From assembly GCA_000165345.1 (NCBI GenBank), contig CM000431.1, positions 32,001 through 96,000 of the forward strand: a stretch of 64,000 nt of DNA. The letters are read 5' to 3'. How positions within the stretch are numbered: position 1 is the stretch's first letter; each line of letters begins with the position of its first letter. The translations under genes and the position numbers were made by a program. The notes beneath the pieces were generated by a model, which had not been told where the DNA came from, did not search any database, and was given only the letters and a program-made list of their open reading frames with translations. This document shows, piece by piece, positions 1 through 64,000 of this stretch.

Positions 1-2973
1 ATAGCTGAACTTCTCAGATCGCGTCTAACTTTTTTTTTTGAGCATTACCTTCCTGAAATCTTAGAATTTCTTCAGTATTGCTTGAATTATGAATATTGGA
101 TTGGAAATAGAAGCTTTGGAGTGCAAATACGTGATTCAGCATGTTATATAATTTGGAGCTTAGCTAGAGGGGTACCACCCAAAGTTTTAAAACCTTATTC
201 TAATAAAATAATATCATCAATTATACCTTTAACGGTATTTGATTCACAAATCAATGGTAGAAGATCATCTTGTGCTGCACTCCAAGAATTAATAGGTAGA
301 ATTGGAGGTGAAAATGTACCATTTGGAATTTCAATTGTAACAATTGCCGATTTCTTTAGTATTTCATCGATAAAATCTTCATTCCTTGATGTTTCAACTC
401 GAATTGGATCTTTGGACACAACGAATAATGATGATCTAGGATCGCAGGTATTACCAAATTATAAATTTAAAAAATATGGTAATTTGGAAGAATCAGAGAA
501 TTCAATATATCCTTTCGCAACAATCCTATCTGACTACCTTGTCCAAAATGTATTTATTCACCCCAATATTAAATTTAGGCTTTTATCAGCAATTGCCTTA
601 AGTAAACTGGTTCCTTATTGCCACCATTTTTGTTTTTTCAACATTCTTCCACATGTTTCAAAATTGAGTACAAGTCAAAACAATGGTGTTGATTTAAGCA
701 GTTGGAATAAGGATCTTAATATATTCAGTTCAAATAGTATCTTTAGACATTCATCATTACTAATTATTTCAGTCCTTATATCAAAAGGAAAAATACTAAA
801 ATCCAAGGGTATCACTTTTTGGGATTTGTTTGTTAAACCCATACAAAAGGATGAAAATACAAGGAATGGTTTTATTAAGGAGACTCCAATTTCCAAGAAT
901 TCAAATTTAATTCCTGCGGAATTCACATGGAGTGATTATATTAGAAACATCCCTATATTAATAGAGAAAGAAAGGTTATATAGAGGAAAAGGAGGCGATT
1001 TAACGAGGAAAGGAGTTCTCAATTTGATAGTTTCCTTATCTAAATCTACTGAAATTATTCAATTCAAGAAAGCTACATTTTCTAGATTCCTCCAAACAAT
1101 TTGCGAATCAATTAGACATTTAAGCTTTTCAATCCAGATTTCTGGATGCTCTGCATTAGATGCAATCATTAAGTGGAGAATGACAAAATCTAAAGATTCT
1201 CCAGAATTTCTTGAAATTAAGAAACTTTTGACAGATTTTGTTCAAGCTCTAAGCTCTGATACAACAGATATTCACATAATGGCTCTAAGAGGAATTATTC
1301 TTTCAATAGGTATTATCTTCCCTCATGTAGTGAATTTAATTGAAGAAACTTTGATTAATGATATTGCCAACTGCTTAGTTGGAATATTTAATAAAGACAA
1401 GTTAATCCTGAGCAATGATGAGGGGGCAAATAATACTTTAAACGAGCCCATAGAATCTTTTAATGAATTAATTTTTTCATCAAAGTACGATGTTGAGTGT
1501 AGAAGAAACTCGATTTGGTCGCTTGGAGTCATTTGTTATTGTATTATTGGTACTGAAATATCTTCAAAGAATATGATATTAGATCTATGTCATAATACTC
1601 TAGTTCAAGGTTGCTTTGATTATTCAACAGATAAAAGAGGTGATGTCGGATCATGGATTCGTGAGCTTTCAATGGAAACTATAGCATGCTTATATTACAA
1701 TAACGTATTTATAGATGACTCAAAGTATGAAAAAATCCTTCCTGCATTTGTATTCAATATATTCAACTATTCTGACAAGCTAAGAGTTAAAGCAATTTTA
1801 TTACTTTGGAAAATTTTGTACTTGCACTTTACAAACTCAGATTCCATACAAGGTAACTCCATTGAATACACGAATATAAATATGTACTGGATTTACTACC
1901 GTATTTTTCATGGAATTCCTTTTGAACTTTTTGAGATCTGTCAAATCAAAGAAATGAAAGAAATTAAGCTAGAGAACCTTTGTGAAAAGAATTCATTAAA
2001 ATACAGACTGTTTGAATCTTGCCAGCTTATCTTGCATGACGTACTTAAGGACTATGCACTGATACACAGTAAAAACTATATTGATGAACTTAAAACATTT
2101 TTCGCTACTAAAAGCAATCCACTTAACTTGGGATGTTATTATTTTGACATGTTAGACTCTATTGAAAAAGTCCCACACTCATTATATCCCTATCTAGACT
2201 TTGAAAACCAATTTTTATTTTGTCTTTCAAATAGAAATTTTCAAATCTTGTCAAGTTCCAGTACAAATATATTTAAAAACTGCCTTTTCCCATTTATCCT
2301 TGAAGAAAAACTGCAAAGGTCAGCCTTACTTGGATTAACAAACTGGATTAGTCATTCTTCTTCAATGAGTTCATCATCATCATCAATTAATCCCTACCAA
2401 GCCATAAACTATGAGCTAAATGTCTTTTTGAAGTCAACTAGTGATTTCTCTGCAGCTACCATTTCAATTTTCTATAATATTGAAAAACTTTTAAGGCTTC
2501 TTTCTACATGCAATCAAGATGCCGCCTTTTTATGCGGATGCATGACTTTGCATGTACTACAATTTATTTTGGTATTGCTTACGTGGGAAATTTTCCCGCA
2601 AGAAAAAACAGTCATGAGAGGGATTCTTACTACAATTTTACAGGTTCTAGGAAATACAAAAGATTTTCAAATAATTAAGATTTCTTCTGCGGTTTTGGTA
2701 CATTTTTCGTTTAGTATACAAGTATCAGAAGATGACGAGTTGGCTCAGAAAGCAATGGAATCTCTTTCAGACCTAGTTTCCCATCAATATCCTAATATTA
2801 GGGCATACACAACTGACTATATTTACAATAATGTGTGCCATATTCAGTCATCCAAAAAGATTGAGTCTATACTTGAGTATATTAGAGAAACAAACTGGAC
2901 ACAAAGTTATAGCAAAGAAGAGTTGGAGAAGATAAAAATACAATTTAGAGATTTGTGTCAGCTAGAAAATTAA
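1..2973 (+). CDS. TBCD: Tubulin-specific chaperone D (tubulin folding cofactor D), C-terminal ~990 codons. The 5' end lies outside the window: frame 1 is open from nt 1 and the track 'M' at 82 is a TTG
   Basis: [15 protein letters not shown]...[40 protein letters not shown] aligns with the conserved TBCD block VRDAACYVCWAFARAY...[57 protein letters not shown] aligns with DSRGDVGTWVR. HEAT-like helical repeats occur throughout. No stop between nt 1 and 82 in frame. Confidence 0.85.
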   Translation: [990 protein letters not shown]

Positions 2974-3163
2974 TACATACTTATGTGGGCTTAAATCGTA
3001 TCATTCAATAGCTTCTTTTTCGGGTATTAACATTTGTAATTAAAGAAGAATCGTCTCCGGCCATTATCTTGTACGTGTGTACACACAGAGCGTTGGAAAA
3101 TTTAAAGTTTAAAAATAAGTTTAATAACTAATTAATCATTTTAAGGGACCATAATATACAAAT

Positions 3164-4642
3164 ATGGTATTATTTCAATGGCAAAGTGAATATGAGTACC
3201 TTTTACATCGAATATGTGACTTGCTAGACCAGTGTAAACAAATGGGGTTTCTACACATTTCAACTGATTATAGAAATGTTTTTACTTCCAATTCAACATT
3301 CCAGAATTATATTTTAATTGGGAGTAGCTCAATGAGGGAGTTTATGAAAGAAATGATTGAGAAGATGACCCCTTTTTATACTCCAGGAATACTTAGTTAT
3401 TTAGCAGCTTGCTGCGTAGATGATATTAACTTGTCACATCTATTTTCTCTCCTTAGGCTTCACAATATTATGGAATATTACCCAAAATCAATAAACGAAC
3501 ACAAACAAAGAGCAACCATTCTAACGGCCATTTTTGGAGAGTTATATGCAATTAAAAATGATTTTGAGGAAGGGAAGCTCAAGCTCAATGATTTTAAAAG
3601 AGGTCATGTGAATAACTCGGAAAATGAACAAAGTATTGAATTACTGAAAATGACAATTAATCAACTTGGAGGGCTGATATTAGATTCAGGAAGAGATAGA
3701 GCAACATTTATTAAAGAGGCATTTTGCGCCCCTTCTTTTGCTCCCCCAAAGTCTGATATTTTTTCAATAAACAATGATGAATTACTTAATAATCACCTCC
3801 AAACACAGGTGATGGTCAACAGAGTTTCCAATGTTAATAAAGGTGATCCATTATTAGTTTCTGCCCTGCTCTGCGGTTCATCATTATCAATCTGGCAAAG
3901 AATTCACCTATTATATGATCCTGATAGAAATCAAGCCAAAGACTCTATTGTATATGCAGTTATATATGCAGCTCCACTTATGGATAGAATGAGACAGTTA
4001 GTATTCACATCTCTTCTCCAATCATTTTGTAGACCTCAGTGGTGTAATAGCCTTTTACCTCAGCTTTCAGACAAAATGAGAAGGTTCAACAATCAGAACA
4101 CTGAAATTATTCAGCTTATTGTTCGTGGATTTCTACTTTCTGGAGTGACTATTTGGTCATATGAATCTCCTCAGCAAATTTATGATATCAGTACATCATG
4201 TGCTCTTACTGCGAGGGAAAAGGATGCGCTTTTGAAAATCTTTAGACTGGTTGATGAAAAAGCTCTTGCCCAAGAATCTCTTGAAGAGTCATCGATTGCC
4301 CCCTCTTTTGAATCTGTCATTAGGGAACTTTCTAGGCAGTTTTATACTAGTTCAAATTGGGATATAGATGATACCGGGTTTGTTAAATCTCTAAATGAAA
4401 GGCAATCTTATAATAAACTAGGAAACTCCATTGAGGGCGCTCTCAAACTCGCTGAAACTGACTACGAGTTTATGCATCGCCCTCTCAATATTGTCTCCGA
4501 CAGAGTCAAGTTCTATCAAGCAATGCAGCACTTCCAAGCAAATCTGAATGACCCCCTGGCATCGTTTGAGTCTAAATCAGATGCATTGATACAACTTTCA
4601 TCATTTGAAGATATTGAGGCTAATTTATTTAATGTTAACTGA
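3164..4642 (+). CDS. Hypothetical protein, 492 aa, no family recognised
   Basis: Clean ATG-initiated 1.48-kb ORF. It lies 190 bp downstream of the TBCD stop on the same strand. Composition and codon usage match neighbouring genes. Confidence 0.5.
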   Translation: MVLFQWQSEYEYLLHRICDLLDQCKQMGFLHISTDYRNVFTSNSTFQNYILIGSSSMREFMKEMIEKMTPFYTPGILSYLAACCVDDINLSHLFSLLRLHNIMEYYPKSINEHKQRATILTAIFGELYAIKNDFEEGKLKLNDFKRGHVNNSENEQSIELLKMTINQLGGLILDSGRDRATFIKEAFCAPSFAPPKSDIFSINNDELLNNHLQTQVMVNRVSNVNKGDPLLVSALLCGSSLSIWQRIHLLYDPDRNQAKDSIVYAVIYAAPLMDRMRQLVFTSLLQSFCRPQWCNSLLPQLSDKMRRFNNQNTEIIQLIVRGFLLSGVTIWSYESPQQIYDISTSCALTAREKDALLKIFRLVDEKALAQESLEESSIAPSFESVIRELSRQFYTSSNWDIDDTGFVKSLNERQSYNKLGNSIEGALKLAETDYEFMHRPLNIVSDRVKFYQAMQHFQANLNDPLASFESKSDALIQLSSFEDIEANLFNVN

Positions 4643-4814
4643 ATTAATTAGAACATATTTATTAAAAAAAATGTTTAAATATACATCAACTTAATATATA
4701 AAATACTAAATATCTCTATTATATTCTATAAGCCAACCTCCCACATATTATTTACTTATTATTTTAAATTTCCTTTATCTTGTTAATTGACATAATTTAG
4801 CTTTGAATAATCTT

Positions 4815-4846
4815 TTGCATGCAGTCAGCGCCAACTATTTGGCGCC
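4815..4846. promoter_or_regulatory. Putative promoter element pair upstream of the 5073 gene: TTGCATGCAG and E2F-like TTTGGCGCC
   Basis: ttgcatgcag at 4815-4824 and tttggcgcc at 4838-4846, about 230 bp upstream of the ATG. The same motif pair recurs in other 5' intergenic regions of this window. Confidence 0.45.
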
Positions 4847-5072
4847 TGACGAGTAACGTAAATTTGTTATTAGGAGGGGTGATGGATTTAAAGGATACGA
4901 GGGAAAATAGAGAAATACTTTGTTTATTTAAAAAAAAAGACTACTCTTAAGAATTAATGAAGCATTAATGTGTGTGAGAAGTTTTTACTAAAAAGGTATA
5001 GTAGTGGTATTCTTTGATTTAGCTTGGAAAGAGAATCTGCTCTTGAAAAGGCTAAGGCAATAAGGGACTAAC

Positions 5073-7127
5073 ATGTACGCAAAAGAAGATTTTGGAAATG
5101 CGAATATAAGTCAATTTATTCGACTAAATAACCGGCTAAGAGCTAATGGGTTTTTATCAATACCGTTTCTTCCTGATTTAACTTCTCCTGCTAGATCTCT
5201 TATACTAAATAGAAACCAAGTTGAAGAAGATAATAATGAAGGTACAAATTATTTAAGATACGCAAACCCGGGAGTGAGATTATCAGAAAAATTGGTTCAA
5301 ACCTCAATGATCTCTCAGAATTTAAATGATGTAACTACGCCTCAGAATCTTTCACAAATTGGAGAAACAGAGAGGCAAAATGATAAGTTTGAAATCACTC
5401 CAGGTATTCGTAAGTATACTGATTCTGAATATTCTGGTTTAAACACAGATGATTTGAGAACTGTAGGTTCTATACTACATGGAATTTGTGCTGACAGAGA
5501 TAATTCATTTGAAAATGAACAAAATGTTAATTCTGTAACAGAAATTGCAAGAGAACACTCTGTATCTGGAAGAAATAAGATGGATTTTCCTTTTGATATG
5601 CCGTCAAATTATAGCTCTAAATATGGGATGAAACCTGATGGTAATTTTAGATTAGGGTCAAGTATTGAGCTTTCTTTCACTACTGAACAACCTGAATCCT
5701 TGTCTATGGCAGCTAAACCAGAATCTATTGAAACTAATCAAAGGTTAATAGTTGATGGAAACAAACTCATTTCAACTATTCACAATTTACTATATGAATT
5801 AGAATCTCGAGGTGAACACACTGTTGAAACTATAAACTCTGAAAGGTCACAAAAAAACGGACTTATAGAAAAGTTAAACCTCTTGAGAAGGAAATATGAA
5901 GCCTTAGAGAAAGAGAATGAATCTCTTAGAATGATAAATAGAGTTTTAACCGAAGAAGAACAATCTAATAGAAAAAATAGGGTTCAAGGTAGGGAAACCC
6001 CGCAAGGCTCTGCAATTAGCAAGTTAGAAAGAGAGAAACAGCAACTTCTTGTTGAAAATAGCCGACTAAAACAAGATATTCTAAAGCTTCAAGAGGATGA
6101 TGATAAGTCAAGAGATAAAGCTGATCAATTTTTGAGGTCTGTTAAGAACAATCTGGACAATGAAAGAGATTCTAACAGAGCCAGCACCTTCAACCATACG
6201 GGTACGAGCAGTAATATTAGTGGAACAACCTTAACAACTTTAGAAAAAAAGAAAATTCTTCAATCACACTACCTTTACTCAATAATTGTAGGATTTGAAA
6301 AATCGATCAGCTATTGGAAATTGCAAGCCAACGGACAAAATAACTTAGATTCTAAAAACGGGCAAGACTCATTTGAGGGTAATGAAACTAATTTAGGAAA
6401 TTCAAATGATACTATTTCTGAGAAATCCTTCTTTGAATTTTGTCAAGAAAATAATATTTCCACAAGTGAGTTAATGAAAAGAGACAAGAATCTTTGGACC
6501 AGAGGTCTTTATATGTTACAGAATACTGATAGATCTGAATTAGAAAGCATAGTTAGGTGGTCTTGTAGGCTACTTAATATATCAAACTTTAGAAACATTC
6601 CGATTCAAATTGGACAACTATTAGCCAAAAAGAGTACTTCAGCAACCCCGAAAATCACTCATATTTTCGAAAGTGCTTCATCCAAGAAAATTTCCTCCCA
6701 AAATAATAGCCAAGAAGTCATATCAATTGAACTACATGATCGTTTCTACAACCACTTTAAAACTCTATTTGATGTACTTGATGATCAAGACGTTATCCAA
6801 GCATCTAATGCAATATATATACAACTGAGAGATTTTAAGAAGTTTTTCAAAACTATTTGCTCAACTTTAAGTCTTGATTACAAAACCACCTCTCCCAATG
6901 AATGCCTAAAGATTCTCACTGATCTAATTAACATAAATCACTCAAAGAAAGCTCCAAATACTCAACCTCAGATCCAGTCTTTCCAAGAGAACTCTTCAAA
7001 TGTTCATAATATCATTGAGTCTCTTAAAATTGTTTTAGATGTTGATTCGAATGACCAGATTCTTCCCACTCTAAAGCAACACCTTGAGTCCCAATCTGCT
7101 ATTATTCTTTCTCTCTCAAAGAGCTAA
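5073..7127 (+). CDS. Hypothetical coiled-coil protein, 684 aa
   Basis: Long ATG ORF. Central region is E/K/R/L-rich with heptad-like stretches (LNLLRRKYEALEKENESLRMINRVLTEEE...QQLLVENSRLKQDILKLQEDDDKSRDKADQF). No recognisable catalytic motif. Confidence 0.55.
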   Translation: MYAKEDFGNANISQFIRLNNRLRANGFLSIPFLPDLTSPARSLILNRNQVEEDNNEGTNYLRYANPGVRLSEKLVQTSMISQNLNDVTTPQNLSQIGETERQNDKFEITPGIRKYTDSEYSGLNTDDLRTVGSILHGICADRDNSFENEQNVNSVTEIAREHSVSGRNKMDFPFDMPSNYSSKYGMKPDGNFRLGSSIELSFTTEQPESLSMAAKPESIETNQRLIVDGNKLISTIHNLLYELESRGEHTVETINSERSQKNGLIEKLNLLRRKYEALEKENESLRMINRVLTEEEQSNRKNRVQGRETPQGSAISKLEREKQQLLVENSRLKQDILKLQEDDDKSRDKADQFLRSVKNNLDNERDSNRASTFNHTGTSSNISGTTLTTLEKKKILQSHYLYSIIVGFEKSISYWKLQANGQNNLDSKNGQDSFEGNETNLGNSNDTISEKSFFEFCQENNISTSELMKRDKNLWTRGLYMLQNTDRSELESIVRWSCRLLNISNFRNIPIQIGQLLAKKSTSATPKITHIFESASSKKISSQNNSQEVISIELHDRFYNHFKTLFDVLDDQDVIQASNAIYIQLRDFKKFFKTICSTLSLDYKTTSPNECLKILTDLININHSKKAPNTQPQIQSFQENSSNVHNIIESLKIVLDVDSNDQILPTLKQHLESQSAIILSLSKS

Positions 7128-7217
7128 TTTAGCAATATTTTTTGTTCAAGTTACTCATTTCTTATATATCTACTAATTAATTTTTTTTTTTAATATTTTT
7201 CCTTATACCGGTGTTAC

Positions 7218-7265
7218 GCATGTTTAATTTGATTAATATGCTAAATTCATTAATTGGCGCCAAAC
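7218..7265. promoter_or_regulatory. Putative promoter elements upstream of the Rrp36-like gene: GCATGT and palindromic E2F-like TTGGCGCCAAA
   Basis: gcatgt at 7218-7223 and ttggcgccaaa at 7255-7265, about 115-160 bp upstream of the ATG at 7380. Confidence 0.45.
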
Positions 7266-7379
7266 CATAAATTAAGATTGCAGGAATGCAGGAAGATAAC
7301 TAAAAATAAGTTGAAAAAATAGGGGAAATTCAAAGTGGCATATTTCAAGGCTGTGAAAGTTTGTAATTAATCAAGAGCC

Positions 7380-8180
7380 ATGGATTTTGAAGATATTCCT
7401 TTTGAGGAAATTATAAGAAAAGAAAAGATAGCTGAGTCATTCGAAAAAAGAAAAAGTGCAGAATCAGAAAAAAAAAATGCCAATGGATCCTACAAATCAT
7501 GCAAAGAATTTGAGAAAAATGATGAAATCGATCAAAGACTCAAAAAATATGGAAGAATTACTTCAAAGAACTCTCCAATGGAAGTATCATCTAGAAGACA
7601 AATTTTACCAGAAAAACTAGAAAATGAAAGAAACTATATCAGAAATAAACATGACAGCTCAAAAAAAGGCAATGATCCTAGATTTAATGACTCTTGTGGA
7701 AAGCTCAACACTGACTTATTCCATAAATCATATGACTTCTTAGATGACATGAGACAAAGAGAATTTAATCAGATCAAGAATACATTAGATTTATACAAAA
7801 TTATGACCAAGTCTAAAGAACTTGGAACATGGAATAAAGTTAAGAAATCATCAAAATTTAAAAACTCTGATGTAAATCATCTTACTCAAGACCAAATTGA
7901 CAATCTCAAACTTAAATATCAGAAACTTGTTTCTGAAAAAGATCATAGAAAAAATCTTTACCTTAAACAGCAAACCATATCGCAACATAGAAAGCAGGAA
8001 CAAACTAAAATTGAATCAGGAAAGAAGCCATTCTTTCTTAAACAAAAAGATATCAATTTATCTATTCAACATGATAAATATAAAAATCTTAATAAAAAAC
8101 AAATATCAATGCTTGAACAAAAAATTAATAGAAAAAATGTCTCCAAGTTTAAACCACCAACTTCTCTTAGAAAAATATAA
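7380..8180 (+). CDS. RRP36: rRNA biogenesis protein Rrp36-like (DUF947 family), 266 aa
   Basis: RFNDSCGKLNTDLFHKSYDFLDDMRQREFNQIKNTL matches yeast Rrp36 [39 protein letters not shown]. The C-terminal KPFFLKQKDINLSIQHDKYKNLNKKQISMLEQKINRKN matches the KPF(Y/F)LKKSE...K(F/Y)..LKK...KFL..RRKKN signature. Basic, Lys-rich nucleolar-type composition. Confidence 0.75.
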   Translation: MDFEDIPFEEIIRKEKIAESFEKRKSAESEKKNANGSYKSCKEFEKNDEIDQRLKKYGRITSKNSPMEVSSRRQILPEKLENERNYIRNKHDSSKKGNDPRFNDSCGKLNTDLFHKSYDFLDDMRQREFNQIKNTLDLYKIMTKSKELGTWNKVKKSSKFKNSDVNHLTQDQIDNLKLKYQKLVSEKDHRKNLYLKQQTISQHRKQEQTKIESGKKPFFLKQKDINLSIQHDKYKNLNKKQISMLEQKINRKNVSKFKPPTSLRKI

Positions 8181-8302
8181 AAGATTATTACTCTCGAAAT
8201 CCTATATAGTTATTTTTAATTCATCATATTAATCAATTTGAATATATATAAGATTATATACTTTAATATTTCTATAATAGATACTTTTATACCTTCTCAT
8301 TT

Positions 8303-9075
8303 TTATTTCCTTCCGAGAATTCTTCTGAAAAATACATATATATTTGCTAACAATAGTACAAATATTATGAAATATAGCATCAGTCTCTCAATTACTTTCT
8401 GCTTGTATAATGTACTTGCCAATTTACGACTCTCCATGATATTATAATCTATATTATTCAAACCATATTTGCTTCTTGTCAAGTTATCCCTTTGAACTGT
8501 TAAAGTATTCAAAGAATATAATCCTATATGTTGTGTTTCCTGAGCTAGGTTTGCAGATATTCTTAAATTATCTTCATTCCTTTTCATCAAATCTTCTGTA
8601 GAAACTCCCATATTATATTCTTTTGTCGATGGTTTTAAATAATTCTGACCGTCATTACCACTAATGTTTGTACTCATATCCAACTCTTTATTAGAATAGT
8701 AACTACTAGCCATGCTCTCCTCTCTATATGTGTCAAACTTCCTATATATGTCTTCATATACTCTCTGATATCTTTGATACGATTGGTATTCAATCGAATT
8801 CTTAGATAACGTCATAACCTTAAAAAATAGTTAAACAAACTTAAAAATTGGAAATATAGACATTAAATTTAACTTACTTCATCTTTCAGTTGATCCAAAC
8901 ACTTCTTTGCATCCTGAAATCGACGTTCCAATATAGATATTTCATCCTGTGTAAATTTCTCCCCTCTTCCTCCATCTTCAATATTCACACATTTGAGCAC
9001 TAAACGTTCTATTCCTTGTATAACAGACAAAAACTCCTCTTCATATGACACAAAATACTCGGATGCTGACAACAT
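8303..9075 (-). CDS. Qb-SNARE (Vti1/membrin/Gos1-like), two exons: 9075..8878 and 8818..8303, with a 59-nt intron 8877..8819. Spliced product is 237 aa
   Basis: Track ORF 8869..9075 ends ...LKDE followed by GTAAGT (a canonical donor read through to a stop). The minus strand then shows TTTTTTAAG|GTTATGACG, and the acceptor joins in frame to the 8303..8815 ORF (...LDQLKDE|VMTLSKNSIEYQ...). The product has an N-terminal helical domain (SEYFVSYEEEFLSVIQGIERL, like the Vti1 N-terminus), a SNARE heptad motif (IGLYSLNTLTVQRDNLTRSKYGLNNIDYNIMESRKLASTLYKQKVIERL) and a C-terminal tail anchor (MLYFIIFVLLLANIYVFF). Confidence 0.7.
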
Positions 9076-9834
9076 TTATCAATATTGTTTAATACCTATT
9101 TATTCAATAATTTATATTAAGATCAATTCCCGCCAAAAATGTTTGTATTAATAAACTTTGCATGTATAAGAATTTGTTAAAATAATTATTAATTAAATTA
9201 TTATGAATAGTTCAACTTATATTTCTGATAGTATCCGTAGTCAAACAAAAGAGTATATAATCAACTTACCAAAATATATGAATTAATATTATAAAGAATT
9301 TCAACATTGAAATTTCCCACACTATTAACATTACAATCATAAATGTTTGCCATCTTGTATAGAATATTTGTGCCGTTATATGATCATTATTTTTATTAAT
9401 ATGGATTGAATTAGATCAATGAGTCCTTTCCTTGATTAAACTTGATTTTTATACTTATCCTCAAACAATTATAATGCGTAGTTACCCATAAAATGAAACA
9501 ATAATTTAAAATATTTTAAGCTCCAATTTATATTAACAAACTCTTATTCAAATTTTAGTAAGATAATTAATCGTTAAGCAATCATTTTAAGGGAATTAAA
9601 ATAATAACATTTAATTGAAATCCAGAATTGATATTTTCCGAATTAAAGGTCAATTTTGATTATTTGAAAAATTTTTGAAAATCGATATGAATAAATGATT
9701 GTTAGTACCAATTGAAGACGTTTGTAATTAAAAAAGAATAAATTGTAATTACTTATTAAACAAATATATATGTAATATATTTACAATATATTGATTTCTT
9801 CAATTTCAAACAATTGAAATTTTTTATTAATGAA

Positions 9835-12137
9835 TTAGCATTTTCCATCTTTAGAATCCTTACATTCAAATCCTCCAGGTGTATTTATACAACACTGTGA
9901 TTTACCACAATAATTACCCACTTTACATTCATCTATATCACGGCATGTGAATCCATCTCCTGTATAGCCTTCTGAACATACGCACTCAAATTTACTTAAA
10001 TCATGCGTTGTTTCAAAGATTGAATGTACGTAACATTCCGCATTTTTGGAACATTTGCTACAGACTTCATTCTTAAAGTTTTTCTTGACTTTTTTTGGTA
10101 TCAAAAACATTGGATTATTGAATCTATACTCATCTCTAATCCATTTAGAAATGTGAGATGCTTCATTGCTTAAATCTGATTTATTCATCATAATAGAATG
10201 CATTAAGACGGGTTCTGATGAAATATATTCAATCTCACGATACATATTTGCATCTTTTGATAATGAAATGAAGTATATATCAATATCTTTCTTCAAGCTA
10301 ACGATTCCTGGGCATGTCTTCACAGAAGTACAACCATTAAATCCTGCAGTGATGTATACTATCTTTCTTCTCTTTAATAGCACCTTATTATGATAGCCTC
10401 TTTGATTTGAATGAGAATCAGTACCATTTTGTTGTGCAATAACATTTAATACTCTTTCTGAGTCTTGCTGTGCAACCATACTTAACAATCTATCAACCCT
10501 CATATTATTGTCAGAGCCTTGTAATGTTGATATGAAGCTCGTATGCCCTTGGGTTTTGTTTTGTTCATTAATTGGAACTGACAAAATTTCAGTATTTATT
10601 CCACTCTCGACCAAATTTCTATAAATTACATTTGCAGACAAATTAATTTCTTTCATTTGATCAATATTTGGTACTTTAGACAGATCCATTACTAACGAAA
10701 CTGCATATTTTGGTGGTTCGCTTGTGGTTGTTGTAGTATTTGGATACTCAGTTGTAGTGGTTGTTATATCTGGAATTGTTGTAGTTGTGGTAGTTGTTGG
10801 ATATCCTGTTGTGGATGTGGTTGTTGGATAACCTGTTGTAGAAGTGGTTGTTGGTTGTCCCGTTGTAGAAGTGGTTGTTGGATAACCTGTTGTAGAAGTG
10901 GTTGTTGGATAACCTGTTGTAGAAGTGGTTGTTGGATAACCTGTTGTAGAAGTGGTTGTTGGATATCCTGTTGTAGAAGTAGTTGTTGGATGTTCTGTTG
11001 TAGAAGTGGTTGTTACATTTGGAGCTTTAGTTGTAGTAGTTGTTGGGCTTCCAGTTGTGGTGGCTATTGGACTTCTAGTTGTAGATGTGGTTGTTACATT
11101 TGGAGCTTTAGTTGTAGTAGTTGTTGGGTTTCCAGTTGTAGAAGTGGTTGTTGCATTTGGAGCTTTAGTTGTGGTAGTTGTTGGATTTCCAGTTGTAGAA
11201 GTGGTTGTTGGACTTCTAGTTGTGGATGTGGTAGTGTTTGGACTCCCTGTTGTGGTAGTTGTTGGATATCCTGTTGTGGATGTAGTTGTTACAACTGTAG
11301 TCGTTGTGGTAGTGATTGGAATATTTGGGTATTCTGTTGTTGTGTTGTTGGGAAAGGATAAACTGGATACTCGGTTGTTGTTGTTGTTGGGTATACTGGA
11401 TATTCTGTTGTTGTTGTGGTGGGGTATACTGGATATTCTGTTGTTGTCGTTGTTGGGAAAGGATAAACTGGATACTCTGTTGTTGTTGTGGTTGGGTATA
11501 CTGGATATTCTGTTGTTGTCGTTGTTGGGAAAGGATAAACTGGATACTCTGTTGTTGTTGTGGTTGGGAAAGGATAAACTGGATACTCTGTCGTAGTAGT
11601 TGTTGGAATTGGGTATATTGGATATTCTGTTGTTGTTGTTGTTGGGACTGGGTAAACTGGGTATCCTGTTGTTGTTGATGTCAAATTTAAAATATAGTCA
11701 TATTTGTGGCTATTCCATCCCATTTGGTAAACATTTTTTTGATGATGATTGTAATGATAATGATGGTTTTCCTTTGGTATATAATTAAAATGACTATTAG
11801 TATAAGACCTTTCATCATCGGTTGTATCTATATATTTAGGAGTATATGTATTATAATAAGTGTTATAATATCTATAATTATGGTGGCTTTGATGGTGGTT
11901 GTGTTTATACTTATGACTCTGAGATTCTGCCACCTTTCTATTTAAATTTGACGTACCTTCATCTGTCAAAATTGCATTATTTTCATCATAATCATGTTGA
12001 TTTTCTGGTGAAACCCATGTATCTTGTTCATCAATATCAGAAGCAAAAATAATTGTTAAATTTATCAATAGGAGACCTATTGAGAGAACAAATTTTTTAT
12101 TTAAAACTCCAAACATTAGGAACCGTAAAAAAATCAA
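9835..12137 (-). CDS. Secreted mucin-like glycoprotein. It has a signal peptide, a His/Tyr/Asn-rich segment, a Thr-rich tandem-repeat array and a C-terminal Cys-rich domain with a calcium-binding EGF module. The reading frame is broken once inside the repeat array, near 11345
   Basis: The N-terminus MIFLRFLMFGVLNKKFVLSIGLLLINLTIIFA is a hydrophobic signal. It is followed by HKYKHNHHQSHHNYRYYNTYYNTYTPKY. Next come about 13 copies of TTTTTEYPVYP(FP), then about 15 copies of TTTSTTGYP (27-nt unit). The repeat frame runs without stops into the 9835..10689 ORF (...NTTTTTSEPPKYAVSLVMDLSK...). The C-terminal domain has 16 Cys, including CRDIDECKVGNYC...C.NTPGGFEC, a cbEGF signature. The frame break: the last TEYP unit reads CCAACAACACAACAGAATACCC where sister units read CCAACAACGACAACAACAGAATATCC, a ~4-nt deficit. 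Confidence 0.7.
10700..11690. repeat. Coding tandem repeats (27-nt and 39-nt units of ACN-rich Thr codons) inside the mucin gene
   Basis: On the + strand this is ggatatcctgttgtagaagtggttgtt reiterated, then ggatactc(g/t)gttgttgttg... units. The near-perfect periodicity creates the spurious + strand ORFs 10855..11361, 10952..11596 and 11316..11678. Confidence 0.85.
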
Positions 12138-12186
12138 CTATCTTTTTTTCTAGTTTCCAATTTGAAATTTTACTTAGTTTATTTCC

Positions 12187-12298
12187 GCATGTAGTTTTTT
12201 TGTTTTTTTAATACCGCAATGCATGTGGATGGCTTTTTTTGTCAATTATAAATAATTACGTGTCAAAAGCTACATGCACATTGCATACATGCAAATGC
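12187..12298. promoter_or_regulatory. Cluster of GCATG-core motifs in the 5' region of the mucin gene (GCATGTAG, AATGCATGTGG, TACATGCACATTGCATACATGCAAATGC)
   Basis: Five or more CATGCA/GCATGT occurrences lie within 110 bp, 50-160 bp upstream of the mucin ATG at 12137 (minus strand). Confidence 0.45.
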
Positions 12299-12657
12299 TT
12301 TACGCAATTATAGAGGTGCAAATCCCCATGTGGACAAAAAATTGAATTAAACTAGATCAAAATAAATAGAAAAAAAAATATACTTGAATTCGGAAATATC
12401 TAATTAAGAATAGTCAAACTAATAAAAAAATCAAATAAAGGTTAGCTATAAATGTTAAGTAGTATATAATAATAAACATCAAAATACGTGTTTAAATGCG
12501 AATGAAATATGATTATGCTCAATTTCAACCTTTCTTGTAAATAGAAATACTGTTAAATACGATGATTCAATTAAAAATAATAATTAAGCAAACTTATAAT
12601 TCTTTAATATTTGATATATACAATATTGATGTTGAGTGATATAATTAGTTGTTTATT

Positions 12658-13866
12658 TCAGGAACTTTTTGGAAGACACCATTGGTAAAAATTCAAAGCA
12701 CCATCCCATTGAGCAGTGAGAATGATTCCAGGAGATCCCCCTAGATTCGAAACTAGTCTGATTTCTGATCTGGTATCAGGAGTATGAAATTCAAGTACAC
12801 TGTCAAATAAAGGAAGGGTGATACATCTAAGATGCCCATTATTTTGGCCCATCATTAAGATATGTTTAGCGTCTGCAGTAACAGTCCCATCCATGCAAAG
12901 CGCAGGAGAACCTAGAGATTTTCTAAAAGTTTCCTCACCTGTAGGTGAAATAACACGAATTACACCTTGCAAACTACATAGAACAAGATGATTTTCATAC
13001 TCGAGTACTGACATAATAGGTCCTCCATCAAATATAATTTCCCTAACTACTTGTAAAGTAATTAGATCCACAATCTGAACAATACCGCCTCCACAAACCC
13101 AAAGATGAGGAGATGCATCCTGAATTTGGCATTGAGGTTGTCCCATTGCGCCAGCTGAATTACCTTTATACGGAAAATATTTAAGACACTTTATATGCTC
13201 TTTAGCCTGAATCTGTGCAGAAATTATAAAAGTACCAGAAGCTTGATCAAATTTCCAAAATACTATCTTTCCACCCCAACAAGCAGAAACGAGTATATTG
13301 TCAATTATTAAAAGTTGATGTATTTCTTGGTTATGCCCAACTAAATCTGTAAAATTCCCTGTAGGCTTGTGAAATGCCCTAATTGTGCCATTAATTAGTC
13401 CACAAAATAGTACATCCCCATAAATCAAGCAACTACAAACCTCTGCACTGCAATTAATTGCTGAATCCATTTTTACTGAAAGCTGAGTTGCTCCACTAAC
13501 ATCATTCTGAAACTTGTTCTGATAGTTTCTTCTACGATGATTACTTCCCCTTTCAGGCTCGGTTGTCATAACATCCTTATCTGCAGGTCTAATTATCCAT
13601 CTCTTCAATTGACCATCGCACCCCCCTGTGAAAAGTTCAAGCTCTCCCGTAGGTAAAGGAGAAGAAATTGCACACCTAATACCTCCAAAATGAGCCTTTT
13701 GTATTTGTGCAACTTGCCTTAAAATATGTGAGTAATTACAATTCTGGCCAAATTTACAATTACCTTGTTGAACAAAATGTCGGCAAATCTCTGAGACTTT
13801 CGTATTGCTTCCTCCACTAGATGAGCCGCCATGTCCACCTTTGCCTCCCTTCCAACGGCCTCTCAT
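12658..13866 (-). CDS. CCCH zinc-finger + WD40-repeat protein (ZFWD-like), 402 aa
   Basis: After a Gly-rich N-terminus comes CRHFVQQGNCKFGQNCNYSHI, a C-x8-C-x5-C-x3-H finger. Repeated WD-type blades follow (LVSACWGGKIVFW, HLWVCGGG...VQIVDL, VIRVISPTGE, ILTAQWDGALNFYQW). ATG at 13866. Confidence 0.7.
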   Translation of the reverse strand: MRGRWKGGKGGHGGSSSGGSNTKVSEICRHFVQQGNCKFGQNCNYSHILRQVAQIQKAHFGGIRCAISSPLPTGELELFTGGCDGQLKRWIIRPADKDVMTTEPERGSNHRRRNYQNKFQNDVSGATQLSVKMDSAINCSAEVCSCLIYGDVLFCGLINGTIRAFHKPTGNFTDLVGHNQEIHQLLIIDNILVSACWGGKIVFWKFDQASGTFIISAQIQAKEHIKCLKYFPYKGNSAGAMGQPQCQIQDASPHLWVCGGGIVQIVDLITLQVVREIIFDGGPIMSVLEYENHLVLCSLQGVIRVISPTGEETFRKSLGSPALCMDGTVTADAKHILMMGQNNGHLRCITLPLFDSVLEFHTPDTRSEIRLVSNLGGSPGIILTAQWDGALNFYQWCLPKSS

Positions 13867-14215
13867 TTCTTAATTAGGACTTTTAGCTCGTAAACACCAG
13901 TCAGGAAATATAAGGCTTAGGATCCAAATAGATCCCTATCTCTAAATTATAACCAATCTTCCAATCTACCTTAACGATTTAAAAAAATAAGTAACTCGTA
14001 CACTAGAGCCAATACCAGATGAAACCCTCCCCAAAAGTTGTTTCTTTTCCATTCAAACCTACCTAAAATGTAAAAATCAAAATGACTATTTTCCAAACAC
14101 CAAAATGTTAATGAAACTCCTCTCAGTTCCGACCAAGAAAATTTTTTATTTTATTTATATTTTTCTAAAAAAACAAGGCATTATAAATACAGCCACCATA
14201 CTGTCTCTAACGTAC

Positions 14216-14227
14216 TTTTGGGCGGGC
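14216..14227. promoter_or_regulatory. E2F-like site TTTTGGGCGGGC in the 5' region of the CCCH-WD40 gene
   Basis: acttttgggcgggc lies about 350 bp upstream of the ATG at 13866 (minus strand). Confidence 0.3.
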
Positions 14228-14247
14228 TATCCTATTTTAGTTTAATG

Positions 14248-17200
14248 CTAGATTACTACTTGTTTTCCAAGGTAAAATCTTCTACTATTATCAGATAGTG
14301 TAAAATATGGATAAGAATATGGACGAGAGTTAGAGCATCCGAAGTTAATACTTGGAAGCTTTAACAGTCCGTTTGTTAGAGGAACTACCCTAAACTCTAG
14401 CTTAATTTTTGACCCAGGTTTAGCTTCTATATAACCATTTCTAGCTCCAATAAACCACCAGCATCCCTTATCTTCTGAATCTTCATCTCCAAAGTAGTTT
14501 AAACAATATGAAAATGTTTCTTCTTTTTGAAATGTATAATTCAGGTAAATAATCAATGGAAACTCCGAATCAACTTTTGAATACGAGGGGTGTTCAACAT
14601 GGTCTAAACTTAATCCATCTAGACTTGTTTCTAATAAATTGTCTGTGGAATGTGTGGATTTTCTCAATGAAATAAAATTGTACAAAGTTTCCATTGGAAT
14701 TTGGAAAGGACCTGAAATAGATAACTTTGTTCTTTCTTCTTTTGGTAGGCTAATTGTTGATATTAAGATTTGAGGAGTTAACACCTTTTGAAGTTCAGTT
14801 TTCGGAACTATCCATATCAATTTTAGAGGTCTTGAATTAGATTCAATAATCAATGGATGAGAAAGAGTATATTCACGAATTGAATATAAATCTCCCAAAT
14901 CTTGAAAATTTTCAATTGTTCTTGGTTTTAATTCTACTGGTGCCATGATTCCAAATAAATCTGAGCTTTCCAGATCTTTTGGAAGCATGGTAATGATCTT
15001 TTCTACCAAAACTCTTTTACAAGTTGCTTCAAAAAGTAATTCAAAGTAATAAAATGGTAAGCTATAATGATCTAGATTTGGAACTGGTTGAATATTTTTC
15101 AAATCTACTTGTGGTCCTACTTGGAAAACAAAATTATGTCTAGTACAAACTTCTTTGTCTTGACCTTTAATACTTGCAATTAAATTTAAACTAAAATTTA
15201 CTTCAGTTGACGTTTTCATTGGAGACATATCAAACATTATTGGTGTTTGAATTATACACTCACTTGAAAAAGACGGAAGTTTAATCAATTTTTGATTTAT
15301 TTCTGGTTTTAAAATACTACTGGACTCCATACCATCTAGCTGTACTAATTCCACTTCATCAGTAAATACTTGTATTGATTCAGTTTCAGATTCTTGAAAA
15401 CTCAGAGTTACTTCCATATCAACATTGTATATTTGAAACCAATCCCTTTCTATTTCCACTGATATTCTATATAACTTCTTTTCTCCTGTATTTGTGCTCA
15501 ACAAATTCCTTGAAGCAGATTCAGGAAGATTTGATTTCTGTATTATATCTCTAAACTGAATTTCCATACTAATCATTTCTGATAAATTTTTAATCCCAAA
15601 AGAATATAACGTGGTCCACTTTTTGAGAGGATTCCAAGCGTTATCTCTATTACATTCTAATTCATCCTTACTTGTTTTAGTAATTATACCTGAATTTATA
15701 GGTTTCTTCCCAGATAAGATTCCTAAATTTGTTTCAAATATCTGAAATTCTGAAATAACTTTTGGTAATATATGAGGTGAAGGTAATGTGCCCAAAGGAA
15801 TTACCCAAAGGAAGTTAATTGGAATGCTGAAACTTGTTCTATCAGATAACCCAATAGAATCTATAAAGAAGCTAGATTCTCCTTCTTCACAGAAAATATC
15901 TAGTTCTATTTTGTTTAACCCTGGCTCCAAAATGACTTTGCCTTTTGAAGATTCAGTAATCGTATTTTCAAGTAGTATCCACCTAGTGCCATTCACTCTC
16001 AACCAAACAGAGCCAAAATAAACAGGAGAAGAAAGTCCAATGTAAATTAATAATATACAACGCGATGGAATCCCAGGAACTGCAAACTTGTGTATCCATG
16101 AATTCGGAGGTGTAACAAGACATTGAGTAGAATCTTCATTTTTTGGACTGAGAGCTAATTTTGGGCTCGCTGAAGCAGATTTTTTTGAATTAGATTTACT
16201 TGCTTCAGTAATCACCCAATTTGATGGCCCTGGAGTATTTACAGTAATGACCTTAGAGGGAGACAGGTTTTCCTCGACCTTTATTGCATTATCTAAAGGA
16301 GAAGATGGTATTTTAAGTCTTTCACTATTCTTTAATGAACTACCATGAACACTTGTACTTGTTGGAACCCTTTCTCGGTCATCTAAATTGTTCATTTCCG
16401 ATATTCCATTGGTTTTTTCAGAGTATAGACTCCCATTAAATGAACTTGCTTTGCTTTTACTTTTGGAGCTACTTCCATAAGAACTACTTCCCCATTTAAA
16501 CCCTGTAACAATTTCCCACATCCATTGTCTAGGCGAACCATCCTTTCTTTTATTTGAACCCATTGGATTTGAGATATTACTTCTTCCTTCTCTAACATGT
16601 TCAAGCTCTGAGTTAGAAAATGAAAAAGATCGCTCATGTTTAGAGCTTTTTTTTTGAAACCAACTATTATAATTGCTATTTGATCCTGATCTGTTAGAAC
16701 TCTTCATTTTTTGGGTGCTTAAATTATTTCCAGCTTCTTGTTGTTCTATTCTTTGTGATTCCATATTTTTCCCTATCTCTTGTTTTTCCATTTGTCCTAT
16801 TCTCGATCCAATATCTTCAGAAGGTTTTATTTGTTGTCCAGAAGACCCAAGGGGACTTTGTAGTGGTGAAAGGACATTTGGAGATTTTAAGAATAATCTT
16901 CCACTTGGTCTTAGTATTTCATGAAAAACATAGAAATACCCTTGTACTGGTTTTAATGGATCTAATAAACCGCAACAAGGTAAAGCTTTAGTAGGTAATC
17001 TGATTAGCTTTCCTCCTCCTAAAAGAGCCATCAGGATTTGTCTTTCAACAATCTTGAGAGTAACTCCTTTGAATGATTTTGTTTGTAAGTCATAAGATTC
17101 CAAAGCCTCATTTTTATCTGTTGTTTGATTTCCAAAATTAATAAAAGCTCTCATCTTAAGTTTTGGAATTTCCTTAGTTTTTTCTGAACCGTATTCTGGA

Positions 17201-20061
17201 ATAAATAAATGAGCCCATAAGTTTGGATGAGATGGGAACTCCCATTGTAATGAGTCTACCTTAACAATATTAGAGTTTTCTAAACATTTACTTATATATG
17301 TTTCAAGTATCAATTGTTCCTCCAAAGCTGTGTTTTCCTTGTAATCTTTGTTTGAGCCATTTTCCTGAGAAAAGTTTGATTGATTATTTGAGTCTAAGAT
17401 GTTTAGAAACAGTCTAATGCCAATCTCTGCTTGTAATAGGTAAGAATCATTATAGTTTATATAGCTTAAAGAAATGGGGTTAACTTTTTTTGCAAATAGT
17501 TTAATAAGAAGCTTTTGAGAAATATTACTCAATTTTGCCCATTGAAGAGGAATAGGAAGCAGAATGGTGGGGAAATCAAGCCAAATTCGAACAAACCTAT
17601 AACAAAAGGATATATCAGATATTTTGGATGTCTCATAGTCAACAAAAGTCGATGTCTCACAATTTAACTCTTTTAATATCCACTTTAGAAAGTTTTTGTT
17701 TTCAAAAATGATTCCCCAAGGTAGTGAAATTGCAGATTTAAGTTGTCCAGAAGAGATGTAATCCATTGCTGCCATACCAACGACTTCACAAAGCATTCTA
17801 TAAGCTTTAGAAGGAGATTTTAATGAACAGTAAAGTTCCTTTAAAGTATAATAATGTTCTGCATTATCATTCAAATTGTTACTCATATTTTGCAATAATT
17901 GGATGTCCAAAAGTTCCTCAAATGTTTTATTTCCATCAAGTTTGGAAGAACTTTCATTCCATATTTCTGAAGAAAGTAATATGCAAACCAAAGATAAATG
18001 TCTAGATGCTAGGTGAAATAAAGAGAAACTAGGAGAAGATAAGGACTGCGAATACTCAAAGTTGGAGTTTTTACTTTTGAGACAAACTTTTGTGTCCATT
18101 CCTGTGTCAGAATTTTGTTCCAATCCAGAATCATTGTTGATATTGTTGCTCTTTTCTTCAATAGGAACTTTATCATACAATGAGAATTGAGAACATTTAT
18201 TAGTGATTGTGGAAACGGAATGGTTGGTTTTGTTGCTATTATTCTCTAATTCTTCTTCAAGTCTACTAAACTCATCAAAGTCGCAAATACAATTAAGTAG
18301 TATAGAAGAAATACATTGAGTAGCCCACTTAATTAGAGCAGTTTGAATTTCCATAGATGATACATTTGAATCTGGAGGAAGTTTTGGAGCAGAAGGCTTA
18401 TGTTTCCATACGTCAACAGATTCTGAAGCACCCAAAAAATGGATTAATCTTGGTAAAATTGACGAAATAATAATAATCTTTAATGAAGAAATTGCAGAGC
18501 CTGGAGAATGACCCGAAGTATATGCAGGGTTTGAAGGAACTCCTGGAAACGAAATGGCAGCTATACTCATAATAAATCTGAAAATCCAAAGATGACAAAG
18601 AATTTTATATTTCAATTGATCAGTTACTGGAAGAATTTCTTTAGAGAACTTTCTGGAAAACATTTGTATCCTGTTACATACTTTTCGGAAATCTTTAACA
18701 GAAAGCAAAATGAATATCTGCCTTAAAAATATGATTTGAACAATATCAAAATATGTTGCTCTTTTGTTCAAGATCAATTTACTAAAATCAAGTGGTAATA
18801 TTAATTTATCTCTATGAATCAGAGTATTATTTTCAGTCAAATGAGTTTTGCAGTCTCCAAAACAGCAATCAGATGCTAAAAGAAGTGGGTCTTTAGGAGC
18901 CACAATTTCAGCAAATCCTACGCTTTGGTTCTGAAGTTCCTTTATAAAGGGATTAATTGGCTTTCTGCAATCATCCAAAAGTTGTTCATATATCAGCAAC
19001 GCCTCATTTATTAATCCCAATCTAAACAACATCAAACCTAATAGGTCTGATTTATTGATAATATCTAAAATCCATTGATACCACATATCTGATACTTGTA
19101 ATTTTCTACATTGCGTACCACTAACTTGGCTGCTGATAGGAGAATTCACACCAGAAGTCAAAAACTCTGGAGTTTCCAAGATTTCAGGTGTCAGTGAGCT
19201 ATCAGTTAACTTCAAGGAGTGAGACAACTTTGGGCCTTCATTCCTTGAATCTAATATGTATTCTATAACTGATTTAATTCTTGCGTTAACTGCATTTGCC
19301 GCCTCTTCTAATAGTCTTGTGTGGATTTGACGCGCGCATACATGCAAATTGGAGTCGGGCATATCTAATTGATTTGATGCTGAGAACCAGAGACATTTGT
19401 CTTTTGCATTATTTCCAAATAGTCTTTGTAGTTCAGTTTTAAATTTCTCAAAATTTTTTTTGGATAATCTTTCAGTTTCGGGATGTTTGCTTGCAGAAAA
19501 ACCAACAAAAAGCAATTCAATTTCTTGGTAGGTATTAGATACTTCATAAAGCTTGAGGATATGTGAGAATGAGTTAGGAGATGATGAAATAGATGGGGCT
19601 CCATCAAAGTTACATAGGATAATATTCACCAAAGGGGTTTCGAATGTTTTTTCTTGATTAAGGAAGGAGCTAGAGTTCACTTCTTCAAGTTCACTGATTG
19701 TGGAGGCTAAATCATTGTTAGTTTTTACAACTTCTACATTTAATTGGCTTATTACAACAGATGCACTCCCATATTTCAGGTAAAATTCACTTGGTATATT
19801 CGGAAACAGCCCTTTAATTGATGAAGTAATATAATCAACAATTTTTTCGGCTCTCTCTTCACCTGAGTCATATTGATCTTCAGCATCAGCATCTCTTTCT
19901 AAGCTTTGTTTTGTGGAAACTGCATAAAGTTGAAACCATCCATTATTAGACATTATTTGACCTGAATTTGAATGATGTGTTTGTCTTGGCGTTTCAACTA
20001 TTCCATCGCAGAATACGCTTGAAATCACTATTTTAAAGTTTGGAATATTAAAAGTTGCCAT
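14248..20061 (-). CDS. Large hypothetical protein, 1937 aa, no family recognised
   Basis: Uninterrupted 5.8-kb ATG ORF with ordinary, non-repetitive composition. It has an internal Ser/Asn/Gln-rich low-complexity segment (around aa 1040-1230). Antisense ORFs inside it (15788..16021, 16673..16991, 17823..18005) are short and AT-biased. Confidence 0.7.
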   Translation of the reverse strand: MATFNIPNFKIVISSVFCDGIVETPRQTHHSNSGQIMSNNGWFQLYAVSTKQSLERDADAEDQYDSGEERAEKIVDYITSSIKGLFPNIPSEFYLKYGSASVVISQLNVEVVKTNNDLASTISELEEVNSSSFLNQEKTFETPLVNIILCNFDGAPSISSSPNSFSHILKLYEVSNTYQEIELLFVGFSASKHPETERLSKKNFEKFKTELQRLFGNNAKDKCLWFSASNQLDMPDSNLHVCARQIHTRLLEEAANAVNARIKSVIEYILDSRNEGPKLSHSLKLTDSSLTPEILETPEFLTSGVNSPISSQVSGTQCRKLQVSDMWYQWILDIINKSDLLGLMLFRLGLINEALLIYEQLLDDCRKPINPFIKELQNQSVGFAEIVAPKDPLLLASDCCFGDCKTHLTENNTLIHRDKLILPLDFSKLILNKRATYFDIVQIIFLRQIFILLSVKDFRKVCNRIQMFSRKFSKEILPVTDQLKYKILCHLWIFRFIMSIAAISFPGVPSNPAYTSGHSPGSAISSLKIIIISSILPRLIHFLGASESVDVWKHKPSAPKLPPDSNVSSMEIQTALIKWATQCISSILLNCICDFDEFSRLEEELENNSNKTNHSVSTITNKCSQFSLYDKVPIEEKSNNINNDSGLEQNSDTGMDTKVCLKSKNSNFEYSQSLSSPSFSLFHLASRHLSLVCILLSSEIWNESSSKLDGNKTFEELLDIQLLQNMSNNLNDNAEHYYTLKELYCSLKSPSKAYRMLCEVVGMAAMDYISSGQLKSAISLPWGIIFENKNFLKWILKELNCETSTFVDYETSKISDISFCYRFVRIWLDFPTILLPIPLQWAKLSNISQKLLIKLFAKKVNPISLSYINYNDSYLLQAEIGIRLFLNILDSNNQSNFSQENGSNKDYKENTALEEQLILETYISKCLENSNIVKVDSLQWEFPSHPNLWAHLFIPEYGSEKTKEIPKLKMRAFINFGNQTTDKNEALESYDLQTKSFKGVTLKIVERQILMALLGGGKLIRLPTKALPCCGLLDPLKPVQGYFYVFHEILRPSGRLFLKSPNVLSPLQSPLGSSGQQIKPSEDIGSRIGQMEKQEIGKNMESQRIEQQEAGNNLSTQKMKSSNRSGSNSNYNSWFQKKSSKHERSFSFSNSELEHVREGRSNISNPMGSNKRKDGSPRQWMWEIVTGFKWGSSSYGSSSKSKSKASSFNGSLYSEKTNGISEMNNLDDRERVPTSTSVHGSSLKNSERLKIPSSPLDNAIKVEENLSPSKVITVNTPGPSNWVITEASKSNSKKSASASPKLALSPKNEDSTQCLVTPPNSWIHKFAVPGIPSRCILLIYIGLSSPVYFGSVWLRVNGTRWILLENTITESSKGKVILEPGLNKIELDIFCEEGESSFFIDSIGLSDRTSFSIPINFLWVIPLGTLPSPHILPKVISEFQIFETNLGILSGKKPINSGIITKTSKDELECNRDNAWNPLKKWTTLYSFGIKNLSEMISMEIQFRDIIQKSNLPESASRNLLSTNTGEKKLYRISVEIERDWFQIYNVDMEVTLSFQESETESIQVFTDEVELVQLDGMESSSILKPEINQKLIKLPSFSSECIIQTPIMFDMSPMKTSTEVNFSLNLIASIKGQDKEVCTRHNFVFQVGPQVDLKNIQPVPNLDHYSLPFYYFELLFEATCKRVLVEKIITMLPKDLESSDLFGIMAPVELKPRTIENFQDLGDLYSIREYTLSHPLIIESNSRPLKLIWIVPKTELQKVLTPQILISTISLPKEERTKLSISGPFQIPMETLYNFISLRKSTHSTDNLLETSLDGLSLDHVEHPSYSKVDSEFPLIIYLNYTFQKEETFSYCLNYFGDEDSEDKGCWWFIGARNGYIEAKPGSKIKLEFRVVPLTNGLLKLPSINFGCSNSRPYSYPYFTLSDNSRRFYLGKQVVI

Positions 20062-20387
20062 CTTTAAAGACTTAAAAAGACTTTCTTTAAATATTTTTAG
20101 ATCCTCAAAGTTGGAATAAATTTTGACCTTGATTCATTCAATTATAAATTTTTATTTATGGAGTATCTGCTCTTCACAATGTTCTAGCATAATACTGAAT
20201 ATTCAAAGCTTTTCAAATCCTAAATATGAAGTAAAAATTTTCCCATTGTAATTCAAAATTCAGAATTCTTTCTTTTATTGTTGGAATACCTTTAACATTG
20301 CTCTGCCTCAACCCCTCACTTCTTGCTACTTTCTTGACCCCTCCTTAGTCCTTTTTAGGTACAATATTACCAAAAATTTGAAAGGTG

Positions 20388-20436
20388 ATTTCCCGCCTAT
20401 TCGACTTTATGATGAATTTTCGAAACAATGCATGAA
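20388..20436. promoter_or_regulatory. E2F-like ATTTCCCGCC plus AATGCATGAA in the 5' region of the 1937-aa gene
   Basis: Motifs lie 330-375 bp upstream of the ATG at 20061 on the minus strand. Confidence 0.4.
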
Positions 20437-20678
20437 CGAGAAGAAAAATAAATAAATTGGGAAATAATAGTTAAATGCTTAGAATATCAATAGAGAGCTG
20501 TTGAGAGCTTTATTAATGGGCAAAATTTAACTAACCTAGAGGACTTCTAATATTAATATTTATTTCGAAATCTTTTAAGGATTCACAAACAAATAAATAA
20601 TTCATGAATTGCAATGCAGTAATAAAACATTTTTCTCAATTCTTTCCATATTTTTAAAATAATATTAAGGATAAATAC

Positions 20679-21176
20679 TTAACAGCATCCTGGAGAGTAC
20701 TTTGATGGCCTTGAAGTATTTGTGGGGGAGACTCCTACTGTTGTGTACCCTAAATTCTGACTTGGAACAAATCCATAGCTTGCGTATGCAGCACTCATCT
20801 GAGGGCTTGAAGTCATAACTGTGGGTGACAGTACTGTTGCAGGAACCGCAACATAAGGAGTTGCAGATGAATAAATAGAAGTATCTAAAATGTACTGAGC
20901 TGGAGGAACTGCATAATAGTTGCTAGGTGAAACTGAAGTTGATGGAGGTTGCAAAACTACTGGAATTGATCCTACTGATCCATTGTAGGGGCTAGAAACT
21001 CCTGAACTAACCTGCTCATATCCAGATATAGAACTTTGTTGTAATTGTGGCTTAGGGTACATTGTTTTCTTTGAGGTGGTTGTTTGTGTGTTTGGTGAGG
21101 TTTGAGTTTGTGTACCTGTACCTTGGTTATAGGTCTGCGCTCCTTGTGTTACTGTTGAAGTTGATAAGTTTGACAT
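20679..21176 (-). CDS. Candidate small S/T/P/Q/Y-rich protein (165 aa) ending in ...SPGCC
   Basis: ATG ORF with higher local GC than the flanking intergenic DNA. It lacks a signal peptide and has a terminal Cys-Cys. It is low-complexity, so a chance ORF cannot be excluded. Confidence 0.35.
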   Translation of the reverse strand: MSNLSTSTVTQGAQTYNQGTGTQTQTSPNTQTTTSKKTMYPKPQLQQSSISGYEQVSSGVSSPYNGSVGSIPVVLQPPSTSVSPSNYYAVPPAQYILDTSIYSSATPYVAVPATVLSPTVMTSSPQMSAAYASYGFVPSQNLGYTTVGVSPTNTSRPSKYSPGCC

Positions 21177-21765
21177 TTTTTAGCTTAGCTTGTATTTTCT
21201 ACGATATTTCTAGTTATAATAATATTCAAACTATTTATTATAGCTATTTGTATCCTCATTTGCAACTGAATTTGCAAAACTGCTATTTAATGAAGTATCC
21301 TTTTATGGCGCTAACAAATTAGATCGCTCTGCTTGCATAAAACTTTACTCTTTTTCGAGGTTAGTTAAATTAGAATAAGAAATTGACTGACTTTATTAAT
21401 TAAACATAGTTGAATATTTAATCAATCATTAAAATTTGCTTATTAAATTTTTGGCTTGCTATCTTTTGAATTAAATATTTATTTAGGAAATACTGAATAT
21501 AGTTTCGGATAAAAGTCTCAGATTGTGACTCTCTTGTTAAAATATTCTTTAGCTTATTATTTATAAATAAAATGATTTTAATTATTGTTTAGAGTTTGAA
21601 AACAACTTCTCAATTTGAATAGATTATATTAGAAGTCTATTTCTAACTCTAAAAACCGTCAACATCTGGTAATAGGTTGAATTTTCTACCCTCTTGCAAT
21701 CTTTTCTATATCTTTACCTTGAATTAAAGCAACAATTCTGTGATAAAGGCAAATCGACACGTGCT

Positions 21766-21805
21766 AGGCGGGAACATGCATGCAGAAAAAGTGGCGCATG
21801 CAAAA
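21766..21805. promoter_or_regulatory. Dense motif cluster upstream of the CLU-like gene: AGGCGGGAAC (E2F-like), ACATGCATGCAG, GTGGCGCATGCAAAA
   Basis: Three motifs lie in 40 bp, 130-170 bp upstream of the ATG at 21934. Confidence 0.5.
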
Positions 21806-21933
21806 GGAAAAAATTGCTAATCCACTTGTGCAATAATGTCGGTATGCAAAACAATTAAAAATTAAGTACCAATATAGAATTAAATGATAATATAGGCATT
21901 AAATAGTAATAATTAAGGAGGAATATCTTCATA

Positions 21934-24900
21934 ATGGCTTTAGAAAGGGATATTTTTGAAGATCTGGGGAGCAGTTCTGCCTCAATGTTGGTGGTGTCTG
22001 TGGGGAGTTTGAAGTTATATTCCAAAATACTAAAGCTCTTACCAGGCACATTCAAAATTGCATTGTGTGTGGGCTTAAGGCATGAACCAATTAAAGATGT
22101 CTCCTGCGTAACAAAAAGAAGAGTTTTTGCAACTTTGAGCAGATACCATAATGGGAGTGATGCTGAAGCGGACCAGATTGAGCATCGAATTCAGCATAAC
22201 TTTGGAATTCCAATTCCATTTTGTCTAGATAACAAGGCGACAACCGTTCGTCTTGCTATTTTCTTGGTAATGAATGACAGATCACTTGTTCCAGTCTGTA
22301 GGTCAATGATAAGACTAAGTAGCACAAGAGATCCAACTACTGCAATGAAGTGGTTTCCACTAGTTAAGTATAATGGATTTACAGGGGTGGGTAGTGTTGA
22401 TAACACGGATGAGTTTGAAGTAATTGGGGAACCAGGGAAAGAGAAATTAGTAAAGAGACATTTGGTTGTAGGATCAATTCAAATACTAACTAGAAGAGTT
22501 TTACAAGAAAGAATTGGAAGACCAGATCTTCATGATGCTTTATGCTTTTCAACATTGTGTGACGAAAAAAAATCTAGGAAATCTTTGGCAGAACAATACG
22601 ATGACTCTTCTTCTGAATACAACTTTTCAGAAAAAGATTTATCTTGTAACGAGCTTGATGAGGAAAAAGATAATTTATTTAACGGTAAATATACATCTAA
22701 AATAAAAGGTTGTTATTTAGAGTCTTCGATTGAGTCATTGGAAGATAAAATCCCTTTCCCTTTTATACAATTTAAAGATATTTTATCAAAATATCCAACA
22801 TTGCAAAATATTTTCCATTTAATGCCATTATATAATCAAAAGATTAATAAGAGAATACTTATGTTGCAAAAAAGAAATAAAAATGCTAAAGTTGTTTTAA
22901 TTGGAGATGATTTTAGTTCAAATTATAGGAGTGGGATATCTATGCCTATAAAAGTCCCATCTTCAATTGAGAATATTATGAGCAGTTCTTTGGACTGGAA
23001 CACTTGGTTTTGCAAATCCGTTGATATTGCAATCATGCAAAGTGTTGAAGCTTATAGTAAATCAACTATATTTCCATCTACAAGTAAGTACAAGGCAGGA
23101 AAATGCGATATGAACAAGAAATCAAGCTACAATTTTGTTGGAAACAAGATTTCGACTTACCACTTTGAATATTTCATGAAAAGTTTGGAGTCTAATATGG
23201 ATGTTCTTTTAGTTAATACCATTTTTGGTGCAGCAGCAACTGAGTTCTCAAGGGACATTATTGATGATGTAATTTTCAGAGGTAAGAATCAGGTAAGAAA
23301 GTTTACGCCTTATAAGAACTTGTTTGTAATTTGGGATTATATGATTAAAAGGAGCTATCAAGAGCTAGGAATGGATTATGACATTAAGCTGAATAACGAA
23401 GAAAAGATGGATGATTCAACTTTGGAAAACAAAGTTGGCGAAGAAGTTGTTGAAGTACTTAATATAAGTGATATTTCAGACACTGAAACCCATAACATTA
23501 AGATCCAGGAAACAAACTTTTGTAAACTTGAGAATGACTTTGAAGAATTTTCAGAAATTGTTGCTTTTGATGAAAATATACCTAAAGTTGCCGAAGATTC
23601 CTCTTCAGAAATTAGTCAAGACCAAGCAAATGAAACTATTCCTTTATATAACTCTTTAAAAAGGAAAGTCGTAGATTCAATTGAAAGGAGCCAAATAATT
23701 CCATTATCTGAGGATCATCCCTTCTCAAGTTTAAGGTTATTTGAAAATGATCGTGTATTCATACATCATAAAACAATCGGTAGAGGTTTACTCGGAATCT
23801 TAGTTCTTGGAGATAGTCAAACTTCGGCTGAGGATGCATCAAAGATATATACAAGGGAAATTTCTGCACATATGGCAATTAACGAAGCCATCTTAAGGAC
23901 TAAAGTAAAAAAAGCTATTAGGATCTACAATTCTATCTCTAAAGGAAAGATCCCCCCAAGAAAATTTATACCAAATTCAAAAGCTGTTATTGGGTACGAT
24001 GGCTATATTGATCCTAAATTAAATAAAAAATTAAGTGATTTTGAAATCGCCATGATTCTTCTTAAGGGTATTGATAAGTTCGTTAAGTGTAGCTCAGAAA
24101 TCCTCCATCCTTCAGTAAACTTGACTACAGTAAGTCCATCACTAATAACATGTGTAGATTATTCAGGATTTAGGATTGTAGTGAGACCACTGCCACCAAT
24201 ACCATTCACGATTTGCGATTGGCCATTACCAATACAAAGCAATGAGAGGGGCGAAATTTCCAATATTGAAAAATGCCTGAATATTAGCAATATTCTTCAT
24301 CCAACAAAGCTAATTTCAGAGATAAGGCATTTACCAATCTTGCTTGAGACTTCCATTGGAATTTTCAAGTATTACAACTTTCATCATACATATAATATCT
24401 TCCCAAGGGATCCTTGGGTTTCGGATGTTAAAGGAGAAAGAGTTAATTGGGGGAATTCTTCAACGGATGAATATTATCATAATTACGATACATTTTCGAA
24501 AAATAAACTCTTAAGCAGAAATAAATGCTGCACCATAAGGCCTCTTTTCATTAAACAAGCAGGAGCAGTTCAAGATATGCTCAAATATCAAGATACTGAT
24601 GAAAAGTTGAGGAGATTCCACTACACCCCTGATGATTTACACGAACTTTTCAGGAAAGAAATAGAGCCTTCTGGTTTTTGCTTAGTTTGTGCTTCGGATG
24701 TACAACAAAGGAGCTATGGATTTTTTAATATTAATAAAGAAGCTATGTTGTTTAAGCCAGTACCAATGAATTTAATTAGCAAGTTTACAGAAACGACAAC
24801 TAATTATTTAATCAAAATTAATGATGGTACTCATTGTAGCTTATGCGGAAAGTCTATGAGAGTAGAGACTCAAGCAAATTCTAATAATCAAATGGAATTG

Positions 24901-27900
24901 ATATCGTATATTGGAGACAAAATTCCATATCCAACACTCGGCCATTACGACGATGGAGCTGCGATAAAGATGAACAGAGTTAAGTTAATGACTTCTTATA
25001 TGCAATCATCTAGTGACTATTTCTCAGAATGGAGCTTCACTGAAGGCGATGTTTTTAGAAGAGATCAGATTTTCTGGGAAAGGAGGCCAGGATTATACTG
25101 CCTTCCAAGATCATGTATTAAAGGGGGGGGAAATTTGCTAGGAACAGGGCTGGATACAATTAAATATTTGCTATCTCAAGCAAAATTACTTTTGAATGCA
25201 TTTGATGACAATACAAGATTCTCTTCAGCTTCTGACTTTAATAGAGAAGAAAAACTCAAGATTGTGAAAGGTGTTGATGTTTTTGACGAACCAAAGAGAC
25301 AAAGCACAGTAAAGATATTCTTTGATGAGTCTAATATTGGCCAGGAGATTATACTTCTCTCAAATTCTCTGCATACAAATTGGATTGAAATAGTTTTGAA
25401 CCAGCTGGAAAGTATTCCAGCATTTGCACCTTATGATTCTGTGACTTTGGAGAATTTTCTTCATTCAAGAGGAGTGAATTGTAATATGCTAGGCCGGATG
25501 TTAAACTTCACAAGATCACCTTGGTTGAAACAACTATTTTCTATTGAAATAGTTTCTAGAACAATTAAGAATCTAATTCCCAGGCTGATTAAAACGTTAT
25601 TTTTACCAGGAGCAATCAGTTATATGAAGAAAGAAAGTGGAAATTTAGGGAGATATTGCCCTTGCCATAGCTCAAGTCCAAGTGTGTCTATGTTACACAC
25701 AATTTTCAAGATATATATAACTTCAACAAAGAGGAGGATAGGGAGTGAATGTATTATGATTAATAGCAGTGCTAAGGATTCAAGATCCAAGTTATTTTCA
25801 TCACAGTTCCTAAACACAGATGTAGTTGCAGATCAGGAAAAGGTGATTCATAGAGAAATGAAAAACGAAGAGAAAGATACTGCAAATAACAGTAAATCAC
25901 TAATGATTCAATCTCCAATCTATTGGAATGAGATTTTTAAAGCCCTAAATGAAAATAATTGGGATATTTTAAATGTTCATAATATAAAGATTAGTGAAAT
26001 ATCCAAACTTCTTGTTGATTGGGCTTCACAATTCTTTAATGTTGATGATAATATTTTAAGTTATACAAACAGAGAAACATTAAACTCTAGAAAAAAGGAA
26101 AATGATAAATTGGAATCAGAAAAATCAGATTTACGTCGGTTTTCTAGAGAGTTAATTCAAATGAATAAGATGAGCCTTCCATATTGGGTTTTGGAGTGTC
26201 TGTTTAGCTTAAACCAAAAAAGTTTAATTATGCTCAGAAGACATAGATTTCACCAAATTACAATTTTACAAGTAATGTTGACAAATTTATTCAACTTAAT
26301 TTTAGGAGACTCACCAAATTCACAGCTATTTTGGTCAACATGTATCTCAAAGTTATGCTCTTGGGAATTTTCTATTGCTGAAACTAGCATTTCCAAGAGC
26401 AAAATACCAATAGGAGCTTTATTCTATGCTTTAAAACATCATACAGGAGTCAAATTTTTCTTGGATATTAAAAAGTTAAAGGAAAATCTCCAGGATGATT
26501 CAACTTTTCCTATCAATTACGATGATTTTGATTCAGTTTTGCCTAAAGCAAAGAGAAAGAGTGAACAATACTTTTCTGAGAGTCTTCCAATTTGGGGAAT
26601 TTTAGAGACTCCAGAGATTATTAAATTGCCAAGATATAACAGCTTTTCTGTTATTTCCACCCCAACTATTTCACAAAAGTTAATAGCATTAAGTATAAAA
26701 CTTTCAGCAAGCTATTTTACAAATATTCAGTTCTTTTTGGATTATATGACCCATTCAGAGCAATTTCAAGGTGCTGAAAGACATCTTGTTAGACAGGATT
26801 GGATTGTACAAGAATCCTGGTTAGAACTTCTGGGATATTTCTCATATCTTGAATATGACAAAAAATGTATTCAAATTCTTAATAATGTAATCAACCTCTT
26901 TCCTCAGGATCATATTGCTTCAGTACAAATGAGAATTCTACAAATGTGGTCATATTCAAGATTAAGGAACATTGAAATATTCAAGAATACTGATTTTAAT
27001 GCATTAAATAACAATTTTGATCAGATCAGTATATCAGAAAAGTCTATACCACATGAAATCAGTGTTTCAACTCTAATTTTTGAAATCATTGATTTACATT
27101 GGTCAGTTATTCATCCTATAATTATTGATGTATATACTTCAACAGCCTTGATACATTTCTTAAGAGGAAACTGGAAATCTTGTGAAGAAATTTTGGAAAA
27201 AGCTATTACTAAGTCATTAGTAATTAGCAGTTGTTTTGACAGTAATAGTGATGTTTTTAGGCATTATAGCAAATTATTGTCTAGCAGAAAAAACTCCAAT
27301 TGGGAATTTGAAAATAATACGTTGGATTCAAATAGCTCCTTAAAGAACCGAATTTTGTTAAGTAATATCAAGTATGCAATAAACTCTAAGGATACTGATA
27401 AATCAATTATTCAAGGTATTTTTGGCCTTCATGGAAAGGATGAAAATGAATTAGAATATGAGTTATACCAAAGATTCCTTAATTCTAATCTACAGTATAT
27501 TCCTAGACTACTAAATACTATTGAAAATCCAAATCCAAACAGAATTCCAAAAACTCCCCCTAAATTGAGGATTGGATGGTTACTTAAACAGCTTGGACGA
27601 GTTAGACTGATACATGCATTACATTTGTACTATTTTAACAAAAACAATAAAGAATTTAGATTTTTAAAAGAAACTGATATTCAATCAACTGATAGTACTG
27701 AAGAATCTATCAATGAAAGTATTGGGAAAAATGAAATCAATACACTTGCTTTATTGGATGATTCGATTGAATCCATCTTGGAACTTTCTTGCTTTACAAC
27801 ACAGTGGGCATTGGATATATTTGATTATTACTTGGGAGCAACAACTCTTGAAACTGCAAGCTGTTGTTATGATTTGGCTTATGGACTCATCCTTCTTGAT

Positions 27901-30207
27901 AATATTATTAAAGATCAGATGTCCAGTGTACTTTTAAAGAGATCTTGTGAGCTTTTAATTGCTTCTTTTGATGTAAATAGCTCACTATTAATTCCTTCAA
28001 GCTTTGTATGTATTGAGAATCTTATACAATTGGCTTTGGTATATGAAAAACAAAATTCTTTCTCCTATTCTCTCAAAGTTTGGGAACTCGTTCTTGAACA
28101 GTTGACTATAAAATCACGTACTTTTGATGATATTGATTACAGAGTATTAAATGAATTTAGTATTGTAAGTTGGTGTACCCCAAACAAATATTTTAACATT
28201 CCATTGGATTTTGAAAGCAAATCAGATAATTTTTGTTTAAATCAGAGTCAGGCAATTATAAGAGAGTACATATCTATTAATCAAAATAAATGCCTAGAAA
28301 ATAATACAGGAAATGAGTATCTTCAAGGAGGTTTCTCTTCAAAAAATGGAAATAGCTTCAAAAGTTTGAGTTCTGATTCTGGTTCAAACTCTAATTTTAT
28401 TTCAGATTCAAAGTTTAGTTCTGAAAATTCCAAGAATCCTTTACCTAATGATATTACTCCTATAGAAAGTGGTTCTTTTGAAACTAACGGTCAAGAAATT
28501 GATCAAAATATGATTATTATTTCAGCAAAAAACATGAAAAAAGAGTCTTCTCAGTGGAATTTAAGAAACATCATAAGGTTATTATTTCAGACTAAGGAAA
28601 GAATGGTATATTTATTTATGAATGCTTGTAATGGTAATCAATACCATAAAAGACTTTTTAGATTATTTCTACTTGCTTCTTATTTAAAAAGAGGAGATAA
28701 ACTTGTAAATCTCAAAGATTGGGAACCAATTCTTTCACTTAACAGGAATTCTAAGGATGTGGATAAAAGCAGACTTGGATCCAGTTATAATGAAAAAAAT
28801 GCATCTGGATTACTTTTTAGTGTCATTTACGAAGCTAATTCTTGGCTTTATGAGACTGAAGAAACCAATCTAGCAGTTTCAACATTTATTGAAAACCATC
28901 CAACTAAGATTAATAGAGACAAATTATTTACTGGAGATGGGTATTCAGGACCTGTTTCAATTCTTTATAACAAAGTAATGGTAAACAATGAACTGACTTT
29001 GGGGTCTAGAATTTATGATTACAATAGTTATACCAAAGATTCAATGGAAAGTATTCAAATAAGAAATTATAATAGTAATGAACTTAGGCCAGGAGGAAAT
29101 GGACATAGGATTGGATCTATTAGAAGTAGCGATAATAAACATATTAAAAGAATAAATAAACAATACAGTGATATTAAAGCAAGTGGTATGGGAAGAACAA
29201 AAAGTAGTAATAAATTTAATGAAATGGATTTCTGTATGTCTGGAATGATGGTAATTAACTCATTAAACAATACTACAGGTGAATTATCTGAAAACAGTAA
29301 TCAAAGTTACGGAACAATGGACGAAGGTTTTGGTAAACTTAGACAATTTGAATTTGATAATGGTGAAAATAGTAAACAGATTAGCTCTTTGAGTATTAAT
29401 ATAGATGAAACAAAGTCTAAATCAAATCCTAGATATTTAGTTTCTCATATCAAAGAAAGTGTTGAAATTACAGCTATAGAGAATTTCTTTATTGATCTTA
29501 TCAAAGAAGCAGAAGATGATATAAAGTTTATATGGAAAAGTATGAAAGAGCAAATCAGATTATTTAAGACAGTAAAAAAGGATGAATTAGATGAGATACG
29601 TCGAATAAACTCAAGAATTCAGTATGAACAAAGAATAAGCAGGCTATCAAAGATTAGAATTAATGAAATTTTGAATGACAGTGGATCAAGTGAGATTAAA
29701 TATTTGGATTTAGATCTAGAAAGGAGTAATTTGGTTAAGAATATTAATGAATCATTTGAGCTTTCAAGTATTTCAGATGAGAGTTTTTCGATATCTTTTC
29801 CAATTTATAAAGCTAGTTTGATTGCTACAGATAATGAATCGAAGAATTTATTATCTAAATTGATGGTTTATAATTCAAAAAAAGCAACTTTTGACGATGA
29901 GTTTGAACAGATTGGTAATGATTCAAGTATTATATACAATTCATTATTGAAGAAGAATACTGTAATATATGATAAAACTATTATTCAAAGTGATTCAGAA
30001 GAAAGAAAGATGATAGATGGTATGAAATTAAATATGGAAAATGCTTTCTTTACAGAAAGCTCAGAATTTGATAATGTTGAGGATTATACAAAATCTTATC
30101 CTTTAAGTTATAGAAGTAAAGCTTTGGATATTTTAATTTCTCTAATATATTATACTACAGATTATAGAGACTACTTTTCGAATTGGAAGGATAATCGAAA
30201 GACTTGA
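21934..30207 (+). CDS. Giant (2757 aa) CLU-domain protein (clustered-mitochondria/TIF31-like) with long low-complexity extensions. The family assignment is tentative
   Basis: Uninterrupted 8.3-kb ATG ORF. The segment ...ITCVDYSGFRIVVRPLPP... resembles the CLU-domain core ...TAVVDYRGYRIVAQSIIPG.... The C-terminal half is helical and repeat-rich, with Asn/Ser-rich low-complexity insertions. Confidence 0.45.
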   Translation: MALERDIFEDLGSSSASMLVVSVGSLKLYSKILKLLPGTFKIALCVGLRHEPIKDVSCVTKRRVFATLSRYHNGSDAEADQIEHRIQHNFGIPIPFCLDNKATTVRLAIFLVMNDRSLVPVCRSMIRLSSTRDPTTAMKWFPLVKYNGFTGVGSVDNTDEFEVIGEPGKEKLVKRHLVVGSIQILTRRVLQERIGRPDLHDALCFSTLCDEKKSRKSLAEQYDDSSSEYNFSEKDLSCNELDEEKDNLFNGKYTSKIKGCYLESSIESLEDKIPFPFIQFKDILSKYPTLQNIFHLMPLYNQKINKRILMLQKRNKNAKVVLIGDDFSSNYRSGISMPIKVPSSIENIMSSSLDWNTWFCKSVDIAIMQSVEAYSKSTIFPSTSKYKAGKCDMNKKSSYNFVGNKISTYHFEYFMKSLESNMDVLLVNTIFGAAATEFSRDIIDDVIFRGKNQVRKFTPYKNLFVIWDYMIKRSYQELGMDYDIKLNNEEKMDDSTLENKVGEEVVEVLNISDISDTETHNIKIQETNFCKLENDFEEFSEIVAFDENIPKVAEDSSSEISQDQANETIPLYNSLKRKVVDSIERSQIIPLSEDHPFSSLRLFENDRVFIHHKTIGRGLLGILVLGDSQTSAEDASKIYTREISAHMAINEAILRTKVKKAIRIYNSISKGKIPPRKFIPNSKAVIGYDGYIDPKLNKKLSDFEIAMILLKGIDKFVKCSSEILHPSVNLTTVSPSLITCVDYSGFRIVVRPLPPIPFTICDWPLPIQSNERGEISNIEKCLNISNILHPTKLISEIRHLPILLETSIGIFKYYNFHHTYNIFPRDPWVSDVKGERVNWGNSSTDEYYHNYDTFSKNKLLSRNKCCTIRPLFIKQAGAVQDMLKYQDTDEKLRRFHYTPDDLHELFRKEIEPSGFCLVCASDVQQRSYGFFNINKEAMLFKPVPMNLISKFTETTTNYLIKINDGTHCSLCGKSMRVETQANSNNQMELISYIGDKIPYPTLGHYDDGAAIKMNRVKLMTSYMQSSSDYFSEWSFTEGDVFRRDQIFWERRPGLYCLPRSCIKGGGNLLGTGLDTIKYLLSQAKLLLNAFDDNTRFSSASDFNREEKLKIVKGVDVFDEPKRQSTVKIFFDESNIGQEIILLSNSLHTNWIEIVLNQLESIPAFAPYDSVTLENFLHSRGVNCNMLGRMLNFTRSPWLKQLFSIEIVSRTIKNLIPRLIKTLFLPGAISYMKKESGNLGRYCPCHSSSPSVSMLHTIFKIYITSTKRRIGSECIMINSSAKDSRSKLFSSQFLNTDVVADQEKVIHREMKNEEKDTANNSKSLMIQSPIYWNEIFKALNENNWDILNVHNIKISEISKLLVDWASQFFNVDDNILSYTNRETLNSRKKENDKLESEKSDLRRFSRELIQMNKMSLPYWVLECLFSLNQKSLIMLRRHRFHQITILQVMLTNLFNLILGDSPNSQLFWSTCISKLCSWEFSIAETSISKSKIPIGALFYALKHHTGVKFFLDIKKLKENLQDDSTFPINYDDFDSVLPKAKRKSEQYFSESLPIWGILETPEIIKLPRYNSFSVISTPTISQKLIALSIKLSASYFTNIQFFLDYMTHSEQFQGAERHLVRQDWIVQESWLELLGYFSYLEYDKKCIQILNNVINLFPQDHIASVQMRILQMWSYSRLRNIEIFKNTDFNALNNNFDQISISEKSIPHEISVSTLIFEIIDLHWSVIHPIIIDVYTSTALIHFLRGNWKSCEEILEKAITKSLVISSCFDSNSDVFRHYSKLLSSRKNSNWEFENNTLDSNSSLKNRILLSNIKYAINSKDTDKSIIQGIFGLHGKDENELEYELYQRFLNSNLQYIPRLLNTIENPNPNRIPKTPPKLRIGWLLKQLGRVRLIHALHLYYFNKNNKEFRFLKETDIQSTDSTEESINESIGKNEINTLALLDDSIESILELSCFTTQWALDIFDYYLGATTLETASCCYDLAYGLILLDNIIKDQMSSVLLKRSCELLIASFDVNSSLLIPSSFVCIENLIQLALVYEKQNSFSYSLKVWELVLEQLTIKSRTFDDIDYRVLNEFSIVSWCTPNKYFNIPLDFESKSDNFCLNQSQAIIREYISINQNKCLENNTGNEYLQGGFSSKNGNSFKSLSSDSGSNSNFISDSKFSSENSKNPLPNDITPIESGSFETNGQEIDQNMIIISAKNMKKESSQWNLRNIIRLLFQTKERMVYLFMNACNGNQYHKRLFRLFLLASYLKRGDKLVNLKDWEPILSLNRNSKDVDKSRLGSSYNEKNASGLLFSVIYEANSWLYETEETNLAVSTFIENHPTKINRDKLFTGDGYSGPVSILYNKVMVNNELTLGSRIYDYNSYTKDSMESIQIRNYNSNELRPGGNGHRIGSIRSSDNKHIKRINKQYSDIKASGMGRTKSSNKFNEMDFCMSGMMVINSLNNTTGELSENSNQSYGTMDEGFGKLRQFEFDNGENSKQISSLSINIDETKSKSNPRYLVSHIKESVEITAIENFFIDLIKEAEDDIKFIWKSMKEQIRLFKTVKKDELDEIRRINSRIQYEQRISRLSKIRINEILNDSGSSEIKYLDLDLERSNLVKNINESFELSSISDESFSISFPIYKASLIATDNESKNLLSKLMVYNSKKATFDDEFEQIGNDSSIIYNSLLKKNTVIYDKTIIQSDSEERKMIDGMKLNMENAFFTESSEFDNVEDYTKSYPLSYRSKALDILISLIYYTTDYRDYFSNWKDNRKT

Positions 30208-30384
30208 AATGAATAAAAATATTAATTATAAATAAAAGAGACAGAATTAAGCTGGGATAGTTCATTCATTTCAAAATTGTATATTAAAATATAAATATAA
30301 AGACTTATTATTCTATGTATTGTAAAATCAAGTTGTTATAGTAGTAATTCTGGAAGCATATTACAATAAAGAAGGATTCTAAAA

Positions 30385-31297
30385 TCATAGTTCCAAATCA
30401 GAGTCACTTTTGAGTCTTTTTGAACTTAAACAATTGATTTCATGATCTTGATTCAATTCGACATTGGAAGACTCTATATGTGGTCTTTTACTGCCAGTAA
30501 TATTAGATGCAGTTTCTGAGCAACTTAATTCAGTTTCAGAATGGTCGGGGTCTTCTATAATAATAGGACAAGAAACATTTACAAGCTATAAAAAAAAAAA
30601 AAAGTAATAAGAAAATAAGTAATAAAGATAAAATTGTTCAGTTCTTGAAAGAACTGAAAGATATTCGAGTTAAACATACCTTATCAAGAGCATAAAGAAA
30701 GCTTTTTGTGTTATTATAGCAATCTGGGAACAATAATAATTCACAAATTCTTTGAATTGTAGGAGGAAAATCAGTATGACAGTCAAAAGCTTCGAGAATA
30801 TCCATTAAAAAGTTCTCCAAAATAGACTTTCCACAATCTGGACAAGAATATTCAATATTTTTGTGGCGTGGAGAAACTTCATCTAAATGAGAGTTTTCTA
30901 AATTTGAATGTAGTTTGCAATTATATGGTAAATAGTCAAGCTGATCTAATCCTCCATATTTTTCAAACATTTGGTTACTTTTCAGAACAATTTCTTTCCT
31001 TAAAGCTTTTTTCAAGACCTTCCATTCAATTATTTCATTCTCATCTACATTAGATTTCATATTAAAACTTTTATCAACCCCCTCTTTTGATACTCTCTCA
31101 ATCATACTAAGATCATCAAAGTCTAAACTTGGTATTAATTCTTCTCTTGAATCAATTTTAATATTATCGGTACCGGTATTAATATTTTCGGTATCTATTT
31201 TGTGATCATGATCAAGATCTTGGAAAGAATTTGATTGATTATTGAAATGAAGAATCTCGGTATCATGGGTATCTTTAGTAGTAGAGATTGATTCCAT
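30385..31297 (-). CDS. PPP4R2: Protein phosphatase 4 regulatory subunit 2 (PPP4R2)-like, two exons: 31297..30680 and 30585..30385, with a 93-nt intron 30679..30586. Product is about 272 aa
   Basis: RHKNIEYSCPDCGKSILENFLMDILEAFDCHTDFPPTIQRICELLLFPDCYNNTKSFLYALDK matches human PPP4R2 [61 protein letters not shown] is followed by GTATGT. The acceptor lies after a 14-nt poly-T (TTTTATAG|CTTGTAAATG). The spliced continuation LVNVSCPIIIEDPDHSETELSCSE... parallels human NVMVVSCVYPSSEKNNS and runs into an acidic/Ser-rich tail, then TGA at 30385. Confidence 0.7.
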
Positions 31298-31982
31298 TGA
31301 CCTGGTTAAGTTAGATTATAATGGAATATAGGAAAATATTTAATATGGACAATAGAAATGTGCGTAAAAGGTCGAGAGAAGTGAGTTATACTGGGACGAA
31401 TTTGAGAGTAACAGTTGGGAGTTGCATACTATTAGCTTTAATATATTGTTTCTAAGAGGAGTTTATGCTGGATTATGATAAAATTTGATAGAATTAGGAT
31501 TTTACTTGGTTATTTAATATAGTGTAAAATAATACTTTTTTTGTGCGGTTAATACTAAAGGAAAAATGTAAATTATACTCGGTACCAGTATTTTCTTTTT
31601 TTTTTAAATTTTTTTAAAAGTTTGACAAATTAAAAAAAAATGATTAATAATCTATAGCTTCTTTCTATTTTTAAAGTTTATTATGGAATTTAAAAAATCT
31701 AGTTTTCTACATGACTAGTGTTTCCGCTTAAAAATCAATATATTAGTGCATTTAAATATTTACATTAAATAGTTTCTTGATGACTAACAGGTTTTTCCCT
31801 TGGTATAAAAGGATTGAATTGACACCAAAGAATTCTTATTGTATAGATTTACTCTTTCGGACTTGTAAAAGATAAAGATAATCCATAAGAAGGTTGAAAG
31901 GAATGAAAAGGAATAGTACAATAAGATTATTTTTACCAATAGGAAAACCTGAAATGATAATAAATGATAAAAATATATATCG

Positions 31983-34900
31983 TCATGAAGCAATATCAAT
32001 GAATTCTGAATTAATTTTGTCAAAGTATGTGGCAGACCTTGGAGGGGTTGGAGGTCTTTCGGAAAGAATGTTTTGGTCCCAATAATTACTATTGTTAAGA
32101 ATCATTCTTGGGTCCTTTGAAGCTGAAGGGAGCAAGATCTTTGGGACAACTGTTAAGTCTCTCTTAATAAATAGTAGAGCTCCCGCATTTTGATGCTTTC
32201 CACAATAATCAGTGGCAGAAAACAAAGTGATAAGCTTGCCACCAGCAAATCTCTCAAATCCGTCTTGTACACATTCGTGGGCTCTAATAATTAGATCCAG
32301 GTTATTTTCACATAGGAACTGGATAACTCTATCAGGACCGAACTTAACGATAAAACCACATCCATCAGGATCTCTGGTGTCATTAGGAACAATTCCCTCG
32401 AGTGAGTCATTATCAGTAGGATCAGACCATAAGAGATCAAGTATTCTCTGTTCATACTCAGTTTGTGGAGTTTGGGAAGGTCTTAATGGACGTTGAATTT
32501 CTTTAATTTGTTCGACTTTATGAATAGAGCCTCCAATTCCACCATGAATACATAATATTCTATCTTCAATAATAGCTCCAACAGGAAGATACTCAAAAAC
32601 ACGGTTAAACCAATTCCAACATGAATCAGGATCATCAGTATCTTCCCTCAACCTTCTCCTACATTCATCTTTAAAGCCATAAAGTGAATTAACAACAGGA
32701 TCTTCATGATTACCTCTAATTAAATGGATTTGTCTTGGGTATCGAATTTTCAATGCAAAAAGCAAACAAATAGTTTCCAAGCTATGACTACCTCTGTCTA
32801 CATAATCCCCCAAAAACAAGTAATCAGTGGAATCAATATCTCCTTTTGCTTCAAAAATATCTTCCAACTCTTCACTGATGGGAGCTTTATAATTATGAAA
32901 GAGTCTCATTAGGTCATAATACTGCCCATGTATATCTCCATAAACTTTAACAGGCGTTCTGAGTTTAAGGACCATATCCTCTTGTTTTACAATACTGAAG
33001 GCCATTTCACAAAGTTGTATGACTTCTGGCCAAGTAAGTGAGAATGCTGCCATATGATTAAATCTAGCGGAAAGTTCAACAGGGGTAATAGTTGGATGAA
33101 GAAATAACTTTAAGCATTTTTCTATTAATCCAGTACCTGGCACTCCCATTGAACTTGGAGTTAACATCCAAGGAGAATCTGCAAGTGCGTGCTTTGCTGC
33201 AACTTTGTCAATTTTCCTTCCTTCCTCTCCAAGTTGGTCAATCGAAACCTTCTGGACAAGCGTAGAAAAGTCATTGTTCATAGAGTCAACAGTAATATGA
33301 ACTCTAGAGCTGACTTTGGTCACAGCAGGAGTTAATCCAATTAATCCCGCAGTAGTCTTATATTCCATTTTGGGTATGTATCTCTTTGAGTCATTTTGCA
33401 GCTGAATATTCGCCCTAGCTATTGCTCTCTCAACATCGGTGAATGGAATATCATTTGATTTAGGGGAGTTATACTCCTGTACATTATTTTGCTCATTAGT
33501 GGTTGAAGAGCCGAGGTCTTCATTGGTTAGATCGCTTCTCGTTTTGTTGGGATCACCAGTTCCAAAAACTAATTGATCCTTTGGCTGAACTCCAATAGTG
33601 TTATATGGAACTCCAATAAGGCTCTTTCGTCTAATTGACCTTTCCTTTTCATTATAGAAGTTTGGCTCTGCAGAACAATCCATAGAAAGTAAATCAACAG
33701 TAGGATGAGTTTGGGTCTTGTGGTCAAATCCTGCAAAACTGAACAAAGTTGATTTTATTGCCCATGCCGAATGCCTAAACCTTTCAATACCAGGCAAATC
33801 TCTCCACTCACAATTTTCAGTGTCATAAAGCATACTTGGCAACACCTTTGAAACATCATCTCCTCTTCCTCCTAATGCTAACATTTTAGATCCAACAAAT
33901 AAAACAACGTGCTGAAATCTTTGGGCAGGAGGCCCTCCCTTTCTGCATGGGGCTTCTATCCAGTCCCATCTTCCATCTCTATGTTGCCTAAGACCCCATG
34001 TATCTCTTAAGCATCGTGAATCGCTTGCTCTCCCTCCATGTACAACTGTCATCCCCGCTGCTGGCCCCTCCGTACACAATGCAGCACTATGGTATACTCT
34101 TGGAAATGGCACTCTCTCATCTCTATCAAACAATACTTGCGTCCACACAAACGGGCTTTCTTCAACATTCATAAACCACACATCATTCAAAGTTCTCTGT
34201 CCATCATTTCCCCCAAATACTATCAAATTAGGTTTGCTGTAGACCATTATATGTCCATATCTTCTCCCAGGAGTCCTTCCTCCACATATTGGCACACTCA
34301 TCCAACCGTAGTGGGGATCCTTTCTTAGGTCCAGTAAATACAATTCGTCGCTGCTCAAGCTTCCACCGCCTATTGGATTTTAATTAAGTTTAAAAGAAAA
34401 GAAATCTTTGAGTTCAGACTTACCTGTAGCGCCTCCATATATAACAAGTTGCATTAAGTCTACACATGCTGACGCATGAGCTGCTCTTGCACTAGGGGGA
34501 TTATCTGCTGTAATCTTCTTCCATTGGAATCCTGCCGAAAAGTCCAGTATATATGTATCTGCTGTAATTGTATATCTTCCATTATCACCAATAGCTCCTC
34601 CAAACAACACAACTACGTATAGTTAAACATATTTGTAACTTATTTTTCCTTTTTTTTCCCAAAATCAACGCCCACTCTACATCTTTCTTACAGGTTTATT
34701 CACATGCAAATAATTTTTATTTTTTGTCCACATGAAATTGCAAAATTTTGGCAATAACAATAAAAATTAAATACCGGCATTTACATGCAATTTTGCGTAG
34801 TGTCAAATTATTAACGAAGGTTAAAGTCAGGTTGGGGGGCTGTTGTGATGATAGCGGCGTAGAAGCGAATGTGGCAAGCATGACGAACAATAGTGAAACA

Positions 34901-35106
34901 CAGTAGTCTTCATAATTTCTGAATTTAGTTCGTTCATAATATCAAATCTTTTTGGGTAAAACCATATAAATAAAACATGTAGAGGAGGCGAAGTATTTTG
35001 GTACAATTTTAGGATTAGACTTACCTTTAGAATTACCAACAAAAGTGGTTGAATGACCAAACCTTGCTGTGGGGATATCCCCAAACATTTGTTCTTTTTG
35101 AGCCAT
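31983..35106 (-). CDS. PPKL: Kelch-repeat serine/threonine protein phosphatase (PPKL/BSU1-type, PP1-like catalytic domain), three exons: 35106..35025, 34612..34424 and 34369..31983. Introns are 412 nt and 54 nt. Product is about 885 aa
   Basis: Exon 1 encodes MAQKEQMFGDIPTARFGHSTTFVGNSK and is followed by G|GTAAGT. Exon 2 (track ORF 34380..34610, whose 'M' is a GTG) begins after TATACGTAG and gives VVLFGGAIG...PPSARAAHASACVDLMQLVIYGGAT G|GTAAGT. Exon 3 begins after CCAATAG with GGGSLSSDELYLLDL... (track 'M' is a TTG). This yields six kelch blades with FGG/YGG/HGG/LGG cores. The catalytic domain carries GDIHGQ, GDYVDRG, GNHE, HGG, RG and H motifs of the PPP family. The C-terminus is ...KINSEFIDIAS. 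Confidence 0.8.
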
Positions 35107-35434
35107 TTTAAAAATTAATTACGGTCAACTGAGACCTTTTCAAATTAAATTTCATCCAATAATTCAACGAATAAATTTCAGTCTAATGCTTTCGATTTTG
35201 AAACTTCATAATTATAGAAATTGATCTAGTATTTTGATTTTTTAGCCACACACAGTTAAGAAACACCCAGTTAGGAGTGGCAATGCCAATAAAAGATGAG
35301 CAAATGAGAGTAAAGCAAGGGCAAAATGATGCCTTCCAATATATTAACGAATAAAGCCCGGATTCTCAATATACTTCATCAACTTATTAATTTTTTTTTT
35401 AAATAATTAGCATAAAATATATTTTAAATAATAA

Positions 35435-35448
35435 CACGTGTTGGCGCC
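35435..35448. promoter_or_regulatory. CACGTG + E2F-like TTGGCGCC in the 5' region of the PPKL gene
   Basis: cacgtgttggcgcc lies about 330 bp upstream of the PPKL ATG at 35106 (minus strand). Confidence 0.35.
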
Positions 35449-35741
35449 TCTTTTATTATAGTATTTACGCAAAAAAATATTAGAGATTTCAAGATCATAA
35501 AAAAATAAATGAAAATTATTAACAAATTCCATAATAGGGTAATGCTTGTTTAAAATAATACTTGTTTTTCATATTTGAAACCTTCTAATAGATTTATTAA
35601 GTCCCATTAGGCTTTCTCTGATAATTTTAAGTGTCTAGTTAATCATCGTAAAAATACAAACATGACTTTTTCACAAAAAATGATTGAGAAATTAAAAAAA
35701 AATTAGCTTATACGAAAAATAAATCTAAAACCTTAGACTGG

Positions 35742-38700
35742 CTAATTACGTAGAAAATCATAAAAATCACAAAAATCTAAATAGTTTTTACCTGGTTTGC
35801 AGCATTCATTTAGAAAGATCTCGGTCCAGTGTATGTGAGCACAGTATTGGACAGAGTTGCTTTGATCAACTCCCAAGAAACGCTCATCTCTTTGCTGATC
35901 ATATGATTGAGAGTTCCCCAACTTGAGGTATTGTTCATATTGTTGGGGCGAAATAGTTTCTGAGCATAGAATGATGTCATCTTCCCATCCGAAAGAAGCA
36001 AGTATGTCTTGAACAGAGACCTTTCCATCTGAATCTTTATCAAAATTCCTGAAAACTGTTTTTAATGCGCTAGTATTATTTAGATACATTTCAGGCTCCA
36101 TTGAAGCAGCAATAAACTCAGAATATTCCCAGGATCCACTTTGATCTTGGTCTATGATACCAAAAATACCTTCTATTCTATTACAAAGCTCATTAAGTTT
36201 GATGATGTCGTCAATATTGAAGCTGCATAGAAACTTTAAAAGCTGGTCTTTATTGAACGTGCTTTGATTTGAAAGTGATTTCAAGTAGTCATCGATGGAC
36301 ATAGATTTGCGGTTTCCAATTTGATTGGAATGATTGAAAGCTCCTTTTTCTGGGCTTTCAATTGCAGAGCTTCGAAATCCTTCATCATAGATCTCATCAA
36401 AGTGGTCCTCTTCAATTTCACTGGCATTATCTATGTAATCTTCAAAACTAGGTTGATTGTTTGGGGAATTTGAAAGAGGAGGAAGAGAAGATGAACGAGA
36501 AGATGCAGATTGGAAGTTATCATTTGAAGTTTGTTTAGGGTGGCATTGCTTGTTCTTGTAATTGCTAGATGAAATCCTTTCAACGTGGAATATAAAACAA
36601 AGAACACATTGTAGTTCAGCAAGAGAAACTACACCATCTGCTGCAACATCAAACCTGTTGAATTGATCTCTGAGTTGATTAAATTCGCAGTTTTCTCCTA
36701 TTCGAAGAGCAATTGAAACTAAAATGACTCTTTTCAGAAGAGTATAGTTACAAAACCGTTCCCAAGATGATATCAGTTTAAGGAGAGGCTTGTAAGCGTT
36801 ACATGTCTTATTATAAATAACGCAGTGGAATAATTGTTCTTTATCGCATACTTTTGAGACGATATTTGGAATTGTAACGTTATTTATGACTGATATACGT
36901 TGACCATTTGCATTCTCGTCTGAATTCTCAAGATATTCATCTATATTTCCTTGTTTTAGATTATTATTTGTTAGTAAATTAGAAAAAGAAAGTGAGGACC
37001 TTGAAATACTGTATGACGTAGTGAATGTAGATGAAGAAGATGAAGAAGACGATATTGAATTGGGTATCGAAATTCCGGAGTAGCTTTTTGACCCATCACA
37101 ACTTCCATGATCTATTGAATTAATAGTAACGTTGCCTTGACAAATGTGATTAAGAACTATAGGGTTCCCACAATGGCAGCCAAAGTGAAATCTTGTATCT
37201 CCAGGAGGAGATAAAATGGAATCTTCTTGGTTTAATAAAGCATTGATAGTTGCTTTGGTTCGAGGAGTAGCTATTTGCTGATCTGTAATTTGAACTAAGC
37301 CAGGGTTATATATAGAACTATTTGGAATACTGGCAAGACTTGGATTAGCGTCTGTATTTGGATAAGCATTGTTCATTGAATAGAGAAGTGGAGTACTACA
37401 GGATCTTTTCAGCATTGAATTTCTATTCACGTTTCTAATTTGACTTCCAGTTGATAAACCATGAGATTCTAAGAACCCTATCATAGATCCTGCTACAGAT
37501 CCTTGCCCTGAGCTAGAGTCTAACCTTGGCGGAGCATTTACTATTTGTGTTTTGAAGAAACCTCCGGTTTCTGGAGAACTGGTAACAACTGGTGTATTAT
37601 CATCAGATCCTGATAAATTATTAAGATCTTCTTCAGAAAGAATATCATTTATTCGTTCTCGATTGGAATATAAACTTGGGGAAGAAATGCTGGATTTGAT
37701 CTTAAGACTACTAATGCCAGATGAAGCTCTGGACTTAGTAACCCTCATTCTCTGTTGATGCCATGGCCAAACAACAATCTTGTTAATCATTCCAATACCA
37801 CAAAGAGGAATGTTCGGCGTGTCCCAAGATCTAAGCCAAGGATGTTGTAATGCTTGGAATGCAGAAATCCTTTCTGATGGGTTCTTATTCAATAATTGAA
37901 GAAGAAAATCTTTGGCTTGAGTGGAGACTTGGCTCCAAATAGATTCTGAAAACGATACACTTCCTCTTCGAACTTTCTCAATGATTTCAGTATCAGTGTT
38001 TCCTGCAAATGGAGGCACTCCACATAATAGAATATGAGCCATTACACCAATTGACCAAATGTCACACTTATCATCATATCCTTTACCTAATAAAATTTCT
38101 GGAGCAATATAATATAATGTACCGACTCTGGTTCTAAGAGTTCCAGTTCTGGTAATTCTTTTTGCCAATCCAAAATCTATAAGTTTAAGAGGACTATTCA
38201 ACTCAAAACAATTACAGTTACATTCACACTCCTTCTCTTGATGGGAAGGTATTGGATATTTAATAGAAGAAGAATTGGAATTTGAAATAGAGTTAGATAC
38301 AGAACCCTTTTTCAAGTACATATTAGCAATAAAGTTTGGACTTCCAAATGGCTCAGAGTTAGGAATAGGTATATCTGTATGACTGAGTTCTCCATTGTTA
38401 GTTTCTTGATCATAACTTTCGTGCCTTTCTCCCACTTCTTTATCACGGTTTTTCTTACAAATCTCTGAATTTGAAGCAGAGAACAAGTGATTGGAAGTAA
38501 TATCACAAATGCCGTTATTGTTACTAGGAGTTATTGTGTTATCGTTGATATTATAGATTAGGGATTGGAGTTGTTGGTTGTTCATACTAGATGGTAAAGA
38601 TCTACAAATCCTAAATCTGTCTTGTTTCAAGTATTTGGATAGAGCAGCCTCTTCATCTTGGAATAACTGGCTACTTTTCTGTTCAAAAAGGCAGTGCTTG

Positions 38701-39284
38701 CAGTTAATATTGGACTTTGAGTGCAGAAACAAGAAGTTCTCAGGTTTAAGGTCTCTATGAACAATTCCCTTAGAGTGACAATAAGAAATTGCTGACAACA
38801 TTTGCTTAATTAAGTGGGCAGTTACTCTTTCTGAAAACCTTCCAACATGAGAAAGACGATCAAATAGCTCTCCTCCAGTGCAAAGCTCCATAATTAAGTA
38901 AATAGAGTTATAATCTTCAAAAGATTCGAATAACTTTGCGATATTTGGGTGATCTAAAATACTCAAAAGCTGCATTTCCTGTCTAAACCGGAAGATTTCA
39001 CCAGAAAATTGCTTCGGAATCTTCTTTGCTGCTCTGAGTATTCCTGAGCATCGCTCTTCCACAATATAAACTGCTCCCCAGCTCCCCTCTCCTACTTTCT
39101 CTCCCAGTTTATAATGGTTTTGAATTGGAAGGTAGCTGGTCCCCACAAATGAGTCTCTCTTAATTGGAGGTTTTGGTGTTTGGTTTGAGAGTCCAAATAC
39201 TGATGAATCTCTACTCAGCTTGCTTTCTGATGTTTCAACTTCTATATTATTTTTCGATTCCTCTCCATCCTTAATGCTCTGCAT
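35742..39284 (-). CDS. CDPK-like Ser/Thr kinase with C-terminal EF-hands, 1180 aa. It has atypical insertions in the kinase domain and the linker
   Basis: Kinase motifs: GEGSWGAVY, AAKKI, HRDLKPEN, DFGLAKR, GTLYYIAPE, DIWSIGV. About 190 aa are inserted between HRDLKPEN and DFG. About 550 aa of Ser/Asn-rich linker follow. EF-hand loops DVAADGVVSLAE, DQDQSGSWEYSE and DKDSDGKVSVQD are present, plus a degenerate fourth (KPGKNYLDFCDF). Confidence 0.8.
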   Translation of the reverse strand: MQSIKDGEESKNNIEVETSESKLSRDSSVFGLSNQTPKPPIKRDSFVGTSYLPIQNHYKLGEKVGEGSWGAVYIVEERCSGILRAAKKIPKQFSGEIFRFRQEMQLLSILDHPNIAKLFESFEDYNSIYLIMELCTGGELFDRLSHVGRFSERVTAHLIKQMLSAISYCHSKGIVHRDLKPENFLFLHSKSNINCKHCLFEQKSSQLFQDEEAALSKYLKQDRFRICRSLPSSMNNQQLQSLIYNINDNTITPSNNNGICDITSNHLFSASNSEICKKNRDKEVGERHESYDQETNNGELSHTDIPIPNSEPFGSPNFIANMYLKKGSVSNSISNSNSSSIKYPIPSHQEKECECNCNCFELNSPLKLIDFGLAKRITRTGTLRTRVGTLYYIAPEILLGKGYDDKCDIWSIGVMAHILLCGVPPFAGNTDTEIIEKVRRGSVSFSESIWSQVSTQAKDFLLQLLNKNPSERISAFQALQHPWLRSWDTPNIPLCGIGMINKIVVWPWHQQRMRVTKSRASSGISSLKIKSSISSPSLYSNRERINDILSEEDLNNLSGSDDNTPVVTSSPETGGFFKTQIVNAPPRLDSSSGQGSVAGSMIGFLESHGLSTGSQIRNVNRNSMLKRSCSTPLLYSMNNAYPNTDANPSLASIPNSSIYNPGLVQITDQQIATPRTKATINALLNQEDSILSPPGDTRFHFGCHCGNPIVLNHICQGNVTINSIDHGSCDGSKSYSGISIPNSISSSSSSSSTFTTSYSISRSSLSFSNLLTNNNLKQGNIDEYLENSDENANGQRISVINNVTIPNIVSKVCDKEQLFHCVIYNKTCNAYKPLLKLISSWERFCNYTLLKRVILVSIALRIGENCEFNQLRDQFNRFDVAADGVVSLAELQCVLCFIFHVERISSSNYKNKQCHPKQTSNDNFQSASSRSSSLPPLSNSPNNQPSFEDYIDNASEIEEDHFDEIYDEGFRSSAIESPEKGAFNHSNQIGNRKSMSIDDYLKSLSNQSTFNKDQLLKFLCSFNIDDIIKLNELCNRIEGIFGIIDQDQSGSWEYSEFIAASMEPEMYLNNTSALKTVFRNFDKDSDGKVSVQDILASFGWEDDIILCSETISPQQYEQYLKLGNSQSYDQQRDERFLGVDQSNSVQYCAHIHWTEIFLNECCKPGKNYLDFCDFYDFLRN

Positions 39285-39460
39285 CTTTTCCTTCTTTTCT
39301 ACTTAAATACATGTTATTTCTCAAAAAAAATGCTTAACACACTGAGTTATTCCCCATAAGCATACTTTAGATAGCTTAATTTGGCAAAAAACTTTGTTTA
39401 CGATATCTATATTTCTAGTTGTATATTTTCTTTGAATTCATTTTCAATCGGTACCGCCTA

Positions 39461-39593
39461 GGCGCCAATGATAGAGAGATAAAAGGGGAGGCCCAATAAA
39501 ATTAAAGTAAATTATCAATAGTGGCTATTGCATGCGCGAATATATTTTTATTGGGAAGTAATATTTTTGCGAATTTTAATTATTGCATGCAAT
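39461..39593. promoter_or_regulatory. Shared bidirectional promoter region (CDPK-like on minus, 40411 gene on plus) carrying GGCGCCAA, TTGCATGCGCG and ATTGCATGCAAT
   Basis: Motifs at 39461-39468, 39528-39538 and 39582-39593 lie in a 1.1-kb divergent intergenic region. A further GGCGCGCCAA is at 39821-39830. Confidence 0.45.
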
Positions 39594-40410
39594 ATGGAAA
39601 TATGTTTATTTTCATGAACAGTTCTAGATAGGGGTTAGATTTTCTAACTGAATATTTGCGGTAGACTCATTTTCAATAAAAACAGATAAAAGTAGTCAAA
39701 CAATTCATTGTTTGGATACTATCTAGGCTAATTTGGTGCTAATATTCACAAAGGTTTTAATATAATATACATCCTTTCCCCCCCCTTTTAAAGCCATGCA
39801 AAAAAAAAGAAAATAAATTAGGCGCGCCAAGACACGTAATAATGTGTGTAATTGTGTGTTTAGATAATTAATATAAATGTAAATGTCAAGAAGACAAGAG
39901 GAAAAAAAAACCAGCGGAGTTTTGTAGAGGTCAGGGAAATTGGATTTTTTTGTTAAGCAAGAAATAATTAAAATAATTGGAAAAAGGTTCGAGGAAGCCA
40001 GGGAATTGCTCATTTAATATATATTTGGTAGAAAGAAATATCTAATGATTTGATATTAAAGTGGAAGAAACTAAAATTTGCCAGTGGGTATTAAATCTTA
40101 ATGAGGAGTTCTCCTTCCTCCTCTAAAACAAAGCAATTTTAACAATAGCATGCTTACGTTAATTTTGGAGTGGTTGAATAAGACTTCCAAAAAGTGAGGA
40201 TCAGACAAATCAACAAGAAATAGGATATTATTAGTAGAAAAAAGAGAATTTGATTTGTAGTATTGATTTACAAAACCATAAATACTACAAATATACCAAT
40301 ATTTAGTAAATATCAAAGATTCAAAAACAAGCCGTATATGAAGATTTATAATCCTGAAATAAACTACTAAATAACAAGTTAAAAACGATAAATAAGTTAA
40401 TAGAAGAAAT

Positions 40411-43400
40411 ATGGGAACAAAATTAGTGAGTAATATTAAGAATTTCATTATATCTGGAAGAAATCAGAATGGTATTAAAGGGTTGGTTAAAGGTTCTTAT
40501 CCTAATGGATATAGGAATTTTGGTCCAGATCTAGACAGGATGATGCTACCACTAAACAAGAAATATGTAGACGAGAGTAAATTAGTGGATAGTATTAATG
40601 AAGAAATAAATAGTATTGGGGGTTGTAGTACAAGTGGAGGAGGAAAGGATAATTATTACCTTTCAGTATTGAAATGTCTGGTGGAATTTATACAATGGGA
40701 TATTAAAAAGGAAAGAGAGAATTACGCAAAGTATGGTATGTTTTTATTTTTGAAATTATTGGAAGGCTACAAAGATCATTGGGTTGATTCTATAAGGCTT
40801 ACAGCGTTTATTAGGAATCAGTCAGAGGCGTGGCTATCAAAGGACAGCGGCGCATTACAGTATTACGGAAAGTGGATAATATTAGGAAATATGAAGAGAA
40901 GTTTGGAAAAGAATAGTCATTTGTATTATAAAGAGTTCGAAGGTTTGAGTAATGATGGTGCCCATATAGTTTCTACAAATCCTAATATTGGACAAAAGTA
41001 TCCAGGATTATCTGCCAATTCTTTACCTATTAAAATGTGTACATTAAGCAATAAGTTGGTTGAAATGTTATGTAAATGCGTTATCAATATAAATAACAGA
41101 CTGGAAAGTAAGAATGGAAAAGAAAAATTAAAAGGATGCAAAAATAGTATAATTACTGAAGAACAAAGTTTAAAAGCAAATGAAGTCAGTAATAAGGATT
41201 TGATAGAAGTTACATTAATACTCGAGATTATATTGCTTGGATTCTTAATGGAAGGTGAAATATTTGGGGAGAAATCTGATGCTTTAATTTCTGAATTTGT
41301 AATACCATCTTTAGCATCTATAATAGATTCAAAGCTTATATTAAGTTATTGTCTATCCTTTCACAATGTAAAATATTATTTGAATGAAAATGGTCCAGGA
41401 AGGTCATTATATAATACGATGGAAATATTCAGAGAAGATAGTAATTTATTCTTTCAAGGAGATAAAGCAACTATAAATGAATTGATTGAGAGTTTATATA
41501 TGAGATTTTTATATTTAATTGAAACTTTGAGTATAATTTTTTTAAAAGAATTTCAAGAAGAAAAAGCAATGCAACAAAGATGTTCTGAAACAATATCTGG
41601 AAAAGTAACATCAGAAATTGAGGATGATTCAGTATCTCAGAGCACTTCATTAAATAATTTTAATAATAATATTAGCAATAATGAGTTGGGTTTAATTCAA
41701 AGATTTAAAGTACAGGATAGAATTAATATATTGCCATTAAAATTCAAGAGCCTAAATGATAAGTTATATTCATTATGTTATTATCCATACATATTAACAT
41801 CTGATATTTGCTTAAGTATATGTAGAGGAAATTCTGATTATACAGTGGAACTAATAACATTATTAACTTGCGCTTTAAGATATCATACAATAAATACAGG
41901 TTATTCAGAAGATTTTCAAAGATTATTTCAGAATACTGATCCATTATTTATAATAGATGAGTTAATGGTTTCAATTTCAGGAGGTAATGATGAGATTCCA
42001 AGATCAATATTGTATTACGAAACACCACAATATTGTTATAGTTTGTTACGTTGTTTACATAGGGTATTATGTTGTTGCCCAAGAATTGTTGGTATTTCAA
42101 GATTAGTTTCAACTTTGATTAATTTGATTGATGTAATATTACCACTTTATGACTTAAATGGTACATTATGTTCAAGATCAAAGAATTTTGATGGCCAGAT
42201 AAGTAATATAGGGAATAATAGGGGAGGTATGGCAGGAGGTGATATAGGCAAATGTGCATTATTAATGAGAAATGTGGCATTTCAGGTAGTGTTTGATATA
42301 ATGTGTATATTAAGTGATACATCTCAAGTATTCTATGTTATTAGAGTACTAGTTAAAGTTCGAGATTGGTGTGGATCATGCTTATTAGATTTAATAAGAA
42401 GGTGCCAAAGACTTGCATCACAAAGTAGTGAGATGGGGAATTTAAATAAAAGAAGTTTAAGTACCTATAATAGCCAATTAAAGAGCAATAATGTTGGTGG
42501 AGTAAATGGCTTGACAACAGCAGTAAATCAAAAGTATGATAAGTTGGATTTAAGGACAAGGGTTGGTGCAACAGGATTATTACAAACTTCAAATAAAAAG
42601 ATTAGTGAATTAGGTAATATTAATAATACTTCAGAAGGTTCAAAGCTAGTACAGAATTCAAGCTTGGTTGGAGGAATTAGTGGTAGTGTTGCATCATATA
42701 ATTCAGGAATTGATTTATCTTCTTATCTTAATATAGGAGGATTAAGAGAGTTTGATTTGGAAATAGTGAACCCATCGTTTTGGAGTGCATCAAAAATATT
42801 GGAGATTGCAGGTATAAATAGAAAATGGATAACAGGCCAAATTGGTAATTCAGGTAACAATTATATAAGTATGAATTTCACTGGTGGAGGGGCTGGTGGA
42901 GGTGGAATGATTAATGGTTTAAATGGAAATAATAGCAATAATATGTCAATAAGTAGTGGAATATCTTCTGGATTATCTAGTGATATAATAGTATCGTCAA
43001 AAACTACTCAGGTAATTTTCAACAGAAGCGAAAATATGGGAAGCAATAATAGTGGGAATTCTGGATTAGGAGGTGCATTGAGAACTGATGTAATAGGAGG
43101 ATCAACAAAATCTATTCCTTCCACTAACACTAATATTATTACTGCTACGACCAATGCTACTACTACTACTACTTCTGCTACTAATGCTGCTACTGTTGTC
43201 ACATCTTCTACAACAACTTCTTCACCTTCAGCAATAACAATAGGTGCAGGGAATATATCATCATCAGGTTCATCTAATTATGGAAGTATTTCATCACCAA
43301 AAGCAGTAGTTCTTCCTTCATCAAATTATTGTTATGATTACAGTAGTGAAGATGAGGAGAATGAAGATTATGATTTTGATGATATAGACACTAGTAGTGA

Positions 43401-43803
43401 TGAAGATAAAAGTATAGTAAATTTTAAAGGTAGTGAAAGAAGAAGAGGAGGTGGAAGGTATAAGTTTGGTGGAGGATATGCAGAAGAAGATAGGAGAAGA
43501 GAAGAAGAAGATGATGATAGCGAGAATAGTGGCGGTGAGGATGGTGATGATGATTACTGGGAAGCAGATCAGAAGTTACTAGAATTGATAAGACTTCGTC
43601 CAACCAGTTCAATAATAAATGCTCAGCCTCCAACCGCTGGAATACTTCGTAGGACTGTTTCATCAGATGTAAGTATAAGTAAAGGAACATTCTCAAAGAT
43701 AGGAAGTATATCATCATTATGGACAAAGCATAATTCTTCCCCTCCAAAAGCTTTATCTTCAATGAAAAGAGTATGTTTTGCTGAAGTGGCACAGATATAT
43801 TAA
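40411..43803 (+). CDS. Hypothetical protein, 1130 aa, with a Ser/Thr/Asn-rich and acidic C-terminal third
   Basis: Uninterrupted ATG ORF. The N-terminal ~650 aa has ordinary globular composition. The C-terminus has poly-Thr/Ser (TTTTTSATNAATVVTSSTTTSSPS), acidic stretches (DEDKS...EEDDDSENSGGEDGDDDYWE) and a Gly-rich run. No catalytic motif recognised. Confidence 0.65.
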   Translation: MGTKLVSNIKNFIISGRNQNGIKGLVKGSYPNGYRNFGPDLDRMMLPLNKKYVDESKLVDSINEEINSIGGCSTSGGGKDNYYLSVLKCLVEFIQWDIKKERENYAKYGMFLFLKLLEGYKDHWVDSIRLTAFIRNQSEAWLSKDSGALQYYGKWIILGNMKRSLEKNSHLYYKEFEGLSNDGAHIVSTNPNIGQKYPGLSANSLPIKMCTLSNKLVEMLCKCVININNRLESKNGKEKLKGCKNSIITEEQSLKANEVSNKDLIEVTLILEIILLGFLMEGEIFGEKSDALISEFVIPSLASIIDSKLILSYCLSFHNVKYYLNENGPGRSLYNTMEIFREDSNLFFQGDKATINELIESLYMRFLYLIETLSIIFLKEFQEEKAMQQRCSETISGKVTSEIEDDSVSQSTSLNNFNNNISNNELGLIQRFKVQDRINILPLKFKSLNDKLYSLCYYPYILTSDICLSICRGNSDYTVELITLLTCALRYHTINTGYSEDFQRLFQNTDPLFIIDELMVSISGGNDEIPRSILYYETPQYCYSLLRCLHRVLCCCPRIVGISRLVSTLINLIDVILPLYDLNGTLCSRSKNFDGQISNIGNNRGGMAGGDIGKCALLMRNVAFQVVFDIMCILSDTSQVFYVIRVLVKVRDWCGSCLLDLIRRCQRLASQSSEMGNLNKRSLSTYNSQLKSNNVGGVNGLTTAVNQKYDKLDLRTRVGATGLLQTSNKKISELGNINNTSEGSKLVQNSSLVGGISGSVASYNSGIDLSSYLNIGGLREFDLEIVNPSFWSASKILEIAGINRKWITGQIGNSGNNYISMNFTGGGAGGGGMINGLNGNNSNNMSISSGISSGLSSDIIVSSKTTQVIFNRSENMGSNNSGNSGLGGALRTDVIGGSTKSIPSTNTNIITATTNATTTTTSATNAATVVTSSTTTSSPSAITIGAGNISSSGSSNYGSISSPKAVVLPSSNYCYDYSSEDEENEDYDFDDIDTSSDEDKSIVNFKGSERRRGGGRYKFGGGYAEEDRRREEEDDDSENSGGEDGDDDYWEADQKLLELIRLRPTSSIINAQPPTAGILRRTVSSDVSISKGTFSKIGSISSLWTKHNSSPPKALSSMKRVCFAEVAQIY

Positions 43804-44357
43804 TAAAAGAGATTTGACTCAACTTTAATGTATTTTAGTTTAACCATTTGATTAATTTTTTTAATAATTTGTTGATTTATTATTAATATTAATAAAAATA
43901 TTGATATATAGACAATTTAATATTTCTCTTACAATTTAATTATATACAATATATGAATATATAAAAGTATGCAAAGACATATACAAAATGGAAAATTTAA
44001 GAATAATTGTTTAAAATGTTTTTATATATTTATTTCGAGTCCGACTGGAAAAAAAGTAAATATGAAAGAATATTTGGTGGGGAGATTTGATATAAGAGTT
44101 TTTGCATTACCGGTATTAAAAGATAAGTGATGACGTGTCATTTATTTATTAAGTATTTATTTTGAGAATAGTCTGAATAAATTGAATGAAAATTAAAGAG
44201 AAAATAATCAAGTGAAATATTGTTTTTTTTTTGTATTGAACTTAAATAATATTAATATTGAGTAGATATAGGTTATACAAATATTCTTTAAGAATATCTT
44301 TGAATAATTTTAGATTTATATTTCTATGTTATCAATTTTGAATTTAATTACATTTTT

Positions 44358-44432
44358 TGCATGACATGCATGCAATGTTGTTTATTGTGGCGGTAATTTC
44401 AGGGTCAAATGTCAGAAGTTTTGGCGGGAAAG
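44358..44432. promoter_or_regulatory. Promoter elements upstream of the helicase gene: TTGCATGACATGCATGCAATG and the classic E2F site TTTTGGCGGGAAA
   Basis: Motifs at 44358-44378 and 44420-44432 lie 460-540 bp upstream of the ATG at 44894. Confidence 0.5.
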
Positions 44433-44893
44433 TGGGGTGTCATTTTTTTATTTTTAATGAAAAAACAAAAAGGATGTAGATAGATATAGCTGGGTGGGTT
44501 GGTTATTTGAATGTAGAAAGTGCAGATGAGAGTATAATATTACTGGATGGATGATATGAATGAAAGAGTTGTTGTGCTTATTATTTGAATAAATGTTGGA
44601 AATATTTTTTGAAAATTATTTGAAAAAGAAAAGGACATTAAAGGGAAAATAAATTGGCTCCATAATAATAATAAAAAAAGGAATAAAAATAAAATAAAAA
44701 TAAAATAAATTAATTCCATTTAAAAAACAAGAATAAAATAATATTTTAAATTATTTATAAGAAATATAAAGAAAATTGGTTTAAGACAGTAACAAAAAGT
44801 TATAGCTCTTAAATTTTAATTTGTCAATTTTTTTTTTCTTTAAGATTCAATTAAATTTAAACAAGATTTAGATTTCGATCTAGACAAGGAAAA

Positions 44894-47800
44894 ATGTTTG
44901 CTAATCAGGATGATTTTTGGACTTCAGATGAGGAGGAGGAAGAAGAGGAGGGGGTAGAAGAGGAGGGGGTAGAAGAGGAGGAGGTAGAAGGAGAAGAAGA
45001 TAAGGATGAAGAAAAGAATGATCAAAAAAATGATTTGGATATGGTTGAAGAAAAAGTTTCCAGAATCAGTCTAAAAGAGGGTAAGGAAGGAGAGGAGAAT
45101 GGTGAGGAAGAGGAAAGAAAGAAAAAGAAGGGATTTATCAGGAAGAAATGGAGTATAGAAGATGAGCGAGATGTTTCTGATTTCAGGGAAATTATAGGCT
45201 ATGAGCCTTGTAAGAAAGAAGATTTGGATGATTCAGAAGATTTGGAGAATGTGGTATTAAAATATCCCTATGAATTGGATGATTTTCAGAAAAGAGCAGT
45301 AATTAATATACATAATGGAGACCATGTTTTAGTTGCAGCTCACACTTCAGCAGGAAAAACAGCAGTAGCAGAATATGCAATAGAGTTAGCTAATAAGAAT
45401 GGAAGGAAAGCAATATATACATCTCCTATTAAAGCTTTAAGTAGTCAAAAATATCGAGAATTTTTGAATAGATTTAGAGAATATCCTGCACATTCATCAT
45501 TTACTCAAAGAAACAGGATTGGAATAATTACAGGAGATGTGAGTATTAATCCTGATGCACAATGTGTAATAATGACAACTGAGATTTTGAGGACAATGCT
45601 ATATAGAAATGATCCTTGTATTGAACAAATTCAGACGGTAATATTTGATGAGGTTCATTATATTAATGATTTGGAGAGAGGCGTTGTTTGGGAAGAGGTA
45701 TTGATATTATTGGATCCAAAAGTTCAACTGGTTTTGTTATCGGCAACAATTCCAAATTATATAGAGTTTGCTAATTGGATTGGAAGGATTAAACAAAATA
45801 CTGTTTATTGCATTCGAACTTTACATAGGCCTGTTCCTTTGAAGCATTATCTTTACATTTACGAGAAATGTTTCCAAATAATGGATGAGAATAATAAGTT
45901 CAATATAAATGGATACAAGGAAATGCTGGATTTTATTAAAACTTCAAAATCTAAGAAGAGTATTAGTAGCTTAAAAAGCAAGGTCAGTAAGCTCAGTTCG
46001 TCAATATCTAAGGCGAACTCATCTCAAGAAATTCAGTCTCAGGAAGACCCAAATCAAGAGGATCCCAGTCAAGAAGACCCAAATCAAGAGGATCCCAGTC
46101 AAGAAGATCCAACCCAGGAAGTTCAGTCCCAAGAAGAACCAATCCAAGAAGACCAATCCCAAGAAACTCAATCCCAAGAAACTCAATCCCAAGAAATCCA
46201 ATCCCAAGAAGCGAAAGTTGAAGACAACAATATTGCAATGCTTAGGATCTCAGCAATTAACAAGCAAATCTCATCTTCTGCTGGAGCAAAAGGAGGATCT
46301 GGGGGAATTCTTTCTAGTGCAGAAACCAAATTCAAGACTGAAGTTTATAGATTACAAGTGTTCTTAAAGCTCTTGGAGAAAAATGATCAATTACCTGTCA
46401 TACTATTTGGATTTTCTAGGAGAAAAGTGGAACAATTAGCAACCAATTTACCAAATCTCAACTTTTTATACAATCATAATGAAAAAAGTAATATTATTAC
46501 ATTTATTAAAGAATCCACAAGTAAATTAAATGAATTGGATCAAAAAATTCCTCAATTATTACAATGTAAAGAATTAGCTTTAAGAGGAATAGGAATTCAT
46601 CATAGTGGAATGCTTCCAATTATCAAAGAAATGACTGAGATCTTATTTACTAGAGGATTAATCAAAGTATTATTTGCAACTGAGACAATATCTATGGGAA
46701 TTAATTGTCCAGCTAGATCTATTGTATTTACTAGTATTAAAAAATATGATGGACGAAAAAATAGAATACTTCTTTCTTCTGAATATACACAAATGTCAGG
46801 AAGAGCTGGAAGAAGAGGTATTGATACTTTTGGTAATGTATTTATATTTAATTCATCACATGAAACAATACCAGAATGTATTGATATTGTAAAGATGATG
46901 CTTAATACTTATTTACCAGTACAAAGTAAATTCAGATTAACATATCAGATGATACTTCAACTTTCTTGTAGACATTCACTTAAAATTGAAGATATGATGA
47001 CTAAATCATTTAAAGAAATGTTCAGATCAATTAATCTTCCAATATTTCATCGAAATTTGAATAGAAAGCTTAAAAGACATCAAATCATACTTTCAAAATT
47101 ACATTCTATATTAGAATCATATAATAGTAATTTGGTTATTTCTAATTATAATCAAAGAAATACAAATCAAAAAGATGAATTTCAATTTGAATCTGATTCT
47201 GAATCTTTATTAAATATTATTAATGGTTTAATTTCAACTATTGAAACTTCAAATTTAATTTCTGGTCAATTATTTCAAAAACTATGTAATTCATCAATTA
47301 ATAAGAATATAATTTCTCAGAAGATTCTTAATCCTGGAAGATTAATACTATTCAATTCTTTTTCATTGACTGGTAAATCTTTACCAATGTTTGCAAATAT
47401 TTTGGAATATAATCCAACATCAACACTTTCTTCTATTATTGTTTATTCACAAGAATTTATTGATTTTCAATTTTCATCAAATAATTATCTTTCAAAAAAT
47501 ATTATGGATGGTAATGATAATAATAATAATAATAATAATAATAAAGGAATTGGTGATTCTAATAATGATATTCAATTTTATGATGTTGTTGAAGAAAGTA
47601 TTCAAAATTATCAAAATTCTAATAAGAATCGACAAATCAGTGTAGTACAAAACTTGATAGATCTTGATAGATCTAAAAAGAATAATAATCAAAGAAATTC
47701 TTCTTCATCGTATTCTTCAAAAAACTCTACAACAATCAATTTGATTCATCATTCAACATTTAATTCTCAGAAATTATTAATTTCAACATCTTTATATAAT

Positions 47801-49213
47801 AATACAAATATTAATGAAATCAATCCATTATTTAAAAACATTAATAATTATTATATTTTTCAAAATGTTCCATTAGAACTTTTTATGTTCATTTTTGATT
47901 TTAATGCTTCAGCTACAAATAATCAAACAAATCTTCTTAAAAGTATTAATTTTAAAGATATTTCCATATTACATAACATTGCAATTTTACTTAAAAACTC
48001 TGTTCAAGACTTTTTATCAAATCAGAATAGTATAAATAATATGAATGGTAATTGTAATAATTCTTTAAAAAATAATAATTTAGGAAATTCTGGTATAAAT
48101 CCTAATATTGGTCCAAAACCAAAGAATAAGAACAATAAAAAAGGTATGAAGGTAAATCTTTTTGAATTCATTAGTCATCAAGAACAACAAAACCAACAAT
48201 TAAATACTAATCGTGGAAATATTACTGAATATTCTTCATCTTCATCTTCAAACATACCAGAAAACTGGCCAAAATTATTACCCATTTCCAAAACACTAAA
48301 ATCAATAGAAATTGAATATTATGAACTTTTACAAAGATATAATGATCTTTTCCCAGAATTTGTTAATAATCATATATTCAAAAATTGTTATTCATTTATT
48401 ATTGAAGAAAATAATAATCATAATGATAATAATGGTAATAATACTATGATTCAACTTATTGTTGAACTTAATAAATTGGATCATGAAATATCAATTTATA
48501 AACATTTCATAAATGATGAAAGTTTGGATGATTATCCAGAAATGAAACTTAAAATACAATTATTAATTGAAAAAGGATTCCTTAATGAAAATCTTACTAT
48601 TACAACTAAAGGTAGAATAGCATCAGAATTACTTACAAGTGATGAACTTACTTTAATAGAAATATTACTGAATGGTATGTTACATAAATTAAATAATATT
48701 CATGAAATTACGGCTATATTATCTTGCTTTGTATTTCCTGAAAAAATGGAATCATTATCAAATTCAAATACTAGTACAAATAATAATAATAATAATAATA
48801 ATATTCTTGGTATAGATAGACCTTCATTACCTTCTGTTGAACTTTTGAATGCTCATGATGAGCTTATTAATATTCATACAGATTATGAAAAAACTCATTA
48901 TAAACATCAAATAAATTTAGATACTGAACATTTTTGGTCTTTATGTAATGATAAATTTATGTTAATTGCTTATAAATGGTCAAATAAAGAATCACTTAAA
49001 GAGATTATGGAATTTGTACATAATTCTGAAATGAATTTACATGAAGGTACAATTGTTAGAACAATTTTAAGACTTGATGAACTTGTTAGAAAACTTATAA
49101 TAGCAGCAAAAATGATGGGAGATAAAATACTTGAAGAAAAATTATGTTTAATACATGAAAATATTGCCAGAGATATCATTTTTATGACTTCTCTTTACTT
49201 TAATTCCAACTAG
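44894..49213 (+). CDS. Ski2-like (Ski2/Mtr4 family) DExH-box RNA helicase with a C-terminal DSHCT domain, 1439 aa
   Basis: Motif I AHTSAGKT. TSPIKALSSQK. DEVHYINDLERGVVWEEV (DEVH box). LLSATIPN. Helicase C motifs (LFATETISMGINCPARSIVF, QMSGRAGRRGID). The C-terminus has the DSHCT pattern (HEGTIVRTILRLDELVRKLIIAAKMMGDKILEEKLCLIHENIARDIIFMTSLYF). An acidic N-terminus precedes the core. Confidence 0.85.
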   Translation: MFANQDDFWTSDEEEEEEEGVEEEGVEEEEVEGEEDKDEEKNDQKNDLDMVEEKVSRISLKEGKEGEENGEEEERKKKKGFIRKKWSIEDERDVSDFREIIGYEPCKKEDLDDSEDLENVVLKYPYELDDFQKRAVINIHNGDHVLVAAHTSAGKTAVAEYAIELANKNGRKAIYTSPIKALSSQKYREFLNRFREYPAHSSFTQRNRIGIITGDVSINPDAQCVIMTTEILRTMLYRNDPCIEQIQTVIFDEVHYINDLERGVVWEEVLILLDPKVQLVLLSATIPNYIEFANWIGRIKQNTVYCIRTLHRPVPLKHYLYIYEKCFQIMDENNKFNINGYKEMLDFIKTSKSKKSISSLKSKVSKLSSSISKANSSQEIQSQEDPNQEDPSQEDPNQEDPSQEDPTQEVQSQEEPIQEDQSQETQSQETQSQEIQSQEAKVEDNNIAMLRISAINKQISSSAGAKGGSGGILSSAETKFKTEVYRLQVFLKLLEKNDQLPVILFGFSRRKVEQLATNLPNLNFLYNHNEKSNIITFIKESTSKLNELDQKIPQLLQCKELALRGIGIHHSGMLPIIKEMTEILFTRGLIKVLFATETISMGINCPARSIVFTSIKKYDGRKNRILLSSEYTQMSGRAGRRGIDTFGNVFIFNSSHETIPECIDIVKMMLNTYLPVQSKFRLTYQMILQLSCRHSLKIEDMMTKSFKEMFRSINLPIFHRNLNRKLKRHQIILSKLHSILESYNSNLVISNYNQRNTNQKDEFQFESDSESLLNIINGLISTIETSNLISGQLFQKLCNSSINKNIISQKILNPGRLILFNSFSLTGKSLPMFANILEYNPTSTLSSIIVYSQEFIDFQFSSNNYLSKNIMDGNDNNNNNNNNKGIGDSNNDIQFYDVVEESIQNYQNSNKNRQISVVQNLIDLDRSKKNNNQRNSSSSYSSKNSTTINLIHHSTFNSQKLLISTSLYNNTNINEINPLFKNINNYYIFQNVPLELFMFIFDFNASATNNQTNLLKSINFKDISILHNIAILLKNSVQDFLSNQNSINNMNGNCNNSLKNNNLGNSGINPNIGPKPKNKNNKKGMKVNLFEFISHQEQQNQQLNTNRGNITEYSSSSSSNIPENWPKLLPISKTLKSIEIEYYELLQRYNDLFPEFVNNHIFKNCYSFIIEENNNHNDNNGNNTMIQLIVELNKLDHEISIYKHFINDESLDDYPEMKLKIQLLIEKGFLNENLTITTKGRIASELLTSDELTLIEILLNGMLHKLNNIHEITAILSCFVFPEKMESLSNSNTSTNNNNNNNNILGIDRPSLPSVELLNAHDELINIHTDYEKTHYKHQINLDTEHFWSLCNDKFMLIAYKWSNKESLKEIMEFVHNSEMNLHEGTIVRTILRLDELVRKLIIAAKMMGDKILEEKLCLIHENIARDIIFMTSLYFNSN
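46021..46212 (+). repeat. In-frame 30-nt/15-nt tandem repeat encoding (S/N/T)QEDP and SQE(T/I)Q peptide repeats, located between the two RecA domains of the helicase
   Basis: caagaggatcccagtcaagaagacccaaat occurs twice, followed by degenerate aatcccaagaaactc units. Protein: QEDPNQEDPSQEDPNQEDPSQEDPTQEVQSQEEPIQEDQSQETQSQETQSQEIQSQE. It produces spurious antisense ORFs 46008..46238 and 46019..46207. Confidence 0.85.
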
Positions 49214-49422
49214 AAAGTAAATAAGAAAAATAAAAAAATTCATGAAAAAAACAATACAAAATCACGATTTGATATAGGAAAAAAAATTTATTTTAGTTAG
49301 AAAAGGTTTAAGTTAAGTTAAGTTTTTGTAAGGTTTTATGTTTGATAGTTTTTAGTTTTGGGTTTTGGGGTTAAATTTGTCTTGGGATTTTGGGTTTTTT
49401 GGTTTAAAATAAAGAATTAAGG

Positions 49423-50145
49423 TTTTGCCTTTAAGAGTTGGCTTGAGGCTTGAGGCTTTCTGGCCTTTAAGAGTTGACTTAGGGTTTCAGGCTTTCTGAC
49501 CTTTAAGAGTTGGCTTAGGGTTTCAGGCTTTCTAGCCTCCAAGGGTGGTTGGCTTGAGGTTTCAGAATTTTTGGCCTTTAAGAGTTGACTTGGGGTTTCA
49601 GGCTTTCTGACCTTTAAGAGTTGGCTTAGGGTTTCAGGCTTTCAGGCTTTTTGGCCTTTAAGAGTTGGCTTAGGGTTTCAGGCTTTCAGGCTTTCTGGCC
49701 TTTAAGAGTTGGCTTGGGATTTCAGGCTTTCTGACCTTTAAGAGTTGACTTAGGGTTTCAGGCTTTCTGACCTTTAAGAGTTGGCTTAGGGTTTCAGGCT
49801 TTCTAGCCTCCAAGGGTGGTTGGCTTGAGGTTTCAGAATTTTTGGCCTTTAAGGGTTGGCTTAGGGTTTCAGGCTTTTTTGCCTTTAAGAGTTGAATTGG
49901 GGTTTCAGGTTTTTGGCCTTTAAGAGTTGGCTCAGGGTTTCAGGCTTTCTGGCTTTCTGGCTTTCAGGCTTTTTGGCCTTTAAGAGTTGACTTGGGGTTT
50001 CAGGCTTTCTGACCTTTAAAAGTTGACTTAGAGTTTCAGGCTTTCTGACCTTTAAGAGTTGGCTTAGGGTTTCAGGCTTTCTGGCTTTCAGGCTTTCTGG
50101 CCTTTAAGAGTTGGCTTGGGATTTCAGGCTTTCTGGCTTTCTAGC
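49423..50145. repeat. Intergenic minisatellite: about 20 copies of a 36-bp unit (cctttaagagttggcttagggtttcaggctttctga, with 43-bp variants). A higher-order period of ~270 bp is superimposed. The array is flanked by a 19-bp direct repeat TTAAAATAAAGAATTAAGG at 49404-49422 and 50146-50164
   Basis: The unit is read directly from the sequence. The segment ctagcctccaagggtggttggcttgaggtttcagaatttttggcc recurs at about 49531 and about 49801. The array is GC-richer than its surroundings. It is preceded at 49320-49400 by G/T-rich telomere-like sequence (agttttgggttttggggttaaatttgtcttgggattttgggttttttgg), and each unit contains TTAGGGTTT. Confidence 0.85.
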
Positions 50146-50350
50146 TTAAAATAAAGAATTAAGGTAAGGTTTTGACCTCCAAACGTCTTAGGGATTTAAG
50201 CTTCGGGTTTCACCTCGAGCCTCAACCCTTTAAGGTTTTTTTTTTTTTTTTTTGAAATTTAAAGTTAAATAAATACTTAATTATAATAACCTAATAGCCT
50301 TTCAATCATAATTAATATAACCAATTTTATTACTAATTTTAACAAAATAA

Positions 50351-50393
<43 letters not shown>

Positions 50394-50450
50394 TTTTAAT
50401 ATGATCACCAATAATATCAAGAAATTTATAATAAAAAAATTGACCAACTA

Positions 50451-52326
<1,876 letters not shown>

Positions 52327-52826
52327 NNNNNNNNNNNNNNNNNNNNNNNNNNNNNNNNNNNNNNNNNNNNNNNNNNNNNNNNNNNNNNNNNNNNNNNNNN
52401 NNNNNNNNNNNNNNNNNNNNNNNNNNNNNNNNNNNNNNNNNNNNNNNNNNNNNNNNNNNNNNNNNNNNNNNNNNNNNNNNNNNNNNNNNNNNNNNNNNNN
52501 NNNNNNNNNNNNNNNNNNNNNNNNNNNNNNNNNNNNNNNNNNNNNNNNNNNNNNNNNNNNNNNNNNNNNNNNNNNNNNNNNNNNNNNNNNNNNNNNNNNN
52601 NNNNNNNNNNNNNNNNNNNNNNNNNNNNNNNNNNNNNNNNNNNNNNNNNNNNNNNNNNNNNNNNNNNNNNNNNNNNNNNNNNNNNNNNNNNNNNNNNNNN
52701 NNNNNNNNNNNNNNNNNNNNNNNNNNNNNNNNNNNNNNNNNNNNNNNNNNNNNNNNNNNNNNNNNNNNNNNNNNNNNNNNNNNNNNNNNNNNNNNNNNNN
52801 NNNNNNNNNNNNNNNNNNNNNNNNNN
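52327..52826. other. Assembly gap (500 N)
   Basis: An uninterrupted run of n of conventional scaffold-gap length. The true size is unknown. Confidence 0.99.
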
Positions 52827-54267
52827 CAAATGTATGATAGTATTTTTCAAAATATTCTTGTATTATATCATTAATATTATATTCTTGTAATATATTACCA
52901 AATAATTTATTTTTGCTCTGATTTAATATATTTTCCAAAGCAGAAAAATTATAATTCATTATTTTTGATTTAATATTCTCCAAATCAATAAAACTATAAT
53001 TAGAAGTTTGTGTATCATTTACTAATACATTTGTTCTCATATCATACCAACTACAATTTATAGGAAACCATGGTAAAATATTCAAGTTACCTTGTGATTC
53101 AATATAATTTTCTATATAAACTTGTCTCTTAAACCATCTATTTTCGAATATCTTAAAAAACTTTTTAGGAAATATTCTTGTAATGAATTCATATATTTCT
53201 GTATCATATTGAGATAGTATCGAAATTATTTGAGCATATAATATACAATTATCAACATTTGCATGCTCAAGATTATTAATAAATCCCTCATTTATAATTC
53301 TTGCCAAATATATTAATAAAACTCTGCTACTTTTAATCTTATTATTGATTAATTGATATTGACTCTCAGTTGAATCTAATAGTAATGATCTTAAAATAAT
53401 TCCACTCAAAAAGTCAACTTTTGGGATTGATGTTATCGATAGGTCGAACAAAAGATCTAAATAATTTCCACATAAGATTTCAATTGAAACATTTTTTAGT
53501 ACCTTATCTGTCAAATATCTTTGAAAATGTAAGATATTTGAATAAATCTTAAGTATTAAGGTGGTTAATAGTATTGATGAATTCTCATTATATTTTTCTT
53601 GTTTTATAGAAGATGAAATATCAAATACCTTATTTTGATCAAATAATTGTGTAAGATACATATTCTTATGTTGAAATAAAGATTTCCATAATTTGCTAAG
53701 TGCTTTTTCATCATCTTCTTCCGATAAACATCTTCTTAAAGAAATACTTTGAGAAATTTTATCATTACTTTGATTTTTCATTAATTCCAATATTGCTTCT
53801 AAAATTTGACATCTCAATTGAATACCAAGTAAATTAGAACTTGCTATATTTATCATAACTCCAAATATATTTGGAAACTCTCTTGAAAGTAATCCTCTGT
53901 AATAATTACACTTGGAAACTTGAAAAATAAAATTTGATGTAATTGTTAGACACTCCTCTATCTCAAGTCTTAACTCATTCATTAAGAACCTTGGGTCTTC
54001 TTTTTTCATTCTAAATTCTGATATTTCTAGTCTTTTATTTGCAACATTCAAGAACTCATTCACCAATTTAACAGAAAGTAAACTTTTTCTGTTACTGTAA
54101 GTTCCAGAATTTTCTTCTATTTCGTTCATATAATCACTCAAAAAGTTCAATAATACTACATCTTTCATTGAAATTAATACTTCTTTACTCAATTTTCTTC
54201 TATTTTCTGATTCACTCTTTAACTTTCTTATTTTTGAAGCAACCAAACTTAAATTTAACTCTTTCAT
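52827..54267 (-). CDS. Hypothetical protein, N-terminal at least 480 aa; the 3' part is lost in the gap
   Basis: ATG at 54267. The open frame runs to the gap edge at 52827. Helical, Leu/Ile/Asn-rich sequence with no catalytic motif recognised. The track ORF 52318..54267 includes translated Ns. Confidence 0.55.
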
Positions 54268-54405
54268 TTTATTTATATTTAATTAATTTTTTCCTTCTTT
54301 CTTCATCAATTTAAAAAATCCAAATTAAATAAATAAATAGACCAACTTTATAAATAATATATCTCATCCGATTTTCTTTTTTTTTTTCAACCAATAACCA
54401 TTTGT

Positions 54406-54489
54406 TACATGCAAACTATTTGCAAAAAAATGCATTTTGACCTTTTTTTTCCCGCCCAAGATGGCCACATGCAACTGTGCATGCACAAC
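54406..54489. promoter_or_regulatory. Promoter elements for the 54267 gene: TTACATGCAAAC, E2F-like TTTTCCCGCCCAAG, CCACATGCAAC, TGTGCATGCACAAC
   Basis: Four motifs lie within 85 bp, 140-220 bp upstream of the ATG at 54267 (minus strand). Confidence 0.5.
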
Positions 54490-54869
54490 TGAGTCTACCA
54501 AGCTAAAAGGAATTAGTGGAAAAAAATAGGGGGAAAAACAGGGAAAATAGAAAGAAACAATTTGAAAATAAAGAATTTAGCAATTATAACCCAACCCTCT
54601 CTCTCAGAAGCTCCCTTTGTCACACATAAATCCCCTACTTATTTTTTGAATCTCCGGATTTGCGCTTACAAGTTCATTTAAAGTTAATTCTAAAGAGTAA
54701 TTAAAACGCGGGGAAGAGGCAAGAAAAGAAAAATAATTCTATTGAATTCAATGCTAAGAAATATACTGCGATGAAATATCGTATTAGCTACTAATATAAT
54801 TTCCGAATGATGGTAAATTTGAGTGATGATATCTGACGTTAATTAAAAGCTCTTTTCCTTTTAGTGTTT

Positions 54870-56346
54870 CTAATTCTTAGGATTGTTACTAGAGTTATGG
54901 TGGTAATTGTTGCCTGCTTGCCTGTTGGAATTCTTATTATTGAACTTTGAAGAATTTTGTGAAAAGTTCTGGCCCTGAGGCTGATTAATTTGCTTCCACT
55001 TTTCAATAGAGATTTCCATACCTCCAAGGTAAAGGCCATTATTTAAAAGGGTTTTGCAAGAAAACTCTGAATCCAATTCAATAATACCCCAATGCCTACC
55101 ACTAACTCTGGCTCTCTCAATATCAATTACATATCCTCCTCCATGTACCTTAAGTTGGTTCAAAACAGCCTCTCTGATCTGATCATCAGATATATTAGTA
55201 GGAAGTGAGTGCACAAAGATTTTGCGCTTATTTTTTGCTTCCTTTAGAGATTTTGGATCTTTTTGAGTACTTGTTTTTTTTGTCGAACCATTTTGAGATG
55301 CTGTCTTATTCTTATCCTCAGTTGGAACGTGGATTGCATACCCCTTAACCTTATTTCCATTCTTCAATGCTCCCCCCATAAGCTTTCCTGCATAGCTCGT
55401 GACTTCATATTTATGGGGATTAGAACGGTTAATATTAGCGTTATTCTTTGCATTAAGTGAATCAGTATAGTTTACTGGATCCAAAGGTGAAGGAGATGAT
55501 GCCGATGAAGTATTAGCAGCAGCATTATTGGATGTTGTATTAGGAGCGGAAGTACTAGCATTATTACTACTATTATTACTAGTATTAGCAGCAGTAGAAC
55601 TGGAAACCTTTTTCTGAGATTCAGCATTGGAATCAGTATTTGCATGGGCACCCACTGTTGCCACTGATTGACTTTTATTATCATCATCCTCTTTGGGTCC
55701 AGTGGCATGTTTATTAACTTCCTTGTTATGTTCATCATTGCATTGTACCTTACTTGAATGATGTTGTTCTTTCTGGGATTTATTAGTCTCAAAACCCGAG
55801 TCATGAGATTTTTTCCCACTATTCTTAGCTACTCCAGAATCATTATTTGCAATTTTAGCTGTATTCTGAACGCTTTGTTTAAGTGGTAACTCAGAATCAA
55901 TAAATATGAGGCAATCGTTCCTAATAAAATACCACCTTGGGCGAATTTCAGTTAAAAGGAAGTTTTGAACAAAACTTTTTCCAACACTCTCTCCCTCCCC
56001 AATATACATTCTTCCTTTAGCTGTAATGCACAAAGAATTATTGATGGATTTTGAGCATTCAAGCACCTCAACATAAGTTGTACAGTTACTTAAGTCTAAA
56101 AGATTTATTGCAGAACGAATCTTTTCTTTTGTCTCTGCTCTAATTGCAGATTGTGGGTTAAAAGAGCTATCCATAACTTCAGAACGATTCCCCACCCATG
56201 TTAAATATCCAGAGTCGTGATAAAGTTCATATAGGGTTGAGGGGTCCTTCTTCAGACGACTGTAGAACTCTGTTACAAAAAAGTCTGCAATCTTTGATGC
56301 ATTGCAAGTACTGCTATTATTTGTACCTTCTGTCATACTCAGAACT
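54870..56346 (-). CDS. G3BP-like RNA-binding protein (NTF2-like domain + RRM + Asn-rich tail), about 492 aa from the ATG at 56346
   Basis: NTF2-like N-terminus (KIADFFVTEFYSRLKKDPSTLYELYHDSGYLTWVG...FVQNFLLTEIRPRWYFIRNDCLIFID). Acidic and S/T/N-rich middle. C-terminal RRM-like fold (RKIFVHSLPTNISDDQIREAVLNQLKVHGGGYVIDIE...). The Asn-rich tail resembles an RGG region. The track start at 56354 is a TTG; the first ATG is MTEGTNN. Confidence 0.65.
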
Positions 56347-57198
56347 TGTCTCAATTAATTTTGTATTTGAGATTTATAATAAATTATATTGCTTACCAAC
56401 CTTATTGGTATTCTTTAAAGAAAATGTGACTCCTCATTCTTTACCGATTATTTTAATATAGACGTGAAAAAATTTAATAACTTATGCTTAAATATTATTT
56501 ATATATATTTTAATATTTAATAAATATATATTCATGGCGGCACACAATATTCTCTTTTTAATAAATAAATATTTAATTTTTCCATACATTTTCCCTCCAA
56601 ATAATGTTTATTTTCTTTATTTATTCTTAAATAATTTAAGTTCGTTTAATGCGATCCTTTCTTTTCTAATTAAAGCTTGATTAATCATTTTTAATAGACT
56701 TTTTGTTGAAACATGAAAAAAAAGTTGTAATCTTAATACATTTAGTGTACTAACTACAGTACTAATTCAAATTTCTTGGCTCACACACTTCAAATCCATT
56801 TTTTTCTACTATGTGGGTTAAATATAATTTCCAAAGTTGCTTTAATTCTATATGGATTTTAGTAAACTTGGAGGAAAAAAAAAATATTTAGTCCAATATA
56901 CATCCTTAAACCTATTACTGATTTAGAACGGCTTATAATACACAATATGGAAACTAACCATTTAATTCATATACTTAGAAAGAGAAATTCAAAGAAATGA
57001 TTAAATCTTTAAAGGAAAAAGAGCTATTATTTTTATTTTGAGTAGTAAATTAGAAAAATAAAAAAACAAATGATTTCTTTATTAAAATAAAAATATCATT
57101 TATATATTTTTGCTAAGCTCCATTTGCTATTTTATATTAAGATTAATTATAGTTTTTAGTACCGGTATTGCAATTTTCAATTTTTATTTTTATTTTTT

Positions 57199-57248
57199 TT
57201 GCATGTAGCAATGATCAATAAATGCATGCAGGGGGACAATTGCATGTG
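57199..57248. promoter_or_regulatory. Promoter elements upstream of the RCC1-repeat gene: TTGCATGTAGC, AATGCATGCAGGGGG, ATTGCATGTGG
   Basis: Three GCATG-core motifs, one followed by a G5 box, lie 370-420 bp upstream of the ATG at 57618. Confidence 0.45.
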
Positions 57249-57282
57249 GACACCAAAAATAAATTGATTAAAAAAAAAAAAA

Positions 57283-57330
<48 letters not shown>

Positions 57331-57617
57331 ATATAGAGATTAAGCTTTAATAAAAATTTAATGCATCATTAATAGATAATATAAAAAAAATTAAAAGTAA
57401 AGGATTAAACAAAGTTCAGAAAGGAAAAAGGTCAATTTTAAGTAAAAATTTGAGTGCAGAGTTGAAACTATTTCAAGATTATTAAGATAAACAAACAATC
57501 GTAAATAAATAACAATAATACAAGTTTATGAAGTCAAAGATAGAGGAAAATTAATTAAGATGAATAATAGTTTTGATTTTAAAAATAGAAGAAATTGCTA
57601 AAAAATAAATATTTGAA

Positions 57618-60600
57618 ATGTATGCAACACAGGACCAAAGTCAACTACCAGATGTTCCTGATTTCATTAAGAATGAAGTAAAAAAGAATGCTTTTAAAAA
57701 ACAGGGAGGAGACTCACTGGGAGGTCATTCATTTACAAGAGCAGCTTCAAGCTTGAATCATTATTTTATAGTAGCAAAATTAAAAAACAAAGGCCAGCTT
57801 TATGCTTGGGGTGTAAACACAAATAATGTTTTAGGTTTGGGTATAGAAAATGGAGAATTTAATTTTCCTATGAAAGTGAACTTCTTTTCAGCGTTGGAGG
57901 TATTCCAAGTAAGCTGTGGTTATTCTCACACGGCTGTCCTAGTAAAAGGAATTTCAGAAGCATCAGGAAGAGTATATACTATGGGACTTGGAGATAGAGG
58001 GAGATTAGGATACACCAGAGGCTATACAGAATTTGGAAACGAGCATGATAAGAATGATTTGAATGAGTCTTGGTATACTCCAGTTCCTTGCATTGTAAAT
58101 TTTCCATTCAATGCAAAGATTAGTAGAATTTCTTGTGGAGCAAACCATAGCTTGGCTTTATCAGATTCGGGACTAGTATTTGCATGGGGAATAGGACAGT
58201 ATGGGTGTTTAGGAACTGGAGAACTTAATGATGTATATTCTCCCGTCAAAATTGAGGCTGGGCCAACAGATAAGAAAGTACTACATATAGCAGCAGGAGC
58301 AAGACATTCATTATGTTGTAATGAAGATGGACAAGTTTTTGCTTGGGGAAGCAATTCAAATGGGAGACTTGGTACCGGTGGATCTTATGGAATGAAGACT
58401 GTCCCAACCCAAATAAAGTCTTTGAGTCAATATCACATAACTTTAGTCGCTGCAGGAGAGTCACATAGTGGATGCATTGATAGTTTTGGCTATATATATA
58501 CTTGGGGGAATGGTGGAAGTGGTAAACTTGGTCATGGAACTCAATCTGATTGCAATATTCCAAGAAGAATTGAGGGAATCAGCTCATTACCTTTTGTGCA
58601 GTTAACACTTGGAGCATTTAATTCAATGGCATTATCTCAATCTGGAGAAGTTTATATTTGGGGAGCAAAACAACATGAAATCATATCACTTCCTACTAAG
58701 ATAGATGCTTTTGATTCACACATTTGCCATATTAATTCTGGTCCGTATATTTCCTTTGCCATGGATGTAAGGCATAATATATATCTATGGAATAACAGAC
58801 TACTAGTCAATTCAAAAAAATCTGAAGCATTGAATGCCAGTGAGGAACAATTATATAAGAGAATGAATAGTAAAAACCCCGTATTGCTTCCATTTTTTCA
58901 AAGTAAAGCTTTTGTTGATGATTGCATTTTTTATATGGGATTTAATCTAGTTGATTATAAAGGAAATAAGGTATCTTATGAACCAAAGTCAGAAGGAGGC
59001 TTGTTTTCAGTGAACAGAATATATAAATCAAATGGATCTTCGGAAATTGGATCATTAGTTGGTTCCCAAATTCCTTCATGGTCTGTTAGACAAATTGCTT
59101 GTGGCACATCGCATACTTTGCTATTAGTTTACGGTGGTACCATATTTGCGTGGGGAGATAACAAATACGGACAGCTTGGAGTTGATACAAGAAGGAGAAA
59201 ATCTCAAAACGGTGACAAAAATGAATCTTTCCTGAATGAACCTACTGAAATCAAGTTTTCAGAGCCTATTAGAAGAGTTGCATGTGGATCATGGCATAGT
59301 CTTTGCTGCGATATCAAAGGTAATTGCTTCTCATGGGGAAGAGGTGACAGAGGCCAACTGGGAACTGGAGCTATACGTAATTTGTACGAACCAGCAGGAA
59401 TTGTCACTTTAAAGAATGTTATTGAAGTAGCTGGGGGAGAGCTTTATAGTGCATGCATTGTTGCATGCATTACTACAGGAAATAAGGATCTTGACACGAT
59501 TAACTCAGGTGACCTCTGGATTTGGGGTGATGGAGATCTTGGAAAGTTAGGACTAGGAGATCATGTATTAAAATCGTGTATTGCAGCTCCAAGACATTTA
59601 AATCTGGGCACTCCAATCATAAAGGTAGCTTTAGGATCTTCACACACTTTGGTTTTAACAGCTTCAGGAGAACTAATTACTTGGGGAGCTGGATATTATG
59701 GACGTCTTGGAACCAATAGTACCAAAAGTCATTCAAATCCTATTAAAATCAGGTTTCCAATTAAAGGAGTTCAAATTGTTGATATTGCTGTTGGATCTTA
59801 TCATTCTATGGCAGTTTCATCTCTTGGAGACTTATGGGTTTGGGGTAAGGCAGAAAATGTTCTTTCTGAGAAAGACGTTCTCACACCCTACATTTTTGCT
59901 AAATTAGAATCACCTTCAGGAGTTCCGAGAATATACTCTATTCATGCTTTTGGAGATGTTTCCTATGCAATTACTCAGTCTGGAGTTTTGTGGATTTGGG
60001 GACCCGAAAATTCAGAAACTGAAAATATTCAAGGCTTAGAATCCAGCATTAAGATCAAGTCTCATACAGGTAGGGCTGAAATGATACTACTACCAGGAAA
60101 TGCAATAGGAGTTTCTGGAAGTACAACACACCATGTTTGTTTGTTGGCATCAGGAGAGGTTGTATCTTGGGGAGATCCCTCCAGAGGTAAATTGGGACAG
60201 CAAGATATTAGAAATAAAAAGTATATTGAAGATCCTACACTAGTAATACAAAAGTGGAATGACGCAAAGAATATGTTAGATTCAGTAGGCAAAGGAGATT
60301 CATCTGCTGGACTAGCAACTGATAAGAAGAAGAACTATACAAAGGATGAGGGAGTTACTACAATTGAAGAGCTTGAAGCATTTATGGGAGAGTTAACAAG
60401 TAACTCCGTACATTTTTCAAAGAAAGCAAAATCATTCGAATATGTACAAAGCTTACTGCATAAAGAAGATCCTCGTACTAGAAAGGATTCTATTTCTTTG
60501 CTTGAAGAAGACTTAGTTGTATTGTTTTCCTCTCATATTGAATACTTCAGGAAAATGAAGGAAGAAGAAGAGAGGCTCAGATATTTAATTTTTCTAGCTG

Positions 60601-63254
60601 AAGTACAAATGAGAAGACTCATTAATATGATTCAATCAGCAAATTCCAACAGCTTTATATTCATTGAAGATAACTACTATAGGAATATTTATGGGGATTA
60701 TTTTAATAGCTTCATACTCAAGTATATGTCAATGATAGAATATATATTTGCGATTCTAAGAACACAACCATTATATATTATTAACTTAATGCTGGAGTGC
60801 AGTTTTGGAGAAGAGTTTATCTCCATTCTAAATTGTTTGTATGGATTATTTCCTCCTCAGTTAGAATATGTTGAAGTTTTTGAAACAAAAAATTTCCATG
60901 GGTTAAACGATTCTTTGATTATGCTCGAAATCATTGGAGAAATATTATGTAAAAGAGAATTACAGGAAGCTTTTAGTACAAATGACGTTTTTTGGCCTGG
61001 GAAATCAAAGTTTCTCTACTATTTAAGTTCTGTTGTGTTAAGAGGTCCAGATCTAAGAAGCCTAGTACAGAATCTACTTGATATATATACTCCTACTTCT
61101 TTGGTTTCTGTTATTGCAAAGTTTCCAAAAGAGGTTCTATTGGTTTTGGACTCCTCCTGCCTTGCTCAATATTTAGGAATAAGTCCAAATGATGAGTCTT
61201 TGCCAAAACATTATTTAAATATGGTCAAGTTTGCTGAAGTTGCTTTATTGGTGGGAATATCTGAGAATATTAATAAAAATATAAAATTCCCGAGGATATT
61301 GGAGAGGTTGTTGTATAAGGCATGTAAATTAGTCAATCTCATGGAAATTCCATCATTCAATCCTCTTTTAGATTATAAACAACAAAAAGACCAAGCAATA
61401 CAGCAACCTCTTATAAGATTACTTTTATATGGAATAATACTTCCAATATTGGAACAATGCAATGCTTATTGTACATATTTCTATTTTCCTCTAATTACAG
61501 ATATGAGAATAATGTCCTCAATTCAGCTTTTGGCTCATTCTATCAAAATATTTCTTGCAGGATACTTAAATCAAACTTCTAGTTCTCAGGGATTCTTATG
61601 GATCAATTCCTTAATCAGCTTCTCTAGTTCAATTACTATTAAGATATCAGAAATGGTTAATGAACAAAAAGATGTAACAGATTTATCTTTAACCTATCTC
61701 TCATATAATTCACAGTATTCATTACACTCTGATAATTACCATGTAGTATTAAATCTGGTTGATATCATGGTTATGATTAATTCTATTCAAAAGTATAAGA
61801 ATTTCCTAAGATTAAATTTAATGGATCCTGTCATTAATTCTGTTGAATACTTTTCAAGAAGAGACAAATTATCAATACCTTTTTTTCCTTTAGAGTTTAT
61901 TAATCTGGTAAAAAATGTGAATCTACTGCCAAATTCTGATGGAGGAGGAGTTTTTGTTTCTATTCGAATAAGTCCAAGATGGATTATAAATAATGATGTA
62001 CGCCAAAGCAGAATTTCAAATTATCTAAGAGTTAGTAATATTTCTAGTAATATAGAAATAGAAAACTCGAATAGAAGAGCAAACAGAAAATTCTATGATT
62101 TAGATGAACAAAACTATGATGAAATAAGAGATGAAGAAAATACATGTCTTCCTCCATTAGATACTTCGATGATGTTTTGTCCACTTACAAAAATTGGGAT
62201 GTCACAATCTTTATTACCTAGATTTGAAGCAAATGTTAGAAAATCGAATGGAATATCAGAGTTTGGATTATTTATTAGGTATTTTGAGATACCTGATAAA
62301 AGGAGAGCGATTGAGAAAGGTCTATTAATGTTACCTATAATTACAGCTAGAACAATGTTTGAGTTACTTGAAACTGTTGATGAATATATTGAACAATTTA
62401 AAAGAAAAGAAAATGATAAAAGACAATATGAGCAGTTATCATTCATGTTAGAATTCAGAAAAGTTGTTGAAGAGTTAATGCTTAATTATCAAGATTCCAT
62501 TACACCATTATTAATATGGATTACTAATGAAATAATGGATAGAATTAAACATAGAGCCTATTTAGAACATTTACTTGAAATTGAGGAGAAACTAAGAGAT
62601 AAGAGGAAGTGGTATAAAGACCAATTAAATGAATGGGAAGATGTTATTGAAAAATCAGTCATAAACATGACATTATGGGGGTACAAAGACACTGAATTGA
62701 TTAATTTGCTAAATAGATATTACAAAAACAATATAAATACTACGATGAAGCAAATGGAAAATGTTCTGTATAATACAATGATAAGTGGGTACTATGCAGG
62801 CGAAGATGACTTAACAATGATTAAGAATGGAAATTATATTACAACTGATATTATTAAAAAAAGTATAACATTACCATTCTTATGTTTTCCATTAAGTATA
62901 TTTATTATGAACAATGTAATAAAGATTAAGAGTGATGAGAAAATCTTTAATTTATTTGAGTCACAAAGAAAAACTATGATGAATTTCTTCAGAAGAACAG
63001 CTCAAATGAATAATTGGACAATATTTATTACTTTTACTCCTACATTGGGTCTTGATTGTATAATCACAACAAGTAGATCAGGCTACAAAATTCAAAGTTC
63101 ATTTGAACAAAGAATTATTTGTAAGTTCTATATTACTCCAGACCAAGTAAAGAAAGCAAAGTTTTCAAATTTCCTTTATACGAGACTTTATTCTAATGGA
63201 TTAGTTGAAGTAAATCTACCAAGTTTTGTTTCTTATGTTTATTCCCAAATATAA
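57618..63254 (+). CDS. Giant RCC1-repeat protein, 1878 aa. About 800 aa of RCC1/beta-propeller blades are followed by a ~1050-aa C-terminal region of unknown function
   Basis: At least 12 RCC1-type blade signatures are present: YAWGVNTNNVLGLG, YTMGLGDRGRLGY, FAWGIGQYGCLGTG, FAWGSNSNGRLGTG, YTWGNGGSGKLGHG, FAWGDNKYGQLGVD, FSWGRGDRGQLGTG, WIWGDGDLGKLGLGD, ITWGAGYYGRLGTN, VSWGDPSRGKLGQQ. ATG at 57618. Confidence 0.85.
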   Translation: MYATQDQSQLPDVPDFIKNEVKKNAFKKQGGDSLGGHSFTRAASSLNHYFIVAKLKNKGQLYAWGVNTNNVLGLGIENGEFNFPMKVNFFSALEVFQVSCGYSHTAVLVKGISEASGRVYTMGLGDRGRLGYTRGYTEFGNEHDKNDLNESWYTPVPCIVNFPFNAKISRISCGANHSLALSDSGLVFAWGIGQYGCLGTGELNDVYSPVKIEAGPTDKKVLHIAAGARHSLCCNEDGQVFAWGSNSNGRLGTGGSYGMKTVPTQIKSLSQYHITLVAAGESHSGCIDSFGYIYTWGNGGSGKLGHGTQSDCNIPRRIEGISSLPFVQLTLGAFNSMALSQSGEVYIWGAKQHEIISLPTKIDAFDSHICHINSGPYISFAMDVRHNIYLWNNRLLVNSKKSEALNASEEQLYKRMNSKNPVLLPFFQSKAFVDDCIFYMGFNLVDYKGNKVSYEPKSEGGLFSVNRIYKSNGSSEIGSLVGSQIPSWSVRQIACGTSHTLLLVYGGTIFAWGDNKYGQLGVDTRRRKSQNGDKNESFLNEPTEIKFSEPIRRVACGSWHSLCCDIKGNCFSWGRGDRGQLGTGAIRNLYEPAGIVTLKNVIEVAGGELYSACIVACITTGNKDLDTINSGDLWIWGDGDLGKLGLGDHVLKSCIAAPRHLNLGTPIIKVALGSSHTLVLTASGELITWGAGYYGRLGTNSTKSHSNPIKIRFPIKGVQIVDIAVGSYHSMAVSSLGDLWVWGKAENVLSEKDVLTPYIFAKLESPSGVPRIYSIHAFGDVSYAITQSGVLWIWGPENSETENIQGLESSIKIKSHTGRAEMILLPGNAIGVSGSTTHHVCLLASGEVVSWGDPSRGKLGQQDIRNKKYIEDPTLVIQKWNDAKNMLDSVGKGDSSAGLATDKKKNYTKDEGVTTIEELEAFMGELTSNSVHFSKKAKSFEYVQSLLHKEDPRTRKDSISLLEEDLVVLFSSHIEYFRKMKEEEERLRYLIFLAEVQMRRLINMIQSANSNSFIFIEDNYYRNIYGDYFNSFILKYMSMIEYIFAILRTQPLYIINLMLECSFGEEFISILNCLYGLFPPQLEYVEVFETKNFHGLNDSLIMLEIIGEILCKRELQEAFSTNDVFWPGKSKFLYYLSSVVLRGPDLRSLVQNLLDIYTPTSLVSVIAKFPKEVLLVLDSSCLAQYLGISPNDESLPKHYLNMVKFAEVALLVGISENINKNIKFPRILERLLYKACKLVNLMEIPSFNPLLDYKQQKDQAIQQPLIRLLLYGIILPILEQCNAYCTYFYFPLITDMRIMSSIQLLAHSIKIFLAGYLNQTSSSQGFLWINSLISFSSSITIKISEMVNEQKDVTDLSLTYLSYNSQYSLHSDNYHVVLNLVDIMVMINSIQKYKNFLRLNLMDPVINSVEYFSRRDKLSIPFFPLEFINLVKNVNLLPNSDGGGVFVSIRISPRWIINNDVRQSRISNYLRVSNISSNIEIENSNRRANRKFYDLDEQNYDEIRDEENTCLPPLDTSMMFCPLTKIGMSQSLLPRFEANVRKSNGISEFGLFIRYFEIPDKRRAIEKGLLMLPIITARTMFELLETVDEYIEQFKRKENDKRQYEQLSFMLEFRKVVEELMLNYQDSITPLLIWITNEIMDRIKHRAYLEHLLEIEEKLRDKRKWYKDQLNEWEDVIEKSVINMTLWGYKDTELINLLNRYYKNNINTTMKQMENVLYNTMISGYYAGEDDLTMIKNGNYITTDIIKKSITLPFLCFPLSIFIMNNVIKIKSDEKIFNLFESQRKTMMNFFRRTAQMNNWTIFITFTPTLGLDCIITTSRSGYKIQSSFEQRIICKFYITPDQVKKAKFSNFLYTRLYSNGLVEVNLPSFVSYVYSQI

Positions 63255-63290
63255 ATCCGTTTAATGTATTAAATCAATTAAATAAAAAAT

Positions 63291-64000
63291 CTAAAATAAT
63301 ATAATTCCAACATTTGAAGGTGAAATTTGAGGTATCTTCCAATTAAACACATAATATCTTAATCTACCGGTACCGATAATAAATTTACTATCTTGAATAA
63401 CTTGTAAATTTTGCATCAGATCCAATGTATTAAAAGCATCACAATTATTATTTTTGGCAGTAATAAGCATTTCATTGAACAATTCTTTTAATGAGCAGGT
63501 ATTTGCAATATTGAAGTATGAATATGCAATATTAATAGTTGGAAATCTTTCATTATTGATGACAGTGGATTCTATTATAAAGAAGCTAAACAAGTCAGTA
63601 ATTTCTTTATTTTTATTTTCTCGAACATAAGTTACAATAACTTTATCAATATTCGTGAAATAATGTTTAACATCTTCAACATTAAAGCATTGATGAATTG
63701 TGATTTTGTCTTGCAAATCTTCAATCTTATCCAGCTTCATATATGCTTGTTTTCCAAGCTCTTTTGAATGGTTAATTTCATCATAGTTTATCAGATTATT
63801 CATGGTTTCGTTGCTGACATCTTTATATTTCATAAAGTAATTTTCGAATAATTTACAGATTTGTTCTGCATCAGAATCTACGGAGGGTCTAAACCCTTCA
63901 ATTCTTTTATCAGCAGGAATACGATGATATTTAATTAAAGAGCTCATGGTCATATTTCTTGGGATTCCAATAAAACCAGCTTCTAATAATTTCTTTACAT
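63291..64000 (-). CDS. NMT: Glycylpeptide N-tetradecanoyltransferase (N-myristoyltransferase), C-terminal about 236 aa. The 5' part lies beyond the window end
   Basis: [21 protein letters not shown] matches human NMT [38 protein letters not shown] matches [28 protein letters not shown] matches DVFNALDLMEN. The C-terminal [31 protein letters not shown] matches [31 protein letters not shown]. The frame is open from 63998 upstream of the track 'M'. Confidence 0.85.
   Translation of the reverse strand, partial: [235 protein letters not shown]

What the first reader, a model, noticed from the sequence alone, without database searches (positions are those of the whole stretch)
4815..57248. Recurrent promoter grammar: E2F-like GGCGGGAA/TTGGCGCC boxes paired with (T)GCATGC(A) motifs in nearly every 5' intergenic region
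Seen directly in the sequence: TTTGGCGCC (4838), TTGGCGCCAAA (7255), TTTTGGGCGGGC (14216), ATTTCCCGCC (20388), AGGCGGGAAC (21766), TTGGCGCC (35441), GGCGCCAA (39461), TTTTGGCGGGAAA (44420) and TTTTCCCGCCC (54447). Each lies within 100-550 bp of a start codon, and each sits next to one or more GCATGC/CATGCA cores (4815, 7218, 12187-12298, 20427, 21775-21805, 39528/39582, 44358-44378, 54406-54489, 57199-57248). These GC-rich octamers are unlikely to recur by chance in ~30% GC intergenic DNA. Over-representation of an E2F-type TGGCGCCA motif and a TGCATGCA AP2-type motif upstream of genes has been described for Cryptosporidium. So the pattern supports both the taxonomic assignment and a shared cis-regulatory code for this housekeeping gene set.
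Basis: partly seen in the sequence, partly recalled or inferred. Interest (0 to 1): 0.55.

Follow-up and report, generated by a model that had tools for sequence, protein, structure and literature searches.

The report
Known Cryptosporidium E2F and AP2 promoter motifs
The window is Cryptosporidium parvum chromosome 3, and the recurring GC-rich boxes and TGCATGCA motifs upstream of its genes are real, conserved promoter elements that have been described genome-wide since 2003-2013, so this is a sound but ordinary finding.

Summary
All nine quoted GC-rich boxes are present within 1 nt of the stated coordinates. Every GGCGCC (4) and GGCGGG/CCCGCC (6) hexamer in the 64 kb lies in an intergenic region that contains a gene 5' end. 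None lies in 52 kb of genic DNA or in 3'-3' spacers. TGCATG/CATGCA is about 7-fold enriched upstream. No dinucleotide shuffle reached the observed counts.

Exact protein matches identify the window as C. parvum Iowa II chromosome 3. Orthologous intergenic regions from seven other Cryptosporidium species keep the boxes in place while the flanks diverge.

These are the published E2F-like motifs (DTTGSCGCCH, TTTGGCGGGAAV) and the AP2_1 motif (TGCATGCA), reported by Bankier 2003, Mullapudi 2007 and Oberstaller 2013/2014.

Three points are overstated:
- Both motifs occur together in 8 of 14 upstream regions, not nearly every one.
- Co-occurrence per region is not significant.
- The code is genome-wide, not specific to a housekeeping gene set.

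One result may be new. Where both motifs occur, they sit 8-68 bp apart, tighter than the positional nulls predict. A third element with an ACGT core (ACACGT) often joins them.

The parts
4816..4846 (.). Promoter module upstream of gene 5073-7127(+). It holds TGCATGCA (4816-4823) and the E2F-like TTTGGCGCC (4838-4846), 25 bp apart and 232 bp from the ATG. A conserved G-box block, GGAGGGGTGATGG, follows at 4873.
   Evidence: TGCATGC and GGCGCC are kept at the same place in chipmunk genotype I and C. canis.
7254..7264 (.). Palindromic E2F-like box TTGGCGCCAAA, 124 bp upstream of the RRP36 gene (7380-8180, +). In C. parvum it has only a GCATG 5-mer (7218) as neighbour.
   Evidence: TTGGCGCCAA is invariant in chipmunk genotype I, C. 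canis and C. ryanae (conservation 1.00 against 0.52 for the region).
9127..9164 (.). Module upstream of the SNARE gene (8303-8815, -).
   Evidence: C. canis keeps TTCCCGCCAAAA plus CATGCA 28 bp away. Chipmunk genotype I has the 1-nt variant TTTCCCGCT.
12220..12293 (.). AP2-type cluster with no E2F box, upstream of the mucin-like gene 9835-12116(-): TGCATG 12220, CATGCA 12273 and 12288, plus ACGTGT at 12258.
   Evidence: CATGCA copies are kept in chipmunk genotype I, C. ubiquitum, C. canis, C. ryanae and C. andersoni.
14201..14227 (.). E2F-like box TTTTGGGCGGGC (14216-14227), preceded by the conserved block CTGTCTCTAAC. It lies 355 bp upstream of the CCCH/WD gene (12658-13866, -) and only about 20 bp past the stop codon of gene 14248-20061. 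It has no AP2-type partner.
   Evidence: TTTGGGCGGGC is kept in chipmunk genotype I and C. canis, appears as TTTTGGCGGGC in C. ryanae and as the variant GAGCGGGC in C. ubiquitum. Conservation is 0.96.
20388..20434 (.). Module upstream of gene 14248-20061(-): E2F-like ATTTCCCGCC (20388-20397) and TGCATG (20429-20434), 37 bp apart and 331 bp from the ATG.
   Evidence: TTCCCGCC is kept in chipmunk genotype I and C. canis, with the variant TTCCCGCT in C. ubiquitum.
21755..21832 (.). Composite module in the divergent promoter between 20679-21176(-) and 21934-30207(+). It reads GACACGTG (ACGT core, 21757), AGGCGGGAAC (21766), CATGCATGCA (21775-21784), GGCGCATGCAA (21793-21803) and TAATCCACTTGTGCA (21818).
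   Evidence: The whole block is nearly invariant in chipmunk genotype I, C. ubiquitum and C. canis, and is recognisable in C. ryanae. Conservation is 0.92-1.0 against 0.59 for the region.
35434..35448 (.). ACACGTGT palindrome abutting the E2F-like TTGGCGCC (35441-35448), 335 bp upstream of the true PPKL start codon at 35106. There is no AP2-type 6-mer in the true intergenic region.
   Evidence: exon 1 35106-35026, intron, exon 2 from 34613. TTGGCGCC is kept in chipmunk genotype I and C. canis, and appears as TTTGGCGCT in C. ubiquitum and TTTGCGCGCC in C. felis. Conservation is 0.94.
39447..39591 (.). CDPK-proximal part of the divergent promoter between 35742-39284(-) and 40411-43803(+). It holds the conserved ATCGGTACCGCC, then TAGGCGCCAA (39459-39468), TGCATGC at 39529 and TGCATGCA at 39584.
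   Evidence: GGCGCC is kept in C. ubiquitum, chipmunk genotype I and C. canis.
39795..39859 (.).
   Evidence: GGCGCGCCAAGACACGTAAT..GTGTGT is kept in C. ubiquitum, chipmunk genotype I, C. canis, C. felis and C. ryanae. Conservation is 0.83-1.0.
44358..44431 (.). Module upstream of the SKI2 helicase gene (44894-49213, +): TGCATG 44358, CATGCATGCA 44365-44374 and the E2F-like TTTTGGCGGGAAA 44419-44431, 471 bp from the ATG.
   Evidence: TGGCGGG with a CATGC core 19-63 bp upstream is kept in C. ubiquitum, chipmunk genotype I, C. canis and C. felis.
54408..54498 (.). Module upstream of gene 50451-54267(-): CATGCA 54408, TTTTCCCGCCC 54447-54457, CACATGCAAC 54468, TGCATGCA 54478-54485 and GAGTCTAC 54491.
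   Evidence: The order 'E2F box then CATGCA' is kept in chipmunk genotype I, C. felis and C. ryanae. In C. andersoni and C. muris it appears as TGGCGCC followed by TGCATG 26 bp on.
57200..57246 (.). AP2-type cluster in the divergent promoter between 54870-56336(-) and 57618-63254(+): TGCATG 57200, TGCATGCA 57223-57230, TGCATG 57241. The only E2F-like element in this region is a weak GGCGGC at 56536, 664 bp away.
   Evidence: No orthologous locus was available for this region.

Best explanation
These are core-promoter cis-elements of Cryptosporidium parvum genes. The boxes TTTSSCGC, TTGGCGCCAA and TTTGGCGGGAA are the genus's abundant E2F-like motif, most likely bound by the parasite's E2F/DP winged-helix heterodimers. 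The (T)GCATGC(A) motifs are the AP2_1 sites bound by several ApiAP2 domains.

Both kinds of site sit in either orientation in a short stretch of about 100 bp, 120-540 bp upstream of the start codon, often with an ACGT-core element beside them. This stretch serves one gene or a divergent gene pair.

What is shown here: strict confinement to intergenic regions that contain a gene 5' end, counts far above the compositional expectation, conservation of position across species, and close spacing of the two motif types.

What is inferred from the literature: which proteins bind, and that binding drives transcription. The likely division of labour is that E2F/DP provides general or early-asexual promoter activity and opens chromatin, while ApiAP2 proteins add stage-specific modulation.
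For: Enrichment and location:
- All 10 GGCGCC/GGCGGG hexamers, and 13 of 15 TTSSCGC matches, lie in 9.6 kb of 5'-containing intergenic DNA. None lies in 1.8 kb of 3'-3' spacer.
- 0 of 1000 dinucleotide shuffles reach the observed counts.
- An unbiased 6-mer scan ranks CATGCA, ACACGT and GCGCCA as the top enriched words that are not made only of A and T.

Conservation:
- E2F 6-mer windows score 0.79 against a background of 0.54 (MWU p=7e-6). AP2 6-mers score 0.64 (p=3e-3).
- The alignments show boxes kept while the flanks diverge, as far out as C. ryanae, and in one case as far as C. andersoni and C. muris.
- Upstream enrichment recurs in C. ubiquitum, chipmunk genotype I, C. canis, C. felis and C. 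ryanae.

Spacing:
- The nearest E2F-to-AP2 distances are 8, 17, 25, 26, 30, 37, 54, 68 and 664 bp. Under uniform placement within each region, P is 0.001-0.009.
- When AP2 sites are swapped between regions while their distance to the ATG is kept, P is 3e-4 for the median and 7e-6 for the count within 70 bp.

Literature:
- The same motifs were reported genome-wide, and AP2 binding to TGCATGCA was shown on protein-binding microarrays (PMC3734150; PMC4117751).
- C. parvum encodes two E2F and two DP genes (PMC12246861).
- E2F motifs are the top motif in sporozoite ATAC-seq peaks (bioRxiv 10.1101/2025.01.17.633476).
Against: - I found no direct evidence that Cryptosporidium E2F/DP binds these boxes.
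- The ATAC-seq preprint reports no AP2 motifs among its top motifs in sporozoite open chromatin. That sits awkwardly with AP2 sites lying 8-68 bp from E2F boxes here.
- Co-occurrence of the two motifs per region is not above chance (Fisher p=0.27).
- Transcription start sites are unknown here. The close spacing may only reflect two independent preferences for the same nucleosome-free stretch.
- Orthologous promoters of C. andersoni and C. muris mostly lack strict boxes.
- The cross-species tests are not phylogenetically independent.
Confidence: 0.85

Rival explanations
1. The two motif types form an obligate composite element. In this reading E2F/DP and an AP2_1-binding ApiAP2 bind cooperatively and need to be close together, so the pairing is itself the functional unit rather than two independent sites in one promoter.
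For: Eight of nine E2F boxes in regions that also carry AP2 6-mers lie within 68 bp of one. This is tighter than both positional nulls predict. Proximity is kept in chipmunk genotype I, C. canis and C. felis. With a relaxed box definition it is also seen in C. andersoni, at 9-44 bp (P about 0.05-0.09).
Against: Spacing and orientation are not fixed. For the SKI2 promoter the distance ranges from 19 to 63 bp across species. Three well-conserved E2F boxes (7254, 14216, 35441) have no AP2 6-mer partner, and two AP2 clusters (12220-12293, 57200-57246) have no nearby E2F box. Co-occurrence per region is not significant (p=0.27). A shared preference for the region around the transcription start would give the same proximity.
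Confidence: 0.2
2. The GC-rich boxes are real promoter elements but are read by a factor other than E2F/DP, such as another GC-box or CpG-binding protein, or they act mainly as nucleosome-excluding sequence in AT-rich DNA.
For: No direct E2F/DP binding data exist for Cryptosporidium. Published expression clusters carrying the motif peak at every time point, so it does not track E2F expression (PMC3734150). Gastric species keep only degenerate versions at orthologous promoters.
Against: The boxes match the canonical 12-bp E2F/DP site: an SSCGCS core with a T-run on one side and an A-run on the other, as in TTTTGGCGGGAAA at 44419 and TTGGCGCCAAA at 7254. Conservation is base-specific within the core, not merely a matter of GC content. 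Among apicomplexans, Cryptosporidium alone both keeps E2F/DP genes and shows this motif (PMC3734150, PMC12246861).
Confidence: 0.1
3. The recurrence is a chance or compositional artefact of short words in a 64-kb window.
Against: 0 of 1000 shuffles reach the observed counts. The distribution is 10/0/0 across upstream, convergent and genic DNA, even though genic DNA is more GC-rich. An unbiased k-mer scan recovers the same words. The instances are conserved at orthologous positions in other species.
Confidence: 0.01

Closest known systems
C. parvum E2F-like upstream motifs (Oberstaller 2013 motif 3 DTTGSCGCCH and motif 4 TTTGGCGGGAAV; first noted by Bankier 2003; canonical E2F/DP site TTTSSCGC)
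   Same: The sequence variants are identical: TTGGCGCC(AA) and TT(T)GGCGGGAA. The restriction to upstream intergenic DNA is the same, as are the use of either orientation and the high prevalence (11 of 14 upstream regions here, against 161 of 200 expression clusters in the literature).
   Different: Nothing differs in kind. This window adds conservation of individual instances in species far more diverged than C. hominis. It also shows that strict boxes are mostly absent from the orthologous promoters of C. andersoni and C. muris.
ApiAP2 AP2_1 motif, 5'-[T/C]GCATGC[A/G]-3' (bound by cgd2_3490, cgd1_3520 and others; the orthologous P. falciparum domain PF14_0633 binds the same site)
   Same: The same palindromic core is enriched upstream (27 against 20 occurrences in a five-fold smaller space). 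It often occurs in clusters of 2-4 copies.
   Different: It is less exclusive to promoters than the E2F box: 20 TGCATG/CATGCA copies are genic, including two TGCATGCA at 59450 and 59462. It is also less strongly conserved (0.64 against 0.79).
Flexible ('billboard'-type) cis-regulatory modules of compact eukaryotic promoters
   Same: Several different factor sites are packed into about 100 bp, with variable order, spacing and orientation, and are conserved as a block.
   Different: Whether the factors cooperate is untested. No such module has been formally described for Cryptosporidium in the papers I could read.

Membership tests
E2F/DP binding site (Cryptosporidium E2F-like motif family) | Sequence: an SSCGCS core flanked by a T-run and an A-run (TTTSSCGC / GCGSSAAA) | tested here: met
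   There are 13 upstream matches to TTSSCGC|GCGSSAA. Full 11-13-mers include TTTTGGCGGGAAA (44419), TTGGCGCCAAA (7254) and TTCCCGCCAAAA (9127).
E2F/DP binding site (Cryptosporidium E2F-like motif family) | Over-representation in upstream regions relative to coding and downstream DNA | tested here: met
   Strict hexamers split 10/0/0 and TTSSCGC splits 13/0/2 across upstream, convergent and genic DNA. 0 of 1000 shuffles reach the observed counts.
E2F/DP binding site (Cryptosporidium E2F-like motif family) | Purifying selection on individual instances (phylogenetic footprint) | tested here: met
   Conservation is 0.79 against a background of 0.54, MWU p=7e-6. See also the alignments.
E2F/DP binding site (Cryptosporidium E2F-like motif family) | The genome encodes E2F and DP proteins | not tested
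   None is encoded in this window. The literature lists cgd1_1560 and cgd6_1430 (E2F) and cgd7_3650 and cgd8_1850 (DP) (PMC12246861).
E2F/DP binding site (Cryptosporidium E2F-like motif family) | Physical binding by E2F/DP and an effect on transcription | not testable with these tools
   I found no published binding assay for Cryptosporidium E2F/DP. The only indirect support is enrichment of the motif in ATAC-seq peaks.
ApiAP2 AP2_1 site (TGCATGCA) | Sequence: a palindromic GCATGC / TGCAT core | tested here: met
   There are 6 upstream TGCATGCA, 9 GCATGC and 27 TGCATG/CATGCA.
ApiAP2 AP2_1 site (TGCATGCA) | Upstream over-representation and conservation | tested here: met
   The motif is 7-13-fold enriched (p=3e-11). 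Conservation is 0.64 against 0.54 (p=3e-3). Upstream enrichment is also seen in six other species, including C. andersoni.
ApiAP2 AP2_1 site (TGCATGCA) | Bound by ApiAP2 domains | not testable with these tools
   Protein-binding microarray data in the literature cover cgd2_3490, cgd1_3520 and others (PMC3734150; PMC4117751). Occupancy at these loci is unknown.
Fixed-geometry composite element (E2F + AP2) | Significant co-occurrence of the two motifs in the same promoters | tested here: not met
   Both occur in 8 of 14 regions, against E2F in 11 and AP2 in 9. Fisher one-sided p=0.27.
Fixed-geometry composite element (E2F + AP2) | Closer spacing than independent placement predicts | tested here: met
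   The median nearest distance is 30 bp, and 8 of 9 are within 70 bp. P is 0.001-0.009 under the uniform null and 3e-4 / 7e-6 under the null that swaps sites between regions. A shared preference for the transcription start is not excluded.
Fixed-geometry composite element (E2F + AP2) | Constant spacing and orientation across instances and species | tested here: not met
   Spacings run from 8 to 68 bp, in both orders and orientations. At one promoter the spacing drifts from 19 to 63 bp between species.

The most novel reading that the evidence does not exclude
E2F-like boxes and AP2_1 sites, often with a previously unlisted ACGT-core element (G)ACACGT, form a compact composite promoter module of under 70 bp. 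On this reading the module is conserved across the genus, from C. parvum to C. andersoni, which would imply functional interplay between the ancestral E2F/DP system and ApiAP2 factors. Published work treats the motifs one at a time or tabulates co-occurrence only per expression cluster.
Probability: 0.2. Interest if true: 0.45.

Novelty: already known. Interest (0 to 1): 0.15.

Why it matters
Cryptosporidium is the only apicomplexan that keeps E2F/DP, and how its promoters work remains largely unvalidated by experiment. This window adds no new principle. It does supply a set of individually conserved, precisely located E2F-like, AP2_1 and ACGT-core sites. The best examples are 21755-21832, 39795-39859 and 54408-54498, which are ready targets for promoter mutagenesis or CUT&RUN validation. 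If the short spacing between E2F and AP2 sites holds genome-wide relative to mapped transcription starts, it would point to combinatorial control by the two transcription-factor families.

Tried and rejected
- Chance or composition: rejected by the shuffles, the compartment counts and an unbiased 6-8-mer scan.
- Co-occurrence of the two motifs per region: tested and not significant.
- A 'housekeeping gene set': Pfam annotation shows a functionally mixed neighbourhood and no transcription-factor gene in the window.
- First-pass gene map: it wrongly treated 10690-11288 and 34302-35106 as intergenic. The first is the Thr-rich repeat of a single mucin-like gene. The second is the PPKL 5' exon plus intron. 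Both were corrected with orthologue models and tblastn, and the statistics were rerun.
- Literature: the search for the ACACGT motif in Cryptosporidium returned only primer sequences. The search for cross-species E2F footprinting found nothing. Bankier 2003 (PMC403770) is not held.
- An independent genome-wide test of the spacing was not possible.
- Alignment-based conservation is conservative. MAFFT misplaced some boxes that are present, for example the C. canis TTCCCGCCAAAA in the SNARE promoter.

Full report
**Source of the window.** Four ORF translations match database proteins of Cryptosporidium parvum Iowa II residue for residue (EAK87316, EAK87318, EAZ51203, EAZ51204). Newer annotations number them CPATCC_000981-000995, and sister-species entries carry chromosome-3 tags. 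The window holds a 500-N assembly gap at 52327-52826. Pfam assigns the genes to a mixed set: tubulin chaperone D, RRP36, a Sec20-like SNARE, an EGF-containing protein, a CCCH/WD protein, PPP4R2, the Kelch phosphatase PPKL, a CDPK, the SKI2 helicase, an NTF2 protein, an RCC1-repeat protein and N-myristoyltransferase. None is an E2F, DP or AP2 protein.

**Check of the observation.**
- All nine quoted GC-rich strings are present at or within 1 nt of the stated positions.
- The listed GCATGC/CATGCA cores are present too. The exception is 7218, which is only GCATG in C. parvum.

**Gene models.** I corrected two models using orthologue gene calls and tblastn.
- 9835-12116(-) is one mucin-like gene whose middle encodes Thr-rich repeats.
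- PPKL has a 27-codon first exon at 35106-35026 and a 412-bp intron.

**Enrichment.** With these models the window holds 14 intergenic regions that contain a gene 5' end (9,606 bp), 1,825 bp of 3'-3' spacer and 52,069 bp of genic DNA. Counts as upstream/convergent/genic:

| Pattern | Counts | p |
|---|---|---|
| GGCGCC | 4/0/0 | |
| GGCGGG or CCCGCC | 6/0/0 | |
| TTSSCGC or GCGSSAA | 13/0/2 | 1.7e-9 |
| GCATGC | 9/0/4 | |
| TGCATG or CATGCA | 27/0/20 | 3e-11 |
| TGCATGCA | 6/0/2 | |

- None of 1000 dinucleotide-preserving shuffles of the upstream regions reached any observed count.
- An unbiased 6-mer comparison of upstream and coding DNA ranks CATGCA, ACACGT and GCGCCA as the top words not made only of A and T.
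- The boxes lie 124-537 bp upstream of the nearest ATG, in either orientation.

**Pairing.** E2F-like boxes occur in 11 of 14 upstream regions, AP2-type 6-mers in 9 and both in 8. Co-occurrence per region is not above chance (Fisher p=0.27). 'Nearly every region' is an overstatement.
- Boxes 14216 and 35441 have no AP2-type partner, and 7254 has only a 5-mer.
- Two AP2 clusters (12220-12293 and 57200-57246) have no nearby E2F box.
- Where both occur they are close. The nearest distances are 8, 17, 25, 26, 30, 37, 54, 68 and 664 bp.
- Uniform placement within each region gives P=0.001-0.009.
- A stricter null swaps AP2 sites between regions while keeping their distance to the ATG. It gives P=3e-4 for the median and 7e-6 for the count within 70 bp.
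- Transcription starts are unknown here. I cannot separate true coupling from two independent preferences for the same nucleosome-free stretch.

**Comparative evidence.** Through orthologues of two long genes and of PPKL I fetched syntenic loci from seven other species: C. ubiquitum, chipmunk genotype I, C. canis, C. felis, C. ryanae, C. andersoni and C. muris.
- In orthologous intergenic regions the boxes recur at matching positions while the flanks diverge.
- TTGGCGCCAA upstream of RRP36 is invariant out to C. ryanae.
- The block GACACGTGCTAGGCGGGAACATGCATGC...GGCGCATGCAA...TAATCCACTTGTGCA (21755-21832) is almost unchanged in four species and recognisable in C. ryanae.
- TTAGGCGCGCCAAGACACGTAAT..GTGTGT (39818-39859) is kept in six species.
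- The order 'E2F box then CATGCA' upstream of gene 50451-54267 persists even in C. andersoni and C. muris.
- In MAFFT alignments, 6-mer windows on E2F boxes are 0.79 conserved against a background of 0.54 (MWU p=7e-6). AP2 6-mers score 0.64 (p=3e-3).
- These figures are conservative, because some boxes that are present were misaligned. They are also not phylogenetically independent.
- Upstream enrichment over coding DNA recurs in C. ubiquitum, chipmunk genotype I, C. canis, C. felis and C. ryanae.
- The short E2F-to-AP2 spacing recurs in the closer species.

**What it is.** The two GC-rich variants match motif 3 (DTTGSCGCCH) and motif 4 (TTTGGCGGGAAV) of Oberstaller et al. 2013, who called them E2F-like. 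TGCATGCA is their AP2_1 motif (PMC3734150).
- A 2025 review credits Bankier et al. 2003 with the first report of both motifs (PMC12246861).
- The E2F motif was found upstream of 161 of 200 expression clusters. Several AP2 domains (cgd2_3490, cgd1_3520 and others) bind TGCATGCA on protein-binding microarrays (PMC4117751).
- C. parvum encodes two E2F and two DP proteins.
- E2F motifs dominate sporozoite ATAC-seq peaks (bioRxiv 10.1101/2025.01.17.633476).

The most likely mechanism is ordinary promoter recognition. E2F/DP heterodimers would bind the GC-rich boxes and ApiAP2 proteins the TGCATGCA sites, all within a compact core promoter that serves one gene or a divergent pair.
- Shown here: location, enrichment, conservation and spacing.
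- Inferred: the identity of the bound proteins and the transcriptional effect.
- I found no paper reporting direct binding of Cryptosporidium E2F/DP to DNA.
- The ATAC-seq preprint states that AP2 motifs were not among the enriched motifs. This sits in mild tension with AP2 sites lying 8-68 bp from E2F boxes here.

Correct: the taxon, the motif identities and a cis-regulatory role. Not supported: a code specific to a 'housekeeping gene set', because the motif is generic across the genome and the genes here are heterogeneous. Also not supported: pairing 'in nearly every' region.

**Novelty.** This is already known, as a local instance of a published genome-wide pattern. Three small observations may go beyond the papers I could read. 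All rest on one 64-kb neighbourhood and its orthologues and need a genome-wide test.
1. The close spacing of E2F and AP2 sites.
2. An ACGT-core word, (G)ACACGT. It occurs 8 times upstream and 0 times in genic DNA (p=2.7e-7) and is conserved at two promoters. It is absent from the 25 published motifs.
3. The near absence of strict E2F boxes from the orthologous promoters of the gastric species C. andersoni and C. muris, where only degenerate versions such as TTGGCGGAAA and TAGGCGCT remain.

Noticed in passing
window 3073, 12258, 12486, 21757, 35434-35441, 39832, 44133: An ACGT-core word, (G)ACACGT / ACGTGTC, occurs 8 times in upstream intergenic DNA and never in 52 kb of genic DNA (p=2.7e-7). 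It abuts E2F boxes at 21757, 35434 and 39832 and is conserved out to C. ryanae at two promoters. It is not among the 25 motifs of Oberstaller 2013. It resembles bZIP/ABRE-type ACGT elements, a comparison made from memory and not tested.
   Followed up: partly
L008, L009 (C. andersoni) and L012 (C. muris), intergenic regions orthologous to window 12117-57617: Strict GGCGSS boxes are absent from about 6 kb of orthologous upstream DNA in the two gastric species, apart from one TGGCGCC upstream of the gene-17 orthologue. Only degenerate boxes remain (TTGGCGGAAA, TAGGCGCT, TTTGCGCG). TGCATG is still enriched in C. andersoni. The relaxed boxes lie 9-44 bp from CATGCA cores. This may be a lineage difference in E2F-site usage, but the sample is small.
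   Followed up: partly
window 59450-59469: Two TGCATGCA octamers lie 12 bp apart inside the RCC1-repeat ORF 57618-63254, where they encode ...SACIVACI.... These are the only genic TGCATGCA copies in the window. They could be chance or an internal or antisense promoter. No orthologous locus was available.
   Followed up: no
window 9835-12116 (-): The two ORFs 9835-10689 and 11289-12116, with the 'spacer' between them, form one gene (792 aa in chipmunk genotype I). The middle part, 10690-11436, encodes Thr-rich TTTSTTGYP-type tandem repeats, as in a mucin-like protein with a C-terminal EGF domain. The frame is interrupted in this assembly.
   Followed up: partly
window 49214-54267 (-), N run 52327-52826: The 500-N gap interrupts a very large gene. 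Against the 2,923-aa chipmunk orthologue, residues 1-479 and 2341-2638 align on either side of the gap, so about 1,860 codons are missing from this assembly. The surrounding 50-54 kb is only 16% GC.
   Followed up: partly
window 34614-35106: PPKL (Kelch-phosphatase) has a 27-codon first exon (35106-35026) and a 412-bp intron (35025-34614). The original 772-aa Iowa II model is truncated at the 5' end. The CATGCA copies at 34703 and 34784 are intronic.
   Followed up: yes
window 4873, 14201, 21818, 35487, 39447, 39844: Other intergenic blocks are conserved across species and are neither E2F nor AP2_1 sites: the G-box-like GGAGGGGTGATGG (4873), CTGTCTCTAAC (14201), TAATCCACTTGTGCA (21818), TTTCAAGATCAT (35487), ATCGGTACCGCC (39447) and GTGTGTAATTGTGTGT (39844). 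GTGTGT is the reported protein-binding-microarray motif of AP2 cgd5_2570.
   Followed up: no
window 2974-3163 and 31298-31982: Two upstream regions, those of gene 3164-4642 and of PPP4R2, carry neither an E2F-like box nor an AP2-type 6-mer. The first has only an ACGTGT at 3073. The C. ubiquitum orthologue of the second has one TGCATGC.
   Followed up: no

Follow-up and report, generated by a model that had tools for sequence, protein, structure and literature searches.

Background

The mucins of Cryptosporidium, gp900, gp40/15 and CpMuc1-7, are zoite-stage proteins implicated in attachment. The gene considered here, cgd3_190, resembles them in encoding a signal peptide and long Thr-rich tracts, which in all these proteins are expected to be O-GalNAc acceptors, and in differing in repeat length between isolates and species. 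However, no sequence homology connects cgd3_190 to these mucins and, unlike them, it is female-gamete-specific, is built of Tyr/Pro-containing units and has a C-terminus of its own, with a predicted vWA-like domain and EGF modules. The latter combination brings to mind the extracellular matrix adaptors: matrilins, collagen VI and the mussel byssus protein PTMP1 are likewise secreted and have a vWA fold adjoining EGF modules, and the vWA domains of collagen VI and PTMP1 are among the structural matches of cgd3_190. The likeness is one of fold and architecture, with no detectable sequence homology; cgd3_190 differs from these adaptors in having no coiled-coil or collagen region and a degenerate MIDAS, and its mucin stalk and His-rich head have no parallel in matrilins. 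A role in matrix assembly is plausible.

Two further comparisons can be made. The apicomplexan adhesins TRAP and MIC2 have a vWA domain, and P. falciparum TRAP and T. gondii MIC2 are found among the fold matches of cgd3_190, which, unlike them, has no thrombospondin repeat (TSP1 gave no match in the Pfam search), transmembrane helix, cytoplasmic tail or complete MIDAS, and is expressed at a different stage. Fibrillin and LTBP share with cgd3_190 one EGF module and the calcium-binding-type motif D-x-D-E-C, whereas the TB (8-Cys) domain and the cbEGF array are absent from cgd3_190, in which Pfam finds two EGF-type modules only; the database name Fibrillin is a transfer from EGF-only similarity.

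Finally, the oocyst wall proteins (COWPs) and the Eimeria proteins GAM56/82 are similar to cgd3_190 in signal peptide, presence in oocysts and His/Tyr-rich composition, and the female-specific expression of cgd3_190 is comparable in magnitude to that of oocyst wall proteins; unlike COWPs, it has no periodic Cys repeats. By its female-specific expression and oocyst presence, cgd3_190 may be a candidate oocyst wall component. When it is set beside the Tyr-rich GAM56/82, it has to be considered that dityrosines are reported to be absent from Cryptosporidium oocyst walls. Hence, the Tyr richness of cgd3_190 is not readable as a cross-linking substrate, and dityrosine cross-linking by its Tyr-rich parts was dropped as an argument.

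Results

Identity and surroundings of the gene

The analysed window is a stretch of 64,000 nt (positions 32,001 to 96,000 of contig CM000431.1, assembly GCA_000165345.1). An earlier sequence-only reading had recognised in it a gene for a secreted, mucin-like apicomplexan glycoprotein, and this is borne out: the gene is cgd3_190, a known gene of Cryptosporidium parvum chromosome 3. The order of neighbours matches the tabulated one, namely, cgd3_180 (V-SNARE), cgd3_190 (Fibrillin/EGF-like) and cgd3_200 (CCCH/WD40), and comparison of the flanks with other C. parvum chromosomes shows 0-2 substitutions in stretches of 3-7.75 kb. Over its last 295 aa the product has 99% identity with a protein of C. 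hominis TU502, and an NCBI C. parvum protein of 751 aa falls in the cluster of this match; an exact-product database look-up with each of the window's ORFs, of 284 and 275 aa, returned no record. The gene runs from the ATG at 12116 to the stop codon at 9835-9837 (Table 1). This start (MFGVL) is common to every annotated orthologue, and the start at 12137 assumed earlier is only a bacterial-code TTG. Restoration of one base near 11344 gives a product of 760 aa.

Across the window, the motif TGCATG has 47 matches vs 24.5 expected and clusters in intergenic regions; the copies in front of cgd3_190 may act as a promoter element. Bacterial promoter and terminator scans yielded chance-level results and are irrelevant for a eukaryotic window. 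We suspect that cgd3_190 is a candidate for the chromosome 3 typing marker Chom3T ("T-rich gene fragment"), the literature mentions of which come without primers or coordinates.

Table 1. Features of the cgd3_190 locus, in window coordinates
Feature	Position	Strand	Remarks
Whole gene cgd3_190	9835..12116	minus	single exon; syntenic with tabulated cgd3_180 and cgd3_200
Three TGCATG motifs	12220..12293		100-180 nt upstream of ATG; candidate promoter element
Signal peptide, aa 1-25, MFGVLNKKFVLSIGLLLINLTIIFA	12042..12116	minus	read from sequence
His/Tyr/Asn-rich head, aa 26-144	11685..12041	minus	composition
Repeat family A, 10 units TTTTTEYPVYP(FP), 33 or 39 nt each	11311..11684	minus	
Two window-private substitutions, units 7 and 8	11373..11421	minus	A to C at 11421 and 11373, synonymous
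Frameshift site, unit 9, 38 nt vs 39	11338..11352	minus	private to window among 7 alleles
Repeat family B, ~20 units, 27-33 nt (TTTSTTGYP, TTTTTKAPNV, similar)	10723..11310	minus	
Predicted vWA-like (integrin I-domain-like) alpha/beta domain, degenerate MIDAS site	10063..10719	minus	
EGF-like module 1, 6 Cys, CSKCSKNAEC...CVCSEGYTGDGFTC	9943..10062	minus	Pfam cEGF
Atypical calcium-binding-type EGF module 2 (RDIDECKVGNYCGKSQCCINTPGGFECKDSKDGKC)	9838..9942	minus	Cys spacing by reading

Signal peptide, head and repeats

The signal-peptide-like N-terminus, the His/Tyr-rich head and the two repeat families described earlier are confirmed from the sequence, with revised counts: the 10 TTTTTEYPVYP(FP) units (not ~13) are followed by ~20 family B units and a 294-aa tail. 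In family B, 13 units fit TTTSTTxxP, 7 of them being exactly TTTSTTGYP, of which ~15 copies had been supposed. The signal peptide MFGVLNKKFVLSIGLLLINLTIIFA, followed by SD, shows by reading a basic n-region, a 17-aa hydrophobic core and a small-residue site (IFA/SD), and is kept in the orthologues P0008-P0011. The head (HKYKHNHHQSHHNYRYYNTYYNTY...) contains 13% Asn, 13% Tyr and 12% His, has no match in Pfam and is 72% identical to that of C. ubiquitum; in the distant orthologue P0011 its His content is higher still. Tandem Repeats Finder reports periods of 39, 33 and 72 nt for family A and 27 nt for family B; the two arrays, with 40% Thr and 21% Pro in A and 56% Thr and 10% Pro in B, make up 321 aa combined, and their Thr runs would be densely O-glycosylated. 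At the C-terminus (...KDSKDGKC), which is without a hydrophobic segment, reading of the sequence reveals no transmembrane, GPI-type or cytoplasmic tail. The cgd3_190 product would be a glycoprotein of about 750-780 aa, soluble and secreted, with no membrane anchor.

The tail: a vWA-like domain and EGF modules

The tail, which holds CRDIDECKVGNYC...NTPGGFEC, had been described as a 284-aa Cys-rich domain with cbEGF. These sequences are confirmed, but the Cys-rich character does not extend to the whole tail: there are only 2 Cys in the globular domain of about 220 aa, and 12 are confined to the last 75 aa. Structure prediction assigns most of the supposed Cys-rich tail to a vWA-like fold, an attribution that is new here: the globular part is modelled as a Rossmann-like alpha/beta fold of vWA topology, at moderate confidence (pLDDT 62, pTM 0.60; built on 5 sequences), and the top Foldseek matches (~40) are integrin I, vWF A, collagen VI and TRAP domains. 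In the Pfam search no VWA family was retrieved at E up to 1. A domain profile search of 1.84 billion proteins found Cryptosporidium orthologues only, besides two weak matches in ~2,200-aa proteins, which are spurious, being repeated matches to a low-confidence insert; an FtsZ match in the profile search against PDB sequences, confined to the strand-loop ITAGFNGCTS, was non-significant (E = 0.05). The MIDAS (DxSxS ... T ... D), with positions set by inspection and without structural superposition, is incomplete: there is an invariant D-L-S-K-V, and I-T-A-G stands at the expected T-D-G.

EGF module 1, with the spacing C-x2-C-x5-C-x16-C-x-C-x10-C, scores 27.9 bits with Pfam cEGF (cut-off 26.6), while EGF_3 and EGF stay under their cut-offs. 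EGF module 2 reaches 18.4 bits with EGF_CA (cut-off 27), over profile positions 1-29 of 43; it has DIDEC, CINT and GGFEC, lacks the C4-x-C5 pair and contains a CC doublet.

Alleles and the missing base

As had been observed earlier, two offset open frames overlap in the Thr-repeat region: frame 0 extends from 12116 to a stop at 11289, and frame 2, which stays open from position ~11697 onwards, ends with the 9835-9837 stop. Their offset is due to the loss of 1 nt near 11344, within the ninth TEYP unit. The previously proposed deficit of ~4 nt came from a mis-transcribed junction unit, which in fact reads CCAACAACACAACAACAG, where intact C. parvum alleles read CCAACAACAACAACAACAG. The lost base is one A of an (AAC)n run, its exact position not being assignable. 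This 1 nt is the only frame-breaking difference from GCA_048859185.1. Neither the missing base nor the two nearby substitutions occur in any of the six other alleles; together they account for 3 of the 10 differences from assembly L006 and lie within 78 bp, the other 7 being spread over about 22 kb.

In five other full-length assemblies (L008, L010, L007, L011, L012) the gene is an intact single ORF. Repeat-number polymorphism, predicted earlier, is real or at least recurrent among assemblies: C. parvum products measure 751, 760 (repaired) or 781 aa, those of C. hominis-type alleles 792 or 831 aa; of nine C. parvum genomes in a published survey, five had an insertion of ~100 bp, and a distant species has a syntenic intact orthologue of 625 aa. 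The candidate unit-number alleles have 10 or 12 TEYP units and 3 or 4 GYP units. The window shares its 10-unit array A with the independent intact assembly L008, and in family B it equals L008 plus one 27-nt unit. A two-unit repeat collapse as the cause of the shift was therefore only half supported: the 66-nt shortfall relative to the 12-unit allele is also present in an intact independent assembly and may be a true allele, so that only the single base is demonstrably anomalous.

Nearly all assemblies of the genus are broken or corrupted at this repeat. Contigs end inside it in C. hominis TU502, C. ubiquitum, C. canis, C. serpentis and another Logan assembly, and C. parvum Logan contigs likewise terminate within it. 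The C. parvum assembly GCA_015245375.1 carries a different frameshift, with two C's lost in CCC runs; in its annotation a 31-nt gap in the CDS bridges the shift, leaving the product 31 nt short of the gene span, and an antisense gene is called over the repeat.

Discussion

Assembly error, truncated allele or biological bridge?

When considering a frameshift in such a repeat, a reality check is important: does the break belong to the organism or to the assembly? The missing base is most probably a consensus error in the repeat, and therefore the real product would read through; assembly error, one of the options raised in the sequence-only reading, is the best-supported one, the missing base being private to the window. 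It is unlikely that the deletion is genuine, in which case the source isolate would harbour a truncating allele of recent, strain-specific origin or a pseudogene in the making: translation would stop short of the vWA/EGF part and yield a secreted fragment of 275 aa, consisting of the head and TEYP units. Repeat arrays are prone to mutation, and the window represents a distinct haplotype (array A like L008, 27-nt unit count like L010), hence it is not simply a corrupted copy of one compared assembly. Yet the deletion is private among seven alleles and is accompanied by two more private substitutions at close quarters; the 1.5 kb downstream of it contain no further lesion and encode a protein identical to the intact C. 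parvum allele; and this downstream part is under strong purifying selection genus-wide, with dN/dS of 0.07-0.08 vs C. hominis, C. ubiquitum and C. canis. Furthermore, the source assembly has gaps, one of 500 N within the window, and in GCA_015245375.1 the same place carries another shift, which is clearly technical. We infer an error and not a strain variant. A protein search with the frameshifted tail yielded no candidates, a weak negative, as the words were probably low-complexity. Were the deletion true, it would be a natural truncation of a strongly expressed female-specific glycoprotein, from which the conserved vWA-like/EGF end would be seen to be dispensable for transmission.

A biological bridging of the frame, be it by a short intron, programmed ribosomal frameshifting or slippage phase variation, is extremely improbable. 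Formally, 52 GT...AG pairs of suitable length would reopen the frame, and one public annotation does span its own shift, as described above, but no candidate donor is similar to GTAAGT, and the acceptors are preceded by CAACAACAG instead of a T-run; the real intron of the neighbouring gene is 59 nt long and reads GTAAGT...TTTTTTAAG. Besides, intact alleles of the same species manage without any bridge. As to the phase-variable repeat entertained earlier along with the intron, the repeat periods of 27, 33 and 39 nt and the AAC tract are all multiples of 3, and slippage thus cannot switch the frame. The preferred reading, a consensus error, implies an uninterrupted product, the tryptic peptides of which encoded downstream of the frameshift include IVYITAGFNGCTSVK and VLNVIAQQNGTDSHSNQR.

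Zoite adhesin or oocyst matrix protein?

Published expression data bear on the stage at which this product acts. The mean log2 CPM of cgd3_190 is 0.96 in asexual stages; in females it reaches 12.2 in vitro and 11.7 in vivo, with a logFC of 11.3 (10.9 for COWP1). Values are about 3.7 in sporozoites, about 1.1 in 24 h cultures and about 10.9 at 48 h. The specificity of the transcript for female gametes amounts to ~2^11-fold, and its levels are low in sporozoites and in asexual stages. The protein has been quantified by TMT mass spectrometry in excysted oocysts, a lysate in which wall, sporozoite and residual body are not separated as its source; no localisation was found in the searchable literature.

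The gene had been taken for a surface adhesin and a likely antigenic-variation locus. A zoite (sporozoite/merozoite) surface or micronemal mucin adhesin encoded at an antigenically variable locus would fit the mucin arrays and the vWA-like and EGF modules, which are typical of TRAP/MIC2 and gp900, the difference in length between isolates and the presence of the protein in excysted oocyst material, sporozoites included; one paper does name cgd3_190 a microneme protein, solely by domains. This assignment is, however, quite unlikely: the transcript is near background in asexual stages, low in sporozoites and very high in sorted females, the C-terminus has no transmembrane, GPI-like or cytoplasmic tail, the Pfam search detects no TSR domain, and the MIDAS is degenerate. 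The female-gamete-specific transcription and the presence of the protein in oocysts point instead to an oocyst matrix glycoprotein.

The following scenario can be envisaged for such an oocyst matrix glycoprotein. Macrogamonts would switch cgd3_190 on, and the protein would enter the secretory pathway and receive O-GalNAc on its Thr runs; it could then be stored alongside cargo destined for the oocyst wall and laid down within or beneath that wall. There, the mucin stalk would provide a hydrated, protease-resistant spacer, and the vWA-like plus EGF end would make protein-protein contacts after the manner of vWA/EGF matrix adaptors. The glycosylation, the wall location and the binding role are what we infer.

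Conclusions

Taken together, these data make it probable that cgd3_190 is an intron-less gene for a soluble secreted female-gamete glycoprotein and that the frameshift in the window is a consensus error. For genomics, cgd3_190 is an example of how a 33/39-nt coding repeat spoils Cryptosporidium assemblies, two C. parvum assemblies being differently frameshifted, and long accurate reads are needed wherever gene models, variant calls or typing rely on this gene.

For the biology of the parasite, cgd3_190 is among the most female-specific C. parvum transcripts and its protein is present in oocysts, yet it is uncharacterised. The putative vWA-like domain beside EGF modules leads to the testable idea that the protein takes part in assembling a matrix within or beneath the oocyst wall: cgd3_190 may be a previously unrecognised vWA/EGF matrix organiser of the oocyst wall or of the sporozoite tethers.

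Identity and layout of the gene

With the repeat set aside, only 0-2 substitutions per 3-7.75 kb separate the window from three C. parvum chromosomes, against ~2% divergence from C. hominis-type loci; sequence comparison therefore assigns the window to C. parvum chromosome 3, ~30-50 kb from one end. The mucin-like gene lies between a 237-aa SNARE-like gene and a 402-aa CCCH/WD40 gene, in that order, which identifies it as cgd3_190, a gene with an existing annotation and with expression values already tabulated. Its tail shares 99% identity with a Cryptosporidium hominis TU502 protein, 79-87% with those of C. ubiquitum, C. canis and a Logan assembly, and 39% with that of C. serpentis; the same 90% cluster includes the C. 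parvum NCBI protein KAL5369365.1 (751 aa, from a 1.1-Mb chromosome). In a more distant species (GCA_009792415.2) the syntenic orthologue is intact at 625 aa and shares the head, the Thr-rich region and the tail. The downstream neighbour, cgd3_180, is split by the TU502 and Logan annotations into genes of 68-70 aa and 167-170 aa.

Of the layout given by the sequence-only reading, the outline holds, as does the mucin-like character: the composition is like that of Cryptosporidium mucin-like glycoproteins. The end at 12137 is only a bacterial-code TTG, and the ~13 TEYP and ~15 second-family units are superseded by the counts tabulated here. The supposedly Cys-rich tail of 284 aa has only 2 Cys over the initial ~220 aa and 12 in the final 75 aa. 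The junction unit had been mis-transcribed: unit 9 reads CCAACAACACAACAACAG versus CCAACAACAACAACAACAG, a shortfall of 1 nt, not ~4 nt.

TGCATG occurs 47 times in the window (24.5 expected), clustered in intergenic regions; it resembles an upstream motif of the GCATGC type known from Cryptosporidium. The long antisense ORFs over the repeats owe their existence solely to the lack of stops in the reverse complements of ACN/CCN codons.

Features of cgd3_190 and its surroundings in the window
Feature	Position	Strand	Description
Frame 1	12116 (ATG) to 11289 (stop)	minus	
Frame 2	~11697 to 9835-9837 (stop)	minus	one base out of register
N-terminus			signal-peptide-like, MFGVLNKKFVLSIGLLLINLTIIFA followed by SD
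Head			119 aa; Asn 13%, Tyr 13%, His 12%
Array A			ten TTTTTEYPVYP(FP) units, each 33 or 39 nt
Array B			~20 units, 27-33 nt, TTTSTTGYP / TTTTTKAPNV kind, 56% Thr
Tail			294 aa, non-repetitive
Repeat	10722-11700		may be MLST marker 'Chom3T' (T-rich gene fragment, chromosome 3)
TGCATG, three copies	12220-12293		100-180 nt upstream of cgd3_190 ATG
Other TGCATG clusters	21775-21802, 44358-44374, 54408-54485, 57200-57246, 59450-59469		
Antisense ORFs	10855-11361, 10952-11596, 11316-11678	plus	120-214 aa, Cys/Trp-rich or Val-rich
cgd3_180	8303-9075	minus	SNARE/Sec20-like, 237 aa
cgd3_180 intron	8819-8877	minus	genuine, 59 nt
Scaffold gap	52327-52826		500 N, inside or beside long minus-strand ORFs at 50451-54267
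Indel	4933-4938		intergenic; 1 nt in A/T homopolymer, with adjacent substitution, vs L006

The frameshift in unit 9

Six other full-length copies of cgd3_190 were fetched and compared with the window base by base.

Alleles of cgd3_190
Assembly	Type	Reading frame	Product
Window	C. parvum	1-nt deletion, unit 9	760 aa once repaired
GCA_048859185.1 (L006/L008)	C. parvum	intact	751 aa
GCA_031892065.1 (L010)	C. parvum	intact	781 aa
GCA_015245375.1 (L009)	C. parvum	different frameshift	770 aa as annotated
GCA_001593465.1 (L007)	C. hominis-type	intact	792 aa
GCA_002223825.1 (L011)	C. hominis-type	intact	831 aa from ATG, 839 aa annotated
GCA_001483515.1 (L012)	C. hominis-type	intact	831 aa

Unit by unit, TEYP units 1-6 of the window equal those of other C. 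parvum alleles, and units 7, 8 and 9 carry one private change each (CCCAACC to CCCCACC, ACA to ACC and the lost A, respectively), seen in none of the six other alleles. All three fall within 78 bp, for which the background rate predicts ~0.03 differences by our own arithmetic, with just seven more differences between the window and L006 across the other ~22 kb. The source assembly is gapped, as its run of 500 N indicates, and contigs stop inside the cgd3_190 repeat in C. hominis TU502, C. ubiquitum, C. canis, C. serpentis, a Logan assembly and four C. parvum Logan assemblies (loci L001-L005 and L013-L016). The part 3' of the frameshift has a dN/dS of 0.07 versus C. hominis, 0.08 versus C. ubiquitum and 0.07 versus C. 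canis, values that point to strong purifying selection on the portion left untranslated. Taken together, the intact alleles, the clustered private changes, the gap, the contig ends in the repeat and the purifying selection make a consensus error the best reading of the missing base, and one that we hold to be highly probable; a genuine private deletion in the source isolate is unlikely. The repeat collapse suggested earlier needs one qualification: the window is 67 nt (2 x 33 + 1) shorter than the 12-unit allele exactly at the shift, but the intact L008 likewise has 10 TEYP units, so that 66 nt may be a true allele and the anomaly is limited to one base.

The sequence-only reading also allowed for an intron or a phase-variable repeat, and the change of frame could in principle be bridged or switched biologically by these or by recoding. 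Formally, 52 GT...AG pairs are able to restore the frame; however, they use GTATCC, GTTGTA or GTAACA as donors, and the inspected acceptors are preceded by A/C-rich, CAACAACAG-type sequence, in contrast to the real intron of cgd3_180 (GTAAGT...TTTTTTAAG). Intact alleles of the same species require no bridge of any kind. Every repeat period (27, 33 and 39 nt) is a multiple of three, as is the AAC tract where the shift occurs, so that slippage alters length, not frame, which counts against a contingency locus and sets cgd3_190 apart from phase-variable loci. Most probably the frameshift is not a biological feature.

L009 equals the 781-aa allele of GCA_031892065.1 less two single C's in CCC runs (gene positions ~797 and ~829). 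Its gene span exceeds the annotated product by 31 nt, and the annotators therefore apparently bridged its shift via an artificial gap or intron. The same annotation contains a 227-aa gene antisense to the repeat (L009 8189-8942, minus strand), which is probably spurious. On the contigs that end in the repeat, annotations begin at an internal Met (MDLSKV) or give the head as a separate 'partial' protein. The C. hominis-type L007 and L011/L012 products are 39 aa apart, that is, three 13-aa TEYP-type units, reflecting either genuine polymorphism or a collapsed array in one of the assemblies; a ~100-bp insertion in cgd3_190 has been published for 5 of 9 C. parvum genomes.

A vWA-like domain and EGF modules in the tail

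Pfam matches in the tail are of the EGF type alone and confined to its final 75 aa: cEGF exceeds the cut-off, and EGF_CA matches over the first two-thirds of its profile with a score under the cut-off. Pfam found no TB domain in the tail; the name 'LTBP/fibrillin' was therefore transferred from EGF similarity alone. The segment between the mucin arrays and the EGFs has, by eye, the look of a degenerate vWA domain (VSLVMDLSKV, KIVYITAGFNG, IDIYFISLSKD). An AlphaFold2 model from five orthologues, of moderate quality (pLDDT 62, pTM 0.60), displays the beta-alpha-beta order expected of vWA, and a Foldseek search of the PDB gives, as its ~40 top matches, integrin I domains, vWF A1/A3, collagen VI vWA, P. 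falciparum TRAP and mussel PTMP1 (E-values 2e-5 to 1e-2; TM-scores 0.5-0.59, normalised to ~190-aa domains). The modelled domain is assigned a vWA-like fold. Its metal-ion site is incomplete, with invariant D-L-S-K-V in place of DxSxS and I-T-A-G for T-D-G (positions by inspection). At the sequence level the domain is found in no other genus: searched with a profile, 1.84 billion representatives gave three Cryptosporidium orthologues, and two further matches were spurious repeat matches. The C-terminus (...KDSKDGKC) has no hydrophobic tail, and the protein is therefore predicted to be soluble, not membrane-anchored.

Expression and possible function

We took log2 CPM values from the supplementary files of the sorted-cell RNA-seq of Tandel et al. 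2019 (PMC6877471). Mean values for cgd3_190 are 0.96 in asexual stages, 12.2 in in vitro females and 11.7 in in vivo females; sporozoites give ~3.7, 24 h culture ~1.1 and 48 h culture ~10.9, with the column order of this last sheet deduced from the sample sheet. Females exceed asexual stages by a logFC of 11.3, next to 10.9 for COWP1 and 13.5 for COWP8 in the same table. TMT mass spectrometry quantified the protein, with a fairly high intensity, in material from excysted oocysts (PMC12548878, S7 Table). Hence cgd3_190 is transcribed almost only in macrogamonts, and its protein is present in oocysts. A whole-word literature search for the gene name turned up one paper, the source of the ~100-bp insertion given above, which calls the protein micronemal from its domains alone; no localisation or knockout data were found.

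cgd3_190 encodes a secreted, anchor-less protein that is conserved across the genus and combines mucin arrays with a vWA-like/EGF end. Its likeness to vWA(+EGF) matrix proteins of the matrilin or collagen VI type is limited to fold and architecture. It has no homology to gp900, gp40/15 or CpMuc proteins, which are expressed at another stage, and it differs from fibrillin/LTBP in having no TB domain and from TRAP/MIC2 in having no TSR, transmembrane helix or tail. A zoite (sporozoite or merozoite) adhesin and antigenic-variation locus, along the lines of the earlier proposal, is unlikely because of the female-stage expression and the missing anchor. The Thr runs would be O-GalNAc glycosylated, and the protein would travel with oocyst-wall cargo to become part of the glycoprotein layer of the wall or of the material beneath it, where the vWA-like/EGF end could act as a protein-binding module, by analogy with vWA/EGF matrix adaptors, and the mucin region could serve as a hydrated spacer that resists proteases; to this role as a whole we give a roughly even chance. 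The Tyr richness should not be taken to mark a dityrosine substrate, since Cryptosporidium walls reportedly have no dityrosines (PMC3760245). The additions made here are modest: the vWA-like assignment, the allele table and a warning that the cgd3_190 repeat corrupts many assemblies and annotations.

Follow-up and report, generated by a model that had tools for sequence, protein, structure and literature searches.

cgd3_260, a probable non-canonical calcium-dependent protein kinase of Cryptosporidium with predicted disordered segments that split its modules

A long open reading frame in a 64,000-nucleotide stretch of DNA (the window, to which all nucleotide positions refer) had been predicted to encode a CDPK-like kinase interrupted by extensive low-complexity sequence. 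This raises the question of whether the locus encodes a working CDPK, whether the interruptions belong to the protein and how such an enzyme would be regulated. The ORF is single and unbroken (35742..39284, minus strand, 1180 aa), and its product is 100% identical to C. parvum Iowa II EAZ51204.1/CPATCC_000995 (cgd3_260), with orthologues under the locus tags CHM_3g260 and cmbei_300260; every retrieved genome annotation gives one product of ~1180 aa. Table 1 of 'The Cryptosporidium parvum Kinome' (Artz et al. 2011, PMC3227725) lists the same gene with 1180 aa and a kinase domain of 426 aa, and both lengths agree with the ORF. The ORF is a real, known gene, uncharacterised as yet, and no new discovery, as the gene and its insert were already published in 2011 (Artz et al., PMC3227725). 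Its promoter has been reported as weak and the gene as weakly transcribed. Beyond that study (PMC3227725), the present analysis adds coding evidence for the inserts, recognition of the junction helix and of EF1 as retained, the EF1–EF2 and EF3–EF4 inserts, invariant linker islands, a disorder prediction and possible extra-genus relatives. The explanation that we favor as a whole, and regard as likely, is that cgd3_260 is an intronless Cryptosporidium gene, conserved genus-wide, that encodes a non-canonical calcium-dependent protein kinase whose kinase and EF-hand modules are split by looped-out disordered segments. Its features are as follows:

35742–39284, minus strand: whole cgd3_260 CDS, intronless, 1180 aa plus stop codon at 35742–35744 (single ORF, 100% identity)
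39114–39284, minus strand: N-terminal region, aa 1–57 (orthologue alignment, AF2 pLDDT)
38727–39113, minus strand: kinase N-terminal part, aa 58–186 (Pfam Pkinase 4.1e-70, alignments to CpCDPK2 and PfCDPK2 PDB entries, motifs)
38202–38726, minus strand: insert 1, aa 187–361, at the beta7–beta8 turn between catalytic loop and DFG (spacing, alignment, codon tests)
37827–38201, minus strand: kinase C-terminal part, aa 362–486 (Pfam, PDB alignments, motifs)
37749–37826, minus strand: post-kinase Trp-rich motif, aa 487–512, WDTPNIPLCGIGMINKIVVWPWHQQR (invariant or nearly so genus-wide in the alignment)
36852–37748, minus strand: kinase-to-CAD linker, aa 513–811, Ser/Asn-rich, mostly disordered (stop statistics, dN/dS, pLDDT)
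37344–37421, minus strand: linker island 1, aa 622–647, NSMLKRSCSTPLLYSMNNAYPNTDAN, predicted disordered (alignment, dN/dS)
37167–37268, minus strand: linker island 2, aa 673–706, TPRTKATINALLNQEDSILSPPGDTRFHFGCHCG, with H700/C703/C705 (alignment, dN/dS)
36585–36851, minus strand: pre-CAD segment, junction/CH1-like helix and EF1, aa 812–900 (aligns collinearly with full-length CDPKs, PfCDPK2 among them)
36234–36584, minus strand: insert 2, aa 901–1017, between EF1 and EF2, Ser/Asn/acidic-rich, disordered (spacing, alignment, dN/dS, pLDDT)
35916–36233, minus strand: EF2, EF3 and the invariant helical extension 1098–1123, aa 1018–1123 (Pfam, alignment)
35853–35915, minus strand: variable core of insert 3, aa 1124–1144, between EF3 and EF4 (spacing, variability, pLDDT)
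35745–35852, minus strand: degenerate EF4, aa 1145–1180 (loop sequences, predicted helices, near-invariance)

Pfam splits the kinase domain of cgd3_260 into two stretches, 58–190 and ~363–486. The N-terminal part carries the Gly loop GEGSWGAV (65–72), K87, E103, gatekeeper M132 and HRDLKPEN (176–183), with pLDDT 88–96 and dN/dS <=0.02, and the C-terminal part carries DFG (370–372), the activation segment DFGLAKRITRTGTLRTRVGTLYYIAPE and APE (394–396), with pLDDT 84–96 and dN/dS <=0.03. Upstream of the kinase, residues 1–37 are variable and predicted disordered (pLDDT <50), and residues 30–57 (FGLSNQTPKPPIKRDSFVGTSYLPIQNH) are nearly invariant in the orthologue alignment. Judged by motifs and alignments, the kinase core has a complete set of catalytic motifs, belongs to the CaMK group and lies nearest the CDPK2 lineage, which supplies its best PDB and sequence matches (CpCDPK2 cgd7_1840, PDB 2qg5/3f3z; PfCDPK2, 4mvf; TgCDPK2; E = 7e-82, ~53% identity over 235 core kinase columns). 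The cgd3_260 clade branches as the sister group of the CDPK2s in the NJ tree. The order kinase–junction–EF1–4 is common to both, and the Pfam kinase and EF-hand matches, together with collinear alignment to full-length CDPKs, bear out the CDPK-type architecture of the original prediction. The two nevertheless differ: the N-terminal CBM20 (PF00686) of the CDPK2s is absent from cgd3_260, and CDPK2s have an HRDxxxxN-to-DFG spacing of 15 and a junction immediately after the kinase, unlike cgd3_260 on both counts. Its clade is long-branched, with at least 81% identity within the genus vs ~57% to the nearest outsider.

Downstream of the kinase, the junction had been described as replaced by about 550 aa. 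This proved wrong, since the junction/CH1-like helix (~826–870, WERFCNYTLLKRVILVSIAL) and EF1 (loop 879–890, DVAADGVVSLAE) lie within that stretch; the figure derives from the 561 aa between the kinase end and the first canonical-looking EF loop, and the true kinase-to-junction linker is ~340 aa (487–825). The spacing from F844 to D879 is 35, as is that from F333 to D368 in TgCDPK1, and segment 812–900 has pLDDT 72–87 and dN/dS <=0.04 (vs hominis, meleagridis, chipmunk genotype I, ubiquitum and a further species, P0004). EF2 (loop 1045–1056, DQDQSGSWEYSE) and EF3 (loop 1082–1093, DKDSDGKVSVQD) lie in segment 1018–1123, which is almost wholly invariant across the genus, with Pfam matches to EF-hand_7 (1036–1096) and EF-hand_6 (1074–1095) and pLDDT of 76–91 over 1021–1100, dropping to 55–60 over 1101–1120. 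EF4 (loop 1160–1171, ECCKPGKNYLDF) keeps its helix–loop–helix shape without Ca2+ ligands and is nearly invariant (helices 1149–1161 and 1171–1179; pLDDT 71–90 for 1151–1180). The degenerate fourth hand thus stands as claimed, but the accompanying count of three good loops was generous: scored by PROSITE PS00018, EF3 alone matches, EF2 has every ligand position with Trp at position 8, and in EF1 ligand position 3 is occupied by Ala. Across 11 species the EF loop sequences do not vary, and they predict a single complete Ca2+ site in each EF lobe. The junction/CH1-like helix and the four-EF-hand activation domain are retained, collinear with those of canonical CDPKs.

The predicted fold agrees with this arrangement. 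Aligned to canonical CDPK structures, a mini-protein with the inserts removed runs as a single stretch (residues 4–471 to 4rgj; 11–459 to 3hzt). The AF2 model of cgd3_260 has a pTM of 0.61, with pLDDT 77–96 in the kinase blocks, 72–91 in most ordered CAD blocks and <50 in the inserts, where the alignment is 11 sequences deep and predicted disorder may partly reflect shallow data. Foldseek matches the kinase and CAD of the model to activated CDPK structures (3hx4, TMt 0.85; 4ysj, 0.87; 3q5i, 0.82), an arrangement that is uninformative on regulation, as AF2 defaults to a Ca2+-bound-like form.

The lineage-specific segments sit in surface loops or hinges: ~170 aa between HRDLKPEN and DFG, ~340 between kinase and junction, ~130 between EF1 and EF2 and ~40 between EF3 and EF4. 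Most likely, cgd3_260 is an active kinase, probably Ca2+-responsive, with looped-out regulatory or docking segments. The inserts would loop out, with the kinase and EF-hand modules folding and docking like those of ordinary CDPKs. The enzyme would be active and probably still respond to Ca2+ via EF2 and EF3, which give each lobe one complete site, and its autoinhibitory helix, held on a long flexible tether, would act in cis. Conserved islands (Trp-rich 487–512, LKRSCSTP, HFGCHC and the terminal Cys pairs of insert 1) could supply an additional level of control or localisation, by analogy with the disordered SRPK1 spacer. Altered autoinhibition is plausible on grounds other than those first advanced, namely the long tether, the single complete Ca2+ site per lobe and Leu849, which aligns with Lys338, an autoinhibitory-triad residue in TgCDPK1, so that canonical autoinhibition may not operate.

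Several of these features would also suit a Ca2+-independent kinase, in which the EF module, like that of plant CDPK-related kinases, serves the kinase constitutively as a structural partner and regulation comes from insert phosphorylation or partners only. Only a single loop of the four passes PS00018, with the Ala of EF1 and the ligand-free EF4 among the remainder, and the triad Lys is replaced; the ~340-aa tether would cut the effective concentration of the autoinhibitory helix; the CAD is modeled in the activated arrangement; and constitutive activity was proposed for the insert-bearing CpCDPK4 (Artz et al., PMC3227725). We nonetheless consider such a kinase unlikely. The ligand positions of EF2 and EF3 are all kept and genus-invariant, as is the junction helix, which is the constraint expected of a working sensor. 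PfCDPK2 is likewise non-basic at the triad position (Glu at F+5, with Lys-Lys at +7/+8, cf. Lys-Arg in cgd3_260), and the Leu849 substitution is therefore not diagnostic, while the conformation chosen by AF2 says nothing on regulation.

Among the inserted segments, insert 1 accounts for an HRDxxxxN-to-DFG spacing of 186 residues (N183 to D370), close to the ~190 first claimed, vs a median of 15 in 170 kinase domains of retrieved homologues. The enlarged spacing recurs in the orthologues, from 109 in C. muris to 186 in C. parvum. The insert is 15% Ser and 13% Asn and includes the reported CECNCNC cluster, at 353–359; its genus-wide invariant positions are C195, S229, S232, C357, C359 and F360. 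At the same site, CpCDPK2 has a 7-residue loop in the beta7–beta8 turn, upstream of DFG. The suggestion that the insert alters activation-loop geometry finds no support in this location, in the mostly predicted disorder of the insert (pLDDT <50 over 246–355; helices 198–247 of low confidence) or in the modeled kinase core (TM 0.89 to CpCDPK2).

In SRPK1, a spacer follows the catalytic loop and precedes the DLG (DFG-equivalent) motif, at the site of insert 1. In SRPK1/Sky1p this large, mostly disordered spacer halves the kinase core and is depicted looping out of the folded kinase; it is reported to be practically dispensable for catalysis and to govern localisation via partner binding, and the same paper reports that cysteines in or around it affect kinase activity. 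SRPKs differ from cgd3_260 in belonging to the CMGC group, in having no EF hands and in being constitutively active, and the spacers share no sequence similarity. The likeness may point to a way of working, not to family membership.

The cysteines of insert 1 invite a further reading, in which C195-K-H-C198 and C353-x-C-x-C357-x-C359 act as zinc ligands or are disulfide-bonded, closing the loop beside DFG as a clasped regulatory module, which would make cgd3_260 activity metal- or redox-sensitive. C195, C357 and C359 are genus-invariant while flanking a hypervariable segment; CpCDPK4 has a zinc finger within its kinase domain (Artz et al., PMC3227725); and the spacer-region cysteines of SRPK1, reported as required for activity, were proposed to keep its loop closed. 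Still, such a clasp is quite improbable: the invariant Cys number three, with C. ryanae and C. xiaoi lacking C198 and the first two of the cluster, AF2 confidence is low at both ends (about 41–49), and the Pfam scan of the protein returned no zinc-finger family.

The kinase-to-junction linker (Ser 20%, Asn 11%) is not uniformly low-complexity, as 487–512, ~623–647 and 673–706 are conserved genus-wide as islands. The Trp-rich motif at 487–512 has dN = 0 in 6/6 pairwise comparisons and lies in a helix predicted by AF2 at 494–524 (pLDDT 60–71); homologue searches with it gave none beyond Cryptosporidium. Across aa 513–811, dN/dS is 0.12–0.15 and pLDDT <50 at 522–670 and 714–802, and an exhaustive search of 1.84e9 proteins returned no match to the linker outside Cryptosporidium. 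Island 2 (dN/dS <=0.03) is invariant at T673–T679, P693, P694, R698–C703, C705 and G706, and its region is modeled with a helix at 674–684 and a strand at 707–711, the latter alongside another at 807–811 (pLDDT 51–72). Island 1 (dN/dS <=0.02, pLDDT <50) is invariant at S623, S628–Y635 and N639–N643 and holds L625-x-R627-x-x-S630 and R-S-x-S-x-P, the latter read against the 14-3-3 mode-1 consensus. By pattern, its LKRSCSTP resembles a basophilic-kinase and 14-3-3 site and is a candidate for both; the phosphosite, 14-3-3 and Cys-clasp motifs are all putative readings of this pattern-based kind. Syntide-2 has the same core motif as LKRSCSTP (Artz et al., PMC3227725).

Insert 2, which the original prediction overlooked, is evident from an EF1-to-EF2 loop-start spacing of 166 vs ~36 normally, corresponding to ~130 aa; it varies in length and sequence in the orthologue alignment and has pLDDT <50 for 911–998. 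An insert between EF3 and EF4 is present as claimed, at ~40 aa and not ~55 (loop-start spacing 78 vs ~34–37); half of it (1098–1123) is invariant and predicted helical, and its variable core has pLDDT <50 at 1123–1140.

As proposed, these inserts read as protein, and the intron test fails on all available sequence-level criteria. The reading frame is unbroken in 11/11 orthologues found, of differing lengths, out to C. muris. In the AT-rich DNA of the inserts, 7–20 stops per frame would be expected. Insert 1 has 0 in frame, with 5 and 27 in its two alternative frames, and the linker has 0, with 21 and 27; the probability of no stop is 3e-6 for insert 1, 1e-9 for the linker and 5e-4 for insert 2. 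In a codon alignment of seven species with intact ORFs, 16/16 gap runs are of whole codons. The inserts have dN/dS of 0.07–0.28 and the cores <=0.03; dN=dS is rejected for insert 1 (0.07–0.23; p about 5e-7 to 1e-6), the linker minus islands (p = 5e-9 to 5e-22) and insert 2 (0.13–0.27; p = 2e-6 to 9e-6). By these codon statistics, the four inserted segments are translated and evolve under relaxed purifying selection; they are mostly predicted disordered, with short genus-invariant islands. That they are unannotated introns and the real protein a compact canonical CDPK is extremely improbable: weak transcription of the gene is no positive point in its favor, all inserts are open in frame with the other frames stop-rich, a single ORF is kept in the 11 orthologues as far as C. 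muris, the gap runs among seven species are all of whole codons, dN/dS is significantly <1 in every insert, the linker holds invariant peptide islands, and the retrieved annotations all give one ~1180-aa product.

Weak evidence suggests that extra-genus relatives of cgd3_260 exist. The candidates are long-linker CDPKs: P0025, P0026 and P0027 from Logan assemblies, IE077_000215 of Cardiosporidium cionae (P0061) and the gregarine transcripts P0049 and P0056. Among the signature motifs FEDY, DFGLAKR, VGTLYY and GW[AE]D, P0025–P0027 have 3/4 and P0049, P0056 and P0061 have 2/4; FEDY, VGTLYY and GW[AE]D are each confined to 13–17 of the 120 retrieved homologues. BLAST positions and sequences imply kinase-to-CAD linkers of roughly 110–350 aa in the candidates, for which sequence searches detected no homology to the cgd3_260 linker, and kinase-core identity to cgd3_260 is merely 53–57% for P0025–P0027 and P0049. 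In 115/200 bootstrap replicates, the Cryptosporidium clade has as its sister group members of these six alone, and support for one clade is weak (87/200). EF1–EF2 inserts are evident in P0025–P0027 and P0061, and P0026 has an additional insert after HRDxxxxN (spacing 80). Likened by description only, TgCDPK10 of T. gondii (TGME49_240390, formerly TGME49_040390) is tabled beside cgd3_260 as 'KD-----------EF.EF' with an expanded kinase domain of 562 aa, in a protein of 2483 aa vs 1180 aa. It has been described as having 3 EF hands, with orthologues known only in Neospora, and a Sarcocystis protein segregates with it.

The predicted coordinates proved exact: the gene occupies 35742..39284 on the minus strand as a single unbroken ORF encoding 1180 aa, within DNA whose composition profile gives ~30–37% GC. 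Its product is 100% identical to C. parvum Iowa II EAZ51204.1 / CPATCC_000995, and this identity, together with the orthologue locus tags CHM_3g260 and cmbei_300260, identifies the ORF as cgd3_260 of chromosome 3. The core of the finding is already published, since Artz et al. 2011 (PMC3227725) reported cgd3_260 as a CDPK not identified before, listed it in their Table 1 as KD----EF.EF with a 426-aa kinase domain and a full length of 1180 aa, and counted it as one of eight CDPKs of C. parvum whose EF hands are intact; their enzyme assays covered CpCDPK1–4. The sole other paper naming the gene picked its weakly transcribed promoter as a low-expression driver, and a literature search under every identifier returned no functional study. 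The original prediction was real, in part mis-described and previously published, and cgd3_260 is an ordinary, if extreme, instance of apicomplexan kinase expansion through disordered inserts. What we add (coding inserts, a retained junction, an EF1–EF2 insert, invariant linker islands, Leu849, a Met gatekeeper and possible relatives outside the genus) is incremental.

The catalytic motifs of cgd3_260, complete and invariant as in a CaMK-group Ser/Thr kinase, are as follows (minus strand, protein coordinates):

Glycine-rich loop (GxGxxG), GEGSWGAV
K87
E103
HRDLKPEN, aa 176–183 (N183)
DFG, aa 370–372
APE, aa 394–396

The Pfam Pkinase profile matches in two stretches (58–190 and ~363–486, E = 4.1e-70), the top PDB matches are all CDPK or CaMK, and the nearest solved relatives are without exception apicomplexan CDPKs: CpCDPK2 (2qg5/3f3z), PfCDPK2 (4mvf), CpCDPK3 and TgCDPK3/1. 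The claimed ~190-aa insertion between catalytic loop and DFG (insert 1, aa 187–361) is present, with 186 residues separating N183 and D370, and so is the CECNCNC cluster, at aa 353–359. Insert 1 occupies the site of a 7-residue turn (TDSPDSP) in CpCDPK2, from beta7 (FLFL) to beta8 (LKLIDFG). Among 170 kinase domains of retrieved homologues, the HRDxxxxN-to-DFG spacing has a median of 15; clearly interpretable longer spacing was found only in the Cryptosporidium clade, where it ranges from 109 (C. muris) to 186 (C. parvum), and in one Logan-assembly protein (P0026, spacing 80). Across the genus-wide alignment, insert 1 is hypervariable except for C195, S229, S232 and C357-x-C359-F360.

A spacer at the comparable position, between the catalytic loop and the DFG-equivalent motif, is known from SRPK1. 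This large disordered segment parts a bipartite kinase core, is reported to be practically needless for catalysis and directs localisation through partner binding, and Cys residues within the spacer and close to it reportedly influence activity, and are proposed to keep the loop closed. By analogy, insert 1 resembles the SRPK1 spacer, but the resemblance is confined to the disordered segment: the SRPK-type CMGC core is specific for RS dipeptides, whereas the best matches of cgd3_260 are all CaMK/CDPK. The gatekeeper is Met132, in the same register as Gly128 of TgCDPK1; bumped-kinase inhibitors are ineffective against bulky gatekeepers (PMC3227725), and those directed at small gatekeepers are therefore not expected to hit cgd3_260.

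The remaining anatomy was derived from the genus-wide alignment, an alignment with 40 canonical CDPKs and a mini-protein lacking the variable segments. The original prediction had the junction domain replaced by a linker of ~550 aa; the kinase-to-junction linker is actually ~340 aa, and the junction is retained, WERFCNYTLLKRVILVSIAL matching the canonical FRRFxxxSRLKKxALTxIAQ. The junction/CH1 helix runs straight into the EF-hand domain, with 35 residues separating the junction Phe and the Asp of the first EF loop in both cgd3_260 (F844–D879) and TgCDPK1 (F333–D368), and AlphaFold2 predicts the junction helices (827–862) at pLDDT 77–87. From the kinase through the junction to the EF hands, the mini-protein gives one continuous alignment with PfCDPK4 4rgj (mini residues 4–471), and likewise with TgCDPK3 3hzt, 4m97 and 4ysj. 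A junction-only query against the PDB gave just weak calmodulin EF-hand matches, and the register was set via the TgCDPK1 junction. The junction does not follow directly upon the kinase: HPW483 to W841 spans 358 residues versus ~25 from HPW to FRRF in canonical CDPKs, whose junctions are short and gap-free in a ten-sequence excerpt of the alignment.

Directly C-terminal to the kinase domain lies an invariant Trp-rich motif (aa 487–512), and the linker proper (aa 513–811) holds two islands invariant as far as C. muris: island 1 at aa 622–647 (…LKRSCSTPLLYSMNNAYPN…) and island 2 at aa 673–706 (TPRTKATINALLNQE…RFHFGCHCG). When aa 487–870 were searched exhaustively with HMMER against 1.84 billion representative proteins, the only matches were the orthologue clusters of C. 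felis type and C. muris type and two marginal multi-stretch ones that look like low-complexity matches; local searches with the islands, by single sequence (phmmer) and by profile, likewise gave no significant match among non-Cryptosporidium proteins. By sequence comparison, then, the linker is restricted to Cryptosporidium. The autoinhibitory triad of TgCDPK1 (Lys338-Glu135-Asp138) is not reproduced: E139/D142 (GGELFD) are the counterparts of E135/D138, with D142 changed to Asn in the C. muris lineage, and an invariant Leu849 stands at the Lys338 position in the ungapped register, with K851 and R852 at +2 and +3. PfCDPK2, in a similar arrangement, has no basic residue at this position either, and the triad is therefore not universal among CDPKs.

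Pfam EF-hand families match at aa 1036–1096 above their cut-offs, and AlphaFold2 predicts the four helix-loop-helix units of a calmodulin-like domain. The anatomy first proposed had missed an insert between EF1 (879–890) and EF2 (1045–1056), which are 166 residues apart versus ~36, giving a 130-aa insert; EF2-to-EF3 spacing is normal (37 residues). The last two loops are:

EF3 loop, aa 1082–1093
EF4 loop, aa 1160–1171

An insertion between them had been proposed at ~55 aa; it exists but is smaller, the spacing of 78 versus ~34–37 leaving ~40 extra residues, of which 1098–1123 are invariant and predicted helical and only 1124–1144 are variable. The EF3 loop DKDSDGKVSVQD is the sole PROSITE PS00018 match; the EF2 loop DQDQSGSWEYSE has all ligand positions, with Trp at position 8; the EF1 loop DVAADGVVSLAE carries Ala at ligand position 3; and ligands are absent from the EF4 loop ECCKPGKNYLDF. 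Across 11 species, the sequence of every one of the four loops is essentially fixed. The dead EF4 loop also contains a Cys-Cys pair. Plant CDPK-related kinases (CRKs) have only degenerate EF hands, which bind no Ca2+; cgd3_260 differs from these in keeping full ligand sets in EF2 and EF3. From its complete catalytic core, its retained and strongly constrained junction and EF module, and its translated but largely disordered inserts, we infer an enzyme that is likely active and probably Ca2+-responsive via EF2 and EF3, which would provide one complete Ca2+ site in each lobe. The rival view, a Ca2+-independent kinase whose EF module is purely structural, has to accommodate the two loops with full ligand sets, and we regard it as unlikely, though worth keeping in mind. 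In the Ca2+-responsive enzyme, autoinhibition, if any, would be built differently from that of TgCDPK1, with the acidic pair E139/D142 kept and Leu849 in place of Lys338, and the inhibitory helix would have to reach the kinase over a ~340-residue tether.

AlphaFold2 was run on full-length cgd3_260 with a 51-sequence alignment, in which only 11 sequences cover the inserts. The model (pTM 0.61) has a kinase core at pLDDT 77–96 and most ordered junction/EF-hand blocks at 72–91 (10-residue blocks), with values <50 for 1–37, 246–355, 522–670, 714–802, 911–998 and 1123–1140. Intermediate confidence attaches to helices at 198–247 (the start of insert 1), to a helix at 494–524 over the Trp-rich motif and, in and next to island 2, to a helix at 674–684 and a strand at 707–711 predicted beside a strand at 807–811. 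Foldseek superposed kinase plus junction/EF-hand module on Ca2+-bound TgCDPK1 3hx4 (target-normalised TM 0.85), the Eimeria CDPK 4ysj (0.87) and 3q5i (0.82), and the kinase alone on CpCDPK2 2qg5 (0.89), from which it appears that the cores can assemble like those of ordinary CDPKs with the inserts looped out. The activated-like pose is an AlphaFold default and is uninformative on regulation.

As for its place among CDPKs, cgd3_260 lacks the N-terminal carbohydrate-binding CBM20 domain (PF00686) of the CDPK2 subfamily: the domain is precomputed for the CDPK2 matches P0028–P0047, whereas a Pfam search of cgd3_260 gave no CBM20 match at E up to 1. Candidate relatives outside the genus are:

P0025, Logan-assembly protein, 844 aa
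P0026, Logan-assembly protein, 1405 aa
P0027, Logan-assembly protein, 875 aa
P0061, Cardiosporidium cionae IE077_000215
P0049 and P0056, gregarine transcripts

These share with cgd3_260 the rare signature motifs FEDY, DFGLAKR, VGTLYY and GW[AE]D (after EF3), the Logan proteins carrying three of the four and the others two; FEDY, VGTLYY and GW[AE]D each occur in 13–17 of 120 retrieved homologues, and DFGL[AS]K[RH] in 40. BLAST positions and printed sequences give all six candidates kinase-to-EF-module linkers of ~110–350 aa. EF1–EF2 inserts are evident at least in P0025–27 and P0061, an H-x-C-x-C-like linker motif occurs in P0026 and P0061, and P0026 carries, at the beta7–beta8 site that insert 1 occupies, an insert of its own of 65 aa, rich in Ser/Pro. 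In neighbour-joining bootstraps (200 replicates), the sister of the Cryptosporidium clade consisted solely of members of these six proteins 115 times, and the 17 sequences together formed a single clade 87 times, which is only moderate support. A MAFFT alignment had suggested homology of the P0061 linker to islands 1 and 2; since neither phmmer nor profile searches, with the islands as queries, matched it significantly, we claim only the kinase and EF-module motifs. TgCDPK10 (TGME49_240390, T. gondii; 2483 aa, 562-aa kinase domain, 3 EF hands) has the same outline by its published description and is likewise stated to lack orthologues. A broader CDPK subfamily of 'long-tether' type, so far unrecognised, is possible on these grounds, and should TgCDPK10 and the gregarine proteins prove to be related to cgd3_260, the published view of the gene as genus-restricted would need revising.

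Island 1 is predicted disordered yet invariant, and reads both L-x-R-x-x-S and R-S-x-S-x-P. The latter is the 14-3-3 mode-1 pattern. The former is the core of Syntide-2, a CaMK/CDPK substrate (PMC3227725), and we infer a candidate phospho-switch on the tether. A bolder, three-part reading, which we hold improbable as a whole, treats the islands as a second, Ca2+-independent control system. Here, L625-K-R-S-C-S630-T-P would act as a switch of cis-autophosphorylation and 14-3-3 type, setting whether the autoinhibitory helix reaches the kinase; Cys/His clasps, metal- or redox-dependent, would shut the loops, the candidates being one set at the two ends of insert 1 (C195/C198 paired with C357/C359) and one in the linker (H700/C703/C705 paired with C813); and the combination of a FEDY/GTLYY kinase, a long tether and H-x-C-x-C would mark out an ancient apicomplexan CDPK subfamily that has so far gone unrecognised, including TgCDPK10 and the Cardiosporidium and gregarine proteins, rather than a Cryptosporidium-only oddity. 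That insert 1 is specifically a metal- or redox-clasped regulatory segment strikes us as a long shot.

That the inserts might be introns, as the original prediction allowed, is scarcely credible, every sequence-level criterion (stops, orthologue ORFs, whole-codon gaps, dN/dS) favouring protein. Insert 1 has 0 in-frame stops versus 5 and 27 in the other frames (~12 expected; P(no stop) = 3e-6), the linker (aa 513–811) 0 versus 21 and 27 (P = 1e-9), and insert 2 (aa 901–1017) 0 versus 3 and 17 (P = 5e-4). Full-length orthologues of 1052–1225 aa are present in 11 Cryptosporidium species (C. hominis, meleagridis, tyzzeri, chipmunk genotype I, ubiquitum, canis, felis, ryanae, xiaoi, muris and serpentis), and the ORF is unbroken in the seven species compared at the DNA level, where all 16 gap runs are whole codons, 13 of them inside inserts 1 and 2. 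Pairwise dN/dS against C. parvum is 0.07–0.23 in insert 1, 0.12–0.15 in the linker and 0.13–0.27 in insert 2, compared with ≤0.03 in both kinase halves, ≤0.04 in the junction/EF1 and EF2–EF3 blocks and 0 in the post-kinase motif; dN = dS is rejected for each insert (p 5e-7 to 5e-22; insert 2, 2e-6 to 9e-6), and also where insert 1 is most disordered (p = 2e-4 versus C. meleagridis). On stop-codon statistics, frame-preserving indels and dN/dS together we reject the intron hypothesis; they indicate that the segments are translated and under weak constraint. The number of Cys residues invariant across the 11 species is unusually large, several lying within otherwise variable segments: C79, C135, C169, C195, C357, C359, C407, C495, C629, C703, C705, C813, C845, C893, C896, C1020, C1034, C1107, C1148, C1161 and C1162.

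CDPKs are not known from mammals, and CpCDPK1 is a leading anti-cryptosporidial target, so that each member of the family is of some interest. The practical value of cgd3_260 is modest, given its weak promoter and Met132 gatekeeper. It does offer a clean natural case of a kinase-plus-sensor module stretched by disordered insertions while its cores remain very strongly constrained, and its invariant islands are concrete sites for mutagenesis.

The main neighbouring features in the window are:

14248–20061, minus strand, ORF of 1937 aa
31983–34358, minus strand, Kelch and calcineurin-like phosphoesterase (PF24681, 5.5e-37; PF00149, 3.3e-36)
40411–43803, plus strand, ORF of 1130 aa
44894–49213, plus strand, DEAD/Helicase_C/DSHCT helicase, read as Ski2/Mtr4-like
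52327–52826, assembly gap, 500-nt N run
54870–56354, minus strand, NTF2-domain protein
57618–63254, plus strand, large RCC1-repeat protein

The phosphoesterase gene lies directly downstream of cgd3_260 on the same strand, and its product is a PPKL/BSU1-type 'plant-like' phosphatase that happens to sit beside a 'plant-like' kinase. The ORFs at 14248–20061 and 40411–43803 have no Pfam match; the latter is transcribed divergently from cgd3_260, with 1.1 kb of intergenic DNA separating the two, and encodes a protein rich in Gly/Ser/Asn/Thr in its C-terminal half. The apparent 8–11% GC at 51–53 kb was set aside as an unusual feature, because it reflects the N run together with very AT-rich, (ATT)n-bearing DNA: AT content is extreme in the gap flanks (50500–53000), where (ATT)n runs are numerous and would translate as poly-Asn from the minus strand. 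Two ORFs, 50451..52850(-) and 52318..54267(-), enter the gap, and gene models there are therefore unreliable. The helicase, NTF2-domain and RCC1-repeat genes are ordinary housekeeping-type neighbours.

Follow-up and report, generated by a model that had tools for sequence, protein, structure and literature searches.

A hypervariable minisatellite where two genes of Cryptosporidium parvum converge

The convergent-gene spacer and its repeat array

The DNA analysed here, a single stretch of 64 kb that we refer to as the window, comes from C. parvum; in chromosome records of 1.10 Mb, the repeat array that is our subject is reached about 79-80 kb into the sequence. The 1439-amino-acid helicase encoded in the window is identical to the SKI2-type helicase of three chromosome-level C. 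parvum assemblies, in which the gene starts about 74.8 kb into the 1.10-Mb record. The locus is probably on chromosome 3, to judge by the size of the chromosome and by the C. hominis record LN877949.1. As the original prediction had stated, the array sits between two genes that converge on it (Table 1), and the spacer from the helicase stop codon to the end of the opposing asparagine-rich open reading frame measures 1.23 kb. The latter reading frame is broken in the window by a gap of 500 Ns (52327-52826); in other assemblies the gene is annotated as a single protein of about 2980 amino acids (2981 at locus L002 and 2987 at locus L007). We also considered whether the ML1 typing marker might be the GAG microsatellite of the helicase N-terminus, and dropped the idea; the ML1 primers had no match in the window.

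Table 1. Features of the spacer and of the genes on either side, in window coordinates
Feature	Positions	Strand	Basis or remarks
SKI2-type SFII RNA helicase with DEAD, Helicase_C and DSHCT domains	44894..49213 (stop codon 49211-49213)	+	ORF, identical annotated protein, orthologues
27-bp indel polymorphism AAGGTTTAAGTTAAGTTAAGTTTTTGT, with an AAGGTTT direct repeat at its bounds	49303..49329	+	Alignment of four C. parvum copies and the L007 sequence
Degenerate G/T-rich leader, decayed left edge of the repeat	49340..49403	+	49377-49401 76-80% identical to the unit core
Left 19-mer TTAAAATAAAGAATTAAGG, contains AATAAA	49404..49422	+	Exact match; lies inside the 98-bp unit in C. hominis
Higher-order repeat copy 1, 271 bp	49429..49699	+	Subunits of 36, 36, 75, 36, 44, 44 bp
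Higher-order repeat copy 2, 278 bp	49700..49977	+	Subunits of 36, 36, 75, 36, 35, 60 bp; 92% identity at 271-bp spacing
Partial higher-order repeat copy 3	49978..50145	+	Subunits of 36, 36, 52, ~44 bp; runs of the 8-nt GGCTTTCN
Right 19-mer	50146..50164	+	Exact match
Right flank, degenerate proto-unit (GACCTCCAAACGTCTTAGGGATTTAAGCTTCGGGTTTCACC...)	50165..50235	+	All C. parvum and C. hominis copies
Poly-T tract, variable	50236..50253	+	18-19 in C. parvum, 24-25 in C. hominis
(TA)n microsatellite, variable	50359..50391	.	14-16 repeats in C. parvum, 9-18 in C. hominis
Asparagine-rich protein, function not assigned, 3' part	50451..52850	-	ORF, annotated proteins at L002 and L007

The array had been described as some 720 bp of a 36-bp unit, and it does consist of 16 units arranged head to tail (49429-50145). 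When it is split at CTTTAAGRGTTG, the unit lengths are, in order, 36, 36, 75, 36, 44, 44, 36, 36, 75, 36, 35, 60, 36, 36, 52 and ~44 bp. TRF reports the 36-bp period over 49427-49953 (14.1 copies, score 562) with related rows extending to 50142; scores across the rows of the array run from 562 to 714, periods of 72, 111 and 131 appear in overlapping rows, and rows of period 8 cover 49932-49972 and 50066-50101. The best-fitting short periods within the array are AGGCTTT and AGGCTTTT, that is, AGGCTTT(T/C). Finer points of the original prediction needed revision. The occasional 43-bp units, thought to carry an additional 7-nt ggctttc, are in reality 44, 52 and 60 bp long and contain one, two and three additional copies, respectively, of the 8-nt motif GGCTTTCN. 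Likewise TTAGGGTTT, said to be embedded in every unit, is found in only 8 of the 16, the others having TTGGGGTTT, TTGGGATTT, TTGAGGCTT, CTCAGGGTTT, TTAGAGTTT and similar sequences in its place.

Above the level of the unit, the suggested higher-order period of about 270 bp is borne out and measures 271 bp: the segments 49427-49650 and 49698-49921 are 92% identical, and the two 75-nt units, which carry the variant CCTCCAAGGGTGGTTGGCTTGAGGTTTCAGAATTTTT quoted in the original prediction, start at 49501 and 49772, exactly 271 bp apart. The array amounts to about 2.6 copies of this higher-order repeat, which is itself built from 36-bp units with a 7-8-nt substructure. Its GC content is about 45%, as against 20-25% in the flanks and 31% in the window as a whole, and its plus strand is strongly G/T-rich, with a GC skew of +0.25 to +0.6 and an AT skew of -0.3 to -0.5. 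Head-to-tail units in the range of about 10-100 bp are what is expected of a minisatellite, or VNTR.

The edges of the array have a structure of their own. The identical 19-mer TTAAAATAAAGAATTAAGG that had been noted on both sides occurs exactly twice in the 64 kb, where the chance expectation for a 19-mer is about 0.02 matches even with two mismatches allowed. After the right copy come a TAAGG duplication and, next, TTTTGACCT, in parallel to TTTTGCCTT after the left copy, and the similarity between the two junctions continues past the 19-mer up to TTTTG(A)CCT. Outside the 19-mers, remnants of the unit can be recognised on both sides. A local alignment of the leader with the whole unit matches at 24 of 33 positions, a score that 20 of 1000 shuffles reached, and the first part of the leader is kept in C. 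hominis. On the right, GCTTCGGGTTTCA aligns to GCTTAGGGTTTCA of the unit with a score reached by 1 shuffle in 1000. Because both flanks are degenerate units, a local origin of the array is indicated. The right-flank piece differs at several positions between C. parvum and C. hominis, so the right flank is under no obvious constraint.

The locus within C. parvum and in related species

Four copies of the locus are of the IOWA type of C. parvum (the window and L001-L003), with spacers of 1207-1234 bp, the 19-mers 742 bp apart, and an array of 16 units that is the same in all of them, unit lengths included. These copies differ in the spacer only by the 27-bp indel, one T of the poly-T tract and one TA. 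No instability was seen within the IOWA-type lineage, the array being identical in 4 of 4 copies. The window, L002 and L007 contain the sequence of the 27-bp indel, which L001 and L003 lack.

The C. parvum assembly GCA_048859185.1 (L007) has a spacer of 489 bp and no array. It is closely similar to the window, with 3 mismatches over 7.5 kb of flank, and at the position of the array it reads ...GGGTTTTTTGG-C-TTAAAATAAAGAATTAAGG-TAAGGTTTTGACCTCC..., which is to say one 19-mer, both unique flanks and no unit at all. The base before the 19-mer is a C in L007, in C. hominis and in the right C. parvum copy, and a T in the left copy of the IOWA type. Because of this C, the array-less allele is not a simple crossover product of an IOWA-type allele; its parental allele would have been unlike that of the window and would have needed the ancestral C, as seen in C. 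hominis.

In C. hominis, a related array was found at the orthologous position in all four assemblies (L004, L008, L009 and L010), in a spacer of 783-800 bp, the L010 sequence stopping 586 bp after the stop codon. The organisation is different: four subunits, a period of 98 bp in 3.2 copies, and 19-mers 195 bp apart. The 98-bp unit has the form AAGAATTAAGG-TTTTGGCCTTTAAGGGTTGGCTTAGGGTTTCAGGGCTTTTGG-TTTGTGATAAAAAACTGGGATTTCGGATTTTTTGG-CTTAAAATA and holds both the 19-mer and one subunit of 36/37 bp, and a single substitution together with a shift of one base is all that separates this subunit from the unit of C. parvum.

No array is present in the remaining species, in which the spacer measures 236 bp (C. 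meleagridis, L005), 110 bp (chipmunk genotype I, L006) or 43 bp (C. felis, L011, and C. ryanae, L012). C. meleagridis keeps the ~110 nt that directly follow the stop codon, and in the right flank it has a short stretch, GGATTTAAGCTT, in common with the array-bearing species; the score of this right-flank match was reached by 1 of 1000 shuffles. The number of units is therefore 16 or 0 in C. parvum, 4 in C. hominis and 0 in four others, which is the variation between individuals and close species by which a VNTR is recognised.

We draw several conclusions from this comparison. C. parvum and C. hominis have a near-identical subunit at corresponding positions, which places the array before the split of these two species. 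By the same comparison, it arose after the split from C. meleagridis; the last ancestor common to C. parvum and C. hominis already had it, and each species has since reorganised it independently. The orthologous loci speak against the recent insertion entertained in the original prediction, since C. hominis has the array at the same site. For the same reason the empty site of L007 points to a secondary loss, and the allele is best read as a deletion between direct repeats. It could alternatively be an assembly collapse; the array-less C. parvum allele is known from a single assembly and is judged here from that assembly only.

Origin of the array and of its flanking repeats

The array had been said to look like a telomere-associated or subtelomere-derived repeat, an interstitial telomeric sequence relocated between housekeeping genes, and several features speak for this idea. 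Interstitial telomeric sequences and telomere-associated repeats also have a G/T-rich strand and regularly spaced motifs containing TTAGGG; one strand of the array is G/T-rich, and TTAGGGTTT recurs in eight units. Set against mononucleotide shuffles, the unit gives better alignments both to TTTAGG (6 of 1000 reached the score) and to the apicomplexan-type TTTAGGG (0 of 500), and the 7-mer of best fit is CTTTAGG, which is the hexamer with a C added. The telomere of C. parvum, however, is (TTTAGG)n according to two assembly papers (PMC8848321, PMC11599830), and neither strand of the array contains TTTAGG, nor is there a TTTAGG dimer anywhere in the window. In a ranking of all k-mers by their alignment to the array's first 300 nt, AGGCTTT had a score of 119, as compared with 58 for TTTAGGG (rank 8 of 2344) and 24 for (TTTAGG)n (rank 4 of 700). 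The alignments that exceed those of shuffles reflect the G/T-rich 7-8-nt substructure of the array, a loose likeness that does not require a telomeric origin.

Interstitial telomeric sequences repeat in tandem the telomere motif of the organism in which they are found, whereas this array lacks the hexamer of its species, has a 36-bp period with an AGGCTTT(T/C) substructure, and appears to be of local origin. On the last point, the array passes over into degenerate units on its flanks, and C. meleagridis has the proto-unit of the right flank only. The site is also some 80 kb from the end of the record. Telomeres have a standard polarity, and a G-rich strand on top near the start of the record, as found here for loci from chromosome-level records that are not in reversed orientation, would be opposite to that expected of the near telomere, although this is a weak argument. 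With the hexamer absent and degenerate units on both sides, the relocated telomere repeat has no support from our analysis, and we consider it very improbable.

The exact 19-bp direct repeats on both sides of the array had suggested an insertion with target-site duplication, the array then being carried by an element that was mobile or had been inserted in some other way. Viewed in isolation, the single 19-mer of L007, another C. parvum assembly, could pass for the exact empty site of such an event. Most of what we found speaks against it. The 19-mer is internal to the 98-bp tandem unit of C. hominis, so it belongs to an older repeat unit and not to a target-site duplication, and the similarity of the two junctions does not end with the 19-mer. 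The array occupies the same site in C. parvum and C. hominis, which makes the empty site a secondary loss, and both flanks are degenerate units in their own right.

Nor does the array look like an element. It has no terminal inverted repeats (0 inverted-repeat pairs in 49200-50300) and no open reading frame of 60 amino acids or more; neither a host-derived flanking duplication nor the hallmarks of a transposable element, such as terminal inverted or long terminal repeats or coding capacity, were found. The other 63 kb of the window and the flanking sequence of the 12 loci contain no further copy of the unit; blastn-short searches of the rest of the window with the C. parvum and C. hominis units returned only chance matches of 10-11 nt, and a degenerate 28-nt pattern of the unit had 0 matches in a metagenome collection. 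A protein-database search with a chimeric query made from all open frames of the array, designed to pick up spurious gene predictions over other copies, also gave 0 matches, a weak negative. Cryptosporidium genomes are reported, in the 2004 genome paper, to be without transposable elements, which would further count against an insertion. Read pile-ups have been reported only at the subtelomeric region of chromosome 1 and at inner tandem repeats of chromosomes 5, 7 and 8 (Baptista et al., PMC8744675), a pattern compatible with, but no proof of, a single, correctly assembled copy at the array locus. Altogether, we find an inserted element barely credible as the source of the array.

The other possibility raised for the 19-mers, that they are boundaries of unequal crossover, fared better. 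The 19-mer occurs twice in the 98-bp tandem repeat of C. hominis, 195 bp apart, and one C. parvum assembly is without everything between the two copies. From these comparisons, the 19-mer is part of an ancestral long repeat unit as well as a recombination boundary, not a target-site duplication.

The reading that we prefer, with a probability of roughly 0.8, is that of a lineage-specific, fast-evolving, non-coding minisatellite that has grown in place in the convergent-gene spacer of C. parvum. Its build is nested: the 8-nt GGCTTTCN lies within the 36-bp unit, and the unit within the 271-bp higher-order repeat of C. parvum or the 98-bp repeat of C. hominis. Such layering is what replication slippage and unequal exchange produce when they recur, and we infer these as the mechanism. 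The two 19-mers would be remnants of an older, longer repeat unit; as direct repeats they could also have served as substrates for deletion, for instance where a broken array is repaired by single-strand annealing or undergoes slippage. A deletion between them would account for the C. parvum assembly with one 19-mer and no array. To our knowledge, canonical end-joining is absent from the parasite, and a deletion by annealing of direct repeats would be in keeping with this.

The L007 allele resembles deletions between short direct repeats in that exactly one 19-mer is kept and both unique flanks are intact. It differs from them in that the event is deduced from assemblies, and in the C, not T, that precedes the 19-mer.

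Coding capacity, possible functions and significance

It had been predicted that no open reading frame of 60 amino acids or more lies inside the array, and indeed the longest has 47. Unit lengths of 35, 44 and 52 bp disrupt any frame, and the arrays of C. parvum and C. hominis are separated by frame-breaking differences, as is expected of non-coding sequence. There was equally little indication of a structured RNA, either as a known family or as an over-stable fold. At a permissive threshold, the best Rfam match in 49000-50700 was a chance-level lncRNA match (E = 0.56, 20.8 bits against a threshold of 55 bits). The poly-T tract at the end of the right flank resembles a Pol III terminator, for which reason we also ran ARAGORN; it found no tRNA in the whole window. 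A higher-order copy folded as DNA did not surpass its shuffles (z = +0.99), and nothing unusual was seen when the conserved right flank was folded as RNA (z = +0.04). A centromere was considered and rejected, the array being missing in one C. parvum assembly and four other species.

The spacer might nonetheless hold a functional element: a duplicated poly(A) region, with AATAAA followed by G/U-rich sequence, and/or a GC-skewed, R-loop-prone pause site that would keep helicase read-through from entering the opposing gene, or else an array of protein-binding sites. The AATAAA in the 19-mer lies about 190 nt past the helicase stop codon and is followed by G/T-rich sequence; the sense strand of the helicase has a strong positive GC skew; the spacer has grown stepwise in this lineage; and AAACCCTAA, a candidate binding site, occurs eight times on the reverse strand. 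Against this, AATAAA is common in AT-rich sequence, the sequence and organisation of the array are sharply unlike between C. parvum and C. hominis, and the array is missing from one C. parvum assembly and from four species, two of which make do with a spacer of 43 bp. We therefore regard a functional spacer element as unlikely. Among the functional readings, 3'-end formation would be the most plausible; any such role would be dispensable, given the C. parvum assembly that has no array and the 43-bp spacers elsewhere.

In its most explicit form, the idea would be that the array is a recent strand-asymmetric buffer between the convergent genes, its duplicated units of AATAAA plus G/U-rich sequence and its G-rich non-template strand acting in 3'-end formation or R-loop pausing of helicase read-through, or that its eight AAACCCTAA-like sites could be bound by a Myb-type telomere-repeat-binding protein. 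This more specific proposal strikes us as decidedly unlikely. If it were true, the presence/absence polymorphism would alter the expression of the flanking genes between isolates. From the missing signals and the dispensability of the array, we infer that it has no required function.

The array is, instead, an ordinary lineage-specific hypervariable minisatellite. Typing markers drawn from micro- and minisatellites of C. parvum and C. hominis include ML1, ML2, TP14, MSB, cgd3_3850 and others. VNTR loci share with the array its head-to-tail units of tens of base pairs, its nested periods, its degenerate edges around a homogenised core, the different organisation in sister species and the presence/absence variation within a species. 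It is set apart by its intergenic position, whereas many Cryptosporidium markers are coding, and by its length of about 720 bp, much greater than that of the 150-550-bp typing amplicons. The array is not among the published markers that we checked, and the chromosome-3 VNTR marker cgd3_3850 is a different locus. Our literature search found the unit sequence in no searchable paper, no paper on a chromosome-3 intergenic minisatellite, and no citation of the assembly accessions in searchable text.

For basic biology the finding is of little consequence, being one further example of spacer growth. In practical terms, the locus tells three states apart, namely the 98-bp organisation of C. hominis, C. 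parvum with 16 units and C. parvum with none. The presence/absence difference of about 740 bp between C. parvum isolates should be easily scored by PCR and may serve as a typing or lineage marker. The locus also hints at a part played by deletions between short direct repeats in the shaping of this genome. A compact apicomplexan genome, in which distant species have only 43 bp between the same two genes, can gain a kilobase of satellite DNA in an evolutionarily short time.

Length polymorphisms of the convergent spacer

Alongside the intergenic array of 36-bp units, we identified a second slippage-type polymorphism in the spacer between the helicase gene and the Asn-rich gene, a 27-bp indel (see table) that sorts the C. 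parvum assemblies in two: it is present in the window, in the IOWA-type copy L002 and in the array-less L007 (GCA_048859185.1), and absent from the IOWA-type copies L001 and L003. Simple repeats of the same spacer break short-read assemblies, as in C. hominis GCA_001593475.1, of which the short-read contig JIBN01000128.1 (locus L010) stops within the poly-T tract, 586 bp past the helicase stop; array lengths taken from such assemblies therefore need caution.

Positions in the window of the repeats, the indel and the assembly gap
Feature	Position	Description
Large tandem repeats	10722-11704	plus strand G/T-rich; periods 27, 39, 72 and 138
ORF	11289-12137	Thr-rich TTTTTEYPVYP(F)P repeats
Acidic repeat	44926-44993	GAG/GAA-rich; within helicase gene
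Coding repeats, 15/30 bp	46039-46211	QEDP(N/S/T)-type motifs; within helicase gene
27-bp indel	49303-49329	AAGGTTTAAGTTAAGTTAAGTTTTTGT; AAGGTTT direct repeat at its bounds
Poly-T tract	50236-50253	18-25 T; length differs among C. parvum and among C. hominis assemblies
(TA)n microsatellite	50359-50391	9-18 repeats; length differs among C. parvum and among C. hominis assemblies
Assembly gap	52327-52826	500 N; interrupts minus-strand Asn-rich gene

Repeats and gaps within genes

Depending on the assembly, the C. parvum helicase is 1437 or 1439 aa long and that of C. hominis 1451 or 1456 aa, and the QEDP(N/S/T)-type repeat is possibly the site of this difference; the gene also carries an acidic repeat. 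The Asn-rich gene is annotated as one protein of approximately 2980 aa, spanning the gap region, in gap-free C. parvum assemblies (2981 aa in L002 and 2987 aa in L007), and is broken into calls of 625 aa or 438 aa in others. Elsewhere in the window, the large tandem repeats are coding on their minus strand, where the Thr-rich product of the ORF looks mucin-like; these coding repeats have no relation to the intergenic array.

Spacer growth across the genus

The helicase and Asn-rich genes retain the same order and orientation in every species compared, and the spacer between them has grown stepwise across the genus, from 43 bp in C. felis (locus L011, 7209-7252) and C. ryanae (locus L012, 7491-7534), through 110 bp in chipmunk genotype I (L006) and 236 bp in C. 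meleagridis (L005), to the spacers of C. parvum and C. hominis, which measure 0.5-1.2 kb.
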